NCBI GenBank assembly: GCA_001776635.1
Contig: MFCP01000004.1
Location: forward strand, 1,124-48,299
Source: Candidatus Daviesbacteria bacterium RIFCSPHIGHO2_01_FULL_40_11
GTDB lineage: Bacteria; Patescibacteriota; Microgenomatia; Daviesbacterales; UBA10151
Length of the DNA: 47,176 nucleotides
Reading direction: 5' to 3'
A program made the position numbers and the translations under genes. Shown here piece after piece: positions 1 through 47,176 of the stretch. Under the pieces are notes generated by a model that was not told where the DNA came from, made no database searches, and worked only from the letters and a program-made list of their open reading frames with translations. Each line of letters opens with the position of its first letter. Position 1 is the first letter of the stretch.

Positions 1-2898
1 ATGGAAGAGCAACCAGCAGAACCTCTAAGATCTCCTGAAGGTCCAAGGGAAGTATTAGGACGGATGATAGCGAACGAGCGTTTAGCGGACAATATGAATG
101 TTCCCACCTTACTCCAAGATCTTCACCTTTTTATTAAAATAGGGACAAAAGGCCCTAATACTTTAGATTATTTAAGACGCGTTGGTAACGATAAGCGGAT
201 CAGAATAGCATTGCTTGAGGAAATTGATAGAAGTGATGGGTTAAAGGATGGCAAAAAGGTACTCGAGGGCATTGAACTTGCCCATTTTTTTGGGATGGAT
301 AAATTGCCGAAAACTTCAAAATATTTTTCTTATCTTAAAAATGAGTATAAACCTAAAAAAAGATCAGGCTTAAAAAGAAAAATGGTACTTGCAACTGGTG
401 CAGGACTCATCGCAGCAGCATCCATTGCAAGTACAGGAGGTCCTGCAGCACCGATTGGTAAGTTTTTAGGTGAATTGTCAAAAGGGCAATCCACTTCCCA
501 AAAGGGTCCTTCAACACAGTCTCCAGTAAAGCTTGAAACAAAACCAGCTACAGCCCTAAAGGCGCCGGAAAATCTTTTAAACGAATTTATCAAACCTTTT
601 GCCGAAGAAGCAATGGAAAGGCGAAAACAATGGGCAGAGTCTGACCCGGAATATCGACATATGATTGATAAGGAGTTAAACGAAAATCGTCTTAATGTGG
701 TCGTGTTTGGTTATGGAGAAGAACATGGTGAAACTTATGAGGATTACGGTGGTGCTCCGTCTATACTTTCCCTTGATTTAAAAACAGGCAAGATAGCTAT
801 AGTACACTTCAGCCGTGATATCCGCACACCAGATCTGGAACGATTGTTACCAGAAGGACAACGCCAGCCAATAGCATTACGGAGTCTCTACAGAATAGGC
901 GGTACCGGTGAAAAAGGATTTAATCAAATGCGCCATGTCATTGGCAGAATGTCCGGTTTGATAGCCGATTATCAACTGGTCATGAAAGATGTGGTTTTAC
1001 GCGATATTATTGCTCAACTCGCTGATGGTAATCTGGAGATTGATGCACCAAAAGATCATAACACCCAACCCTTTAGGTTAGATCGTGTGCAATATGGAGA
1101 CGATTTGATCCAAAAAGGAAAACAAAATATGAGTACCATGCAACTGATGCGCTACATATTGGCAGAAGATAAAAATCCCCAGGGAAAAGAAGATGAAAGA
1201 AGTTATCGGAAAAATCAAGTAACAGAAGCTTTAATTAAAATCATGAGGGATAAATTTAGGGAAAAATCACTACTTGAAAAAGTGGCTTACTTAAACCAAA
1301 TTAAAAGTTTGATTGAAGGAGAAATCAAAAATAAGAACCTAGAGTTAGAATTTGATCTAAATATAATGTCAAGAGCATTTGAGGGAATATTCGGAATAAC
1401 CGGTAGATTCTTGGATAACTGGGGACAAAACATTGAGTTTACTGTTCCAGAGGTAGATAGAAACAAAGAAATAGTTTTCCATGATCCTTCTTTCGGAGAT
1501 GGTAGCGTCACAAGAGTGCACAATATCTTTAATCACCCAAATTATAATGGCAGAACAGATAACCCTAGGCTTCTGGAAGAAGTGAGGGCGAAAAAACTAC
1601 CTGACTGGATGTTGATTCCGGATGAAGGAAACCCTTATTCCAACGACTTGGTCAAGGATTATTGGCAATCAATTAGGGAAAAGGTTAAAAAGACATTAAT
1701 TAACACAGCAGCTTCGTCCCCCTCAACTCCCACCAAAATCCCAACTCCATCTCCAACCGCCACCTCTACTGCCACTCCCCGTCCCACCGAAACTCCAACT
1801 CCAAAACCCACCCCCACTCCTGAAGTTAAAACCTTTAAAAAAGATATCCTCAGAGAACAATTAACCCCAATTATTTATAGCAAAATCGAACAGATCAGGG
1901 CGGAACGGGCGGCGCAAGACCCCGAATATTACAATAGGATAAACAAGGAATTAAACGAGGGAAAAATTAATATCCTTATTACCGGCGGCAGAGAGGATGA
2001 CCCTTTAACAGACTCTATCCAATTATTTTCGTGGGATCCCAACACCAACACTCTTTATGCCGTCGCCTTCCCGAGGGATTTACAATCCCCTGAGGTATTA
2101 AATAAAACAAAAGATCCGACTAATTCAAGGATAAACCAGGCTTTAGGCAAAGGCGGCCCAGAGCTTTTAAGATTAGCCATAGAAAATGCCACTGCTCTAT
2201 CAGTTGACCTTTATATGCATACCAATTTCGATGTCTTAAAAGATGTCATAAATAAAACAATTGGCACGATCGACATCGAATTTGATAAGGATATTGTCGA
2301 CAATGCATATCCTACCGAAGATAATGGAATCAAAAGAATATTCTACCCTAAAGGCAAAAATACACTAACAGGAGAACAGGCTCTTGAAACAGCCAGAACA
2401 AGACATGGTGACAACGACTACGAAAGAGCCAAAAGGCAGCAAAAAATAATTGAAGCTTTAATTAGAAAAATATTCTCTGAAAATATTTTGAATCAAGCCC
2501 GCTATTTATATACCATGAGGGATATTTGGTATCAAAAGGTGCACGAAAGCGGAACATTAAAACCGGATTTTGATTTAGACGATTTATTTTTCCATGATCT
2601 AAAAAGGGTTATTGAGCAAATTCCCCAAATGGCTTGGGATAAGCTTATCAAAGGAGTCAAGGTGGCAGAAATACCAACAATTTTTGCAACCGGCATATCC
2701 AGTAAAAACTTTGTTGTAGGAGCAGGTGTCCCAAGGCTTTCGATCACTAAAATTAGCGGTGGCAACCCAAATACTTCCAATCCCAGAAGGGATTATTGGC
2801 AAAGAACAAGGACTTTTGCCGAAAAATTCATAACAGAAAATGCCGGCGAACCGCCTGATGAAAAAGAAATTACAATAGAGATTCCGACAGAGGAATAA
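1..2898 (+). CDS. membrane-anchored protein with two tandem LytR-CpsA-Psr (LCP)-like domains joined by a Pro/Thr-rich linker
   Basis: 965-aa ORF beginning at window base 1, so 5' completeness cannot be judged. One TM segment (VLATGAGLIAAASIASTGG). The second domain has LCP-type motifs (INILITGGRED, DSIQLFSWD, AFPRD, ARTRHGDNDYERAKRQQKII). The first domain has the same layout (LNVVVFGYGEE, ILSLDLKTGKIAIVHFSRD) but degenerate Arg motifs. PT-rich linker at about nt 1708-1822. Confidence 0.6.
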   Translation: MEEQPAEPLRSPEGPREVLGRMIANERLADNMNVPTLLQDLHLFIKIGTKGPNTLDYLRRVGNDKRIRIALLEEIDRSDGLKDGKKVLEGIELAHFFGMDKLPKTSKYFSYLKNEYKPKKRSGLKRKMVLATGAGLIAAASIASTGGPAAPIGKFLGELSKGQSTSQKGPSTQSPVKLETKPATALKAPENLLNEFIKPFAEEAMERRKQWAESDPEYRHMIDKELNENRLNVVVFGYGEEHGETYEDYGGAPSILSLDLKTGKIAIVHFSRDIRTPDLERLLPEGQRQPIALRSLYRIGGTGEKGFNQMRHVIGRMSGLIADYQLVMKDVVLRDIIAQLADGNLEIDAPKDHNTQPFRLDRVQYGDDLIQKGKQNMSTMQLMRYILAEDKNPQGKEDERSYRKNQVTEALIKIMRDKFREKSLLEKVAYLNQIKSLIEGEIKNKNLELEFDLNIMSRAFEGIFGITGRFLDNWGQNIEFTVPEVDRNKEIVFHDPSFGDGSVTRVHNIFNHPNYNGRTDNPRLLEEVRAKKLPDWMLIPDEGNPYSNDLVKDYWQSIREKVKKTLINTAASSPSTPTKIPTPSPTATSTATPRPTETPTPKPTPTPEVKTFKKDILREQLTPIIYSKIEQIRAERAAQDPEYYNRINKELNEGKINILITGGREDDPLTDSIQLFSWDPNTNTLYAVAFPRDLQSPEVLNKTKDPTNSRINQALGKGGPELLRLAIENATALSVDLYMHTNFDVLKDVINKTIGTIDIEFDKDIVDNAYPTEDNGIKRIFYPKGKNTLTGEQALETARTRHGDNDYERAKRQQKIIEALIRKIFSENILNQARYLYTMRDIWYQKVHESGTLKPDFDLDDLFFHDLKRVIEQIPQMAWDKLIKGVKVAEIPTIFATGISSKNFVVGAGVPRLSITKISGGNPNTSNPRRDYWQRTRTFAEKFITENAGEPPDEKEITIEIPTEE

Positions 2899-2916
2899 AG
2901 AACTCTTTATCTAAAA

Positions 2917-2946
2917 TTGGACATAATCTTAGCTAAAAGATAAAAT
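2917..2946 (+). promoter_or_regulatory. sigma-70-like promoter for recG, leaderless geometry
   Basis: TTGGAC-18 nt-TAAAAT, with the -10 box ending 7 nt before the ATG at 2954. No SD. Confidence 0.45.
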
Positions 2947-2953
2947 CCTCATT

Positions 2954-5074
2954 ATGGATCCTAAAACTCCGCTTTCGCAAGTTACAGGAATTGGACCTGG
3001 GCTTTTGTATAAACTTAAAAGGCTCAATTTAAATACTGTTCAGGATTTAATTTATCATTTTCCCTTTAGGTATGATGATTTTTCCAATGCTACCTCAGCA
3101 CTGGAAGCCAAAATAGGGGAGTCTGTTACATTGCAGGGGGAAATTTGGTCTATCCAGAATATTTACACCAGGTCCAGAAAAATCATCACCAAAGCCATCT
3201 TTAATGACGGCACCTCACCAATAGAACTGACCTGGTTTAACTCTTCCTGGCTGACTAAGCAAATTCAAACTGGGGACAGGTTACAGGTTTCAGGAAAGAT
3301 AGCCAAGTACAAAAGTAAGCTTTCGATAATAGCTCCACGCTGGGAGAAACTTGACACCGAGAAACAGCTTCCCACTCGTCAAGTGGGAACACAAAGTTTG
3401 CATACCGGGCGACTGGTTCCTATCTATCCTGAAACCGAAGGCTTAAGTTCCAAATGGCTGCGGACAAAAATAGACCAGCTACTGCCCCAAGTTATAAATC
3501 AAATTAGCGATCCCATGCCGGATGAAATCAGAAACGGCATGCTGCTGCTTGCTCCGGCCATCCAACAAATCCACTTCCCAAAAGACTTCGAACAGGCAGA
3601 AAAAGCTAGAGATAGGTTGGGATTTGATGAGCTGTTTTTTGTTTCTTTAGCCACCCAAAAAGCCCGTTTAGAATGGAGCAAAAAACCGCTGGTTGAGCCC
3701 TTAAAAATCAAATTAGACCAATTGGACCAATTTATAAAGAAGTTACCCTTTGAATTAACCTCTGCCCAGCAGAAAGTTTTAAAAGAAATCCTGGAAGACC
3801 TTAAAAAAAATCAGCCTATGAATAGGTTAATCCAGGGAGAAGTAGGCTCAGGCAAAACAGTCGTCGCCACCATTATTGCATACTTGGTGCACAAGAATAA
3901 TCTTCGAACCTTATTTATGGCTCCCACGGAAATTCTGGCATTCCAACACTTTGAGACACTTTCCACACTTCTCGCACCATTCGGACTGACGGTAGGAATC
4001 TATACAGGAAGCAAAAAATTTACCCGTGTTGTCATTCCGAGGGAGCGAAGCGACCATGGGAATCTTCCACGAACTGGGAAGATTGCTTCGCTAATAGCTC
4101 GCAATGACGTTTCTTTACCCGACATTATCATTGGCACCCATGCCCTTCTTTCCGAAAAACTTTCCACCGAGAATGTCGGTCTTGTCATCATAGACGAACA
4201 ACAGCGCTTTGGCGTAGAACAAAGGACCCTCCTTCGCGGAAAAGCCAAAATCCCGCATTTTCTGACCATGACAGCCACTCCCATACCGAGAACTGTGGCA
4301 TTAACCCTCTATGGTGATTTAGATATGTCCGTCATTGACGAACTGCCTGAAGGACGTCAGAAAGTTAAAACATATCTGGTACCGGAAAAAAAGAGGCTAG
4401 ATTCTTATAAATTTATCGCCAAGAAAGTGGCGGCGGGGGATCAAGTCTATATCATTACGCCTTTGATTGAAGCTTCGGAAACCCTCTCCACAGTCAAAGC
4501 CGCCAAGGTGGAATTTGAGAAACTAAAAAAGATTTTTCCCGACCTTAAATTAGACCTACTCCATGGCAGGATGAAAGGAACCGACAAGGAGCATGTCATC
4601 GGGGATTTCCGCTCTGGCAAAACGAATATTTTAGTTTCCACCTCTGTGGTAGAAGTGGGCATGGACAACCCTAATGCCACAATTATCGTGATTGAAGGGG
4701 CGGAACGTTTTGGGTTAGCCCAGCTTCATCAACTCAGAGGCAGAGTCGGCAGGGGCAGAAAAGAATCTTATTGTTTGCTCTACACATCAAATTATTCAAG
4801 CGATGAAAGAAGAAGATTGAAATACCTAGAAACTACCTTTGACGGCTTGAGGCTAGCTGAGTTGGATTTAAAAATCCGCGGCAGCGGGCAAATTTTTGGA
4901 ACTGCCCAATCCGGCAGGTTTGAGTTTAAAATAGCGAACTTTTCTAATATCACATTGCTAGAAAAGACTAAACAGGCAGCGAAGGATTTGTTGATTCAAG
5001 ATCCTACTCTTGACAAATACCCGTTACTCAGGGCAAAATTACAGGAAATCGCATCAGAAGTGATGCCTGATTAA
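2954..5074 (+). CDS. recG: ATP-dependent DNA helicase RecG
   Basis: 706 aa. Walker A GEVGSGKT, DEQQRFGV (motif II), TATPIPRT, and C-terminal helicase motifs QLHQLRGRVGRG. The N-terminal wedge-type region is of the usual length. Confidence 0.9.
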   Translation: MDPKTPLSQVTGIGPGLLYKLKRLNLNTVQDLIYHFPFRYDDFSNATSALEAKIGESVTLQGEIWSIQNIYTRSRKIITKAIFNDGTSPIELTWFNSSWLTKQIQTGDRLQVSGKIAKYKSKLSIIAPRWEKLDTEKQLPTRQVGTQSLHTGRLVPIYPETEGLSSKWLRTKIDQLLPQVINQISDPMPDEIRNGMLLLAPAIQQIHFPKDFEQAEKARDRLGFDELFFVSLATQKARLEWSKKPLVEPLKIKLDQLDQFIKKLPFELTSAQQKVLKEILEDLKKNQPMNRLIQGEVGSGKTVVATIIAYLVHKNNLRTLFMAPTEILAFQHFETLSTLLAPFGLTVGIYTGSKKFTRVVIPRERSDHGNLPRTGKIASLIARNDVSLPDIIIGTHALLSEKLSTENVGLVIIDEQQRFGVEQRTLLRGKAKIPHFLTMTATPIPRTVALTLYGDLDMSVIDELPEGRQKVKTYLVPEKKRLDSYKFIAKKVAAGDQVYIITPLIEASETLSTVKAAKVEFEKLKKIFPDLKLDLLHGRMKGTDKEHVIGDFRSGKTNILVSTSVVEVGMDNPNATIIVIEGAERFGLAQLHQLRGRVGRGRKESYCLLYTSNYSSDERRRLKYLETTFDGLRLAELDLKIRGSGQIFGTAQSGRFEFKIANFSNITLLEKTKQAAKDLLIQDPTLDKYPLLRAKLQEIASEVMPD
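4031..4108. repeat. GC-rich imperfect palindromic element embedded in frame in recG
   Basis: The arms are gtcattccgagggagcgaagcgaccatgggaatcttcc and ggaagattgcttcgctaatagctcgcaatgac, and the loop is acgaactg. The arms share the blocks gtcatt, gag, cgaagc and aatcttcc as reverse complements. The element is 78 nt (26 codons). Confidence 0.7.
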
Positions 5075-5084
5075 TCCATTACCT

Positions 5085-5279
5085 ATGGCTTCGGAACCAA
5101 AAAGAAGACATTCTAAAGCAAGAAAGCGGGTGAGAAGAGCCGCTATTAATTTAGCAGTCAATCTAGTAGCCTGCAAAAACTGCGGAAAATTAACTGTACC
5201 CCACACTGTCTGTAAAGAGTGTGGATTTTATGGCGGGAAGGCTGTTGCAAAAGAAAAAGTCCAAGTCACCAAGGCATGA
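5085..5279 (+). CDS. rpmF: 50S ribosomal protein L32
   Basis: 64 aa. Basic N-terminus (PKRRHSKARKRVRR) and a CxxC...CxxC zinc ribbon (CKNCG...CKECG). Confidence 0.9.
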   Translation: MASEPKRRHSKARKRVRRAAINLAVNLVACKNCGKLTVPHTVCKECGFYGGKAVAKEKVQVTKA

Positions 5280-5641
5280 AAAGAAAATCTGACCCAAGGC
5301 ACCTGCGAAGAGTAAAACTCATGCAGGAGTTATTTTCCTGGGAATTCAAGCGCGATCGGAAACCGGCAAGTAAAATCCAAGAAATAATCTCCAAACTCCC
5401 CAAAATCGATGCTCTGATTACCAAATCCGCGCCTGACCGGCCGATTAACCAAATCAATAAGATTGATTTAGCTATCTTGCGTCTTGCAGTTTTTGAGATT
5501 ATATTAGATAAAGGGATACCTCCAAAGGTAGCAATTGATGAAGCGGTAGAATTGGGGAAAGAGTATGGCTCTGATTCCTCAGCCAGCTTTATCAACGGCG
5601 CTTTAGGAAGATTAATCGAAATCGAAAGGATCAAGACGTGA
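5276..5641 (+). CDS. nusB: transcription antitermination factor NusB
   Basis: NusB-like helices (DLAILRLAVFEIIL, PPKVAIDEAVELGKEYGSDSSASFINGALG). Start moved to the ATG at 5276, which overlaps the rpmF stop (ATGA). The ORF-track start at 5219 lies inside rpmF. Confidence 0.8.
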   Translation: MKRKSDPRHLRRVKLMQELFSWEFKRDRKPASKIQEIISKLPKIDALITKSAPDRPINQINKIDLAILRLAVFEIILDKGIPPKVAIDEAVELGKEYGSDSSASFINGALGRLIEIERIKT

Positions 5642-5874
5642 ATCAAGAAGCTAAAATCATACAAGCAATTGCTGAACATTTGGGTCTTTCTGTGGAAGAT
5701 TTGGACCGACATGCCTCCTTAAGAGAGGAGTTGAATTTAGGTCCAATTGAATTAAACGATCTGCTCTCCGATTTATCCCGAAAGTTTGATGTTAGTTTCA
5801 ATCAGGAAGAGATAGAAAACTTAAAAAGGATAGACGATATAATTGTTCTTATTGAAGATAATTTATTAGAATAA
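5638..5874 (+). CDS. acyl-carrier-protein-like four-helix protein lacking the phosphopantetheine-attachment serine
   Basis: 78 aa with a GTG start overlapping the nusB stop. It aligns by eye to AcpP ([34 protein letters not shown] versus AIAEHLGL..ASLREELNLGPIELNDLLSDLSRKFD). The DSL serine position is Pro (GPI). Confidence 0.6.
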   Translation: MNQEAKIIQAIAEHLGLSVEDLDRHASLREELNLGPIELNDLLSDLSRKFDVSFNQEEIENLKRIDDIIVLIEDNLLE

Positions 5875-6566
5875 TGTCAAACAATGATTTTACCCAGCTT
5901 CTGCGCCTACTTGATATAAGATTTAAAAATCCAAAACTGCTTGAGCAAGCTTTCTTACACAGATCATATTTAAATGAAGTCAAAATGGATATGCAATCTA
6001 ATGAACGCTTGGAATTCTTGGGTGATTCGGTACTATCTCTGGTAATCTCTTATTACCTCTATGCTTTGAGGGTTACGGATTCCGAGGGTGAGTTAACTAA
6101 TCTACGGGCTCATCTAGTAAAAACCAAATCATTAGCAGAGGCTGCAGGAAGACTAAATTTGGGAAAATATTTAAAGCTCTCTAAAGGAGAAGAGATTTCA
6201 GGAGGAAGAAATAATCCGCAAATCCTGGCAAACACTTATGAAGCGCTTTTGGGAAGTTTATTTTTGGATGCCGGTTTAGAGGTTGTCAAAGGAGTTATCG
6301 AAAAAACACTCCTACCTCTTTTTGAAAAAGAGCTAAAATTGGGCCCGCCAAAAGATGCAAAATCTTCCTTACAAGAAGTTGTTCAACAAAAATTAAAGTT
6401 GTCTCCGCATTACAAAATTTTGCAAACCCACGGACCGGACCACGCAAAACAATTTATTGTAGCAGTATTTGTAGGCGGAAAAGAGATGGGTCGAGGTAGG
6501 GGGAATAGTAAACAAATTGCCGAAGAACAAGCAGCCAAACAGGCTTTGCAGATTATCGAAGATTGA
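5874..6566 (+). CDS. rnc: ribonuclease III
   Basis: 230 aa. RNase III signature ERLEFLGDSVL, catalytic NTYEALLGSLFLD, and a C-terminal dsRBD (GPDHAKQF...GNSKQIAEEQAAKQAL). Confidence 0.9.
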   Translation: MSNNDFTQLLRLLDIRFKNPKLLEQAFLHRSYLNEVKMDMQSNERLEFLGDSVLSLVISYYLYALRVTDSEGELTNLRAHLVKTKSLAEAAGRLNLGKYLKLSKGEEISGGRNNPQILANTYEALLGSLFLDAGLEVVKGVIEKTLLPLFEKELKLGPPKDAKSSLQEVVQQKLKLSPHYKILQTHGPDHAKQFIVAVFVGGKEMGRGRGNSKQIAEEQAAKQALQIIED

Positions 6567-6592
6567 CTTAAGATCCTCTTATACCATATACT
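6563..6592 (+). promoter_or_regulatory. sigma-70-like promoter for rpsP, leaderless geometry
   Basis: TTGACT-18 nt-TATACT, with the -10 box ending 7 nt before the ATG at 6600. No SD. Confidence 0.5.
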
Positions 6593-6599
6593 TATCCCC

Positions 6600-7145
6600 A
6601 TGTTAAAAATCCGTTTAATGAGAATAGGAGCCAAAAAGAAACCATTCTACCGGGTGGTTGTTGTTGATGAAAGGGCAAAAAGGACAGGTGCTTATATTGA
6701 ACTGCTGGGTACTTATAACCCTTTAACAGAGCCGAAAGATATTAAACTAAAACAAGATCGGATTGACTATTGGGTCAAACAGGGAGCTCAATTATCTCAC
6801 GGATTTTTGCGGATAATTGGTAAAGCCCCCCAAAGGCCTCCCAGAAAGCCGAAGAAAGAGAAGAAAACAGAGTCGTCAGCTATCAGCGACCAGACTTCAG
6901 AAAAAACAGCTCAAAAAGAGGAACCAGTAGAGGAAGTTGTGGGAGAAGAGACGAAGGAGGCGAAGTCTGAGTCGAACGAAGCAATCAGTGAAGTTGAACA
7001 CACCACAGAAGCTAATGAATCGAGTGAGGAGCAAGGCGCGAAACAAACTCATAGCGAGCCTCGTGGAGAGGCGAGCGGTGCTTCGCGACCAGACGAGCCG
7101 ACGACCATCGAAGAAAACGGGGAAAAAGATGAAAGACCTGCTTAA
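6600..7145 (+). CDS. rpsP: 30S ribosomal protein S16 with a roughly 90-aa acidic C-terminal extension
   Basis: The N-terminal 85-90 aa are canonical S16 ([41 protein letters not shown]). The remainder is a Glu/Ser/Lys-rich low-complexity tail. Confidence 0.9.
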
Positions 7146-7389
7146 TTTTATTGTCACCAGTTTAGTCACCAAACCGGAAGCTGTTGTAATTGATGAACAA
7201 AGAGAAGATGGAACGGTCAACCTTAATCTAACAGTTGATCAATCTGATATGGGACTTATTATTGGTAAAAGCGGACAAACAATAAGGGCGATCCGCAAGC
7301 TATTAACAGTAAGAGCCATTGCTGAAAATATTAGAATAAATCTTCAATTGACTGAACCTCAACCTGCCAGTCAAGCATCATCAGAATAG
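7129..7389 (+). CDS. KH-domain RNA-binding protein (YlqC/UPF0109-like)
   Basis: GxxG KH motif ([16 protein letters not shown]). It occupies the conserved position between rpsP and trmD. Start set at the ATG at 7129; the longer track ORF from 6937 is an out-of-frame overlap of the rpsP tail. Confidence 0.75.
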
Positions 7390-7404
7390 TCATGTTGGAG
7401 CGAT

Positions 7405-8067
7405 ATGAAACTTTCAATCATTACCTTATTTCCCGAAGTTTTCCATCCAATCTTGAATTCCTCCATCCTTAAACGGGCTCAAGAAAAAGGCTTGGTAAAT
7501 TTTAAACTAATTAATCTCCGTGATTTTGGCGAAGGTAAACACCAACAAGTTGATGACAGACCGTACGGTGGGGGAGCGGGAATGGTACTTCGAGCCGATA
7601 TATTGACCAAAGCTGTTCACAAAGTACGTTCCCACAAAATAATCCTTATGTCTGCTTCCGGGAAACCTTACAAACAGACTAAGGCGCGTGAGTTTTCCAA
7701 GTTAAAACACCTCATCATTGTCTGTGGACATTACGAGGGGATTGACCAAAGATTTATTGACAAATACGTTGACGAGGAAATCAGTATAGGTGATTATGTT
7801 CTAACCGGAGGCGAGGTCCCTGCCATGGTTATTATTGATTCCATTACCAGACTTATTCCCGGAGTCCTGCAAAAACCTGAAGCAATCATCAATGAATCTT
7901 TTTCCGAAGGACTACTTGAATACCCGCAATACACCAGACCCGAGGAATTCGAAGGAGAAAAGGTACCCGAGGTCTTATTGTCAGGAAACCATGCTGAGAT
8001 AAAGAAATGGCGATCCCAAAAATCCCTGGAAAAAACCAAAAAAATTAGGCCCGATTTACTAAAGTAA
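7405..8067 (+). CDS. trmD: tRNA (guanine37-N1)-methyltransferase TrmD
   Basis: 220 aa. TrmD motifs DDRPYGGGAGMVL, CGHYEGIDQR, GDYVLTGGE, LLSGNHAEIKKWR. Confidence 0.9.
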   Translation: MKLSIITLFPEVFHPILNSSILKRAQEKGLVNFKLINLRDFGEGKHQQVDDRPYGGGAGMVLRADILTKAVHKVRSHKIILMSASGKPYKQTKAREFSKLKHLIIVCGHYEGIDQRFIDKYVDEEISIGDYVLTGGEVPAMVIIDSITRLIPGVLQKPEAIINESFSEGLLEYPQYTRPEEFEGEKVPEVLLSGNHAEIKKWRSQKSLEKTKKIRPDLLK

Positions 8068-8077
8068 GATACAAAAC

Positions 8078-8776
8078 TTATTCGAATGGATTAGATTTAC
8101 CCCTTGGTAGCGATTGTGTAGCTGAAGGACTTGAAACTGTTTCTTCTAACCTCGCAAGTTTCGCAATTAATTGCTCATCTTTTTGGCTAAGCTCGGGCAA
8201 AGGAGAATCTACACCTCCAAAGCTTTGAGGCAGTTGGGAATATAAAACTTCTGCCGCCAAAGCTACATCAAGAGCTTGAGAGGTTTGGCTAGATGAAATA
8301 TCAATACTACTTATTCTCATCAAACGGCGTGAGCTTTCTAAATTATTGATAAGAGTTCGAAAACTACTCTTGGCTCCTCTAATCTCTAAGTTAACCTTAA
8401 AGCTATCCGAATCACCTAATTTAGAAGCGGTACTGCCGAAGGAAATTGAATTGATGCTAAATCCGGATCGGGCAGCCAATTGCTGCAATAATCCCAAAGC
8501 ATTTACAAAGTCTTTATCTGCGGGAAGAGTCGCTAAGGCAAACCCAACTTTACGAGACAAATCTTTTTCGTCATAGCTTTCTAAAGCAGCAACCTTAGTT
8601 TCTAAAAATCTCGATTTATTCATTAAATCACCAATTGCTCTCTGATTATTTATTAATTTAAGCGTCTGAGGATAAATCACAAATATGATTAAAAAAAGAC
8701 TTGATAGTGCGACGATTACCGGAAAGATATACAATCTATGGTTCGAATAAAATTTAATCAAGTTTTCTTTCTTCAT
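8078..8776 (-). CDS. type IV pilus assembly protein PilO-like
   Basis: 232 aa. N-terminal TM segment followed by a coiled-coil. It lies immediately downstream of pilN and overlaps it by 4 nt. The call is made by position and topology rather than by strong motifs. Confidence 0.55.
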   Translation of the reverse strand: MKKENLIKFYSNHRLYIFPVIVALSSLFLIIFVIYPQTLKLINNQRAIGDLMNKSRFLETKVAALESYDEKDLSRKVGFALATLPADKDFVNALGLLQQLAARSGFSINSISFGSTASKLGDSDSFKVNLEIRGAKSSFRTLINNLESSRRLMRISSIDISSSQTSQALDVALAAEVLYSQLPQSFGGVDSPLPELSQKDEQLIAKLARLEETVSSPSATQSLPRGKSNPFE

Positions 8777-9318
8777 AGACGTTTAATTATGAAACTAATT
8801 CTGTAGAATCCATCTTTACCTCTGTTAAGACTCTCCAATGAAACTCGAATATTATTTCCCTCATTATTCTCTTTCACAGTGAAACCGCTCACCAGATTAT
8901 CTAGAGTGGCGGCATCAGGCACCATAGCCAGCAATACTGCTTCGTCTGATTTGTTAATAGTAATTGTATTTACTACAACAGATGGAGGTATTAATTTCTC
9001 AATCAACTTATATGTTGACGATTGCTGTGACGATACTTCCAAATATTTGTCAATTACCGTTAGTCTATTTTTTAAAAGGAACAAAGAGGCTTGAGTGCTT
9101 TTTAGATCCGAAACCCTCTGTTCTGTTTGAGTTAGCTTTGCTTGAACCTCTGTAATATTGCGACTTTGTAGGATTCTGAGAGCCACAGTTAAAGAAGCTA
9201 AAAAGATCATAGTTAAAATAATTGCTATCCCGACAAATTGAATTTTGTAAAATTTCGTCTTTTTTAACTCTTTGTTTATAATCTCAGGTGGAAGTAAATT
9301 GATCGAAATTTTAGCCAT
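8773..9318 (-). CDS. pilN: type IV pilus assembly protein PilN-like
   Basis: 181 aa. Starts with the PilN-type N-terminus INLLPPEI, then one TM segment and a periplasmic-type domain. It directly follows pilM. Confidence 0.65.
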   Translation of the reverse strand: MAKISINLLPPEIINKELKKTKFYKIQFVGIAIILTMIFLASLTVALRILQSRNITEVQAKLTQTEQRVSDLKSTQASLFLLKNRLTVIDKYLEVSSQQSSTYKLIEKLIPPSVVVNTITINKSDEAVLLAMVPDAATLDNLVSGFTVKENNEGNNIRVSLESLNRGKDGFYRISFIIKRL

Positions 9319-9321
9319 AAT

Positions 9322-10359
9322 TTAGTCCTCCCTTAAAGCCAATCCTACTGCAACGGAATATGAAGGAGCATCTTGTGTGAGTTTTGAAATTTCGCTCTTT
9401 TCTCTAACAATAGAATACCAAGGATCAGCTTCTTGAACCTCCAGTCCTAAAACATTCGCTAGATAGATCACGAGTCCTGGCATCTTTGCTCCGCCACCCG
9501 AAACAACAACTCTCTTTATGGAATCTGCCGGATATTTTGTCCCAAAGGATTGAATAATTCTTTTGCCCTCACCCGCTATAATATCTACTACCGACTTTAA
9601 AGCCTCGAATACCTTTCCTTCTAGCTGATCCTCCATTAACCCATAAATCCTTTTGTACTGCTCTGCTTGGTTAATTTCAAAATTAAAATGTTGCGCTAAG
9701 GATCTGGTGAGAGCCATACCGCCGGTTGAGATCGAACGGGTAAGCCATATTAATCCTTTAGACACAGTCGCGAAATCTGTAGTTGTGGCACCAAGTTGCA
9801 TAATCAGAGTACTAGGAGAAAAAGGGTTATTACCAACCAAAGATCTTGTAACAGCTATTATCTCTGTTTCTAAAACTCTTGGGCGAAGTCCCACCAGATC
9901 TAATACCTTTACATATTTTGCAACTACGTTCTTCGGAGAGGCAATCACCAACACCACTGTTTTGGTATTCTTCCCTTGACTCCCAGATCTTACCAAAACT
10001 TGCCAATTTAAATTAACGTCGCTTAAGGACATCGGGATAAATTCTTCTGCGGCATAATGGATTGTAGAAGAAAGTTCATTATCATTAAGGTATGGTAAAT
10101 CATCAATAACTCTGGTAAAAACCTTTGATTCAGGCAGTGCCACAACTACTTCTTTTTGGTCAATCTTTGCTGCTTGCAAAAGCTGCTTTATGGCATTTGC
10201 CAAAGCCTCTAGGTCAGAATCATTATCAGATATTATCCCGGGTTGCGGAGAGGCAATTGTGCCTAATGATATAAGTTTAAATTGCTCTTTGTCTTTCAAC
10301 AGCGATACTACTTTAATAGAAGAAAAACCTATATCTAAACCAACAGTAACTTTTGCCAT
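9322..10359 (-). CDS. pilM: type IV pilus assembly ATPase-fold protein PilM
   Basis: 345 aa with an actin/FtsA-like fold. Starts VGLDIGFSSIKVV; later TTDFATV and VVSGGGAKMPGL. Confidence 0.85.
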   Translation of the reverse strand: MAKVTVGLDIGFSSIKVVSLLKDKEQFKLISLGTIASPQPGIISDNDSDLEALANAIKQLLQAAKIDQKEVVVALPESKVFTRVIDDLPYLNDNELSSTIHYAAEEFIPMSLSDVNLNWQVLVRSGSQGKNTKTVVLVIASPKNVVAKYVKVLDLVGLRPRVLETEIIAVTRSLVGNNPFSPSTLIMQLGATTTDFATVSKGLIWLTRSISTGGMALTRSLAQHFNFEINQAEQYKRIYGLMEDQLEGKVFEALKSVVDIIAGEGKRIIQSFGTKYPADSIKRVVVSGGGAKMPGLVIYLANVLGLEVQEADPWYSIVREKSEISKLTQDAPSYSVAVGLALRED

Positions 10360-10369
10360 ATGAGCAGGG

Positions 10370-10397
10370 GCTAGTCACTAGGGTCTAGAAGACTAGC
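10370..10397 (-). promoter_or_regulatory. hairpin in the intergenic region upstream of pilM
   Basis: gctagtc (10370-10376) pairs with gactagc (10391-10397). An inner ctag/ctag 4-bp stem has the loop ggt. There is no U-tract, so this is not a classical terminator. Confidence 0.35.
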
Positions 10398-10419
10398 ACT
10401 AAAATCATTTTAGAACAAA

Positions 10420-10446
10420 CTATACCCTAAACGCTATACCCTAAAC
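10420..10446. repeat. 13-nt tandem direct repeat just after the stop of the giant pilus protein gene
   Basis: ctataccctaaac occurs at 10420-10432 and again at 10434-10446, separated by one base. Confidence 0.8.
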
Positions 10447-10447
10447 C

Positions 10448-12241
10448 CTACTTTACCTGGTATGTTCCTCTCACCAGAGAATAAGTACCAGATGGACCCG
10501 ATGAAAACAGCGTGCTGGATAAACCAGTTTCATAGTTTATAGTACTGTTATTTATTAACTTGATGCCCCAAGCCGTCAGCTCCTTGTAAGTATTATTATT
10601 GCCGGGTTCAACAATCCCTTTTGAAGCATAATAGACCCCGTTGTTGCCGGTATTATTAATCACTATGGCAGATATACCGCCATTAGCCATGGAATCATAA
10701 GTCGAAAGTACCATCAGTAAGCTGCTGCCTAACCCGGTCCCTTGCAATCTGTTGTTTGAACCGAGTGTGACAGTACCATCCACGACTACTACGCCGGAGG
10801 TAGTACCGTAAATAGGATCCAGCTCGAGAATATTATTACTGTTTAGAATGAGATTGCCGGTTATCCATATAGGGCTTTTAATAACCACACTACAATTACT
10901 GTTAAAAGTTACGTTGCCCACAATCTTTATCGGACCCAAAGTTGAAACACAACTGGTAATATCACCTACTGTGGTTGTTTCTGGTTTATCAACCTGATTT
11001 TTCCAATCCGCCACATTGGCATCCGAGATGGGGAAAACTTTGGGTGGAGGATCGGCAGAGCCCGGTTGGGAGACCCCCCCCACAGTAGAGTTGGAGATGG
11101 TTTGATAATAAGCATCTTGGCCAATAGCAAGGCTACTGATAGTATTGGCATGGACACTGCCACCGACTACAAAATTATTGCCTCCTGTGATTGAAGTGAT
11201 ACCTCCACCCATGATCGTCTTAAAGCTTAAGTCGCCGTTTACAGAGTTCCAAGTCGGATTACCAGTATTCCAATTAGGAGACCAGGCCGGGCTTCCTCTA
11301 GTATAGGTTTGGGCCAAATCATTTTGCCAAACCCAGAAGTTTCCTGAATCAGCAGACGTATCAACCAAAATCCAGTAGGTGGTATTTTCGATTATGTTTG
11401 GTAAAGTATTGAAGGTGATATCAACAAAGCCAAAACCGGGCGGATTTGCCGTCACCAGGCTACTATAGAGTATTCCTGTAGCCAGAACACTATTTTTGGC
11501 CGGTTTTCCATTATCATCTGCCGTGATACGGACAGTAATGTCCGGCGGGTTGCCTACTTTGTATAATTTTAAAGAGACCTTATTCAAAGACCCGGTAGAA
11601 GTAGGCTGAAAACTTTGGGCCACGTCCAGTTGCGAGTTGCCGTTTACTACTTTGCCAAAAATAAAATCCTGGCAATTGCTGTCTGTACAATCTGTTTCTT
11701 GATCTGGCGAACCTGCCGGCCCGCCGGCCACCCAGACATCACCGGTAATATTATTCTCATTACCGCCCGAGATACTGCCGTTAGAATAGACTGACCCGGT
11801 GATAACATTACTATTGCCCAACTCCAAACCGCCCTCTCCCACTTGGATTCCGTAAACAAAAGAGGTTCCGATCCCTCTTGAGGCGGTAATTTTGACTACT
11901 CTTTTTACCTTTGGGTTGGACTTGTTGGGAATATAACCGGTGGATTGGATCAGTTTATCTCCGGCATCTTGTGAGGTAATTGTGACAGAGTAAGATCCGT
12001 TCCCAAAACTAGTCTCTGCTTCGCCGTTGTAACTACCACCGGTTTTGTTCAAAGAAGCTAGCGCCTTATCAACTCCGGCTTCAGCAATAGCTGTCGCTTT
12101 CTCGGCATCTGCGGAATATGAAGCATTCTGAAAGTAGATTTGCGCCCCACCAATAATAAATAGTACGGTAAAAAGTGCCACACCCAGGGCAATAAAAACC
12201 AGGATCAGAATTTGTCCACCTTCTTTAGTCTTTATTCTCAT
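10448..12241 (-). CDS. large PilX_N-type pseudopilin-like protein, candidate pilus tip/cap protein
   Basis: Start set at the ATG at 12241, just after the stop of the upstream gene. The N-terminus MRIKTKEGGQILILVFIALGV has no Glu5 and is followed by AIAEAGVDKAL (PilX_N-like). It carries short Gly/Asn-rich repeats (GNSNVITGSVYSNGSISGGNENNITGDVWVAGG, and a later IVGNVTFNSNCSVVIKSPIWITGNLILNSNN), possibly beta-solenoid. Confidence 0.5.
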   Translation of the reverse strand: MRIKTKEGGQILILVFIALGVALFTVLFIIGGAQIYFQNASYSADAEKATAIAEAGVDKALASLNKTGGSYNGEAETSFGNGSYSVTITSQDAGDKLIQSTGYIPNKSNPKVKRVVKITASRGIGTSFVYGIQVGEGGLELGNSNVITGSVYSNGSISGGNENNITGDVWVAGGPAGSPDQETDCTDSNCQDFIFGKVVNGNSQLDVAQSFQPTSTGSLNKVSLKLYKVGNPPDITVRITADDNGKPAKNSVLATGILYSSLVTANPPGFGFVDITFNTLPNIIENTTYWILVDTSADSGNFWVWQNDLAQTYTRGSPAWSPNWNTGNPTWNSVNGDLSFKTIMGGGITSITGGNNFVVGGSVHANTISSLAIGQDAYYQTISNSTVGGVSQPGSADPPPKVFPISDANVADWKNQVDKPETTTVGDITSCVSTLGPIKIVGNVTFNSNCSVVIKSPIWITGNLILNSNNILELDPIYGTTSGVVVVDGTVTLGSNNRLQGTGLGSSLLMVLSTYDSMANGGISAIVINNTGNNGVYYASKGIVEPGNNNTYKELTAWGIKLINNSTINYETGLSSTLFSSGPSGTYSLVRGTYQVK

Positions 12242-12242
12242 G

Positions 12243-12815
12243 TTAGTTGTTCCTAAGGTTTGCCTCTGATGTGCTGATTTGTGTTTCATAATTGACACCT
12301 ATTTTCTGTTTTAGGGTTAGAGTGATTCTAACCTTGGTTGCATCTTCTGGCGCAACTTCAGAAGGGGGAGCAGCGGAATTAAAATACTTGAAAATTAAAT
12401 CGTCTAAAGATGTAGAGAAAATTTGATCTTTAGTTTGCCGAGAACTTCCAGGATCTGGAAAGATTTTAAAACGGAGTAAATTTTGGTCCTTTAAGAAAAC
12501 GAAATAATCAAAGGTATTACTGATAATATTGCCTGAAGAATCTATCGATGAAACCTTCAAAACAAGTTGATTGGTACCCGTGGTATAAGTAGATCCGCCA
12601 GAGGTATACTGAGTAGCCACCGCGCTTGCTTGCTTTAAACTACTTCGGACTTGCGACAATGCATCGTTAATATTTAAACCCTGTTGTACCTTTGAAGATT
12701 GATTCGTAAATAGTCCGGCACTATTTACCATAATCACAACTAACAAAACTCCAACCACCATTGCTATCCCCATGGCCACCAGAACTTCTATTAAAGTCAA
12801 TCCTTTTACCCTCAT
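12243..12815 (-). CDS. minor pilin (PilW/GspJ-like) with prepilin-type N-terminus
   Basis: N-terminus MRVKG|LTLIEVLVAMGIAMVV (class III signal, Glu5). At 190 aa, its size and position resemble a GspJ-type subunit. Confidence 0.6.
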   Translation of the reverse strand: MRVKGLTLIEVLVAMGIAMVVGVLLVVIMVNSAGLFTNQSSKVQQGLNINDALSQVRSSLKQASAVATQYTSGGSTYTTGTNQLVLKVSSIDSSGNIISNTFDYFVFLKDQNLLRFKIFPDPGSSRQTKDQIFSTSLDDLIFKYFNSAAPPSEVAPEDATKVRITLTLKQKIGVNYETQISTSEANLRNN

Positions 12816-13207
12816 TGATTAATCCCTCCCTCTCCAATCATGGTTTTTAAGGTAATCGTTTGAAGCTTATTATTGTTTTGCCAATTAACAGTCACCATAA
12901 CTTGCTTAATATTTTCTCCCTGGGTACAAATAGACGGATCGCAATCGGTAACTTCCACTGTTCCGCTACCCTCTGGCAGTAAACTTAAACGTGTGTCAGA
13001 GATCGGGGAACTGTCATTTACGAGATTGCTATAATTTATTGTCCTTTTATCCTCAATTTGCTTTACAGCTATTTCTCTTGCCAAGGAGACGTGTCTACTC
13101 TTAGCAATCAGCATCATGGCATTGGGAAGACCGGCAATTAAAAACACCACTGAACCTATTATTACAACGATCAATAAGGATTCAATGAGAGAAACACCCT
13201 TTTCCAT
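12812..13207 (-). CDS. minor pilin (PilV/GspI-like) with prepilin-type N-terminus
   Basis: N-terminus MEKG|VSLIESLLIVVIIGSVVF. 131 aa, small GspI-like size. Confidence 0.6.
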   Translation of the reverse strand: MEKGVSLIESLLIVVIIGSVVFLIAGLPNAMMLIAKSRHVSLAREIAVKQIEDKRTINYSNLVNDSSPISDTRLSLLPEGSGTVEVTDCDPSICTQGENIKQVMVTVNWQNNNKLQTITLKTMIGEGGINQ

Positions 13208-14071
13208 TTATTTATTAATTTCATTTTCAGAAAAGATGGCATAATCAAGATATGAGGGGACTACCTTATAAACCCTTTGTACCTTAATCATTCTCTGGGT
13301 ATTGCCAGAAGTACCGGTAGAATAAAAAGTACTAGATTGAACGGGTAAAGAACCCGAGGTAGGCCTGACCGCAATAGACTGGTTATCGCTGTTATACAGC
13401 AGCCTGGCGCGGAGCAACATTAGGTTGTTTTGAAGCGGACCATTATTGCTGCAGGTCCCTGACCTGGTCTGACAAGTGCCATCCCCTAATCGTTTATAGC
13501 ACTGGTACCGATTGCCACCGGGCGGTCCCTGCGGTCCCGAACAACTGGTGCTAATATCAAAATTGTTATCCGGATTCCTGTTAGCCGAGATATTATCAAG
13601 ATACCATTTTCTGGTTTTGTACTCATTACTCTCGTAGTAAACCAGTGTCAGCTCCAAGGCTGCTCTATTTGTAGCGCCGGGACTGCCCCAGTACACATCC
13701 AATGTTGTGCCGCTATAAACTTGTGCCGGTGGGTTGGTCGGAGAATTCAGGTCTGCCAGCCAGACCTGGGCCACTTCTTCCTTGTACAAAGACTCCAGTT
13801 CCAAAGCTTTCCCGGGTTGAGGTTTATCAATTTTGATCACCTCTGAAATCTCAGCACTGTTTCCCAAATCAAACTGCCCAACGCTACTATTAATACTTAA
13901 AGCCTTCTCTATCCCTGCCTCTGCAGCAGAAAAAGCCCGGCTTGACTCTTCCACTTCGGTAGATGTCGAAACATCCACTAGAGAACGTTGAACTACCGAT
14001 ATACCAATCGCTAAAGCCACAGTCATTACCAAAATTAATATTAAAATAATCTGACCTTGTTGGTTTCTCAT
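13208..14071 (-). CDS. PilX_N-type pseudopilin-like protein
   Basis: N-terminus MRNQQGQIILILILVMTVALAIG has no Glu5 and is followed by FSAAEAGIEKAL (PilX_N-like). The C-terminal half is Cys-rich. Confidence 0.5.
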   Translation of the reverse strand: MRNQQGQIILILILVMTVALAIGISVVQRSLVDVSTSTEVEESSRAFSAAEAGIEKALSINSSVGQFDLGNSAEISEVIKIDKPQPGKALELESLYKEEVAQVWLADLNSPTNPPAQVYSGTTLDVYWGSPGATNRAALELTLVYYESNEYKTRKWYLDNISANRNPDNNFDISTSCSGPQGPPGGNRYQCYKRLGDGTCQTRSGTCSNNGPLQNNLMLLRARLLYNSDNQSIAVRPTSGSLPVQSSTFYSTGTSGNTQRMIKVQRVYKVVPSYLDYAIFSENEINK

Positions 14072-14092
14072 ATAATTATTATAATCTAATTC

Positions 14093-14701
14093 TTATCTCA
14101 GCTGTACTGTCGTCTGAAAAACTACCGGATCTATCTGACTTGTACTCACCGGTGGCAGTCCAACCGCGGCACCCAGTTCAAAATTTACTGTCACGGCTGC
14201 TTTATAACCTGGAGGTTGACTAACGCTGAAAGAACCACTACTCACGGAAACTCCTAATTGGGTATTGGTATCAGTTGAAACTTGTGCTGCAGACATCAGA
14301 TTAGTCGGATTACATAGCTGGGGTGTAACTTCTGTTGCTTGGAGTGTTAGATTTTCCCAAATAATACAACCATTTTTGCCTGTGCCTATGCAAGATGAAG
14401 GCGCGCTGCCAGTGCTGTCAGTTGGAAGAACAATCCTGTAGCGGGTGTAGATGCCGTTTTGTATAATCACCAGAGTGTTACTCGAACCGGAAGTCGGACA
14501 GACTACATTATCTGCGCCCCTAATAGTTTTATCCATATTTTCCAAAACAGCCTGTCCGTTTTGCTTGATAATCGCAAGTATTTGCGATTTATTGCTGCCC
14601 CGCAGGGTATTGGTGAAAATCGCGACCATTATGGTTCCTATAATGGCAGTTATGCCAATCACCACCAGAATCTCAACTAAAGTAAAGCCTCTATTCATCA
14701 T
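14093..14701 (-). CDS. type IV pilin-like protein (minor pilin candidate, FimU/GspH-like position)
   Basis: N-terminus MMNRG|FTLVEILVVIGITAIIG. Confidence 0.7.
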   Translation of the reverse strand: MMNRGFTLVEILVVIGITAIIGTIMVAIFTNTLRGSNKSQILAIIKQNGQAVLENMDKTIRGADNVVCPTSGSSNTLVIIQNGIYTRYRIVLPTDSTGSAPSSCIGTGKNGCIIWENLTLQATEVTPQLCNPTNLMSAAQVSTDTNTQLGVSVSSGSFSVSQPPGYKAAVTVNFELGAAVGLPPVSTSQIDPVVFQTTVQLR

Positions 14702-14705
14702 AGCT

Positions 14706-15287
14706 TCATAGCTTCCTCAGTATAGTAATCAACCTGGATTCATGAGAACCTGCAAAATCAGTCCAAGTAACAATAACTGTCACCTTTTTTTGAGTAGTGT
14801 AGTCTGCTGCAGTATCAGATAAGATAACCACCCGTCTAAAGTTGGGCGGTATCTGTTCGGCAAGTGTAGGAATAGATGATCCATTTCCCAAATTATTAAG
14901 CACCCCTATATTTGTAACGTCTCCTTTACTTATAACGTTAAAATAGCAGTTAGGATTAAGCTGGTTACTACAAGTACTATCTATTTGGTAACACCAGATA
15001 GAATCAGATTTCGCATCGGACCCAGAACAAGTACTGCTACTGCTACCATCCCATGACGTAGGATCTCCTCCAAGCCCGGTAATAGCCCGATTCCTGTCTC
15101 TCCCTGTCCTAACGCTTTCTACTCCTTCTTGAGCCAATTTTGTAGCTTGGGCCGAAGTCTTAGCAAAATTAGCATTCCTGAGAGAAAAAATGGTGGTAAA
15201 AGTCAAAGCCGAAACTACAAAGATCCCTACAACACTAGCTACAATTACCTCTACTAAACTTTGTCCGCTCTCTAATTTATTGCGCAT
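14706..15287 (-). CDS. type IV pilin-like protein
   Basis: N-terminus MRNKLESG|QSLVEVIVASVVG. Start set at the ATG at 15287, which is preceded by AAGGAGGGAG about 8 nt upstream. The track start at 15311 is less well supported. Confidence 0.6.
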   Translation of the reverse strand: MRNKLESGQSLVEVIVASVVGIFVVSALTFTTIFSLRNANFAKTSAQATKLAQEGVESVRTGRDRNRAITGLGGDPTSWDGSSSSTCSGSDAKSDSIWCYQIDSTCSNQLNPNCYFNVISKGDVTNIGVLNNLGNGSSIPTLAEQIPPNFRRVVILSDTAADYTTQKKVTVIVTWTDFAGSHESRLITILRKL

Positions 15288-15780
15288 AAATTCTCCCTCC
15301 TTGCTCAACAATTACTTGCTTTGTGTTACTTGTTTTGGAATTTAGCAGCGTAATGATTATCGAACTTGAACCGCAAGATGATACCATTGTGCCATAAAGT
15401 GGTGCGAAAGTAACTGTGGTACCAAAAGGACAATTAGAAATTCCTGTGGTAATACCACTAATAGAAATATCTGCCGGAAGCGATAATTTTTTTAAGGAGC
15501 TCGTTATACCGGATGAATTTTGGCATTCCAAATCCAGCTCTGTGGCATTTGTGAATACCACAATCCAACCAAGAGTATCCTGGCTCTGACATTTTAAACC
15601 TGAAGTCGAATTAGATTGGGCTAAGCGCAAAAAGCTTTGTACGTCAAGGGCAGCATTTTTAAAGTTCTGGTCTTCTCCAAAAGATTTATAATTTGCCAGT
15701 GTAAAGACTCCTACAATAGCCATAACGGCCATAACTACCAGCAGCTCAACAAGAGTAAAACCATGGGCAGATTTCAGCAT
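15277..15780 (-). CDS. type IV pilin-like protein
   Basis: N-terminus MLKSAHG|FTLVELLVVMAVMAIVG. Start set at the ATG at 15780; the longer track ORF would run through the upstream intergenic promoter-like repeats. Confidence 0.7.
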   Translation of the reverse strand: MLKSAHGFTLVELLVVMAVMAIVGVFTLANYKSFGEDQNFKNAALDVQSFLRLAQSNSTSGLKCQSQDTLGWIVVFTNATELDLECQNSSGITSSLKKLSLPADISISGITTGISNCPFGTTVTFAPLYGTMVSSCGSSSIIITLLNSKTSNTKQVIVEQGGRIYAQ

Positions 15781-15788
15781 CTTGTTTC

Positions 15789-15820
15789 CATTGTACATTG
15801 TAAATTCTACATTGTACATT
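15789..15820. repeat. 11-nt direct repeat with 21-nt period in the pilin intergenic region
   Basis: cattgtacatt occurs at 15789-15799 and 15810-15820, and each copy contains the palindrome tgtaca. On the coding strand this creates three TACAAT boxes. Confidence 0.75.
15790..15818 (-). promoter_or_regulatory. candidate promoter for the pilin gene starting at 15780
   Basis: On the minus strand, TGTACA-17 nt-TACAAT, with the -10 box ending 9 nt before the ATG. Confidence 0.35.
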
Positions 15821-15823
15821 CCC

Positions 15824-16273
15824 TTATGGTGGAGTAAACTCGAGATTATAAGTAGAAACAGAGCCACAGCTATAAGAACCATTAGGCTGACTTTCTAACT
15901 TGGCATAGAGTTTATAACTGGTGCATTTATTTGTAGAAGAATTATCACAGGGATTATTTGGCAACGCTAGATAACAATAGTTAGGCGAAGATTGGGGGTC
16001 GCTGGGAATAGTATTAAGATAAGTTCTTCCACCGGCAGATAGCGCCCCACCGTTAAATGTAATTGCCGACGGGTAATCGAATTGGTCTGCAAAGTATTGC
16101 TCCAAGGCTGATTGGATGGACCGCAAGTCCGATTGCCTTTTTGAATCTCGTCCCTGTTTTAAAACACTAGAATAAATAACCAGTCCGATTAGGGAAAGTA
16201 CGGCAATAATACTAATTGTTATAAGAAGCTCTATTAAAGTAAAACCACTGCGGCAACGGGACATCAGTTTCAT
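15824..16273 (-). CDS. type IV pilin (PulG/PilA-like)
   Basis: N-terminus MKLMSRCRSG|FTLIELLITISIIAVLSLIG, followed by a GRDSKRQSDL helix, as in T2SS-G/T4 pilins. Confidence 0.75.
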   Translation of the reverse strand: MKLMSRCRSGFTLIELLITISIIAVLSLIGLVIYSSVLKQGRDSKRQSDLRSIQSALEQYFADQFDYPSAITFNGGALSAGGRTYLNTIPSDPQSSPNYCYLALPNNPCDNSSTNKCTSYKLYAKLESQPNGSYSCGSVSTYNLEFTPP

Positions 16274-16279
16274 TATGCA

Positions 16280-16744
16280 TTATTGCTGGCTAGAGACACA
16301 ATAGATATTATCAGGGTTAGTACCAATTTCCAGTAATGCACAAACCTGGAAATTTGTTGGACTATTATCGGGTTGCCCGCTAGAAATTGCGTAAAAGGTA
16401 TCCGGGCACTGCGTATTATCCCAGACAGTAGGCTTTGGAATAGTGTTATTTGTTGCAAGAATACAATATTGAGGCGTACGATCAGAAGAATCAGTTGGCA
16501 CTACACCACCTGCAAATTGAGTCTTAGCTAATGGTTGATAAGCAGTTGCTCCCTTATTAACCTCCAACACCCTTGAAATAGCATCAATATCACCTCTCCT
16601 TTTACTATCACGGGCTTTGGATTGAACACTATTATACATTCCAACAGCCACCAGAGATAAAATCCCAATGATAGTAATTACTATCATCAGTTCAATCAGG
16701 GTAAAACCACGGGGATCTTTAAAAGTGGGCAGGAATTTTTTCAT
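16280..16744 (-). CDS. type IV pilin (paralog of the 16868-17395 pilin)
   Basis: N-terminus MKKFLPTFKDPRG|FTLIELMIVITIIGILS and a C-terminal Cys pair (VCALLE...YCV). Start set at the ATG at 16744, because the track start lies inside a TTGACA/AATAAT promoter. Confidence 0.75.
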   Translation of the reverse strand: MKKFLPTFKDPRGFTLIELMIVITIIGILSLVAVGMYNSVQSKARDSKRRGDIDAISRVLEVNKGATAYQPLAKTQFAGGVVPTDSSDRTPQYCILATNNTIPKPTVWDNTQCPDTFYAISSGQPDNSPTNFQVCALLEIGTNPDNIYCVSSQQ

Positions 16745-16765
16745 TAAATTTTGTTTACTGTTTTT

Positions 16766-16795
16766 ATTATTTGCATACCTTAAACGAACTGTCAA
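16766..16795 (-). promoter_or_regulatory. sigma-70-like promoter for the pilin gene starting at 16744
   Basis: On the minus strand, TTGACA-18 nt-AATAAT. The block tatgcaaataataa is shared with the 17416-17445 promoter. Confidence 0.55.
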
Positions 16796-16867
16796 TGAGT
16801 CACAGCAAATTGCTCTATGGTTATGTAAAATAAATATCTAAAGAGTTAGATTAAAATTCAGAGAGGA

Positions 16868-17395
16868 TTATTGTATAAGGTTGCTCTTGCAGAATACTGT
16901 GTTACTTCTCTCAAGTGTTGCACAAACTTTCCAGCCTCTAATACTAGCGCTATCTGTTATATCATTACCTGCACCAAGCACACCGTTAATAGTTGTCCCA
17001 GTAATAGATGCCCAGCCACCAATAGGACAAGCGGGTCCAGTCCAAGGAGTAGGATTGCCAGTAGGGCCAGAAAATGCGCTAGAGGATGTACTTCCTATCT
17101 GACAATACACCTTACTACTGACTGGATCAGATAGACCGGGGACAGGATAATCTGTATTAAATCGTGCCTGTGGATAATAATAGTATCCTGTCTGGGGATC
17201 CCTAGTTGATTCAATATTCTTGGCTAAGGCATCAATTTCAGCCACTCTTCTGGCATCTCTGGCAGAACCTTGAGCTCCAGAGAAAATACCCAGCACAACA
17301 ACTGCCAAAATTCCAATAATGGCTATTACTATCATTAGCTCAATCAGGGTAAAACCGGAAGTACTTTTAGAAGAATTGGGCAGGAATTTTTGCAT
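16868..17395 (-). CDS. type IV pilin (paralog of the 16280-16744 pilin)
   Basis: N-terminus MQKFLPNSSKSTSG|FTLIELMIVIAIIGILA and a C-terminal Cys pair (VCATLE...FCK). Confidence 0.75.
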   Translation of the reverse strand: MQKFLPNSSKSTSGFTLIELMIVIAIIGILAVVVLGIFSGAQGSARDARRVAEIDALAKNIESTRDPQTGYYYYPQARFNTDYPVPGLSDPVSSKVYCQIGSTSSSAFSGPTGNPTPWTGPACPIGGWASITGTTINGVLGAGNDITDSASIRGWKVCATLERSNTVFCKSNLIQ

Positions 17396-17415
17396 AGATT
17401 TTTATTAACTGACTT

Positions 17416-17445
17416 ATTATTTGCATAAACAAACATAGTTGTCAA
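17416..17445 (-). promoter_or_regulatory. sigma-70-like promoter for the pilin gene starting at 17395
   Basis: On the minus strand, TTGACA-18 nt-AATAAT, with the same architecture as the 16766-16795 promoter. Confidence 0.55.
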
Positions 17446-17476
17446 TACCCTTATTTTGTCAGTTTTCAATAAGCTT

Positions 17477-18397
17477 TTATATGCCTATATGTAAGTACCA
17501 GTCAACAATCTGGTTTCCCCAAAAGAGCATAATTAAACTGCCCAAAACCAAAAATGGACCAAAGGGTATGGTTTGTCCAAAATGCTTTTTACCACTAATA
17601 ATGAGCGCTACTGCGAATATAGCACCGATCAAAAATGATAAAACAACTGCAAATATAGCTTGCGGGAACCCTAACACGAGTCCCATAAACGCTCCCAACT
17701 TGACGTCTCCACCTCCCATGCCTTTCCCGCTAGTTACAATTATCAAACTTAAGAAAAATCCACCGATCAAAAACCCCATCAAAATTCCATAAAAAAGAGG
17801 CTGGGCAAGAATAATTGCGTGTCTTTGAAAATATTCACTGTGTAGGGGAAGCAGTAATCTGCCCACCGGACTTTGGGACAAATAATAGTAAAGATAACCT
17901 ATCTTATAAAGAGTAATCAAGGAGAGAAAAATCAACCCAATCCAGATGGCAGGTAAAACAACCCTATCCGGAATAAACATTTTCTTAAGATCAGTTAAAA
18001 AAAGAACTGCCAAAGTTGTTATGAAGAAAATTTTAAGCAGAAGGTCTAACAGAGTAACTGAAAATTGAAAATTGAAAATTGACTGAAAACTGAAATCTGA
18101 AAATTGAAAATTCTTGAAGCTCTGCCAGAACAGAAACCCTACCAGTATTCCCATCATCACCTCAACCACCAAATACTCTATCCCAATCTTCTTGTGGCAA
18201 TATCTACACTTTCCACGCAAGTATATATAGGAAACAACAGGAAAAAGGTCGTACCATGCCAGCTTGTGCCGACATTTCGGGCAGTACGACCTTCCCCAGA
18301 ATGACTTTTTACCTAAACTCCTATCCGCTATCGCTTTAACAAAACTTCCTAGCACCGAGCCTACAACAAATCCAAGGACAAAAATTATATTTCCCAC
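17477..18397 (-). CDS. pilD: prepilin peptidase/N-methyltransferase PilD (peptidase A24)
   Basis: 306 aa. N-terminal CPKC...CRYC zinc-type motif, multiple TM segments, and the GGGDVKL active-site motif. Confidence 0.9.
   Translation of the reverse strand: MGNIIFVLGFVVGSVLGSFVKAIADRSLGKKSFWGRSYCPKCRHKLAWYDLFPVVSYIYLRGKCRYCHKKIGIEYLVVEVMMGILVGFLFWQSFKNFQFSDFSFQSIFNFQFSVTLLDLLLKIFFITTLAVLFLTDLKKMFIPDRVVLPAIWIGLIFLSLITLYKIGYLYYYLSQSPVGRLLLPLHSEYFQRHAIILAQPLFYGILMGFLIGGFFLSLIIVTSGKGMGGGDVKLGAFMGLVLGFPQAIFAVVLSFLIGAIFAVALIISGKKHFGQTIPFGPFLVLGSLIMLFWGNQIVDWYLHIGI
18061..18113. repeat. heptanucleotide tandem repeat inside pilD
   Basis: aaaattg occurs three times at 18061-18081. It then occurs once more at 18100-18106, followed by one aaaattc at 18107-18113, after an 18-nt related spacer. 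The region encodes FQFSDFSFQSIFNFQFS. Confidence 0.8.
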
Positions 18398-18940
18398 TTA
18401 ATATGTACAGCTACCACCCGATGCAGCAATCAGAGTTAAATCAGAACCGACTTCGTAAAGAGTGTCCTCATTACCACCATCCGCTCCTGCCTTACCTGAC
18501 TCCTTCTGAGATTCCAAAGCAGTGTTGATTTCCCAACCGCTACCATCAGAACAATAAGTATAATGGTTCACCACAGTATTGAGTTGATCAACGGGCAAGG
18601 TCGGAACTGACACACTCTTCTGAGCGGACAGATTAACTTTCACCCAACCTGTTCCGTCTGAATTTCTGGTACCAGTGTTACTCGATCCAGGACATGGTAC
18701 TGTACCACCCTCACAGAGAATGGTAGCCGCAGAACCGGTTGCTTCTTGAACTGCCACATTAATTGCTTGTTGTAAGTTAGCAAGATCAGACAACCTAGCC
18801 GCATCACGGCCTCTACGGGTAAGCTCCAACGGATTAATAATCAAAACAACGACTGCTGCCAAAATGGCAATAATTGCTATAACTACCAAAAGTTCAACCA
18901 AAGTAAATCCTTTGGTCAAAACTTGAGCAGATTTTTTCAA
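18398..18940 (-). CDS. type IV pilin, candidate major pilin
   Basis: TTG start preceded by the strong SD GGGGGTGA 6 nt upstream. N-terminus MKKSAQVLTKG|FTLVELLVVIAIIAILAAV. It lies between pilC and pilD and has its own promoter-like element. Confidence 0.75.
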   Translation of the reverse strand: MKKSAQVLTKGFTLVELLVVIAIIAILAAVVVLIINPLELTRRGRDAARLSDLANLQQAINVAVQEATGSAATILCEGGTVPCPGSSNTGTRNSDGTGWVKVNLSAQKSVSVPTLPVDQLNTVVNHYTYCSDGSGWEINTALESQKESGKAGADGGNEDTLYEVGSDLTLIAASGGSCTY

Positions 18941-18963
18941 AATTTCTCACCCCCTTCTTTCCT

Positions 18964-18994
18964 ATTGTATTCACAGAGATACATATTTAGTCAA
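18964..18994 (-). promoter_or_regulatory. candidate promoter for the pilin gene starting at 18940
   Basis: On the minus strand, TTGACT-19 nt-TACAAT. The predicted short UTR contains the GGGGGTGA SD. Confidence 0.4.
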
Positions 18995-19005
18995 GAGGGT
19001 GTTAT

Positions 19006-20205
19006 TTAAAAAGATGTGGTTAGTTTGTATATCGGCAGAATAATTGAGAGTACCAAAAATGCTACTCCAATGCCTAAGATAATTAGAATTATCGGTTCAA
19101 TAGCTACTGTCAAATTCTTGATCATATGATCTGACTCCGACTCAAAATAATCGGCAAGTTTTAAAAATATCTCGTCTACCTTACCTGTTTCTTCACCCAC
19201 TCTGATCATTTGACTGACGATTTTCGGAAAAACATTAGCAGTAAGAAGGGTTGAAAACGGCAGGCCTTTTTCAACACCATTGTAGGCATCCTTGAGTGCA
19301 TTTTTAAACACCGGATTATTTGTCAAGTCCGAAACTATACTTATTGATGTAAGCAAGGGAATGCCAGCGGAAGTTAAAAGTCCAAAAGTGCGGTTGAAAT
19401 TGGTTAAAGTTATATTGGCAGCAAGTTTTCCCACAATTGGGGTTTTTAAAATCAGTTTGCCAAAGAAAAGATTGCCTTCAGGTGTACGCTTCCATCTGTT
19501 GATACCCACAAAGCTACCAACCAAAACGATCAGTCCCAACCACCAGAAGTTTACGAATAGATTGGATACAGCGATTAGTATTCTGGTGGGAAGTGGAAGT
19601 TGTATTGTTGACTGGGTATACAAAGTTACGAGCTTTGGGATAACGAAAACCATCATTATGATGATAACAGCGATCATCATTGTTACAACAACAATCGGAT
19701 AGATCAGTGCCCCTCTAATTTTTGCTTTGAATTCCCTCTCTTTTTCCAATCCATCAGCCATTTGCAAAAGAACCGAATCAAGTTTACCAGAAGCTTCACC
19801 GGCTTTAACTAAATTAACATAAAGATGGGGGAAAATATTCGGGTATTTACTTAAAGCTTGCGCCAGCGTTAAACCCCCTTTTATATTCTGGGAAATTTCA
19901 ACCAAAGCCCGCTTCAGAATTTTATTAGTTTGTTGCTCCTCTAAGATATCTATTGCTTCCGATAGAACTAACCCGCTACTTACCATTGTTGCCAACTGTC
20001 TTGTAATAATAACCAACTCCGAGAAGCTGACTCTGTTTAAGAAACGCTCTAAAAGCATGTTTGCAGGAGGATTTTTGGTACTTAAAGAAACAACAATTAA
20101 ACCTTTCTTTCGTATAACTGTGGCGGCCGAATGAGTATCAGGAGCTTGAACGCTACCGGCATGATCGACACCTTGTAAATCCTTAGCTTTGTAGTTGAAT
20201 TCCAT
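19006..20205 (-). CDS. pilC: type IV pilus platform protein PilC (T2SS-F family)
   Basis: Two T2SS-F repeats and three TM regions. The N-terminus MEFNYKAKDLQG is typical of PilC. The ATG at 20205 is preferred over the TTG at 20223. Confidence 0.9.
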   Translation of the reverse strand: MEFNYKAKDLQGVDHAGSVQAPDTHSAATVIRKKGLIVVSLSTKNPPANMLLERFLNRVSFSELVIITRQLATMVSSGLVLSEAIDILEEQQTNKILKRALVEISQNIKGGLTLAQALSKYPNIFPHLYVNLVKAGEASGKLDSVLLQMADGLEKEREFKAKIRGALIYPIVVVTMMIAVIIIMMVFVIPKLVTLYTQSTIQLPLPTRILIAVSNLFVNFWWLGLIVLVGSFVGINRWKRTPEGNLFFGKLILKTPIVGKLAANITLTNFNRTFGLLTSAGIPLLTSISIVSDLTNNPVFKNALKDAYNGVEKGLPFSTLLTANVFPKIVSQMIRVGEETGKVDEIFLKLADYFESESDHMIKNLTVAIEPIILIILGIGVAFLVLSIILPIYKLTTSF

Positions 20206-20229
20206 AATTACCAAAAACTCCAATCTGAA

Positions 20230-21282
20230 CTATTTAAGCAACTTAAGTAATAGCTCAGGCCTTAGTGCGAACCTTAGTGCAACGTCTTGAGAAATTTTTC
20301 CCGCCTTTACCAAATTGACAAGAGAACGCTCAAGAGGTTGCATCCCGAGTTCTGCTGATGTTTCAATTGTATTATCTATTAAATATGACTTGCCTTCCCG
20401 AATAATATTTCGGACAGCGGGTGTAACAAACATAACCTCACTTGCCAGTGTTCTTCCTGGTTGAATTGTCGGTATTAATCGAAGTGACAGAATTACTTCC
20501 AAAGTTGCTGCCAGTTGAAGTCTTATTTGAGGCTGCTGTAGTTCAGGAAAAACATCAATGATCCTGTCTACGGATTGCGCGGCCGAGTTGGTGTGTAGAG
20601 TTGCAAACACCAAGTGGCCAGTTTCCGCAATAGTCATAGCTGATGCAATAGTCTCTAGATCTCTCATCTCACCGATCAAAACTACATCCGGATCTTCCCG
20701 TAAGGCCGAGCGCAACGCATTACTCCAAGACCTAGTATCAGAATACATTTCCCTCTGTTCGATTAAAGATCTACCTGGTGGATATACATATTCTATAGGA
20801 TCCTCGACAGTAATGATATGGGACGCTCGGATTTGATTAATCTTGTTTATAAACGATGCTAAAGTTGTAGATTTACCATGACCGGTTGGCCCTGCAACCA
20901 AGATAAAACCTTGCTTCAGATCTACCAGTTTATTTACAACCGGTGGAAAACCCAATTCTTCCATGATTGGGATACGATAAGGAATAAGTCTTAAAGCTAC
21001 GGCAGGGTAGCCTTTTTGTCTAAATAAATTAACTCTAAACCTGGCTCTCTTTTCAAATTCAAAAGAAAAATCAAGTTCAAAGACCTGTTTATAGATATTT
21101 GATTGAAGATCTGTAAGAAGAGGCCTAATCAAACTCTCGATTTGCTCGGGAGAAGTAGGTGTCTCGCCAGGTACAGTTATAAGTTCGCCATGAATTCGGA
21201 GGGTGGGTGGAAAACCCACCGATAAGTGTAAATCCGAAGCATTTCTTTGAATAGTTAGGTCTAAAAGTTGTTGGATATTCAT
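20230..21282 (-). CDS. pilT: type IV pilus retraction ATPase PilT
   Basis: 350 aa. Walker A GPTGHGKSTT, Asp box, His box (TLHTNSA), and PilT-type AVRNIIREGK and GMQPLERSL. Confidence 0.9.
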   Translation of the reverse strand: MNIQQLLDLTIQRNASDLHLSVGFPPTLRIHGELITVPGETPTSPEQIESLIRPLLTDLQSNIYKQVFELDFSFEFEKRARFRVNLFRQKGYPAVALRLIPYRIPIMEELGFPPVVNKLVDLKQGFILVAGPTGHGKSTTLASFINKINQIRASHIITVEDPIEYVYPPGRSLIEQREMYSDTRSWSNALRSALREDPDVVLIGEMRDLETIASAMTIAETGHLVFATLHTNSAAQSVDRIIDVFPELQQPQIRLQLAATLEVILSLRLIPTIQPGRTLASEVMFVTPAVRNIIREGKSYLIDNTIETSAELGMQPLERSLVNLVKAGKISQDVALRFALRPELLLKLLK

Positions 21283-21289
21283 ATTCCAT

Positions 21290-23008
21290 CTAGTCTTGCG
21301 CTACCCGCAGTACTTCCTCCATAGTAGTTATTCCCTCTAAAACCTTTAAGTATCCATCCTGCTTCATAGTAACCATACCGGATGTAATAGCTAGTTGCTC
21401 GATGGCACCGGAGGAGGCATGTTCCAGTATTAATTTGGCGATTTGTTCTGAAATAGGAAACACTTCAAAAATACCAATCCTCCCCAAATAACCGGTATTT
21501 GCACAATAAGAACATCCTTTTCCTTTGAAAAGTCTTAAAGAAGCATAAGCAGAAACGGGCAAAAACTTTCCCAAAACCGATTTGATATTTTCAATTACTT
21601 CCGCAGGAGCTCTAAATTCCACTTTGCAATTGGGACAAATTTTACGTACAACCCTTTGTCCGACAACAGCATTTAAAGCAGAAGTAAGCAAAAATGGCTC
21701 AACTCCCATATCTAAAAGCCTGGGCGGGGCGCCGGCGGCGGAGTTTGTGTGGACTGTGGAAAAAACTTGATGTCCGGTCAAAGCGGCCTGAATTGCCAAA
21801 TCAGCAGTTTCAGTATCTCTCACCTCTCCAACCATTATTATATTGGGGTCTTGACGCAAGAAACTTCTAAGAGCCGAAGCGAAAGTTAGACCGACCTGAG
21901 TGTTGACTTGAACTTGATTAACTCCAGGAATCTGATATTCAACAGGATCCTCGATTGTAACTATATTAACCTTTGTGGTAGAAATTTTAGTGAGTATTGA
22001 ATAGAGAGTTGTAGTTTTTCCGCTGCCTGTTGGACCGCATATCAGGATAATTCCATGAGGCCGCGACAACTGGCTCTCCAAAATCTTTAAAGAACTACCT
22101 CTAAATCCCAATTCCAAAAAGGACGGCGCCCCCACTGATTTAGGCAACAGCCTCATTACGACCTTTTCTCCAAAGATAGTAGGCACAGTGGAGATACGCA
22201 GATCCACTATATTTTGTCGGAAGGTAAAAGTAAATCTGCCATCCTGAGGTAGTCTCTTCTCATCGATCTTTAAGACTGAAAGAATTTTAATTCTTGACAC
22301 AAGAGCATCGTGTACTCCTTTTGGGAGAAGAATTTTTTCCTGTAAGATCCCATCGATCCTATATCGTACTCTGGTTCTATCTTCCTGAGGCTCAATATGA
22401 ATATCGGATGCCCTGCTCTTTATGGCGTATTCTAAAAGTTGGTCTATGATATTGGAAACAGGAGCCTCGCGTAAAATTTCCGGTCCGGCTTGACCCTCTT
22501 CCGCCGGTTTAACAGCTGCAACTTCTTTTAAAGCTGATGTTACTTCCGAAGTTAAATTTTGAGCGTATTGATCGGAGATGGCTTTCAAGATATCCTCGGC
22601 TTGCGCCAGAAACGGCTTGACCCTCAAACCTGCCCTTTTTTCGATAAACTGGCTGATTTGAATATCCAAAGGATCTGCCATTGCTACCCAGAGTTCATCT
22701 CCCTTTTTCTCAAATGGAATTATTCGGTAACGGCGGGCTGCCGCCTCTGGGACTAAATTTAAGATATCTGCCGCGATGGCTTTTCCCTCAAGCTTGATAT
22801 AGGGAACATTTAAAGTCCATGCTTTAGCTTGAGTTATTTTATCAATCGGTACCAGATTGTATTGAAGAAGAATTTTCTCAACCGGTTGTCCGGAGTTAAT
22901 ACTTTCCAATTTGATGGCGGAGAGTTGATCTGAGCTTAAATACCCCTCTTTAAAAAGGATGTCTTCCAAAGAAGAATCTTGTGGGATTTGGGCAAGATTA
23001 ATGGGCAT
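21290..23008 (-). CDS. pilB: type IV pilus assembly ATPase PilB (GspE family)
   Basis: 572 aa. N-terminal T2SSE_N-type domain, Walker A GPTGSGKTTT, and tetracysteine CPNC...CSYC. Confidence 0.9.
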   Translation of the reverse strand: MPINLAQIPQDSSLEDILFKEGYLSSDQLSAIKLESINSGQPVEKILLQYNLVPIDKITQAKAWTLNVPYIKLEGKAIAADILNLVPEAAARRYRIIPFEKKGDELWVAMADPLDIQISQFIEKRAGLRVKPFLAQAEDILKAISDQYAQNLTSEVTSALKEVAAVKPAEEGQAGPEILREAPVSNIIDQLLEYAIKSRASDIHIEPQEDRTRVRYRIDGILQEKILLPKGVHDALVSRIKILSVLKIDEKRLPQDGRFTFTFRQNIVDLRISTVPTIFGEKVVMRLLPKSVGAPSFLELGFRGSSLKILESQLSRPHGIILICGPTGSGKTTTLYSILTKISTTKVNIVTIEDPVEYQIPGVNQVQVNTQVGLTFASALRSFLRQDPNIIMVGEVRDTETADLAIQAALTGHQVFSTVHTNSAAGAPPRLLDMGVEPFLLTSALNAVVGQRVVRKICPNCKVEFRAPAEVIENIKSVLGKFLPVSAYASLRLFKGKGCSYCANTGYLGRIGIFEVFPISEQIAKLILEHASSGAIEQLAITSGMVTMKQDGYLKVLEGITTMEEVLRVAQD

Positions 23009-23014
23009 ATATCC

Positions 23015-23043
23015 ATTATGTTAAAATCTCCCTGTGATTGCAA
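23015..23043 (-). promoter_or_regulatory. candidate promoter for pilB (head of the pilus locus), leaderless geometry
   Basis: On the minus strand, TTGCAA-17 nt-CATAAT, with the -10 box ending 6 nt before the ATG at 23008. The -35 box lies inside the first codons of holB. Confidence 0.4.
23019..23027 (+). promoter_or_regulatory. extended -10 element for holB, leaderless geometry
   Basis: TGtTAAAAT, ending 6 nt before the GTG at 23034. It interleaves with the pilB -10 box on the other strand. Confidence 0.35.
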
Positions 23044-23750
23044 GACTTTTAATTTCACCTAATATTGAAAGAAGGTTAGAGGCGATCAAAAAGATACTAG
23101 CTTCCCACATCGGAAGCCTACCTGCCTATCCGTCCGGCAGGCGGGCCGGTAAGGCAGGTGGGAATACAAATCACCCAGATGTGCTGTATTTTGAAACGGG
23201 GGAAAAACTGGGAATTGCAGAGGCCAGAAAGATTAAAGAACATTTTTCCTTAAAGCCATATTCTGCCTCCGGAAGGGTAGTAATCATAGAAGATGCGGGA
23301 GTTTTGACCCCTGAGGCCCAAAACGCCCTGTTAAAAACCCTAGAAGAACCACCAAAAGAAGCAATTTTAATTTTAGGTGCGGGATCCGATGCCGAGCTTC
23401 TACCGACAATTTTATCGAGGTGCCAAATCCGTCATCTCGAGGCTACAAGTTATGATACACCAGAGTATCATCGTGAACATATCAAGAACTTAGAAGGATT
23501 ATTAAATGCTTCCATCGAAGAGCGTTTCGCATTTATTGAAAAGCTTAAGGATAGGGAGCAGTTCCTGCATTCTGCGGTGAACTTCTTTCGCCAACAATTA
23601 CTCGAATCCACCCACGAAAGGTCGTACCCTTTAGGCCCGACCCGACAATTTCTTCAAGAGCTCCTGCAAGCGGAGGAGTGGGCTAAACAGAATGTTAACA
23701 CTCGGGCAATTTTGGAATATTTAATGCTGGTTATGCCTTCTGAAATATGA
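23034..23750 (+). CDS. holB: DNA polymerase III delta-prime subunit (short form)
   Basis: GTG start. Motifs HPDVLYFE, AQNALLKTLEEPP, LPTILSRCQ. No obvious Walker A. Confidence 0.75.
   Translation: MIARLLISPNIERRLEAIKKILASHIGSLPAYPSGRRAGKAGGNTNHPDVLYFETGEKLGIAEARKIKEHFSLKPYSASGRVVIIEDAGVLTPEAQNALLKTLEEPPKEAILILGAGSDAELLPTILSRCQIRHLEATSYDTPEYHREHIKNLEGLLNASIEERFAFIEKLKDREQFLHSAVNFFRQQLLESTHERSYPLGPTRQFLQELLQAEEWAKQNVNTRAILEYLMLVMPSEI
23098..23166. repeat. composite GC-rich palindromic element embedded in frame in holB; shares a 19-nt core with the murC element
   Basis: tagcttcccacatcggaag (23098-23116) is identical to 26522-26540. It is followed by cctacctgcct...aggcaggtggg (an 11-bp inverted repeat with 1 mismatch) that encloses ccggc/gccgg. 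Confidence 0.75.
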
Positions 23751-23756
23751 TATAAT
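23748..23756 (+). promoter_or_regulatory. extended -10 promoter element for gyrB
   Basis: TGaTATAAT, a perfect extended -10 box overlapping the holB stop codon. It predicts a gyrB leader of about 95 nt. Confidence 0.5.
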
Positions 23757-23765
23757 ATTTTTATC

Positions 23766-23795
23766 GTCCATCGCGAGAGATAGATCGTGATGGAC
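23766..23795 (+). promoter_or_regulatory. stable hairpin in the holB-gyrB intergenic region (gyrB leader structure or weak holB terminator)
   Basis: GTCCATCGCGA, loop gagataga, TCGTGATGGAC. This gives an 11-bp stem with one G-U pair, followed by atttcg. A second small hairpin, ccgct-agac-agcgg, lies at 23804-23817. Confidence 0.45.
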
Positions 23796-23853
23796 ATTTC
23801 GTACCGCTAGACAGCGGAGCGTGTAGTACTACTTTATCACCAGAAAGAGGTAG

Positions 23854-25875
<2,022 letters not shown>

Positions 25876-25880
25876 TATTA

Positions 25881-25909
25881 TTGACTTTCAACTCCAGTGG
25901 CGCTAGAAT
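25881..25909 (+). promoter_or_regulatory. sigma-70-like promoter for the orphan gene at 25921
   Basis: TTGACT-17 nt-TAGAAT, with the -10 box ending 11 nt before the ATG. Confidence 0.5.
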
Positions 25910-25920
25910 CAAGCACAAAT

Positions 25921-26274
25921 ATGCCTGGTGCACTAGAAATACAATCTACAGTCTCAGCTGAAGCAGCAAAAGCACGCGCAGCATTCACAGAAACTCATGG
26001 ACGATCAATACAAATAGGAAATGTTCATTACTACGAAAAATCTTTTAGGGGAACTAAACGAGATATCCAGGGATTACATACACTAGCACAAACTCCGGAA
26101 TTTCAGAAAACATATCCAGATCATTATGTTTACGCCCTCGGAAGAGAAATCATCGGTTCGATGCCAAAGCATCCCCCAAAATGGGACAGTAATTCATATA
26201 GGGATGTTCTTTTACTGCACTTGGTCAAGCAGCTACAGAAAGAGGTATTACATTATTTAATTGCGCAATCATAA
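25921..26274 (+). CDS. hypothetical protein (no recognisable family)
   Basis: 117-aa ORF from the ATG at 25921, with TTGACT-17-TAGAAT ending 11 nt upstream. The track start (GTG at 25897) lies inside that promoter. No motif recognised. Confidence 0.4.
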   Translation: MPGALEIQSTVSAEAAKARAAFTETHGRSIQIGNVHYYEKSFRGTKRDIQGLHTLAQTPEFQKTYPDHYVYALGREIIGSMPKHPPKWDSNSYRDVLLLHLVKQLQKEVLHYLIAQS

Positions 26275-26312
26275 CTACCGGGTCTCAACCAATTGAATCT
26301 CCACTAAATTAA

Positions 26313-26342
26313 TTAGCAATCATCAAATAAAAATCATATAAT
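26313..26342 (+). promoter_or_regulatory. sigma-70-like promoter for murC, leaderless geometry
   Basis: TTAGCA-18 nt-TATAAT, with the -10 box ending 7 nt before the ATG at 26350. Confidence 0.45.
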
Positions 26343-26349
26343 TTATACT

Positions 26350-27726
26350 ATGGCTAAAAAGGTTCATTTCTTAGGAATAGGGGGTAGTGGGGCATCAGGG
26401 GCGGCGGCGATTGCAGAAGCTCAGGGCTTTGAAGTAACAGGTTGCGATCTGCAACCTAATAATGAGTTCACCACCATCTTCAAACCCAACCAGCTCCTCA
26501 CCGGTCACAGCCCGCAACATTTAGCTTCCCACATCGGAAGTGGGAACGTAGCCCCCGATTCAATCGGGGTAGATATCTTGGCAGTAACTCCGGCCATTTT
26601 TTCTCTTGATCCAGACAATCCCGAGCTTTTGGCGGCCAAAGAAAAAAATATTCCAATCATGACCTGGCAACAATTTCTTGGAGAGTACCTAACCAAAGAT
26701 AAATTTGTTATTGCCATATGCGGAACACACGGTAAAACCACCACCACTGCCATGATTGCTAAACTTTTGGAAGATGCCGGACTGGATCCGACAGTACTTC
26801 TTGGAGCCATAGTACCAAAATGGGGGACAAACTATCGCATACCCCGACAAAAAGTTCACAACCAAGAATATTTTGTCATAGAGGCTGATGAATTTAATGA
26901 CAACTTCTTACCCACCAAACCTGATATTGCTGTGGTAACCAATATCGAAATGGACCATCCGGAATATTTCAAGGATCTTGAAGCAGTTAAAGACAGCTTT
27001 AAAAAGTTCCTAATACAAGCCAAACAAACTGTGGTAGCCAATCTCTCAGATCCTGTAGTAAATCAAATTTTAAGTATCCACCCTAAGGATGTCAATACAA
27101 TTATTGATTACTCAAAACATCTTATAGATTTTACATTACAAATCCCCGGAGAATTTAATATCATGAATGCATCTGCTGCATTCCAAGTGGGACTCATATT
27201 AGGTATTGACCCTCAAGCAACCAGACAAAGCCTGGAAAGATTTACAGGGGCGAGCAGAAGGTTTGAATATATTGGGGAATACCAAGGCGCCAAGGTTTAT
27301 TCCGATTTTGGCCATCACCCAACAGAAATAGCGAAAACCATGGAAGCTGTCCGGGAAAAGTTTCCCAAAGAGAGAATTTTACTAATTTACCAACCACACA
27401 TGTTTTCCAGAACCAAAACCTTATTTAATGATTTCGTAAAAGTTTTTCAGAAGGTACCTGCTGATAAAACTTATATTATAGACATCTATCCATCACGGGA
27501 AGTCGACACAGAGCTAGTCAGCAGCCATCAGTTGGTTAAAGCAATCCAGAAGGAAATAGAACCAAAATTTCGCAATAGCGAAAAAGTGGTACCAGCTATC
27601 GTATATATAGGAAGCAAAAACCAAACCTTAAACAAACTAAAACCGGAGATAAGAAAAGGGGATATTGTCTTTTTTATGAGCGCCGGGGATACTGATGAAT
27701 TAGCTAAAGAGCTAGTCCGCTCCTAA
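26350..27726 (+). CDS. murC: UDP-N-acetylmuramate--L-alanine ligase MurC
   Basis: 458 aa. N-terminal HFLGIGGSGASGAA Rossmann motif, Mur ligase P-loop CGTHGKTTTT, and the DEF.D and HHP motifs. Confidence 0.9.
   Translation: MAKKVHFLGIGGSGASGAAAIAEAQGFEVTGCDLQPNNEFTTIFKPNQLLTGHSPQHLASHIGSGNVAPDSIGVDILAVTPAIFSLDPDNPELLAAKEKNIPIMTWQQFLGEYLTKDKFVIAICGTHGKTTTTAMIAKLLEDAGLDPTVLLGAIVPKWGTNYRIPRQKVHNQEYFVIEADEFNDNFLPTKPDIAVVTNIEMDHPEYFKDLEAVKDSFKKFLIQAKQTVVANLSDPVVNQILSIHPKDVNTIIDYSKHLIDFTLQIPGEFNIMNASAAFQVGLILGIDPQATRQSLERFTGASRRFEYIGEYQGAKVYSDFGHHPTEIAKTMEAVREKFPKERILLIYQPHMFSRTKTLFNDFVKVFQKVPADKTYIIDIYPSREVDTELVSSHQLVKAIQKEIEPKFRNSEKVVPAIVYIGSKNQTLNKLKPEIRKGDIVFFMSAGDTDELAKELVRS
26522..26572. repeat. 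double-hairpin element embedded in frame in murC; shares a 19-nt core with the holB element
   Basis: The sequence reads tagc-ttcccac-atcggaa-gtgggaa-cg-tagc-ccccgat-tca-atcgggg-tag, giving two 7-bp stems, each preceded by tagc. Confidence 0.75.
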
Positions 27727-30240
27727 CTTCCTAACCCAATCCTTAAACTGATTTCCCCGGTCTTCAAAATCTCTAAATAAATTAAAACTGGTTGAAGCAG
27801 GGGAGAGAAGACAAATTTTTCCAGGTTCAGTCACCTCAAAGGCTATTTTTACAGCTTTCCCCATATACTCAACATCAAATTTTTGTGGTGGTTTCTTGGA
27901 ATATTTACTGGTGGCATCCCAAATTTTTATGCCGGTATCCGGAAAAAGTATCAAAGTTTTAATGTGTGATTTTGCAATAGCCTCACCTAAAATAGAATAA
28001 TCCAAACCCCTATCGAATCCTCCGGCAATCAAAGTAGCAACATTTCTACCTAAGGCGGAAAGCGCCTCGACTGTTGCCTCCGGAATGGTAGACAGTGAGT
28101 CATTATAGAATCTGATTCTGGAAACTTCACCAACAAATTCCAGCCTATGAGGAAGAGGCTTAAAATTTATTATTGCCTCTTCAATTTTCTCATCTGGAAT
28201 TTTAAATAATCTTCCTATAATAATAGCTGGCATAATATTTAAAAGATTAAATTCTCCCAAAAGAGGGATAGTGTCTTTGTGTACTAAATTTTCGACTATT
28301 TGTTTATCTTCTTTTGAAAATGAAATCTTTTTAGCCTTAGAAACCTGGGCAATTAATTTTAGCCCCGGAATATCTTTGTTATAAATCAGGTAATCCTTCT
28401 GTGTTTGAAACTTGGTAATATTATTTTTTGCCTTAACATATGTTGAAAAATTTCCGTGATGGTCTAAGTGCTCGGGATAAATATTAGTCATTACTGCTAT
28501 ATAAGGGCTAACATCTAGATCTTCAAGTTGAAAAGAAGACAGCTCATAAACAAAAATGCTGTCTTTGCTGTCCTCTTTTAAAAAATCCAAAGCCGGAGCT
28601 CCGATATTACCAATAAGATGAGCCCTAAGGCCTCCTTTTTTAAATACCTCATAAATCAAAGAAGCGGTTGTACTCTTACCCTTTGTTCCCGTGACTCCAA
28701 TAACTTTGCCTTTGCAGTTTTTTAAAAATATTGCCGTGGGGGAGGTAATAATTTTTCCTTCTTCTTTAGCTCTTTGAATGTCTGCAAAGAAAGGGATTCC
28801 GGGAGATTTGATAATAACATCGTAACTAGTTAACGAACTTAAATAATTTTCTCCAAAAAAAGTTTTACCCACATTTTTTGGTAACTTAAGATACTCTTTT
28901 CTGTCTGCTGCATCCACTTTTTTAAAGGGAAATTTTTCCTTTAAGAATTTAAGGACCGACAATCCTTCTCTTCCCAATCCCAGAATTAAAATTGTTTGGA
29001 AGGACTGTAAAACTTTAGGGATTTCCTCTCCGTTTTTCTTTGCTCTTTCAACACTTAAAGAAATTGCGAGTTTTATCTCTTCAACCGTAGCCACACATTC
29101 AAATGGCTTCACCTGATCATTTTCGCGAAGCAATCCGTGAACAATGGGTATTAAATTCTCATCATCTAATAAATTCTTTCCAAAGATCTCTGCTACCTTC
29201 TTGCCCAAAAAGGGGTAGAGGAGAAGATAAGTGGAGACACACTTTGGGCACTTACCGCACCATATGCCTTGTTTCGAGCCTTTGTTACAACTTCTAAACA
29301 GTTTGTGATATTTCTCCATTTTAGAAAAGGATTCAGCTACTTGAAGTTCACCCAAGCTACTTAAGAAACTAAAGTAATTGACGGAGGGAGATAAATACTT
29401 TTTGGAATAATCTCTAAAATCTTGTTCAAATTCGCCAGTTTTGGAGTACTGGTGGTTAATTTCCTGGCCCATCCATTTCACATTTCCTTCATTAGAGGAG
29501 GCTTCATTAGAAACCACCAGATTCTTGTAATCATATAAGACTCCTGCAAGGGTAGAAAGAAATGCCAAATAAGCGGAAAAGGGGGTATGACCGTTCAAAT
29601 AACCTTGCTCATTTAGTTTTATAAGTGCTGGATCTATTATTCTTTTGATAATGATTGAATTTTTACATCCGCCCACCTTGGCTATCTTTATTGCTGCCTC
29701 AGTTGGGTTTAAAACCAAACATTGAAACTCTTTTCCTTTTTGGCTGTCAGATTCCAGAGTCAGAGCAGAATCTTTTCCTCCTCCGACCAAGACTAAATCC
29801 CGATCCTTTAACTCACCATAATACAAGCTAAGTTTCTGTCGATTCTCAATTTTAAACTCCACTAAATCTTTTTGGGTAAAATCTATTTTATTGTTGTAAA
29901 AGAACTCACCTAAACCTTTTACTAAAAGCTTTTTCCAAAAAGCAATTTGATCCTGATCCAGAAAACCGGCTTTAATAATGATTTGAGGGGAACAAGCAGC
30001 TTTCCAGTAACTTAAGAGCTCAATCATCCCTAAGTTAAACACCAAATTTTGCAAAACCCCAGAACCAATTTCCTTCAGTCTTCCCTCCGAAACATTTGGC
30101 ACAGTAAGTTCTGGCATAAATTTAATATTCGGGGTCAGCAGAAAATTAAAAGTAATCTTTAAGTTTCCATTTTCAGATAAAATCTTAAAATCCTCATAAA
30201 TTAACTGTCTGTGTTTATCCTTAAGTTCATCAAAATTCAT
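27712..30240 (-). CDS. fusion protein: N-terminal QueC-like PP-loop/Zn-cysteine domain (about aa 1-410) plus C-terminal UDP-MurNAc-L-Ala--glutamate ligase MurD (about aa 413-842)
   Basis: C-terminal half: ILILGLGREG Rossmann motif and GVTGTKGKSTT P-loop, a MurD-type layout. N-terminal half: VGGGKDS (nt 29767-29784) and Cx9CxxCxxC (nt 29239-29289), resembling adenine-nucleotide alpha-hydrolases such as QueC. Confidence 0.8.
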   Translation of the reverse strand: MNFDELKDKHRQLIYEDFKILSENGNLKITFNFLLTPNIKFMPELTVPNVSEGRLKEIGSGVLQNLVFNLGMIELLSYWKAACSPQIIIKAGFLDQDQIAFWKKLLVKGLGEFFYNNKIDFTQKDLVEFKIENRQKLSLYYGELKDRDLVLVGGGKDSALTLESDSQKGKEFQCLVLNPTEAAIKIAKVGGCKNSIIIKRIIDPALIKLNEQGYLNGHTPFSAYLAFLSTLAGVLYDYKNLVVSNEASSNEGNVKWMGQEINHQYSKTGEFEQDFRDYSKKYLSPSVNYFSFLSSLGELQVAESFSKMEKYHKLFRSCNKGSKQGIWCGKCPKCVSTYLLLYPFLGKKVAEIFGKNLLDDENLIPIVHGLLRENDQVKPFECVATVEEIKLAISLSVERAKKNGEEIPKVLQSFQTILILGLGREGLSVLKFLKEKFPFKKVDAADRKEYLKLPKNVGKTFFGENYLSSLTSYDVIIKSPGIPFFADIQRAKEEGKIITSPTAIFLKNCKGKVIGVTGTKGKSTTASLIYEVFKKGGLRAHLIGNIGAPALDFLKEDSKDSIFVYELSSFQLEDLDVSPYIAVMTNIYPEHLDHHGNFSTYVKAKNNITKFQTQKDYLIYNKDIPGLKLIAQVSKAKKISFSKEDKQIVENLVHKDTIPLLGEFNLLNIMPAIIIGRLFKIPDEKIEEAIINFKPLPHRLEFVGEVSRIRFYNDSLSTIPEATVEALSALGRNVATLIAGGFDRGLDYSILGEAIAKSHIKTLILFPDTGIKIWDATSKYSKKPPQKFDVEYMGKAVKIAFEVTEPGKICLLSPASTSFNLFRDFEDRGNQFKDWVRKLGAD

Positions 30241-30251
30241 TTGTGGTATGA

Positions 30252-30294
30252 ATTATACCTCAAAAATGATATTGATTCCCTTTTGGGGTATAAT
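30252..30294. promoter_or_regulatory. back-to-back TATAAT boxes for the divergent PP-loop/MurD fusion gene and alr
   Basis: attata at 30252-30257 reads TATAAT on the minus strand, 11 nt from the ATG at 30240. TATAAT at 30289-30294 lies 11 nt from the ATG at 30306. Confidence 0.4.
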
Positions 30295-30305
30295 TTTAGC
30301 TTCAT

Positions 30306-31442
30306 ATGATTGACCGATTTTTAAATTTTTTTAGGAAAAGTTATCAGACTTTAAATATCATAAAAGTGTCGCGTGATAACTTATTACAAAATTTTAACTA
30401 CGTGGCCGCATTAGATAAAAAAGTAAAAATTGCTCCCGTTGTCAAAAGTAATGGTTATGGACACGGAATCATCAATGTGGCTAAGATTCTAGATCCCAAA
30501 AATACCCCGTATTTTTGTGTAGACAGCTTATTTGAGGCTTACCAGTTACAAAAAGCTAAGGTTAAAACTCCTGTTTTAGTGATAGGTTATACTAATCCGG
30601 AAAATTTGAAGTTCAAGAAATTGCCATTCTCTTTTGCAGTTTTTGATTTAGAAACAGTCAAAGTTTTAAATAAGTTTCAACCAAACTGTGGGGTACATAT
30701 TTTTGTAGATACCGGAATGCGCAGAGAAGGTGTAACAATCGAGGAACTCCCGAACTTTTTAAATAACATTTTAAAACTGCCTAATGTTAAAATCGAAGGG
30801 CTGATGTCACATCTTGCCTCGTCAAAAAGCCGGACTGATCCGCTTTTTCTAGCTCAGATCAAACAATTTAAAAAAGCAAAGGAAATTTTTAAGAAAATGA
30901 AGGTACATCCAAAATGGTTTCATATCGGCGCAACAGGCAGCCTTGTTAACCCTGAAACCCGACCGATTATAGCCGGTGTTTCCAACCTTGCACGAGCAGG
31001 TTTAGCTTTATATGGCTTCTCTTCAAGCACCTTTGATGAAAACCTAAAACCAGCCCTAAGTCTTACCAGTAAAATTGTTCAAATAAAGAAGGTTTCAAAA
31101 GGAGAGAAATTGGGCTACGAAGGAACATTTACGGCCAAAAAAGATACGCTCGTTGGAGTCTTGCCAATAGGGTATTATGATGGAGTAGACCGCAGGTTAT
31201 CCAATAAAGGAATATTTTTAGTGGACAATATCGAATGTCCAGTACTCGGAAGAGTCTGCATGAATATTAACATTATTAACTTAAAGTTAGTCCCAAATCC
31301 AAAAGTGGGACAGGAGGTAATTGTATATTCCGGTAATCCGGAAGATAAAAATTCAATTGGAAACTGCGCCAAAAGATGTAAAACCATTCCCTATGATCTC
31401 TTGGTAAACCTTGCCGAAACAACCAGAAGAATAGTCGTTTAA
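30306..31442 (+). CDS. alr: alanine racemase
   Basis: 378 aa. PLP-lysine motif APVVKSNGYGHG and a C-terminal beta-domain with GYYDG. Confidence 0.9.
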   Translation: MIDRFLNFFRKSYQTLNIIKVSRDNLLQNFNYVAALDKKVKIAPVVKSNGYGHGIINVAKILDPKNTPYFCVDSLFEAYQLQKAKVKTPVLVIGYTNPENLKFKKLPFSFAVFDLETVKVLNKFQPNCGVHIFVDTGMRREGVTIEELPNFLNNILKLPNVKIEGLMSHLASSKSRTDPLFLAQIKQFKKAKEIFKKMKVHPKWFHIGATGSLVNPETRPIIAGVSNLARAGLALYGFSSSTFDENLKPALSLTSKIVQIKKVSKGEKLGYEGTFTAKKDTLVGVLPIGYYDGVDRRLSNKGIFLVDNIECPVLGRVCMNINIINLKLVPNPKVGQEVIVYSGNPEDKNSIGNCAKRCKTIPYDLLVNLAETTRRIVV

Positions 31443-31445
31443 ATT

Positions 31446-32189
31446 ATGTATTCCACTGTAAACAGACAAAATATTTATTTTCAAAAGGTTGGGAAAGGGA
31501 AGAATTTAATTTTAATCCATGGTTGGGGAACAGATGTATCAAGCTTTTGGCAACTCATTGATTTTTTAAAAGACAACTTCACTCTTTGGCTTGTTGACTT
31601 GCCGGGTTTTGGCAGAAGTGATTTGCCCACAAAGGAGTTCTCAATTTTGGATTTTGCAAGAATAATTGCAGAATTTATTAAAGAAAATAATATAAAAAGA
31701 CCCGCAATTTTCGGGCATTCATATGGTGGAAAGATCGCAATAAAGCTTGCCAAAGTTTATCCTAATTTAATAGATAAATTAATACTGGAGGGAAGTTCCG
31801 GCATAAAACCGGAAAAAAATCTTTTTCATTCCTTGATTTTTCCGTTTGTCAAAATTGCTCATTTTTTGCTGCCAGATATTTTTCATGCTAGATCCAAAAT
31901 CCGCAATAAACTTTATAAAAAACTTCAGTCAGACTATGCTGAGGCAGGAAGGATGAAAAACATTTTTCTAAATACTTTAAAAGAAGATTTGACAGCTGAT
32001 TTATCTAAAATACAGGCAGAAACTCTGCTGATTTGGGGAGAAAGAGATAGAGCCATCCCTTTAAAATATGGCAAAAAAATGTATCAGTTACTTAAAAATT
32101 CCAAATTGGTAATACTTGAGGATATGGGTCATTTTCCTCACGCAAAATGGCCGGAAAGGGTAGCCTACTTTGTCAAAGATTTTGTCTAA
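31446..32189 (+). CDS. alpha/beta-fold hydrolase
   Basis: 247 aa. HGWG oxyanion region, nucleophile elbow GHSYGG, and a C-terminal His (MGHFPH). It sits between alr and murF with tight spacing. Confidence 0.7.
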   Translation: MYSTVNRQNIYFQKVGKGKNLILIHGWGTDVSSFWQLIDFLKDNFTLWLVDLPGFGRSDLPTKEFSILDFARIIAEFIKENNIKRPAIFGHSYGGKIAIKLAKVYPNLIDKLILEGSSGIKPEKNLFHSLIFPFVKIAHFLLPDIFHARSKIRNKLYKKLQSDYAEAGRMKNIFLNTLKEDLTADLSKIQAETLLIWGERDRAIPLKYGKKMYQLLKNSKLVILEDMGHFPHAKWPERVAYFVKDFV

Positions 32190-33621
32190 AATTTTTCCAA
32201 TACTGGATCACCTTTATATTTACCAACTGCTAGAGTATAACTGGGGGGAATTTCTAGTATGGTTTTTGAAAAACCCATTTAAAAGGGCTTTACAAAAAAA
32301 GCACAAACTTGAATGGACCCAAAAGGTAAAACTTTTAGCACTCGTCAGCATAACTTTACTTATTTTGGATTCGACAGTAACTTCCTATACATTAAGTGGG
32401 GGGGTTCTATGGAGTTTAATTTTGTTACCGATCAAAACTCTTTACTTCCCACTGTTTTTAATAGTTGCCCAGATTTTAATCTCACCGCTGGAATTATATC
32501 AAAAAGAAAAAATATTAATAAAAGCAGCAGAAAAATTATCAAAATTACCTAATTTAAAAGTTGTGGCAATAACAGGATCGTTTGGCAAAACTTCTACAAA
32601 AGATATTCTCTATACCTTTCTTTGGAAAAAATACTACGTTGTAAAAACTCCCAAAAGCTTTAATACCTCTTTAGGGATTGCTCAAACTATTTTAGAAGAT
32701 ATAAAAGAAAATACGGAGGTTTTCATTTGTGAAGTAGGGGCATATAAAATAGGGGAGATTAAAAAAATTGCCAGTTTAATAAAACCAACAATAGGAATTA
32801 TCACTGCAATTGCCCCGCAACACTTGCAAAAATTCGGCTCTTTGGAAAATATTGCCAAAGCAAAATTTGAACTGCCCCAATCTCTGGAAGAAAGGGGAGT
32901 AGTAATCTTAAATAGCAACTACCAGAAGATTAAAGAGTTAGCCTCAACAGTTAGTGCAAAGGCTTATCTTTACGGAACAGAAGGCGATCCATTCTATGCA
33001 ACAAATATAAAATCGGGGGTTGAAGGGACATCTTTTACCATACATACACCAAAAGGGGAAGCAGATATCCATATACCCCTAATAGGGGAGCATCATGTCC
33101 AAAATTTCCTGGCTGCTGCAGCAGCTGCTTTACAGTTAGGCTTAAAACTTGCGGATATTAAAGAAAGGGCAAAATTATTATTGCCAACCCCACACAGAAT
33201 GGAAATTAGAAGAATGGGAAATATGATATTAATAGACAACTCATATAATACTAATCCAATATCTGCAGAAAGCTCTTTAAATTTGCTTGCAAGTTTCAAA
33301 GACAGTAGGAAAATTGTTATTACCCCAGGATTTGTGGAATTAGGGAAAGAGGCTGCAGGTGAAAATCAAAATTTCGGCAATAATATAGCCTGTATTGCTG
33401 ATGAGCTAATAATTGTTGGGGGGAATGCCAAAAAAGATTTATTAAAAGGAATAAAACAAGTTTGGCAAGATGCGGAAGAAAAAGTTCACTTTGTAAACTC
33501 TACACAGGAAGGGATAGATTTGGCCTATCAATTAGCCAAAGAGCTGACTGAATGGATAGCCAGATATGATACCGAAGTAGTCATACTGTTAGAAAACGAT
33601 CTCCCTGACCAATATTCTTAA
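32170..33621 (+). CDS. murF: UDP-MurNAc-tripeptide--D-alanyl-D-alanine ligase MurF with a hydrophobic N-terminal region
   Basis: TTG start; there is no in-frame ATG for more than 300 codons. Mur ligase P-loop ITGSFGKTSTKD, with central and C-terminal Mur ligase domains. The first 110 or so aa contain 2-3 hydrophobic segments. Confidence 0.8.
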   Translation: MSKILSKIFPILDHLYIYQLLEYNWGEFLVWFLKNPFKRALQKKHKLEWTQKVKLLALVSITLLILDSTVTSYTLSGGVLWSLILLPIKTLYFPLFLIVAQILISPLELYQKEKILIKAAEKLSKLPNLKVVAITGSFGKTSTKDILYTFLWKKYYVVKTPKSFNTSLGIAQTILEDIKENTEVFICEVGAYKIGEIKKIASLIKPTIGIITAIAPQHLQKFGSLENIAKAKFELPQSLEERGVVILNSNYQKIKELASTVSAKAYLYGTEGDPFYATNIKSGVEGTSFTIHTPKGEADIHIPLIGEHHVQNFLAAAAAALQLGLKLADIKERAKLLLPTPHRMEIRRMGNMILIDNSYNTNPISAESSLNLLASFKDSRKIVITPGFVELGKEAAGENQNFGNNIACIADELIIVGGNAKKDLLKGIKQVWQDAEEKVHFVNSTQEGIDLAYQLAKELTEWIARYDTEVVILLENDLPDQYS

Positions 33622-34787
33622 ACTTTCACTCCACCTTTTTGGGCCATGGAGGATAATAAACCACTCTCAAAAGTATATTGGGTTTTGCTTTGGTTTTCTG
33701 CTCTCTTCAAAGCAAATTCTATTAACATATCCAAAAGTTTAGAAAATTTAACCCCTGATTTTTCCCAAAGATAAAATGCAAAAGATCCAGGAGGAGTGTT
33801 TATCTCATTAATCCAAAACTTTTCCTTTTTTTTATCCACAAAATAATCTATTCTGGCTACTCCACATCCGTCTAAAGCCTTAAAAACTTTTATTGTGGCC
33901 TCCTTAATCTCCTGTGTTAGTTTTTCAGAAATTGGGGCCGGAATAATCCGAGAAAGAGAAGCCATACCCATACCTTTACTACCCTTGCCTCCACCTTTTT
34001 GGTATTTATCAGAAAAAGATAGAACTTGAGATGTGGCAACCGGCATTTCGCAAACAGAGGCCCTAACTTCTTCGTAACCTAAAGCAGAACAGTTTACTTC
34101 AATAGTATCTTCAAAGGATTCTTCAATTAAGGCTTTTTCAGAGTATGTAAATGCCACCTCCAAAGCAAAATTTAAAGAATCCTCATCTTTGGCGCTATTT
34201 ACTCCGATTGAAGAACCAATTGTTGCGGGTTTTACATACATGGGGAATTTCAAAACCCTTTTGGCTTGCTCCAAAATTTTTTGGGGATTTTTTAAAAAAT
34301 CAATTCTGCGGAGCGCTATGTAATTGCAAACCGGCAACCCCAATTCTTTAAAAACAGCTTTTGAGATGGCTTTATCCATAGTAATCCCTGATGCCAAAGT
34401 GTTAAATCCCGTATAAGGAATCTGATACATTTCTAGTAACCCTTGCATACAACCATCCTCCCCGAAAGACCCATGAAAGGAAAGAAACGCTACATCTAGG
34501 GATACAAACTTACCAAATAAACCTTGCCTAAGGAATCCGCCTCGATTTTCTTTTCTGCCCAGTGTGATTTTGGTGGAGGATAAAAGCAAGGAATCTACAT
34601 CTTTGTAGTTTTTTAAGTCCAAAAATTTAAGATTAGTATAGAAGTCGCCTTTCTTGCTGACATAAACAGGAATTATTTCATAACGGCTTTGGTCGATATT
34701 TTCGAAAGCCTGAAGAGCGGTTAGGACAGAAATTTCATGTTCCACCGATCTTCCCCCGAAAAACAATCCAATTTTTAGCTTTTGCAT
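33618..34787 (-). CDS. ddl: D-alanine--D-alanine ligase
   Basis: 389 aa. N-terminal GLFFGGRSVEHEISV, then an ATP-grasp domain. Confidence 0.9.
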   Translation of the reverse strand: MQKLKIGLFFGGRSVEHEISVLTALQAFENIDQSRYEIIPVYVSKKGDFYTNLKFLDLKNYKDVDSLLLSSTKITLGRKENRGGFLRQGLFGKFVSLDVAFLSFHGSFGEDGCMQGLLEMYQIPYTGFNTLASGITMDKAISKAVFKELGLPVCNYIALRRIDFLKNPQKILEQAKRVLKFPMYVKPATIGSSIGVNSAKDEDSLNFALEVAFTYSEKALIEESFEDTIEVNCSALGYEEVRASVCEMPVATSQVLSFSDKYQKGGGKGSKGMGMASLSRIIPAPISEKLTQEIKEATIKVFKALDGCGVARIDYFVDKKKEKFWINEINTPPGSFAFYLWEKSGVKFSKLLDMLIEFALKRAENQSKTQYTFESGLLSSMAQKGGVKV

Positions 34788-34795
34788 TTTCCAGC

Positions 34796-34825
34796 ATTAT
34801 ACTGTTATTTCAATTCTGAAGTCAA
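34796..34825 (-). promoter_or_regulatory. sigma-70-like promoter for ddl, leaderless geometry
   Basis: On the minus strand, TTGACT-18 nt-TATAAT, with the -10 box ending 8 nt before the ATG at 34787. Confidence 0.5.
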
Positions 34826-34843
34826 AACAATCAAACACCGAGG

Positions 34844-34849
34844 TATAAT
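34844..34849 (+). promoter_or_regulatory. -10 box for def, leaderless geometry
   Basis: TATAAT ending 6 nt before the ATG at 34856. No convincing -35 box and no SD. Confidence 0.35.
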
Positions 34850-34855
34850 ACTTAA

Positions 34856-35482
34856 ATGAAAAATTATTTTGTCAGACCTAGTCATCCAATTTTGACAAAA
34901 ACTGCCAAAGAAATTTCGGAGGGTCAATTAAATTCTTCCCAAATTAAAAAGATTTGCGAACTCATGTTAAAAATAATCCGAGGAGAGCAGAAAGGACGCA
35001 AAAGGGGAGTCGGACTGGCTGCACCACAGATTGGAATTTCTAAAAGAATGATTTTAGTAGACGTAAAGGCTAATGGAAAGGGTAAAGTTGGGAATCTACG
35101 AGTTTACATCAACCCAAAAATAATCTGGAAATCTAAAAAGGGAAAGGAGTGGTATGAAGGATGCTATTCCACAGACAGAATCTGCGGCATTGTCTCCCGC
35201 CCAATCTCCATTAAAATCCAAGCTTTTACTCTTGCTCCTAAAAAATGGAGGGCTAAATTTGTAGAAGAAAAACATAGAGGTTATGTAGCTAGGATTTTTC
35301 AACATGAAATTGACCACCTGGATGGAAAAATATTTATAGATCACATCAAAAATCCTGATAAATTACACTGGGTAGAGGAACAGGAATTTCCGCTATACAG
35401 AAACAAGGAAACCTGGCGCAACTGGCCCAAAAAACATCCTTTGGCTAATTACGATCTAGGAAGCAGTAAGAACTTTACATAG
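34856..35482 (+). CDS. def: peptide deformylase
   Basis: Motifs GVGLAAPQIG, EGCYS, and QHEIDHLDG. Confidence 0.9.
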   Translation: MKNYFVRPSHPILTKTAKEISEGQLNSSQIKKICELMLKIIRGEQKGRKRGVGLAAPQIGISKRMILVDVKANGKGKVGNLRVYINPKIIWKSKKGKEWYEGCYSTDRICGIVSRPISIKIQAFTLAPKKWRAKFVEEKHRGYVARIFQHEIDHLDGKIFIDHIKNPDKLHWVEEQEFPLYRNKETWRNWPKKHPLANYDLGSSKNFT

Positions 35483-36175
35483 TGATCTAGTAACTAACGC
35501 TATATTATCCAAAGACATTTCTAAATACTCTCTCGAGGTTCCTTTTGTCGAAAACCCAACCAAATCAACTCCAATAAATTTATACCTTTGTCCTAAAGTT
35601 TCAAGATTCCATAATAACCTGTATATATCAAAACCAATTGGAGATTGAGGAAAAAGATGATGAATACCTGCGCCTTTATCTAAAACATCAAAATCAACAC
35701 TGACATATACCTCATCCTGTTTCACCCCTTCAGGATCTTCACTCCAATCAAGCCGATTTAATTCTATTTTTGGCGTTAAGAGTGTAGGATTATTCCTTCT
35801 TTTCCCGGTGAGTCCTTCTTCAAGAAAATATACTCCGTCACAACTTTGATCACCCATGATACCCTGAACAAAACTCCTAAAAGTGTTATTATCTCCGTTA
35901 ATGGAGTCTAAATCATCATGACCATCAATATGTAAATAGGAAAAGGGTGGAAGTTGAATCGTTCTTCTTTTGCTACTTAATTCTTTGACTATTCTTCGCG
36001 TTAAATGATGTAGATAACCATCGCCATTATAGATAATGAACGGTTTCTGTGGATTAATCGGACTACAATCCAGGTTTAATGGCCTAACATTAATGTGGAG
36101 ACGTTTTCTTGTTTCGAAAGCCACAAGTTTAGCATCCTCGGAATCTAAATGGAAAAAATCTACTTTGTTCAACAT
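35456..36175 (-). CDS. divergent arginase/agmatinase (ureohydrolase)-fold-like protein
   Basis: Motifs resemble the ureohydrolase metal ligands: LHIDGHDDLD (compare DAHxD) and VYVSVDFDVLD (compare SxDxDxxD). The GGDHS motif is not clear. Start set at the ATG at 36175, 8 nt after a TAAAAT box. Confidence 0.4.
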   Translation of the reverse strand: MLNKVDFFHLDSEDAKLVAFETRKRLHINVRPLNLDCSPINPQKPFIIYNGDGYLHHLTRRIVKELSSKRRTIQLPPFSYLHIDGHDDLDSINGDNNTFRSFVQGIMGDQSCDGVYFLEEGLTGKRRNNPTLLTPKIELNRLDWSEDPEGVKQDEVYVSVDFDVLDKGAGIHHLFPQSPIGFDIYRLLWNLETLGQRYKFIGVDLVGFSTKGTSREYLEMSLDNIALVTRSLCKVLTAS

Positions 36176-36183
36176 AGAGTTGT

Positions 36184-36212
36184 ATTTTATCAACTATAGG
36201 TCTTAAAAGCAA
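36184..36212 (-). promoter_or_regulatory. candidate promoter for the ureohydrolase-like gene
   Basis: On the minus strand, TTGCTT-17 nt-TAAAAT, with the -10 box ending 8 nt before the ATG at 36175. Confidence 0.35.
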
Positions 36213-36221
36213 CTTTCAATC

Positions 36222-36251
36222 TTGTTTTTAACATTGCGAAAAAGGTATAAT
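36222..36251 (+). promoter_or_regulatory. candidate promoter for gyrA
   Basis: TTGTTT-18 nt-TATAAT. The predicted leader of about 30 nt contains the gagc-GAAA-gctc tetraloop hairpin followed by cttttt, and has no SD. Confidence 0.4.
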
Positions 36252-36287
36252 TAACCTAGAGCGAAAGCTCCTTTTTCGTATCTCCTT

Positions 36288-38807
36288 ATGAGCAACATTG
36301 GCAAAATTCAACCAGCCCCCATTATTGAAGAAATGCAGAAGTCCTATTTGGACTATGCTATGTCTGTTATTGTCTCCCGGGCTCTCCCTGATGTCCGCGA
36401 CGGCCTAAAGCCGGTCCAGCGCAGGATTATTTTTGCCTGTCACCAGCAGGGCTTACACCACACCTCCCGTTTTCAAAAATCGGCTGCCGTAGTCGGAGAA
36501 GTCTTGAAAAATTTTCACCCGCACGGCGATGCGCCGGTTTATGAAGCCATGGTCAGAATGGCCCAGAATTTTTCCATGAGATATATGTTGATTGATGGCC
36601 AGGGAAATTTCGGGTCAATTGACGGAGACTCACCAGCTGCCATGAGGTATACCGAAGCCAGACTATCGGCAATTTCCGAGGAACTCCTGCGAGATATTAA
36701 TAAAAACACCGTTGGGTTTGTAGACAATTACTCAGGTACCACCCAAGAACCAATACTGCTGCCTTCGGTGATACCAAATCTTCTTTTAAATGGTGCATCC
36801 GGTATTGCTGTTGGTATGGCCACCCAAATTCCACCACATAATTTAGGTGAGGTTTGTGATGCACTGGTTTACATGATAGACAACCCAATAGAGAAGACGG
36901 GGAAGTCAAGTGCAGACAAAACAACAGAAATAACTGACGAACCGGCTAGTAACGGATTTCAGTCGAAAGCTACTGTAGAGAATCTCATGGAATTTATTAA
37001 AGGCCCGGATTTTCCGACGGGAGCTTCTATTTACGACCAAACAGAAATTCTGGCAGCTTATGCAACCGGCAAAGGAAGAATCGTGATGAGGGCTAAAGCC
37101 GAAATCGATGAAACCCCGGCGGGAAAGATGCAAATTATTGTCTCAGAACTACCGTATCAAGTTAACAAAGCAACCCTCATCGCCAGAATTGCAGAACTTG
37201 TTAAAGACAAAAAACTGGAAAGCATTGCAGATCTGCGCGATGAATCGGACCGCAAACAAATGGTGAGGATTGTTTTTGACCTAAAAAGGGATGCCAAACC
37301 TCAAGCAATTTTAAACAATCTTTATAAACATACAGCCATGCAATCGGTTTTCAACGTAAACTTAGTGGCTCTTTCAAACGGCGTACCACATCTTTTGACC
37401 CTAAAACACATCTTGGAGGAATTCATTCACCACAGGCAAGTTGTTGTCAGGAAACGCTCGGAATTTGAACTGGCGGAAGCCAAAGCTAGAGAGCATATCT
37501 TGGAAGGATTAAAAATTGCCGTTGATAACATTGATGCGGTTATCGAAACAATCAAGAAATCCAAAGACGCCGATGCTGCAAAGCAGAATTTAATGGTTAA
37601 ATTCAAACTCACCGAAATTCAGGCTTTGGCAATTTTGGACATGCAACTTCGAAGGTTAGCCGCACTTGAAAGACAAAAAATCGAAGATGAGCTAAAGATG
37701 ATCCGTGAAACTATTACTTATTTGGAGGATTTATTAGCCCACCCGGAAAAAATCTTAAAAGTGATTAAGGATGAACTAACAAGATTGCGAGAAAAATACG
37801 GTGACGACAGGAAAACTCGAGTCTACAAACAAAAGGTCGGAGAGTTTAACGAAGAAGATTTAGTACCAAACGAGGTAACCATTGCTACTATTACTGAAGG
37901 TGGATATATCAAGCGTCAATCCCCAATGTCTTTTAGGACACAACAGCGGGGCGGCAAAGGGGTGATGGGCATTTCCACTAAAGAAACAGATGCCGTGTCC
38001 CATATTTTCTATACCCAAACTCATGACAGCATCCTCTTTTTTACCGATAAAGGTAGAGTTTTTCAAATTAAAGTCTGGGAAATTCCGGAAACCCAACGCG
38101 CAGCCAAAGGCCAGGCAGTTGTCAATCTAATAAATGTTGGACAAGGAGAAAAAGTCACGGCAGTTTTGACCACCCGTCAAAAAGGAGAGAGCGCCAAGTA
38201 CTTTTTTATGTGTACCAAAAAGGGTACGGTCAAAAAAACCTCTTTAGAGGAATATGCCAATATCAGAAAAAGTGGCCTGGTGGCGATTAAGTTAGACTCA
38301 GGGGATGAGCTTGGTTGGGTAGCTCCTACTTCCGGCAAAGATGACCTGATTATTGTCTCAAGGTCGGGCAAATCAATCCGCTTCTCTGAAACCCAGGTCA
38401 AGCCAACCCATCGGGATACTTCCGGCGTCAGAGGGATTAAACTCGGGAAGGATGACGAAGTAGTCTCATTAAATATCGTCCAAAAAGATGCCCAACTTTT
38501 GGTAATCATGGAAAATGGCTTGGGTAAAAAAACTTTATTTTCGGCTTGGAACAGGCAGGGGAGAGGAGGACAAGGAGTCAAAGCTGCTCAAGTAACAGCA
38601 AAAACCGGACCCATTGTTACAGCCAAAGCCATTGACGGCAAAATGGATACTTTAGTACTAACTTCTACAAAGGGGCAACTTATCAAAATGAATCTGGCAG
38701 AAGTGCCTATTTTGCAGCGCCAAACTCAAGGTGTAATTTTGATGAGAGTCAGACCGGGAGAAAAGGTGGCAGCTGCGACAGTGGTAGCTTCAAAAGAAAA
38801 GGCATAA
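36288..38807 (+). CDS. gyrA: DNA gyrase subunit A
   Basis: 839 aa. [21 protein letters not shown], the active-site AAMRYTE, and a C-terminal beta-pinwheel containing the GyrA-box-like QRGGKGV. Confidence 0.95.
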
Positions 38808-38815
38808 TCAATTAG

Positions 38816-39025
38816 ATGTCTAAAGATAAATTAATTTCCACTATAACTATAGTTTACTTCATGATTGGTTTTGTTTTTTCTGTGGCTTTTGCCCTATATT
38901 ACCGCTGGCCATTTTTATCCTTTTTATCGCCGGGATTTTATAGCGTCATTTTAACCTGGCCCTTCCAGGTAATCGGCTTTACCAGAGACCTTCTGACCTA
39001 CGGCCTCGCCGGCAAACCTATATAG
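38816..39025 (+). CDS. small membrane protein, hypothetical
   Basis: 69 aa with two hydrophobic segments. It starts 8 nt after the gyrA stop. Confidence 0.35.
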   Translation: MSKDKLISTITIVYFMIGFVFSVAFALYYRWPFLSFLSPGFYSVILTWPFQVIGFTRDLLTYGLAGKPI

Positions 39026-39026
39026 A

Positions 39027-39302
39027 TTACTTACTTCCCAAGAATTTCTGGACCAAGTCATTAAGATAATTTGATAACCGGGCAATGATAAGGGCTGAGA
39101 GGAGAAATTCCCAGAAAGGACTCCTTATTTCTGTACCTAAAAGTACGTTAAACAGGCTTACTTGAAAAGCAAAAGTCAGTAAAATTGCAATTACTAAAGA
39201 TAACAAGGGAATATAGGGCTTCAAAGCCTGGATGCTGCCAACTAAATACTCAATAACGGCTTCATTCAAAGTAGTGAGGATCAAAACCACCAACCAATTC
39301 AT
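39027..39302 (-). CDS. small multi-TM membrane protein, hypothetical (holin-like size and topology only)
   Basis: 91 aa with 2-3 hydrophobic segments and a short polar C-terminus. Its start overlaps the stop of the upstream ORF by 4 nt. Confidence 0.4.
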   Translation of the reverse strand: MNWLVVLILTTLNEAVIEYLVGSIQALKPYIPLLSLVIAILLTFAFQVSLFNVLLGTEIRSPFWEFLLSALIIARLSNYLNDLVQKFLGSK

Positions 39303-39577
39303 GCAGCCTTTCCGGGCGGGAAGAGAAACTTATATAGGTTAATAAGAACACCTACTATTGTCAAGGTATTATCGGTATGTAACTTTTCTTTATCCTTCAC
39401 ACCCTTACATTCCGATAACCTCATTTCCAGATCCTTTATCTTTTGATCTCTTTCTTGCAAGGCCTCCTGCAAAATTATTACTTGCTGATTTAATGATGCT
39501 AAAGTTGTCTGCATGCTTTCAACTTGAGTCTGTAAATCACCGGAAGTTATGGGAGCGTTAAAAACTATCTCAGACAT
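39299..39577 (-). CDS. coiled-coil protein with hydrophobic C-terminus, hypothetical
   Basis: 92 aa with heptad-like LQTQVESMQTTLASLNQQVIILQEALQERDQKIKDLEMRL. Preceded by TTGACA-17-TAGTAT. Confidence 0.4.
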   Translation of the reverse strand: MSEIVFNAPITSGDLQTQVESMQTTLASLNQQVIILQEALQERDQKIKDLEMRLSECKGVKDKEKLHTDNTLTIVGVLINLYKFLFPPGKAA

Positions 39578-39600
39578 AAAAGCGGGGCAGTACGCCCTAA

Positions 39601-39629
39601 ATACTACAAGAGCTCGCTCTTTCTGTCAA
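39601..39629 (-). promoter_or_regulatory. sigma-70-like promoter with a palindrome in the spacer, for the 39577-39027 two-gene unit
   Basis: On the minus strand, TTGACA-17 nt-TAGTAT. The spacer contains the perfect 6-2-6 palindrome aagagc-tc-gctctt (39608-39621). Confidence 0.5.
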
Positions 39630-39635
39630 TCTGAA

Positions 39636-41948
39636 TTAGATTTTAAAGAGAGACCGGAGTGGGGGAAGCGTAATGATCAAAAGCTGTATTACCAGGATAA
39701 TCACCACTGAAACAAAAAGCTTTTTATTAGAATAAATTCCGTGATGCCTTCTCATCACAAAAGGCAAAATCATCTGCAAAACTACCATGATGGTAAAAGT
39801 AACCGCGCGGGATGTTTGAAGACCCATGGTAGTAAACACAAAGTAAAAAGTTAATAAACAAATCAAAGCTATAACGGTTCCGCCGGAAACTATAAAGCGT
39901 AGCGAATCTCTACTCAGTAAACTAAGGCGCTTTCGGGGCTGGGTTTGCATCAGGTGCGCCGAGGCGCTATCAAAACCTAAAGCCAGTGCCGGCGGCCCAT
40001 CCGTCACAAAATTAATCCACAGGATTTGGATAGGCAGAAGGGGTACAGGCAATCCCAAAATAGCACCTCCTCCTATAAGAATTACCTCCGATAAATTTCC
40101 GGTGAGCAGGAATTTGACCACTTTTAAAATATTGCTATAAATTAATCTCCCTTGTTCAACAGCTGAAACTAGGGTGGCAAAATTATCATCCATTAAAATT
40201 ATATCTGATGCCTCCTTGCTGACATCGGTGCCAATTTTACCCATGGACACTCCCACCTCGGCCTGTTTTAGGGCCAGCACGTCATTAACCCCATCTCCTG
40301 TGACAGCCACCACCTCACCTAGGCTTTGATAAGCTTTAACAATCCTAAATTTTTCCTCTGGAGTGATCCTGGCAAAAATCCGGACCTTGCCGATTCTTTG
40401 CAAAAGTTCTTCCTCGCTTAAGTCATTTAGTTGGCTGCCGGTTAAAATCTCATCACCTTCCGATAAAAGCCCTACTTTTTCTCCCACCGCTTTGGCTGTC
40501 AGTTCGTTATCGCCGGTCACCATTACCACTTTAATCCCAGCCTTCCTTGTTAAATTAAGGGCAGCTTTTACCTCGGGGCGTACCTCATCCGCGATTCCCA
40601 CTAACCCTAAGAATTGCCTATCTTTGGAAAATGCCAAAACCCGAAGGCCCTTTTTGGCCATTTTTTGATACTCCAAATCCCATTTTTTTCTCGCATCCTC
40701 GGACAATTTAGATTCGGCAATTAGTACTTCCGGGGCACCTTTACTAAATTCGCTTCTTTTGTCAGTTTCCTGCCACACTACAGTCATTTTTCTTTTCTCC
40801 AAATTAAACGGTATTTCTTCAATTAATTTCCCTTCTGATTTCATCAGGTCAATATCTAACCCATTATCCCTCCCAAAAAGCAAAAGCGCCCCTTCGGTAC
40901 TGTCACCCAGGATATCAAAGCTGTTTCCATCTTCTTTTAAAACTAAACTGGCGCTGTTGCACACCACTGCACACTTTAGCAGATCGGCTTTCCTGGAATC
41001 TGCAATGCTTATTTCTTGTACTCTCATTTCATTTTTGGTTAAAGTCCCGGTTTTATCCGTACAAATTACGGTGGCCGACCCCAAAGATTCAACCGCGATC
41101 ATCTTTCTGACCAAAGCTTTTTTTCGGTACATTTTGCGCATCCCCATTGCCAAAATTATTGTCACCACAGCCGGTAAACCCTCCGGTACCACCGCCACCA
41201 TCAAAGCAATGCTTGAGATAGCCATAGATGAGATATCATAGCCTTGCAGTATCCTTAAAATAAAAATCAAGGCGGCCACCACCAGGGCTCCGAGTCCCAG
41301 AGCTTTACTTAAATTTGCCAGAGCCCGCTCAAACGGGGTTTGCTCATCCTCCACGGTGCTCAAACTTTCTGCCAGGGATCCGAATTTAGTTCTTATTCCA
41401 GTTTGTAAAACACCAATCTTAGCCCGGCCTGAAGTAACAGTAGTTGCGAAAAACACTAAATTTTCATCTTCCTTTGTTGATTTCGCTACAGGCAAAGATT
41501 CACCGGTTAAAATCGACTCACTAACCTGCAAAGAGTAGCTTTCCAAAACCACCCCGTCTGCCGGGATTCTGTCTCCGGACTCTAAAATCACTAAATCTCC
41601 CGGGACAATCTCATATGCCCCAATCTCAATTTGTTTACCATCCCTTTCGACACGGGAGTATTCAACCTCAAGTTTTCTGAGGGCCTCCAGTTCCCGGGAA
41701 GCCTTATATTCTTGCCAAAAACCCAAAATGGTATTTAGTACCAAAATCCCGGCGATCAAAAAGGTGTCCAATCTGTCACCAATCATGGCAGACAAAATGA
41801 TGGCGCCTAAAAGCAGGAAAGAAAGGGGGTTTTGAAACTGCTTGAGTAAAACCTTGAAAGCAGAGGTTTTTTGTTTGGCTGGCAGCTGATTCGGGCCATA
41901 TTTGTTTAATTCTTGCTTTGCCTGCTCCCTGGTTAATCCGTATTTCAT
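39636..41948 (-). CDS. P-type cation-transporting ATPase (P2-like, Ca2+/Mg2+ type)
   Basis: 770 aa. N-terminal cation-ATPase-N region (GLTREQAKQELNKYGPNQLP), PEGLP in M4, the phosphorylation site DKTGTLT, TGDN, and GDGVNDVLAL. Confidence 0.9.
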   Translation of the reverse strand: MKYGLTREQAKQELNKYGPNQLPAKQKTSAFKVLLKQFQNPLSFLLLGAIILSAMIGDRLDTFLIAGILVLNTILGFWQEYKASRELEALRKLEVEYSRVERDGKQIEIGAYEIVPGDLVILESGDRIPADGVVLESYSLQVSESILTGESLPVAKSTKEDENLVFFATTVTSGRAKIGVLQTGIRTKFGSLAESLSTVEDEQTPFERALANLSKALGLGALVVAALIFILRILQGYDISSMAISSIALMVAVVPEGLPAVVTIILAMGMRKMYRKKALVRKMIAVESLGSATVICTDKTGTLTKNEMRVQEISIADSRKADLLKCAVVCNSASLVLKEDGNSFDILGDSTEGALLLFGRDNGLDIDLMKSEGKLIEEIPFNLEKRKMTVVWQETDKRSEFSKGAPEVLIAESKLSEDARKKWDLEYQKMAKKGLRVLAFSKDRQFLGLVGIADEVRPEVKAALNLTRKAGIKVVMVTGDNELTAKAVGEKVGLLSEGDEILTGSQLNDLSEEELLQRIGKVRIFARITPEEKFRIVKAYQSLGEVVAVTGDGVNDVLALKQAEVGVSMGKIGTDVSKEASDIILMDDNFATLVSAVEQGRLIYSNILKVVKFLLTGNLSEVILIGGGAILGLPVPLLPIQILWINFVTDGPPALALGFDSASAHLMQTQPRKRLSLLSRDSLRFIVSGGTVIALICLLTFYFVFTTMGLQTSRAVTFTIMVVLQMILPFVMRRHHGIYSNKKLFVSVVIILVIQLLIITLPPLRSLFKI

Positions 41949-42499
41949 GAGATTAAGTTAATGGGTAAAACTATAAGTAATATTCCGGCAGTGTTCAAGA
42001 TATAAGTTAAGAGCGCAACTTCCTGATATCTTAACTTAGAAGCCCCTAACATGAATAAACCAATCTCATCCGGAAAAGGGGAAGCTACAATAATTGCCCC
42101 TATTAAAGGTACTATGAATCCCAAGCGAAGCTTTTGTAGGAAAATATTAAATTTATTATAGCCCAGTTGTTTTGAAATCTGATTTAGATCCGAATAAAGC
42201 TGTCCTCTAAAGAATTTTATCATCAAAAGATCTGCCAAAGCCGCCCCCACTCCTGCCAAAAGTGCTGTCACAATTGGGTTATTTTCCTGCGCCAAGACAA
42301 TTAACATAGCCACAGATATAGGCGCACTCAGAAAAGATGTATATAGAAAACCAGCCAAAATTTCTGAAACAAATCTTAAGGGCATAATAGCTTCAATTAA
42401 ACCCTGAAGATAACCGCTTTTTATAAGCCACCATGCAAAACTTAAAGATAAAATAAAGACACCAGTTTTTAAGATAAGTTTTTTCAGTTTCCGATCCAT
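41945..42499 (-). CDS. polytopic membrane protein, hypothetical
   Basis: 184 aa with about 5 hydrophobic segments. Its stop overlaps the ATPase start (ATGA), suggesting a co-transcribed pair. Confidence 0.5.
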   Translation of the reverse strand: MDRKLKKLILKTGVFILSLSFAWWLIKSGYLQGLIEAIMPLRFVSEILAGFLYTSFLSAPISVAMLIVLAQENNPIVTALLAGVGAALADLLMIKFFRGQLYSDLNQISKQLGYNKFNIFLQKLRLGFIVPLIGAIIVASPFPDEIGLFMLGASKLRYQEVALLTYILNTAGILLIVLPINLIS

Positions 42500-42573
42500 T
42501 CTTTTAAGTTTAACAGAAATCTTGACAGATGAAAAAATTTAATTCACTATGAATATAGAGGGGGTGATAGAAA

Positions 42574-42930
42574 ATGCAAATTATTTTGAGTTTAATTTTA
42601 AATGCGCTAGCCCTTATTGTAACAGCCTACATTGTCCCGGGAATCCAGATCGCCAGTTTCACTACAGCACTCCTCGCTGCCATAGTTTTGGGGGTAATTA
42701 ATACCTTTATTAAACCTGTGCTTCAACTTATAACAGCGCCTTTGACAATTATCACTTTTGGACTGTTTGCCTTTGTAGTCAATGCCGTGGTCTTATTTTT
42801 AGTTTCGGCAGTTGTGCCAGGATTTACGGTTAACGGATGGCTCCCGGCCATACTGGGGGCAATTGTTTTATCAATTGTCTCAACAGTTTTGGATTCATTG
42901 CTCAAGGATCTGGGTAAATTGAAGAAATGA
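42574..42930 (+). CDS. DUF360 / phage-holin-family-4-like (YvlD-type) membrane protein
   Basis: 118 aa with four TM segments and the typical LALIVTAYIVPGI...FVVNAVVL...VPGF layout. The strong SD GAGGGGGTGAT lies 5 nt upstream. Confidence 0.65.
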   Translation: MQIILSLILNALALIVTAYIVPGIQIASFTTALLAAIVLGVINTFIKPVLQLITAPLTIITFGLFAFVVNAVVLFLVSAVVPGFTVNGWLPAILGAIVLSIVSTVLDSLLKDLGKLKK

Positions 42931-42943
42931 CAACGAGACGAAA

Positions 42944-42972
42944 TTGATTTTTGTCGAGGAATTTGGTATATT
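42944..42972 (+). promoter_or_regulatory. candidate promoter for the 42982-43733 two-gene unit
   Basis: TTGATT-17 nt-TATATT, with the -10 box ending 9 nt before the ATG at 42982. Confidence 0.4.
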
Positions 42973-42981
42973 ACCCTGAAC

Positions 42982-43365
42982 ATGAACAGGGAGAACGGCA
43001 AAGACCGAGGTTTTTCACCCGAGGAAGAAGGGCAGACTCCTACCGAGGCATCAAATGACTACCTCAGGTTCATGAGGAAAATGGTCAAGTGGGGTGCTGT
43101 TGGTCTTGGTGTAGGAATTCTATTAACCGGATTAGGACTTGCCACACATAACGGTACGTTATTGAGCGCCGGAACACTTATTGATACTGCAGGATTTTTT
43201 GGTGTATGTACGGGAGGATTTGGTGTTATTTATCCAAAAGTAGAGAAAAAAACAAACGCCATAGCGTTAAAAGCCTATGAAGACATGAATGGGTTTATTG
43301 AGGGGATGTATAGTGCTGCGGATAAGTTGATTGCTATCTTTAACAAGAGCAATCAGCCTAAATGA
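42982..43365 (+). CDS. hypothetical membrane protein
   Basis: 127 aa with two Gly-rich hydrophobic segments. TTGATT-17-TATATT ends 9 nt upstream of the ATG. Confidence 0.4.
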   Translation: MNRENGKDRGFSPEEEGQTPTEASNDYLRFMRKMVKWGAVGLGVGILLTGLGLATHNGTLLSAGTLIDTAGFFGVCTGGFGVIYPKVEKKTNAIALKAYEDMNGFIEGMYSAADKLIAIFNKSNQPK

Positions 43366-43733
43366 ATAAAAACCCAAAAGATACCCTTTTAGAAACCCTA
43401 ACAATCATAGGATATACAGATGACAGGGACAAATTTGCAGAAGAATTTCTCAATCTTTGCCAGCAGCAGGCATTTCTAAATCTTATACAAAAATTACCAA
43501 AAGACAAAAGAGAAGAGCTGGAGAAAGAACTTTCTCAAGGTAACTCTTCCCAAAAACTCCAGGAAATAATTAGAAAATATTTCAGTATCAAAAAGTACAC
43601 TGAAGCTTTAGAGGAAGTAACAGAAAAGGCATTTATGGGATATATTGAGAAAGTTCTACCTATCTTATCGGCCAGCCAGAAAAATAATCTTCAGAAATTT
43701 TTATCTTCACTAGCATCTGCAAAAACTTCCTGA
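43362..43733 (+). CDS. hypothetical helical protein
   Basis: 123 aa. Its start overlaps the stop of the previous ORF (ATGA). No motif recognised. Confidence 0.4.
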   Translation: MNKNPKDTLLETLTIIGYTDDRDKFAEEFLNLCQQQAFLNLIQKLPKDKREELEKELSQGNSSQKLQEIIRKYFSIKKYTEALEEVTEKAFMGYIEKVLPILSASQKNNLQKFLSSLASAKTS

Positions 43734-43760
43734 TTACAGTTCTTAGAGCATCTTGCCTAA

Positions 43761-44678
43761 TCATTTATTACCTGAATGGAAAGCCTTATGCACATCTTTT
43801 AGGTGGGCATTGGTGACATGGGTATAAATTTGAGTAGTGGCAATATTTGAGTGTCCCAGCATCTCTTGGACCGAACGGATATCAGCGCCATTAATTAACA
43901 AATCTGTAGCAAAACTGTGCCGGAGTGTATGTGGAGTAGCCTTAACAGATAAACCCACTGCTTTTACATATTTTTCTACAATTCTCTCAATCGAGCGGGG
44001 AGTCAACCGCATTGCTTCACCGCTGTTACTCGGATCTATCCGGCCCTGGAAACGGATGAATAAGGGCTTAAAGGTATCTTTTCGGGCATCTAGATAGCGA
44101 CCTAACCATTCGCTTGCCGAGTCTGAAAGAAAGACTATCCTCTCTTTCGAACCTTTGCCAATTACGGAAAACTCTTGCCTGCTTAAATTGATGCTGTCAC
44201 AGTTTAGCGATGCTGCCTCGGAAACCCTCAAACCAGTGGAAAAAAGGAGCTCCAGAATTGCTTTATCGCGCAAACCTGATTTATTAGCCGTATCCGGTGC
44301 CTCCAGCAAGTTTTTGAGGGCCGTGTCATCCAAAACTTTGAGTGGCCTGGCCTCTGTTTCTCCCAGCTCTACTTTTTCCGGGGATAATGTTTTAACATCC
44401 TGGCGAGCCAGGTAACGAAGAAATGCCCGCAGTGCTATCATAAAATAGTTTTGGGTGATCCTTTTTAAGGGCCTTTTTGTTTTTGGATCTGTCCACCGCG
44501 AGAGATACAGCCTATACTTTCTTACTAGACTTAAATCTATATCTTTTGGGCCAATATCACCGCTAAATTCCAAAAATCGCTTCAAATAATGGTCGTAATT
44601 GCGGATGGTTAGCTGAGAAACATTCCGTTCAAGTTCAAGATATTCTAAAAAATCGGTGATAAGATTGGACAGTTGCAT
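43761..44678 (-). CDS. tyrosine recombinase, XerC/XerD family
   Basis: 305 aa. N-terminal SAM-like core-binding domain; C-terminal catalytic HTLRHSFAT...LGHSNIATTQIYTHV. Confidence 0.85.
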   Translation of the reverse strand: MQLSNLITDFLEYLELERNVSQLTIRNYDHYLKRFLEFSGDIGPKDIDLSLVRKYRLYLSRWTDPKTKRPLKRITQNYFMIALRAFLRYLARQDVKTLSPEKVELGETEARPLKVLDDTALKNLLEAPDTANKSGLRDKAILELLFSTGLRVSEAASLNCDSINLSRQEFSVIGKGSKERIVFLSDSASEWLGRYLDARKDTFKPLFIRFQGRIDPSNSGEAMRLTPRSIERIVEKYVKAVGLSVKATPHTLRHSFATDLLINGADIRSVQEMLGHSNIATTQIYTHVTNAHLKDVHKAFHSGNK

Positions 44679-44683
44679 TAAAA

Positions 44684-45448
44684 TTATAGTAGTGCCAGTC
44701 CCAAAATTCCCAAAACAGTAAGAACTGAACCAATAATGGCTAGCGTAAAAGTCAGCTGCGGTGTACCAGGTCCCTCACCGGTCTTGTCAACAAATTGATC
44801 AAGGGTTTTAGGTTGAGCCGGAGGAGTACCTACAACCACTGTCCCTTGTCTTCCTCCGGGGAATTGTGTTACCACAGTTCCAGAAGTCCCGGGTCCGATA
44901 GTTGGTGCAGGGGAAGTTTGAGCACCGCAAGATCCGGTTCCAATAATGTAATTGCCATTAACCACCGAACTTAAAAGATCCAAAATAGTCGCTCGCTCTA
45001 CCACGTTGGAATCGGTAGTTTTAGCCTTATTATTGGGATCGAAGTCAAAACTCACTTGAGTTACCCCAGTGGGCGCAGTGCTTTGAACTGTGAAGTTCAC
45101 CGTAGCCAAGGTACCTTTGCCGGAAAAAAACTTGTCTACAGAGGCAAGGCTTAGGATGCTAACTTTTCCGGTAGAATTATCTATAGTATTCCCGGGATAA
45201 TCAGGATAGATGATACCATTCGTGATGCTCTGAGCGGTCATCCTGGAGGGATCATATATTAAAATCGCATCGGTCCCGTCTGTCTGTCCACCTTGAGTAT
45301 CCAGGTTCACATTCAAGGAAAAGTTACAGCCTCGATTAAAAGTTCCGTTTACAGGATCCAATGATAAAGTAGCTGCCAGGGCCGAAGTAGGCAAACCCAT
45401 TGCAATAACGGTTATAAAAATTATAAAAATTATACTTTTAAACTTCAC
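44684..45448 (-). CDS. cohesin-like domain surface protein with signal peptide and C-terminal TM anchor
   Basis: 254 aa. Signal-like N-terminus, cohesin-type beta-sandwich pattern (LSLDPVNGTFNRGCNFSLNVNLDT...GTDAILIYDPSRM...GTLATVNFTV), a Pro/Gly/Thr linker, and a terminal hydrophobic helix. Confidence 0.5.
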   Translation of the reverse strand: MKFKSIIFIIFITVIAMGLPTSALAATLSLDPVNGTFNRGCNFSLNVNLDTQGGQTDGTDAILIYDPSRMTAQSITNGIIYPDYPGNTIDNSTGKVSILSLASVDKFFSGKGTLATVNFTVQSTAPTGVTQVSFDFDPNNKAKTTDSNVVERATILDLLSSVVNGNYIIGTGSCGAQTSPAPTIGPGTSGTVVTQFPGGRQGTVVVGTPPAQPKTLDQFVDKTGEGPGTPQLTFTLAIIGSVLTVLGILGLALL

Positions 45449-46116
45449 TTTATATTCAACTCCAAATTAGCTACACTGCCCAAAATATCCTTGGAAGTGA
45501 CGAAGTCCACTATATTGGAATCTGTTGTGACGCCTTCTTTAATAAAATCAATCGTCAAAGAGGTTCTTCCAGGTATCTTACCTCGTAAATTTAAGGTGGC
45601 AAATTGTCCTGTACCTGTAAAACCCTCATCTGAGCTACCTGTCCCTGAAATAGAAATCAAACCGGCCTCTGCATCCACAGCCATAAGCGGATACTCGTTC
45701 AGAATACCCCCTTTTGTTAACCCTGCCGTTGTTGCCTCTAAAGCTTTAGGATCAAAGCGAACTATTAAATCAACCCCATCGATTGTATGTGAACCTGTAT
45801 CAATCATTACAGAAACAGGCACTACTTCTGCAACTTGATAGTTTGTTTTAGGAGTTATTAAAGAAATTTTTCCAGCCGATAATTGAATACCGGCTCTGCT
45901 TTTGCCGGTGGGTGGGGGAGAGGGGGTAGGAGAGGTTAACACCTTAGCGGCATATACAACCTCTAATAAAACTACAATTCCCAGAATTGTAAAAATAATT
46001 TTTGGCCCGGAAAAAAGATTTTTAATTTTTTCCAACATTTGCCGCTTATTCGATTGACTGCTCATCCGGATATTTGTATAAACCTTTAAATTATCCATAG
46101 TTATAATGTAGTACAA
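45445..46116 (-). CDS. cohesin-like domain protein with N-terminal TM anchor
   Basis: 223 aa; the true start may be an internal Met. One TM segment, a PTPSPPP linker, and a cohesin-type pattern (VVPVSVMIDTGSHTIDGVDLIVRFDPKAL...GQFATLNLRG). Confidence 0.45.
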   Translation of the reverse strand: MYYIITMDNLKVYTNIRMSSQSNKRQMLEKIKNLFSGPKIIFTILGIVVLLEVVYAAKVLTSPTPSPPPTGKSRAGIQLSAGKISLITPKTNYQVAEVVPVSVMIDTGSHTIDGVDLIVRFDPKALEATTAGLTKGGILNEYPLMAVDAEAGLISISGTGSSDEGFTGTGQFATLNLRGKIPGRTSLTIDFIKEGVTTDSNIVDFVTSKDILGSVANLELNIK

Positions 46117-46143
46117 TTTTAAAACTTTTACCAGTCCGCGCCG

Positions 46144-47176
46144 TCATGGTGAAGGAGATGGACTTGGGCTGGGACTTAGGCTTGGACGGGGGGAGGGAGA
46201 AGCACCACCGCTAATAACAATTTGGCAAGTCGGGGCGGGAATTTCTGCTTGTGGGCCGGCCACAGGTTCCGGGTTATCACCGCTACAGGCAGCGTCAGGC
46301 ATTGATACCCTCATACAGGCCCAATCTATGGAGTTAACCCGGCAATCTTTGTTGAAATCCCCGGATCTTGTACAAACATCTTTGGTCAGACTAAACTGGG
46401 TATTTAGCTCACTTTTGTCAGGAGCGTTGATTTTCCCGTCTCCGGCAGCTGCCGGGAAAATATCCCCCACCGGCAGGACAAAACCGGAAATGTTAGTGGT
46501 ACCTTCCTCTGCTATGAACGAGATGCTTCTGCGCAAAGACTTAGGGGCTTTAAGTGACAGGATATATCTTTTACCTGCCTCTAATTTGACGTCTTTTAAG
46601 CCCTGAATCACACCATCTTTGTCAATACTCACTGTTTGTTTGATCAGTGTCCCTCCCTCAAAAGCGCCTGCCAAAACTAGCTCCACATTATCGGTCTGTT
46701 GGGCAAAAGGCTGCCGGCAAAAAATCCTGGCCCCCAAAGCAAGTTGCGAGATAGCACTGCAAGACCCTTCGGCACTTTGCCCGTCTTGAGTAGTCAAAGT
46801 CAGATTAAGCGTTTGTCCGGTCGGGGCATTTGGCCAGACTACTTTGATGCTACTATTTACCCATTCTCTCACTTCTTGCAAGTCAGCGCCGCCGCCTTTG
46901 ACTACTCCTTTAGTTGAACCGAAATTTTCCCCGGTCAAATTCAAAATGGCGTTGTTTCCCTCAAAATTTAAATCGCAGCCTGTGATTTTTGGCTCAGGAC
47001 CTAAAATCCTGATTTGGGCAGTACAATAGTCTTTATTTTCACCACAGGAAACTCGCTCATTGGAATCCTTGAACTGGACAAAGATAGATTTCACCCCGGG
47101 GGTGCTGTCTTTAAATTTAAAATCGTCAATTTTGATCGGTTCAGTATCATAGGGCTTCCACTCTGCGGCATTCAGC
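46144..47176 (-). CDS. secreted protein with dockerin-like EF-hand pair and C-terminal Ser/Pro repeat (5' partial, runs off the window)
   Basis: The reading frame stays open from the GTG at 47094 up to base 47176, so the gene is probably truncated by the window edge. Dockerin-like loops AAGDGKINAPD and GDFNKDCRVNSID lie at nt 46309-46470. The protein ends in SPSPSPSPSP. Confidence 0.5.
   Translation of the reverse strand, partial: LNAAEWKPYDTEPIKIDDFKFKDSTPGVKSIFVQFKDSNERVSCGENKDYCTAQIRILGPEPKITGCDLNFEGNNAILNLTGENFGSTKGVVKGGGADLQEVREWVNSSIKVVWPNAPTGQTLNLTLTTQDGQSAEGSCSAISQLALGARIFCRQPFAQQTDNVELVLAGAFEGGTLIKQTVSIDKDGVIQGLKDVKLEAGKRYILSLKAPKSLRRSISFIAEEGTTNISGFVLPVGDIFPAAAGDGKINAPDKSELNTQFSLTKDVCTRSGDFNKDCRVNSIDWACMRVSMPDAACSGDNPEPVAGPQAEIPAPTCQIVISGGASPSPRPSLSPSPSPSPSP

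Follow-up and report, generated by a model that had tools for sequence, protein, structure and literature searches.

A pilin-rich, secretin-less type IV pilus locus of Candidatus Daviesbacteria with a probable tandem arrangement of minor-pilin triads

Introduction

Secretin-less type IV pilus (T4P) loci of CPR bacteria have already been published (PMC6744442, PMC11623550). T4P-1 of TM7x (Nanosynbacter lyticus, Saccharibacteria) encodes PilB, PilT, PilC, PilD, PilM, PilN and PilO with several pilins, and the same genome also carries a second machinery locus without PilT (PMC11623550). Genetic work in Saccharibacteria has shown that pili used in host binding and twitching are produced from homologous loci (PMC11623550), and that the essentiality of T4P genes does not depend on comEC (PMC10187176). 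Between CPR phyla, pilin sequences are not detectably conserved (PMC11623550). In a CPR-wide protein-family census (Meheust et al., 2019; PMC6744442), PilB, PilT, PilC, PilN, PilO and pilins were likewise co-localised, PilQ was absent and ComEC and DprA were present; a non-Gram-negative envelope, cell-cell interaction and DNA uptake were deduced, and minor-pilin organisation and Daviesbacteria-wide synteny were outside its scope. Monoderm T4aP (Clostridia, Streptococcus sanguinis) also have PilB, PilT, PilC, PilD and PilMNO and no secretin. Core minor-pilin sets are FimU-PilV-PilW-PilX in the T4aP of Pseudomonas and GspH-I-J-K in the T2SS.

The locus described here lies on contig MFCP01000004.1 of Candidatus Daviesbacteria, an ultra-small bacterium from groundwater, in a window (the whole stretch of DNA analysed) of 47,176 nucleotides. 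It is an ordinary CPR example, unusually pilin-rich and neatly organised. It is very probably the main T4aP operon of a Patescibacteria/CPR cell without an outer membrane, operating by the mechanism set out below.

Results and discussion

Locus layout and conservation

Eighteen co-directional, densely packed ORFs occupy the minus strand from 8078 to 23008 (Table 1), as a sequence-only reading of the window had described. Their 14.9 kb make up 32% of the window, close to the third first estimated, and 1.5% of the genome, which at 964 kb (95% complete) is indeed reduced. From 23008 the order is PilB, PilT, PilC, a pilin, PilD, six pilins, a PilX_N-type protein (13208), two small pilins, a 597-aa PilX_N-like modular protein, PilM, PilN and PilO. 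Intergenic gaps were -11 to +21 nt, with five exceptions (65 nt before pilA, 81 before 16868, 123 before 16280, 43 before 15277 and 88 before PilM); the first 4 nt of 12243, which has a strong Shine-Dalgarno sequence (SD), are also the last 4 of 12812. This close spacing, together with translational coupling, supports an operon of 18 genes. The coordinates first assigned were those of the longest ORFs, and the true starts of four genes are likely to be 16744 (16280), 15780 (15277), 15287 (14706) and 12241 (10448).

Table 1. Features of the pilus locus, in window coordinates.
Feature	Coordinates	Strand	Basis
PilB, extension ATPase, 572 aa	21290..23008	-	T2SSE 5e-132, MshEN 6.8e-19
PilT, retraction ATPase, 350 aa	20230..21282	-	TIGR01420 (PilT/PilU family), 430.8 bits, cut-off 319.1
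PilC, platform protein, 405 aa	19006..20223	-	T2SSF, two stretches, 6.7e-62
Promoter-like element TTGACT-17-TACAAT and strong SD, upstream of pilA	18941..19005	-	Sequence reading
pilA, candidate major pilin, 180 aa, G/FTLVE, 4 Cys	18398..18940	-	N_methyl 30.4 bits, above cut-off
PilD, prepilin peptidase/methyltransferase, 306 aa	17477..18397	-	A24_N_bact 1.7e-26, Peptidase_A24 1.4e-11
Pilin 16868, 175 aa, G/FTLIE	16868..17445	-	N_methyl 33.3 bits
Pilin 16280, likely start 16744, G/FTLIE	16280..16795	-	N_methyl 37.2 bits
Pilin 15824, 149 aa, G/FTLIE, pilA-like	15824..16273	-	N_methyl 32.2 bits
Pilin 15277, G/FTLVE, GspH/PpdA-like by weak matches	15277..15780	-	N_methyl 30.1 bits
Minor pilin 14706, G/QSLVE, triad 1 first member	14706..15287	-	N_methyl 14.6 bits, sub-threshold
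Minor pilin 14093, G/FTLVE, triad 1 second member	14093..14701	-	N_methyl 25 bits
X287, PilX_N-type minor pilin without Glu5, G/QIILI, triad 1 third member	13208..14071	-	PilX_N 17.9 bits, below cut-off 25.5
Minor pilin 12812, 131 aa, G/VSLIE, triad 2 first member	12812..13207	-	Conserved N-terminus in orthologues
Minor pilin 12243, 190 aa, G/LTLIE, no Cys, triad 2 second member	12243..12815	-	N_methyl 19.3 bits, sub-threshold
X616, 597-aa PilX_N-like modular protein, GG/QILIL, no Glu5, triad 2 third member	10448..12241	-	Candidate tip adhesin
PilM, 345 aa	9322..10359	-	PilM_2 2e-52; TIGR01175 191 bits, cut-off 133
PilN-like, 181 aa	8773..9318	-	N-terminal motif, one TM segment, place between PilM and PilO
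PilO, 232 aa	8078..8776	-	PilO PF04350 24.2 bits, cut-off 22

The locus is bordered by housekeeping genes, with TrmD/S16 at one end and HolB/GyrB at the other. The whole block and its flanks were syntenic in about 22 Daviesbacteria species at protein identities of 33-90%, a pattern that points to purifying selection on each gene. Variation was confined to how many pilA-like genes follow PilD, from 2 to at least 7 by species, in an interval spanning 0.85-9.5 kb.

Machinery, secretin and second locus

By sequence, the secretin-less machine is complete (PilB, PilT, PilC, PilD, PilM, PilN-like, PilO). The PilB translation shows a Walker A and a tetra-Cys motif and matched TIGR02538 at 3.7e-172, yet its 573.9 bits are below the equivalog cut-off of 675.65. 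PilT, on which the proposal of a retractile fibre was based, is a genuine PilT-family ATPase by TIGR01420 and the sole PilT of the genome. The PilN-like protein gave no Pfam match; its N-terminal I-x-L-L-P motif is invariant over 17 orthologues, with a single TM segment after it, and the top PDB match of its profile was Myxococcus PilN (3jc8), collinear over 4-137 and weak (E = 0.044).

No PF00263 (secretin) match was found anywhere in the 964-kb genome, nor in the 61 family genomes searched (this one and 60 others; 53 high quality, some single-contig). The reported lack of PilQ thus extends to genome and family, and with housekeeping flanks no secretin lies just outside the locus. The PilP search was uninformative because its control found the PilP family nowhere. 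The search of the rest of the genome for comEC, comEA and dprA that had been proposed returned ComEA and ComEC, adjacent on contig C35, and DprA on C40, all outside the pilus locus. A second PilB/PilC/pilin locus, beyond the view of the sequence-only reading, lies on contig C8. The genome thus has two type IV filament loci, and of these only the one at 8078-23008 carries a PilD; the C8 locus has neither PilT nor PilMNO and is more Com/T2SS-like in appearance.

Minor pilins

All 11 pilin-like proteins have a Gly-ended leader followed by 21 residues of mean hydropathy 2.0-3.1, with F (6), Q (3), V (1) or L (1) at +1. Nine carry Glu at +5, whereas 13208 and 10448 have Ile or Leu there. The class III-type N-termini attributed to these ORFs were in this way confirmed. 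N_methyl exceeded the Pfam cut-off in 18398, 16868, 16280, 15824, 15277 and 14093, fell below it in 12243 and 14706, and gave no match in 12812.

NCBIfam PRK10506 (2.3e-9, residues 3-108) matched pilin 15277, as did GspH (4e-7), each far under its cut-off. The minor pilins after it can, with moderate confidence from profile comparison, be read as two tandem paralogous triads, 14706-14093-13208 and 12812-12243-10448. Reciprocal best profile matches were obtained between 14706 and 12812 (also on the globular parts), between 14093 and 12243 (hhalign 6e-12 over 91 columns; about 1e-9 over 86-88 in a second comparison) and between X287 and X616, whose N-terminal 54-62 residues match X287 (hhalign 5e-9; about 5e-6 in a second comparison). 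The paralogy signal is mostly that of the N-terminal helix, globular-only values being 1e-4 for the first pair and 0.008-0.02 for the second, with none for the caps.

In 14706, the columns that do not vary across 21 orthologues include Gly8 and Glu13, and PilV TIGR02523 matched at E = 0.021; the same model matched 12243 at 2.4e-5, sub-threshold. Pilin 12812 had no Pfam or NCBIfam match; its Gly4, Ser6 and Glu9 are invariant across 20 orthologues, and N_methyl is found in 28% of the members of its Atlas cluster. PilX_N matched 16/20 X287 orthologues at E ≤ 0.01 (best 1.2e-5). The AF2 model of X287 (pLDDT 82) has a helix at 4-60 and a beta-sandwich, and look-alike clusters were found across CPR. 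The X616 model (pLDDT 78.5) has a helix at 9-67, a 4-stranded pilin-like sheet and then beta-rich modules; an NCBIfam choice-of-anchor R domain was assigned at aa 223-354 (30.2 bits, cut-off 30), and Foldseek gave partial, low-TM matches to a phage baseplate protein, CBMs, lectins and adhesins.

The sequence-only reading had seen here an unusual I-J-K-like run preceded by an extra PilX_N protein. The order and the extra protein stand. The GspI/PilV, GspJ/PilW and K labels had been given by size and order only, and the profiles did not bear them out: for GspI/J/K and PilV/W/X, every HMM match of a minor pilin was far below its cut-off and driven by the N-terminal helix. The arrangement is no isolated case, being conserved across Daviesbacteria, and is better read as the two triads. 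The models of X287 and X616 (helix and beta-sandwich) are unlike the GspK fold; Foldseek returned no GspK match, and an Atlas T2SSK cluster reached only TM 0.42 against them.

Small co-transcribed pilins followed by a larger Glu5-less subunit recall FimU-PilV-PilW-PilX and GspH-I-J-K, and the order 15277 (H-like), 14706, 14093, 13208 parallels H-I-J-K. In the locus, however, the I-J-K part occurs twice and PilY1 is absent. In TM7x T4P-1, the largest minor pilin, PilX1, has no predicted PilD signal and a beta-jelly-roll-like module, and can be likened to X616 and X287 (PMC11623550). Minor pilins with grafted adhesive modules and a predicted tip position are also known from monoderm bacteria, as modular pilins (PMC8179133). 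Five pilins are predicted in TM7x locus one against 11 here, and neither two tandem triads nor a variable pilA-like zone after PilD has been described for it (PMC11623550).

pilA and the variable zone

The major pilin is most likely pilA 18398: it has a conserved promoter-like site to itself, no ribosome-binding site of the locus is stronger, and it is as well conserved as the machinery. A search of RNA runs returned none containing this DNA. Its median identity is 72% (35-59% for the other pilins), its SD duplex (-13.2 kcal/mol) is the strongest of the locus, and the promoter-like boxes, SD and TTG start, read by eye, are repeated upstream of nearly all 23 orthologues. Pilin 16868 and its paralogue 16280 (hhalign 1e-44), the latter within the zone of species-variable copy number, are each preceded by the same promoter-like element (TTGACA-18-AATAAT, 11/12 positions matching), at 17416-17445 and 16766-16795 respectively. 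Such sites number 39 in the region, against 37.5 expected from shuffled sequence, and so are not enriched. In its globular part, 15824 is similar to pilA (hhalign about 1e-5, with a probability of 71-80%).

It is possible, if doubtful, that one machine makes two or more filaments, with pilA, 16868 and 16280 as alternative major pilins under separate promoters, the two triads priming different fibres, and surface specificity switched by phase or host. The separate promoter-like elements, the paralogous triads and the species-dependent pilA-like count and interval are in line with this, as are the two distinct pili made by TM7x (PMC11623550). However, the pili of TM7x use two machinery sets, and the second PilB/PilC locus here could do likewise; the promoter matches, moreover, are consensus matches only.

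Proposed mechanism and function

In the T4aP reading that we favour, prepilins would be cut by PilD after the leader Gly. Assembly would be primed on the PilC/PilMNO platform by tip complexes of the GspH-like 15277 and the two triads, each combining a small and a mid-size pilin with a PilX_N-type cap that lacks Glu5 and has beta-sandwich modules. The major pilin, most likely pilA, would be polymerised by PilB; 16868 and 16280, with promoter-like sites of their own, may be alternative or accessory subunits, and the fibre would be retracted by PilT. Binding surfaces are predicted on the cap proteins, above all X616, with its lectin/CBM-like sandwich and beta-helix-like C-terminal part. The pilus would most probably serve the cell to attach to, and move on, a putative host cell or a surface. 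A second, non-exclusive use, DNA capture feeding ComEA/ComEC, is possible, given the presence of ComEA-ComEC and DprA. For TM7x the function comes from genetics (PMC11623550), whereas here it is deduced, and attachment and/or DNA uptake repeats the published view for CPR bacteria.

That the pilus serves primarily in competence is unlikely. A minor pilin would then bind extracellular DNA and PilT retraction would pass it to ComEA/ComEC, for transformation or for nucleotide scavenging in a cell unable to make nucleotides. Besides the competence genes themselves, a sub-threshold ComP_DUS match of 15824 (21.2 bits, cut-off 27.3), Thermus ComZ at rank 33 among the weak structural matches of X616 and the T4P-competence link proposed for CPR (PMC6744442) point this way. 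In Southlakia epibionticum, however, comEC can be dispensed with but T4P genes cannot, which means that competence is not what makes the pilus essential (PMC10187176); eleven pilins with lectin/CBM-like modules exceed the needs of DNA capture, and the C8 locus could itself be a DNA-uptake system. A T2SS-like pseudopilus that pushes proteins through the wall, with no surface pilus, is highly improbable: PilB and PilC score nearly equally on GspE/GspF and PilB/PilC models and several pilins weakly match GspG/GspH, but every Gsp match is below cut-off, PilT and PilM/N/O are T4aP hallmarks and not T2SS parts, no secretin was found, and Pfam/NCBIfam scans of the 18 proteins gave no GspC/L/M family.

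Monoderm T4aP differ from the Daviesbacteria locus in gene order, and S. sanguinis PilB/PilC are unlike the modular proteins here, which have PilX_N-type N-termini without Glu5. The nearest non-CPR relatives of PilD found were in Clostridia MAGs, with PilB-PilT beside PilD, at an identity of only about 28%.

Locus layout and machinery

The window locus is a well-organised example of a secretin-less CPR type IV pilus (T4P) locus, and such loci have already been published. In CPR genomes, genes for PilB, PilT, PilC, PilN, PilO and pilins lie together, PilQ is missing, and ComEC and DprA are present; the authors of that survey made the same inferences on envelope and lifestyle (Meheust et al., 2019; PMC6744442). 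Only mildly new are the family-wide synteny, a copy-number-variable pilin zone after PilD, and what is probably a duplicated triad whose two PilX_N-type caps carry modules.

The genome, G000 (964 kb in 42 contigs, estimated completeness 95%), carries the locus on contig C4. The nearest relatives of its PilD are groundwater MAGs named Candidatus Daviesbacteria, and DNA of the locus was present in groundwater, soil and sediment metagenome DNA runs. Eighteen minus-strand ORFs fill the interval from 23008 down to 8078 and leave space for nothing further (pilin genes are named here by window coordinate). Intergenic gaps were −11 to +21 nt, the exceptions being those before pilA (65 nt), 16868 (81 nt), 16280 (123 nt), 15277 (43 nt) and PilM (88 nt). 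The flanking genes lie on the opposite strand and have housekeeping functions: TrmD and ribosomal protein S16 at one end of the locus, GyrB and a HolB-type DNA polymerase III subunit at the other. Chance was rejected as the origin of the ORF series, as all genes are conserved in ~22 species. The gene order and the count of eleven pilins given by the sequence-only reading were correct, as judged from direct reading of N-termini and from family matches; four ORFs probably start later than it listed (16744, 15780, 15287 and 12241).

Coordinates of the features discussed
Feature	Location	Strand	Basis or content
Type IV pilus locus	window 8078-23008	minus	18 genes
pilA	window 18398..18940	minus	TTG start codon at 18938-18940
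X287 gene	window 13208..14071	minus	287 aa, PilX_N-type
X616 gene	window 10448..12241	minus	597 aa
Read-depth spike	window 18584-19087		pilin N-terminal helix codons
Read-depth spike	window 21608-22111		PilB Walker region
Second type IV filament locus	G000 C8:31989-41701 (L044:1990-11702)	minus	domain content
ComEA and short ComEC	contig C35, L045:3026-4653
Extended pilin zone	L010:10903-20432
3.5-kb pilin zone	L015:12204-15756
3.5-kb pilin zone	L021:2632-6111
Long GyrB ORF	L019:1537-4785
Long GyrB ORF	L022:1346-4591
PilD in two ORF fragments	L028:6022-6902
HolB in two ORF fragments	L016:4082-4829

The type IVa extension ATPase, PilT, PilC and PilD of a secretin-less machinery were all found in the locus. 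PilB matched T2SSE (440.5 bits, 5e-132) plus the MshEN N-domain in Pfam, and scored 573.9 bits against the strict TIGR02538 equivalog model, under its cut-off of 675.65. PilT scored 430.8 bits against TIGR01420, above the cut-off of 319.1, PilC contained two T2SSF repeats (207.5 bits), and PilD matched A24_N_bact (92.6 bits) and Peptidase_A24 (45.2 bits). For the PilM-PilN-PilO alignment subcomplex, PilM matched PilM_2 (178.7 bits, 2e-52) and PilO scored 24.2 bits (cut-off 22). The ORF between them gave no Pfam match, even at E ≤ 10. Its short cytoplasmic N-terminus carries an I-x-L-L-P motif, unchanged across 17 orthologues, ahead of a single membrane span, and the top PDB match of its family profile was Myxococcus PilN (3jc8), collinear over residues 4-137 at a weak E of 0.044. 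From its position, topology and motif together with this match, the ORF was accepted as PilN-like.

Secretin, competence genes and a second filament locus

Searches with the secretin family PF00263 gave no match in G000 (95% complete) or in any of 61 family genomes, of which 53 are of high quality and some are closed, while six secretin-bearing control genomes all matched. These searches bore out the proposed absence of a PilQ secretin. An ordinary diderm T4aP was rejected, since no secretin was found across the family. A ComG pseudopilus was rejected on the presence of PilT and PilMNO, with the ComGA, ComGB and ComGC-GF models all below their cut-offs, and a type II secretion system on the presence of PilT and PilMNO. 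PilP gave no match in the whole-genome search, but the control genomes likewise gave none.

A search of the rest of the genome for competence genes located ComEA (203 aa) directly upstream of a short ComEC (339 aa) on contig C35, and DprA on contig C40. The short ComEC consists of the competence/ComEC_N-term domain only, with no metallo-beta-lactamase part. The observation made by the sequence-only reading is confirmed, and its interpretation, of a monoderm-type envelope, is supported; the role that it proposed for the pilus, in DNA uptake and/or attachment to a host cell, is a possible one.

Three T2SSE ATPases were found in G000, the third being a second PilB on contig C8. There, a PAS/HAMP histidine kinase and two receiver-only response regulators are followed by PilB2 (558 aa), PilC2 (358 aa), five pilin-like genes (146, 579, 190, 124 and 170 aa) and a LytR_C membrane protein (353 aa); PilT, PilD and PilMNO were not found in this C8 locus. 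A second PilB occurs in about half of the sampled family genomes. Given a C8 locus with PilB2 and without PilT, the window locus is predicted to be the principal type IV filament system of G000, and the sole retractile one, in a genome with more than one such system.

Conservation, the variable pilin zone and the likely major pilin

Relatives were recovered with PilD as central anchor and 10-kb flanks, which yielded ~22 loci from Daviesbacteria (L006-L028). They share the entire block in one and the same order: GyrB-HolB, PilB-PilT-PilC-pilA-PilD-pilins-15277-14706-14093-X287-12812-12243-X616-PilM-N-O, TrmD-S16. The sole structural variable was the stretch from PilD to 15277, where the number of G|FTL[IV]E pilin genes ranges from 2 to at least 7 (three in G000) and the length from 0.85 to 9.5 kb. 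The zone of locus L010 has at least 7 pilin genes across 9.5 kb, among them genes for proteins of 267 and 374 aa. That of L021, one of two loci with a 3.5-kb stretch, holds a 490-aa non-pilin ORF. The order PilB-PilT-PilC-pilin-PilD recurs in several CPR lineages outside the family, and in one Saccharibacteria-labelled locus relatives of 14706, 14093 and X287 directly follow PilD.

Median identity of orthologues to the G000 protein
Protein	Median identity
GyrB	84%
PilB	80%
PilT	77%
PilM	76%
PilC	75%
pilA	72%
PilD	64%
12812, 12243, X616	57-59%
15824, 14706, 14093, X287	45-51%
15277, 16280	35-36%

A promoter-like TTGACT-17-TACAAT lies upstream of pilA, followed by a Shine-Dalgarno sequence that exceeds all others of the locus in strength (−13.2 kcal/mol). 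The promoter-like boxes, strong Shine-Dalgarno and TTG start recur ahead of nearly all 23 pilA orthologues. Genes 16868 and 16280 are each preceded by TTGACA-18-AATAAT (11/12 match). Promoter-like sites were not enriched overall (39 found vs 37.5 in shuffles). A search for RNA runs with which to rank the pilins by expression found none that contains this DNA, returning runs of the same study or of related proteins. From its position, these signals (weak evidence) and its conservation, pilA is likely the major pilin.

Pilins and the two proposed triads

A class III signal is a short leader ending in Gly or Ala, followed by ~21 hydrophobic residues, usually with Glu5 (PMC8179133). Read directly from the translations, all eleven pilin-like proteins start with a hydrophilic leader whose last residue is Gly; the next 21 residues have a mean hydropathy of 2.0-3.1. 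Glu is found at +5 in nine of them; X287 and X616 read Gly|Gln, and their +5 residue is Ile or Leu. Six passed the Pfam N_methyl cut-off (18398, 16868, 16280, 15824, 15277 and 14093), 12243 and 14706 fell just below it, and 12812 had no Pfam match. Among outside family models, the best matches of 15277 were PpdA/GspH, far below cut-offs.

The eleven pilin families were compared all against all as profiles, in versions with the helix included and with the globular part only. pilA, 16868, 16280 and 15824 formed one group, in which 16868 and 16280 are clear paralogues (1e-44; globular part alone 1e-13) and pilA and 15824 share some globular similarity (~1e-5). Apart from 15277, the other six pilins fell into three reciprocal best pairs. 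The pair 14706 and 12812 matched in the globular part alone at ~1e-4 (probability 50-64%). The pair 14093 and 12243 matched at ~1e-9 to 6e-12 (globular part alone 0.008-0.02), and since the alignment spans 86-91 columns, the similarity extends past the N-terminal helix. X287 and X616 matched over the N-terminal 54-62 residues alone (5e-9 to 5e-6, hhalign). From these pairs and the H-like 15277, the region may be read as two paralogous triads in tandem, 14706-14093-X287 and 12812-12243-X616, with an H-like pilin ahead of them; this reading has moderate support, since the common helix contributes much of the signal. The two-triad reading would account for what had been described as an extra PilX_N protein before an I-J-K set. 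Of that description the gene order held, and membership in GspI/J/K or PilV/W/X was not supported, all models being below cut-off: in the family-model scan 12243 scored 24.8 bits against PilV (cut-off 52.2) and 14706 scored 15.3 bits, the gspI/gspJ models gave at most 17 bits, 12812 matched nothing, and the matches covered mainly the N-terminal helix. Profile searches of the PDB with the X287, X616, 12812 and 12243 families gave no significant match; for 12812, matches to pilins were confined to the N-terminal helix. The first candidate triad has relatives in other CPR classes; the second is more conserved within the family and occurs elsewhere in a short form without the middle sandwich.

Putative cap proteins X287 and X616

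Against PilX_N (PF14341), X287 scored 17.9 bits (cut-off 25.5), and 16 of its 20 orthologues matched at E ≤ 0.01 (best 1.2e-5); no member of the X616 family matched. The AF2 model of X287 (pLDDT 82) comprises a 57-residue helix and a beta-sandwich. ESM Atlas models from Woesebacteria, WWE3 and Collierbacteria matched it (TM 0.61-0.69), with a T2SSK cluster at only 0.42. A GspK fold appears unlikely for the two caps, and its assignment was rejected, as Foldseek against the PDB returned no GspK: X287 had no match at E ≤ 0.001 and X616 had partial matches only.

In the AF2 model of X616 (pLDDT 78.5), a 59-residue helix (9-67) and a four-stranded pilin-like sheet (77-122) are followed by beta modules up to residue 570, in the order short-strand repeats, sandwich and beta-helix-like C-terminal part. 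The sandwich coincides with an NCBIfam choice-of-anchor R match at residues 223-354. The partial Foldseek matches were a phage phi812 baseplate protein (7e-6), then carbohydrate-binding modules and lectin-like and yeast adhesin domains, with Thermus ComZ among weak matches. In modular type IV pilins, one or more folded modules are grafted onto a pilin module, which consists of the alpha-1 helix and a beta-sheet (Raynaud et al., PMC8179133). The fold layout and Foldseek matches of X616 suggest that it acts as a modular minor pilin like those in that catalogue. It resembles PilX1 of TM7x (Nanosynbacter lyticus), the largest pilin of its locus, which is without a predicted PilD signal and has a jelly-roll module (PMC11623550).

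Full-length relatives of X616 were found in ~10 of 120 genomes of the phylum, and shorter ones without the middle sandwich in several further families. Those in other Patescibacteria families (genomes G069, G097, G113, G122, G146, G161 and G168) have 390-450 aa. As the short relatives match profile positions ~3-175 and 350-585 only and so skip the middle, the middle beta-sandwich of X616 (the choice-of-anchor R region) is a lineage-specific insertion.

Relation to known pili

Genetic work in Saccharibacteria has shown that host binding and twitching are driven by two distinct T4P (PMC11623550), and that T4P genes are essential independently of comEC (PMC10187176). Among candidate host-contact organelles of CPR/Patescibacteria, type IV pili have the best support, and they are proven to be essential in cultivated Saccharibacteria. 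We know of no experimental work on Microgenomates such as Daviesbacteria, of no cultured member and of no host; the literature search returned no paper on Daviesbacteria pili specifically, and two papers that name both Daviesbacteria and pili in passing. The locus leaves the current picture of CPR biology unchanged. It provides a clean list of parts conserved across the family, with a likely major pilin, two conserved tip-protein candidates and a hypervariable pilin zone. Such a list could inform proteomics, the interpretation of cryo-ET data, the structure prediction of tip complexes, and binding screens of the antibody or lectin type that aim to identify a host. We think it unlikely, on present evidence, that Daviesbacteria pili bear two tip complexes from the duplicated triad, each with a Glu5-less PilX_N-type cap bearing a beta-sandwich or beta-helix binding module of its own, which with the variable pilA-like array would give alternative specificities on one retractile machine and act as a host-range determinant. 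If true, these specificities could be, for example, host glycan versus DNA.

Metagenome reads and variant ORFs

Four groundwater/soil metagenome runs mapped to the locus gave identical fragments at low depth. Depth spikes of 5- to 20-fold were seen in the four runs at two conserved segments, one in the pilin N-terminal helix codons and one in the PilB Walker region. Extra copies as their source were rejected: many loose ends point to segments common to other community members. The GyrB ORF has ~1080 aa in loci L019 and L022, vs 671 aa in G000, which suggests an intein or other large insertion. PilD in L028 and HolB in L016 are each present as two separate ORF fragments, which may reflect frameshifts, insertions or assembly errors.

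Follow-up and report, generated by a model that had tools for sequence, protein, structure and literature searches.

The stretch of DNA analysed here, a window of 47,176 nucleotides, contains three genes that carry copies of one short palindrome. A recG gene (positions 2954-5074, plus strand) encodes 706 amino acids and matches the RecG structure PDB 1gm5 (E=6e-15; wedge region). The holB-like gene for the delta-prime subunit of DNA polymerase III (23034-23750, plus strand; 238 amino acids) belongs to Pfam PF13177 (DNA_pol3_delta2, E=1e-27), and its product matches delta-prime, gamma and tau clamp-loader subunits in the PDB. Finally, murC, encoding UDP-N-acetylmuramate--L-alanine ligase (26350-27726, plus strand; 458 amino acids), shows the Pfam domains Mur_ligase, Mur_ligase_M and Mur_ligase_C; its best PDB match is MurC, and MurC structures are hit with E-values as low as 1.7e-64. 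The window also contains the genes of a type IV pilus cluster.

Copies of the palindrome in holB, murC and recG

A preliminary description of this DNA had pointed to an exact 19-nt match, TAGCTTCCCACATCGGAAG, between holB (23098-23116) and murC (26522-26540), both on the plus strand and both read in one common frame as L-A-S-H-I-G-S, and had judged it very unlikely to arise by chance. Both points hold: shuffled sequence gives an expectation of 0.01 matches, and there is no third match in the window with up to three mismatches allowed. The pattern TTCCCAC-N(1-30)-GTGGGAA occurs twice in the window, as against an expectation of zero. When 42 nt (23117-23158) are removed from holB, giving ATCGGAAGTGGGAA, the identity with murC grows to 26 nt; it then takes in the variable 7-nt loop and the T preceding AGC, and it ends at the borders of the element. 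An identical holB protein is encoded by five independent JGI assemblies, with the DNA context of holB unchanged in 5/5 and that of murC in 3/3 of those extending so far. Because the five independent assemblies agree, a chimeric assembly at these sites, a concern of the preliminary description, is ruled out.

The murC copy is intact (26523-26551, plus strand) and reads AGC-TTCCCAC-ATCGGAA-GTGGGAA-CGTAG, confirming the TTCCCAC/ATCGGAA/GTGGGAA hairpin seen before; its right flank is CGTAG, with the GTAG tag at 26548-26551. The residues ASHIGSGNVAPDS correspond to a 13-residue gap relative to MurC of H. influenzae (1gqq), the gaps being slightly shifted in the alignment with E. coli. Next to the hairpin lies a 21-nt insertion relative to murC of the related locus L003 (26552-26572, plus strand; numbers with L denote related loci throughout), which consists of a second palindrome, CCCCGAT-TCA-ATCGGGG (26553-26569), and ends in a second GTAG (26569-26572). 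Counterparts of the murC copy stand at the orthologous site in L003, L115, L149, L156 and L167. Across species this site holds several different palindromes, among them those of L001 and L002, as well as a 15-nt tandem duplication. No further copies of the murC 21-mer, of the L002 murC palindrome or of a 21-mer found in L209 occurred among the related loci examined.

The third copy of the window, absent from the preliminary description, lies in recG (3366-3390, plus strand) and reads AGC-TTCCCAC-TCGTCAA-GTGGGAA-C (AGCTTCCCAC-TCGTCAA-GTGGGAAC), with the right flank CACAA. Its translation, Q-L-P-T-R-Q-V-G-T, uses a frame different from that in holB and murC, and it occupies a variable linker that precedes LHTGRLVPIYP. 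The recG copies in this position in L097 and L198 are read in the phase of LASHIGSGN, and that of L114 in the phase of QLPT..VG. The exact count of AGCTTCCCAC in the window is three, a modest density of 3 copies per 47 kb.

Nested insertions in the holB copy

In holB the hairpin is split. Its 5' part (23099-23116, plus strand) comprises the flank AGC, the left arm TTCCCAC (23102-23108), the loop ATCGGAA (23109-23115) and one G; its right arm, GTGGGAA (23158-23164, plus strand), has the right flank TACAA. L002, L003 and L209 have these arms at their orthologous holB site. Between the two parts, an insertion of 42 nt (23117-23158, plus strand; boundary ambiguous by 1 nt) adds 14 codons, LPAYPSGRRAGKAG. 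Its outer hairpin pairs ACCTGCCT (23120-23127) with AGGCAGGT (23152-23159), and its innermost element is the 17-mer CCGTCCGGCAGGCGGGC (23130-23146, plus strand), the core of a second GC-rich repeat. The GC-rich palindrome noted earlier between ATCGGAAG and TGGGAA is confirmed: its GC content is 70%, that of the window 40%, and its fold z-score is -4.4.

Orthologues support the earlier reading of this segment as a nested insertion into the loop of the first hairpin: the hairpin is intact in L002 and L003, and other inserts sit at the same point in L209 (21 nt), L212 (21 nt) and L211 (33 nt). The L212 holB gene has the same CCTGCCT/AGGCAGG stem with a loop of just 7 nt. The proposal that the holB insertion is lineage-specific stands for the 42-nt segment, which is absent from the closest orthologues (alignment A1). 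It fails for the core, which many Daviesbacteria orthologues have in the matching position. Other Daviesbacteria species have the DNA hairpin there, and among 120 holB homologues 26 show [A/R]SHxx[S/G/C]G[N/K] at this point; 89 of the 120 match neither the intact nor the expanded pattern, several of these being decayed or variant forms. A scan of genome contigs based on the holB alignment used QNALLKT[LI]E, which was unspecific, the matches listed being mostly Firmicutes; its useful loci were L001-L005. In L005, a copy of the hairpin lies between genes, 56 nt upstream of holB.

Exact copies of the 17-mer occur in L207, inside a MurD-like gene on the other strand (read SARLPDGQA), and in L186 (read ARLPDGQG), making it common to three unrelated genes in three organisms; no copies with one or two mismatches were found in the 1.27 Mb searched. 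Both CCGTCCGGCAGGCGGGC and CCCCGATTCAATCGGGGTAG are candidate repeat-family sequences. On the AF2 model of the holB product the insert falls in a predicted coil (residues 27-49) whose pLDDT drops under 50 over residues 35-42, in agreement with a loop location, a point that the preliminary description had wished to see checked. The history of the site would then run as follows. The holB copy would be old, common as it is to many orthologues; its loop would later have gained the 21-nt CCTGCCT/AGGCAGG hairpin; and a further 21 nt with the second-family 17-mer would have entered that hairpin, giving the predicted 14-residue disordered insert.

A dispersed repeat family and a Y1 transposase gene

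The consensus of the repeat is (T)TAGC-TTCCCAC-N7-GTGGGAA-(C/G)(G/C)TAG, a near-perfect palindrome of about 27-31 nt. It has the form of a REP stem-loop, an imperfect palindrome of 20-40 nt, with a 7-bp TTCCCAC/GTGGGAA stem and a nearly palindromic 7-nt loop, and the flanks lengthen the pairing in many copies. One metagenome scan returned at least 118 matching stretches, and 106-107 distinct copies could be extracted among the matches listed, from low-GC contigs of which many come from groundwater metagenomes. Since the copies were gathered with an exact-stem pattern, the set overstates conservation.

The listed copies occur in both orientations and lie between genes as well as within them, their hosts including dozens of genes besides holB and murC, with up to four per related contig; few lie outside the transposase locus in L207 and L214. 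Most copies of this probable REP/RAYT-type system in CPR are intragenic: 68 of 106 listed copies lie in ORFs of at least 120 amino acids and 38 outside such ORFs, and all three window copies are inside genes, which departs from the extragenic location of REPs. The phases of the 68 copies divide 51/9/8. Loops come as reverse-complement pairs among the 107 listed copies, ATCGGAA/TTCCGAT accounting for 13 as one of the three commonest types. In the right flank, positions +3/+4/+5 are T/A/G in 88/90/70 of the 107; the exact GTAG is found in 33 (about 31%), and a CTAG variant is frequent.

These figures bear on the shared frame and heptapeptide of holB and murC. Selection on the peptide is not borne out, as other frames are used (in recG of the window, whose site is read in two phases when species are compared) and 38/106 listed copies fall outside long ORFs. 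Convergence at the peptide level is ruled out by the frame differences and by the copies between genes. Instead, the varying phases at the recG site, the intergenic copy in L005 and two compensatory stem pairs suggest that selection acts on the DNA rather than on the peptide.

In at least seven related loci (L199, L116/L127, L096, L139, L114, L214 and L215), the same hairpin flanks a gene for a Y1/HUH transposase of about 215 amino acids, in several of them on both sides. L214 and L215 are Daviesbacteria MAGs in which this gene is syntenic, with a tRNA synthetase gene on one side of it and the ATP synthase operon on the other. A tblastn search with the Y1_Tnp protein of L209 matched eight loci, all of which had originally been retrieved by the hairpin pattern alone; the L209 homologue itself sits elsewhere, in a pilin cluster, and is flanked by a different hairpin. 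The transposase scores 27.8 against Pfam PF01797 (gathering threshold 23). Its best NCBIfam match is REP_Tyr_transpos ("REP-associated tyrosine transposase"; E=5e-14 to 2e-10), but at 41-55 bits, under the curated cut-off of 80. The HUH motif (LMPNHxH) and the YIHxNP tyrosine are invariant (alignment A2), and a C-terminal YP(W/Y)SSY extension aligns to TnpA-REP. With a seven-sequence profile the best PDB match was TnpA-REP (4ER8), at a marginal E=0.016; a single-sequence PDB search with one transposase gave no relevant match. The family is abundant in Daviesbacteria, Levybacteria and Microgenomates, where the records are labelled only "transposase" or "hypothetical protein". There is no RAYT gene in the 47-kb window; the transposase link for the source genome is therefore one of homology with relatives.

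A dispersed hairpin that also flanks a Y1/HUH transposase gene points to a system of the REP/RAYT type. We consider it probable (about 0.8), from sequence comparison, that the 19-nt core forms one section of a REP-type repeat, and that this repeat belongs to a REP/RAYT system present in Daviesbacteria and in Microgenomates related to them (CPR). The earlier suggestion of a family of small palindromic elements lying in frame in essential genes thus gains both a set of 106-107 distinct listed copies and a linked Y1 transposase gene. Judged by the same comparison, the identity between holB and murC apparently arises because both genes carry members of one common REP subfamily; no exchange between them need be invoked, because their loop is among the three commonest of the family.

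Other candidates were discarded. The hairpin is no known RNA family or tRNA fragment, as Rfam gathering and tRNA/tmRNA scans of the whole window gave no matches. CCGGCAG, the most over-represented 7-mer (14 against 1.9 expected), was rejected as a repeat family since its contexts share nothing. A scan of viral contigs yielded three matches, all due to chance: two terminator-like sequences of 65% GC and one unrelated sequence.

Known systems and rival explanations

Like the REP/RAYT systems known as REPtrons, the GTAG REPs of Escherichia coli, Pseudomonas and Stenotrophomonas, and REPINs, the family consists of dispersed 20-40 nt palindromes in both orientations, with a stem of at least 7 bp and often a terminal (G/C)TAG, and its Y1/HUH gene, with REP_Tyr_transpos and 4ER8 as best matches, has these hairpins on its flanks and apparently keeps its place in the chromosome. 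It differs in its CPR host, in having about two-thirds of its copies inside genes whereas REPs are typically extragenic, in its mostly single hairpins rather than REPIN doublets, in a protein of about 215 amino acids that stays under the NCBIfam cut-off, in the low share of exact GTAG (about 31%) and, for L199 and L116 at least, in flanking hairpins that are directly oriented. Descriptions of classical REPtrons usually show the flanking REPs inverted, and these transposase genes could thus be closer to IS200-like elements. IS200/IS605 elements and their hairpin-ended miniature derivatives share the Y1 HUH transposase (PF01797) and subterminal, directly oriented hairpins on both sides. Unlike these, the gene described here apparently keeps a fixed syntenic position rather than being multi-copy, its product carries the C-terminal YP(W/Y)SSY extension, and what is dispersed is a lone 27-nt hairpin instead of a deletion derivative of an IS.

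The literature already describes GTAG-tagged REPs, REPtrons and intragenic REPs, the last as a documented minority class that is enriched in genes for replication and repair (PMC3733652). As with the intragenic REPs of Opitutus terrae and others and with Rickettsia palindromic elements (RPE), the copies are read in frame as parts of known proteins; many have settled in genes for DNA replication and repair, here recG and holB, some recur at one site in related species, and a single gene can hold more than one (PMC3733652). What sets the present family apart from both is the strong bias towards one phase (51 of 68 listed in-ORF copies) and the nesting of further palindromes in the loop. RPE are about 100-150 nt long and CGTC-tagged, and we know of no transposase dedicated to them, whereas the unit here is about 27 nt, (G/C)TAG-tagged and associated with a RAYT-like gene; lying in frame inside genes is all that the two have in common.

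The hairpin and GC-cluster elements and coding palindromes of mitochondria in Nematomorpha (PMC6649704), and in sponge, placozoan and fungal mtDNA, are likewise GC-rich palindromes lying in frame in essential genes of an AT-richer, compact genome. Being organellar, they offer an analogy only. To our knowledge, mitochondrial hairpin elements have no associated transposase. The DUS/USS of Neisseria and Pasteurellaceae are short motifs inside coding regions as well, biased towards genome-maintenance genes, but they are non-palindromic and occur about once per kb, as opposed to three palindromes in 47 kb with a transposase link. An uptake sequence was ruled out, as the k-mer statistics contain no high-density motif (TTCCCAC occurs 9 times, GTGGGAA 4 times). 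Our literature search found nothing specific on palindromic in-frame elements or REP/RAYT in CPR/Patescibacteria.

The palindrome might instead be a functional DNA or RNA site of the host, perhaps one bound by a dimeric protein or a hairpin with a structural or regulatory role, which selection retains at fixed places in replication, repair and cell-wall genes; the transposase link would then be secondary or a case of domestication. That it recurs at orthologous positions of holB, murC and recG in species with protein identities of only about 60%, with stems conserved and loops variable, would fit such a role, as would the compensatory changes in two stem pairs at the holB site; the synteny of the transposase gene in two genomes is also what a vertically inherited, domesticated gene would show. 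Against this, the sites turn over: L004 is without the element in both holB and murC, and L001 and L002 have other palindromes at the murC site. Moreover, the holB copy of the window is split by 42 nt, unchanged in five assemblies, the 89 holB homologues that fit neither pattern include several decayed or variant forms, and there is no k-mer excess of the uptake or architectural-motif type. We therefore regard a host site as improbable.

Ectopic gene conversion or templated repair between holB and murC, which lie 3.4 kb apart on the same strand, could account for 26 identical nucleotides that include the variable loop and the T before AGC, and the holB and murC loops are alike in L003 too (TTGGGAA and TTGAAAA). 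Yet numerous species have the element, with many different loops, at the two sites, it recurs in dozens of genes besides, a shared ATCGGAA/TTCCGAT loop is not unlikely given its frequency, and the identity stops at the element borders, so that this explanation is very unlikely. Least credible of all is that the palindromes were made locally and repeatedly, by replication template switching or hairpin-templated repair at quasi-palindromes, in the absence of any mobile element. Several palindromes and a tandem duplication at a single murC site in different species, nesting exactly at hairpin loops, and a 21-nt murC palindrome with no other copy among the related loci examined are consistent with it. 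Left unexplained are more than 100 copies, lying in unrelated genes or between genes, that agree in their 14-nt stems and in their flanks, the same hairpin around the Y1 transposase gene, and an exact 17-mer in three unrelated genes of three organisms.

Mechanism and significance

By analogy with RAYTs and with the TnpA of IS200/IS605, the transposase of the favoured REP/RAYT system would recognise the hairpin in single-stranded DNA and cut beside the flanking tag, and this predicted cleavage would spread and maintain the copies. In small, gene-dense genomes the copies would persist mainly where they are harmless, that is, in variable surface loops, at lengths that are multiples of three, and in the phase that gives small polar residues, (A/R)SHxxSG(N/K). 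A further proposal is that REP hairpins are not merely tolerated parasites but are maintained at the nucleotide level over long times at fixed codons of replication, repair and cell-wall genes, with stem changes tracking the transposase, that their loops are preferred landing sites for small palindromes, and that REP/RAYT generates diversity in protein surface loops where genomes are reduced and have hardly any room between genes. We hold this wider proposal to be speculative and rather doubtful.

Work on REP/RAYT has so far centred on Proteobacteria, in which nearly all of the repeats lie outside genes. Intragenic REPs have already been described, and the present system adds a CPR case to a known kind: a comparable REP/RAYT-type system, probably, in the ultra-small CPR genome of a groundwater bacterium, with most of its copies translated. 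For annotation, ASHxxSGN or LPA..AG segments in CPR proteins would be encoded by repeats and not be functional motifs. Through phase choice, loop location and multiple-of-three lengths, the system may serve as a natural test of how palindromic mobile DNA survives with little intergenic space. It also marks likely indel hotspots: the hairpin loop repeatedly gains palindromes, and essential proteins would thereby gain and lose disordered loops.

The same element in holB and murC

The 19-mer TAGCTTCCCACATCGGAAG is present at 23098-23116 and again at 26522-26540, with no further match in the window when up to three mismatches were allowed (0.01 expected from shuffles). The first copy lies in a short holB-like ORF (23034-23750) encoding a DNA polymerase III delta-prime homologue (PF13177, E=1e-27; PDB clamp-loader subunit matches), the second in the murC ORF (26350-27726), whose product has three Mur ligase domains and PDB MurC matches down to E=1.7e-64. 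Both are read L-A-S-H-I-G-S, in agreement with the preliminary description. In murC, TAGCTTCCCACATCGGAAG closes directly as the hairpin TTCCCAC/ATCGGAA/GTGGGAA. In holB, ATCGGAAG and TGGGAA are split by a 42-nt palindrome of 70% GC (23117-23158), the GC-rich insert noticed earlier; deleting it gives back the murC sequence, and 26 nt are then identical. Predicted folding of the holB segment is much stronger than that of its shuffled versions (z=-4.4).

The possibility of an assembly artefact, which the preliminary description had raised, was ruled out: the exact holB protein was found in five independent JGI assemblies, with identical DNA context in all five, and the murC context was identical in all three that reach murC.

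A hairpin scan located a further copy in recG at 3366-3390 (AGCTTCCCAC-TCGTCAA-GTGGGAAC), so that AGCTTCCCAC has three exact occurrences in the window. The recG copy is read in another frame, Q-L-P-T-R-Q-V-G-T.

The neighbourhood comprises a peptidoglycan cluster (murC, alr, ddl and a Mur ligase). Beside it lie holB-gyrB and, at 15-23 kb, a large group of type IV pilus genes. An 842-aa protein encoded on the minus strand at 27712-30240 combines MurL_N, MurL_epimerase_C and MurD-like ligase domains (Pfam families of the identical L081 gene; L numbers denote the related loci compared). At 15701-18910, a 62-nt direct repeat is present in four diverged copies, which correspond to the conserved N-terminal (N_methyl) part of pilin genes in tandem; this is ordinary paralogy, with no relation to the hairpin.

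Orthologous sites and nested inserts

By its holB homologues the window falls in Candidatus Daviesbacteria (Microgenomates, CPR). The repeat occupies orthologous sites in holB, murC and recG. An alignment of 37 holB orthologues gave the consensus ILASH(I/L)--GSGN(T/V)NHPD; LASHIGSGN is thus common across the clade rather than an insertion confined to this genome. The earlier interpretation is partly right: a palindromic family does sit in frame inside genes, but the holB core is not a lineage-specific insertion. A simple motif count over 120 holB homologues found [A/R]SHxx[S/G/C]G[N/K] intact in 26 and, in five, lengthened by additional residues between SH and G(N/K), a form that inspection by eye shows in several others; ten have another such motif in their C-terminal half. 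As for the DNA, holB carries TTCCCAC-N7-GTGGGAA with differing loops in two other Daviesbacteria MAGs (L002, L003), a hairpin with one stem mismatch in L001, and no hairpin in L004. The murC site holds GCTTCCCAC-TTGAAAA-GTGGGAAC-GTA-GAT in L003, other palindromes in L001 and L002, and nothing in L004; compared with H. influenzae MurC (1gqq), the MurC of the window has residues ASHIGSGNVAPDS inserted. Directly after the palindrome in L001 murC lies a perfect 15-nt tandem duplication, ACAAATATCTTGGTT x2 (10400-10430; TNILV TNILV).

The recG site is read as LASHIGSGN in L097 and L198 and as QLPT..VG in the window and L114, between linkers that vary in length yet always sum to a multiple of three. 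In the more distant relative L005, a copy is intergenic, 56 nt upstream of holB. The conserved unit is therefore the nucleotide sequence; these phase differences and the intergenic copy rule out the peptide. In L211 and L213, the holB stem is TTTACAC/GTGTAAA in place of TTCCCAC/GTGGGAA: two C-G pairs have changed in a compensatory way, one to U-A and the other to A-U. Across eight holB sites picked by protein homology, with inserts taken out by hand, 91.8% of cells pair, as against 20-57% with the partner slid by 1-3 columns. This covariation suggests a pairing constraint, for which it is modest support because the L211 and L213 variants may share one ancestral event; the stem change could equally be replacement by a sister type of the repeat.

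The holB loop is an insertion hotspot. It holds 21 nt in L209 (ATC-[ACACGTGGGCTAATCGCCCAA]-GGAAGTGGGAA), 33 GC-rich nt within the variant hairpin of L211, a related insert within a degenerate hairpin copy in L207, and 21 nt in L212 (CCTGCCT-GCCGGCA-AGGCAGG, read LPAGKAG). The window shares the CCTGCCT/AGGCAGG stem with L212, around a 24-nt loop that includes CCGTCCGGCAGGCGGGC. This exact 17-mer recurs in a MurD-like gene of L207, where it is read from the other strand as SARLPDGQA, and within an unrelated L186 ORF; 1.27 Mb of sequence contained no near-matches, against about 1.5e-4 matches expected by chance. Because of the L212-type stem and these copies, the holB segment reads as a three-level structure, the repeat enclosing a 21-nt hairpin that in turn encloses 21 nt from a second GC-rich repeat, one of low copy number. 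With orthologue loops either intact or carrying different inserts, the nested insertion first proposed from the window holds. The inserts are patchy across the holB tree, missing from the nearest orthologues (72-75% identity) and present in related form in more remote ones (61%), which implies either repeated gain or precise loss.

All insert lengths are multiples of three (42, 21, 21 and 33 nt in holB; 21 nt in murC). In the AlphaFold model of holB (mean pLDDT 82; helix 11-26, coil 27-49 with pLDDT <50 at residues 35-42, strand 50-53), the residues encoded by the repeat run from the helix end through the connecting loop, and the 14-residue insert falls wholly inside this low-confidence loop, answering for holB the question of loop location posed earlier. 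These lineage-specific inserts thus sit in a disordered loop. In murC, the repeat ends in CGTAG and is directly followed by a second hairpin with a GTAG end, CCCCGAT-TCA-ATCGGGG-TAG, bounded by the direct repeat GTAG..GTAG and missing from L003; no second copy was found among the retrieved loci.

Other palindromes were seen in the window. That at recG 4021-4108, GTCATTCCGAGGG-AGCGAAGC-GACCATGGG-AATCTTCC-ACGAACTG-GGAAGATT-GCTTCGCT-AATAGCTCGCAATGAC, is large and nested, encodes VIPRERSDHGNLPRTGKIASLIARND, and sits in a RecG loop; the insert that L214 has there is a different one, 40 aa long and non-homologous. We take it to resemble the palindromic insert at the L002 murC site (CHPERSEGS...ASRSKNDN), and the two may represent another widespread palindrome family. 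A GC-rich palindrome at 46430-46461 within a minus-strand ORF, ATTTTCCCG-TCT-CCGGCAGCTGCCGG-GAAAAT, consists of a perfect 14-nt palindrome nested in a 9-bp inverted repeat.

A dispersed repeat associated with a transposase

A metagenome scan with AGCTTCCCAC-N7-GTGGGAA matched at least 118 stretches, most on low-GC (34-42%) contigs and many from JGI samples also carrying this genome or from 0.1-µm-filtered 'Hain' contigs, which we take to be groundwater metagenomes. With about 20 high-GC matches treated as chance and duplicates removed, 106 distinct copies remained in low-GC loci among the matches listed, bearing out the proposed family of small palindromic elements. ORFs of at least 120 aa hold 68 of these listed copies and 38 lie outside. 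The phases of the 68 are (A/R)SHxx(S/C/G)G(N/K) in 51, LPTxxVG in nine and FPxxxWE in eight; the excess of SH..G(N/K) over FP..WE would fit selection for harmless residues, many copies being orthologous and so not independent.

The consensus is (T)TAGC-TTCCCAC-loop-GTGGGAA-(C/G)(G/C)TAG-AT, with exact GTAG in 33/107 copies among the matches listed. Its 7-nt loop is itself nearly palindromic, and loops come as reverse-complement pairs (ATGTCAA/TTGACAT, TCGTCAA/TTGACGA, ATCGGAA/TTCCGAT), so the element is present in both orientations. TAG/TAA stop codons in the flanks close one of three phases in each orientation and therefore leave two open.

In related loci, the repeat is physically associated with a Y1/HUH transposase gene. 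The Daviesbacteria locus L209, a 20-kb stretch around holB, encodes a 216-aa PF01797 protein (Y1_Tnp, 27.8 bits; threshold 23) whose best NCBIfam match is REP_Tyr_transpos (E=4.7e-14, score under the curated cut-off). Its gene, inside a type IV pilin cluster, has a hairpin of another type, TTACACCC-CAA-GGGTGTAA, on either side in two direct copies (direct copies of GATTACACCCCAAGGGTGTAATCGGAGGTT, at 3573-3615 and 4300-4340). As holB of L209 has the TTCCCAC-type hairpin, two hairpin types coexist in one genome. A tblastn search with this protein against all sequence retrieved matched eight loci that had been obtained solely via the TTCCCAC pattern, and found no such gene in the 47-kb window. 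TTCCCAC-type hairpins lie on both sides of the gene in L199, L116/L127, L096, L139 and L114, one being degenerate in L116/L127 and in L114. They again flank it, with one extra copy within, in the Daviesbacteria MAGs L214 and L215, where the gene is syntenic, with a class-I tRNA synthetase gene on one side and the ATP synthase operon on the other. The genes of L096, L139, L114, L214 and L215 contain their own TTCCCAC-N7-GTGGGAA, read FPLxxWE just before the conserved YPYSSY; L116 there has PLSLAMWK.

The family, labelled merely 'transposase' or 'hypothetical protein' in databases, is abundant in Daviesbacteria, Levybacteria and other Microgenomates by protein search. In alignment A2 of these proteins, the HUH motif (LMPNHxH) and the tyrosine of YIHxNP are invariant, and a YP(W/Y)SSY motif is shared. 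Against PDB, the profile matched E. coli TnpA-REP (4ER8) best and then ISDra2 TnpA, marginally (E=0.016-0.07). The flanking hairpin differs by transposase clade (TTCCCAC type, (TT)ACACCC type, CTACCTCGGAGGTAG), as specific enzyme-hairpin pairing would predict.

A probable REP/RAYT system with intragenic copies

The hallmark of REP/RAYT systems (REPtrons) is a Y1 transposase gene that keeps its position and has a hairpin repeat on its flanks. We put the probability that the feature is such a system, with intragenic REPs, at about 80%. The 13-nt palindrome CACCCCGGGGGTG at 47092-47104, identical to the one in the L001 murC site (10377-10389) and resembling the transposase-flanking hairpins of L200 (CACACCCC..GGGGTGTG) and L209, is a candidate second type of REP in this genome.

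The Daviesbacteria case fits the picture drawn by Di Nocera et al. (2013; PMC3733652), who described GTAG-tagged REP families and REPtrons. They documented REPs wholly inside ORFs in several species, with the highest numbers in Opitutus terrae (GTAG type) and Rickettsia conorii (CGTC type). Genes of DNA synthesis and repair held a notable share of these, and in at least one case, Xanthomonas recB, related species had REPs at the same site. The Daviesbacteria case has peculiarities of its own: the host belongs to the CPR, intragenic copies are the majority among the matches listed, and the phase bias is strong; the REPs are single hairpins rather than doublets, have palindromes nested in their loop, and in some transposase loci flank the gene in direct orientation. 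Within the literature searched, we found no report of REP/RAYT systems or in-frame palindromic repeats in CPR bacteria.

By analogy with RAYTs and IS200/IS605 TnpA, the transposase would recognise the folded hairpin in single-stranded DNA and cut beside the flanking tag, and copies would thereby spread or be maintained. The conserved copies may owe their persistence to selection for a host function or to ongoing enzyme activity, or may just be old and decaying slowly. Those in coding DNA would last solely where their length, phase and position are harmless, and their large share probably reflects the scarcity of intergenic DNA in these genomes.
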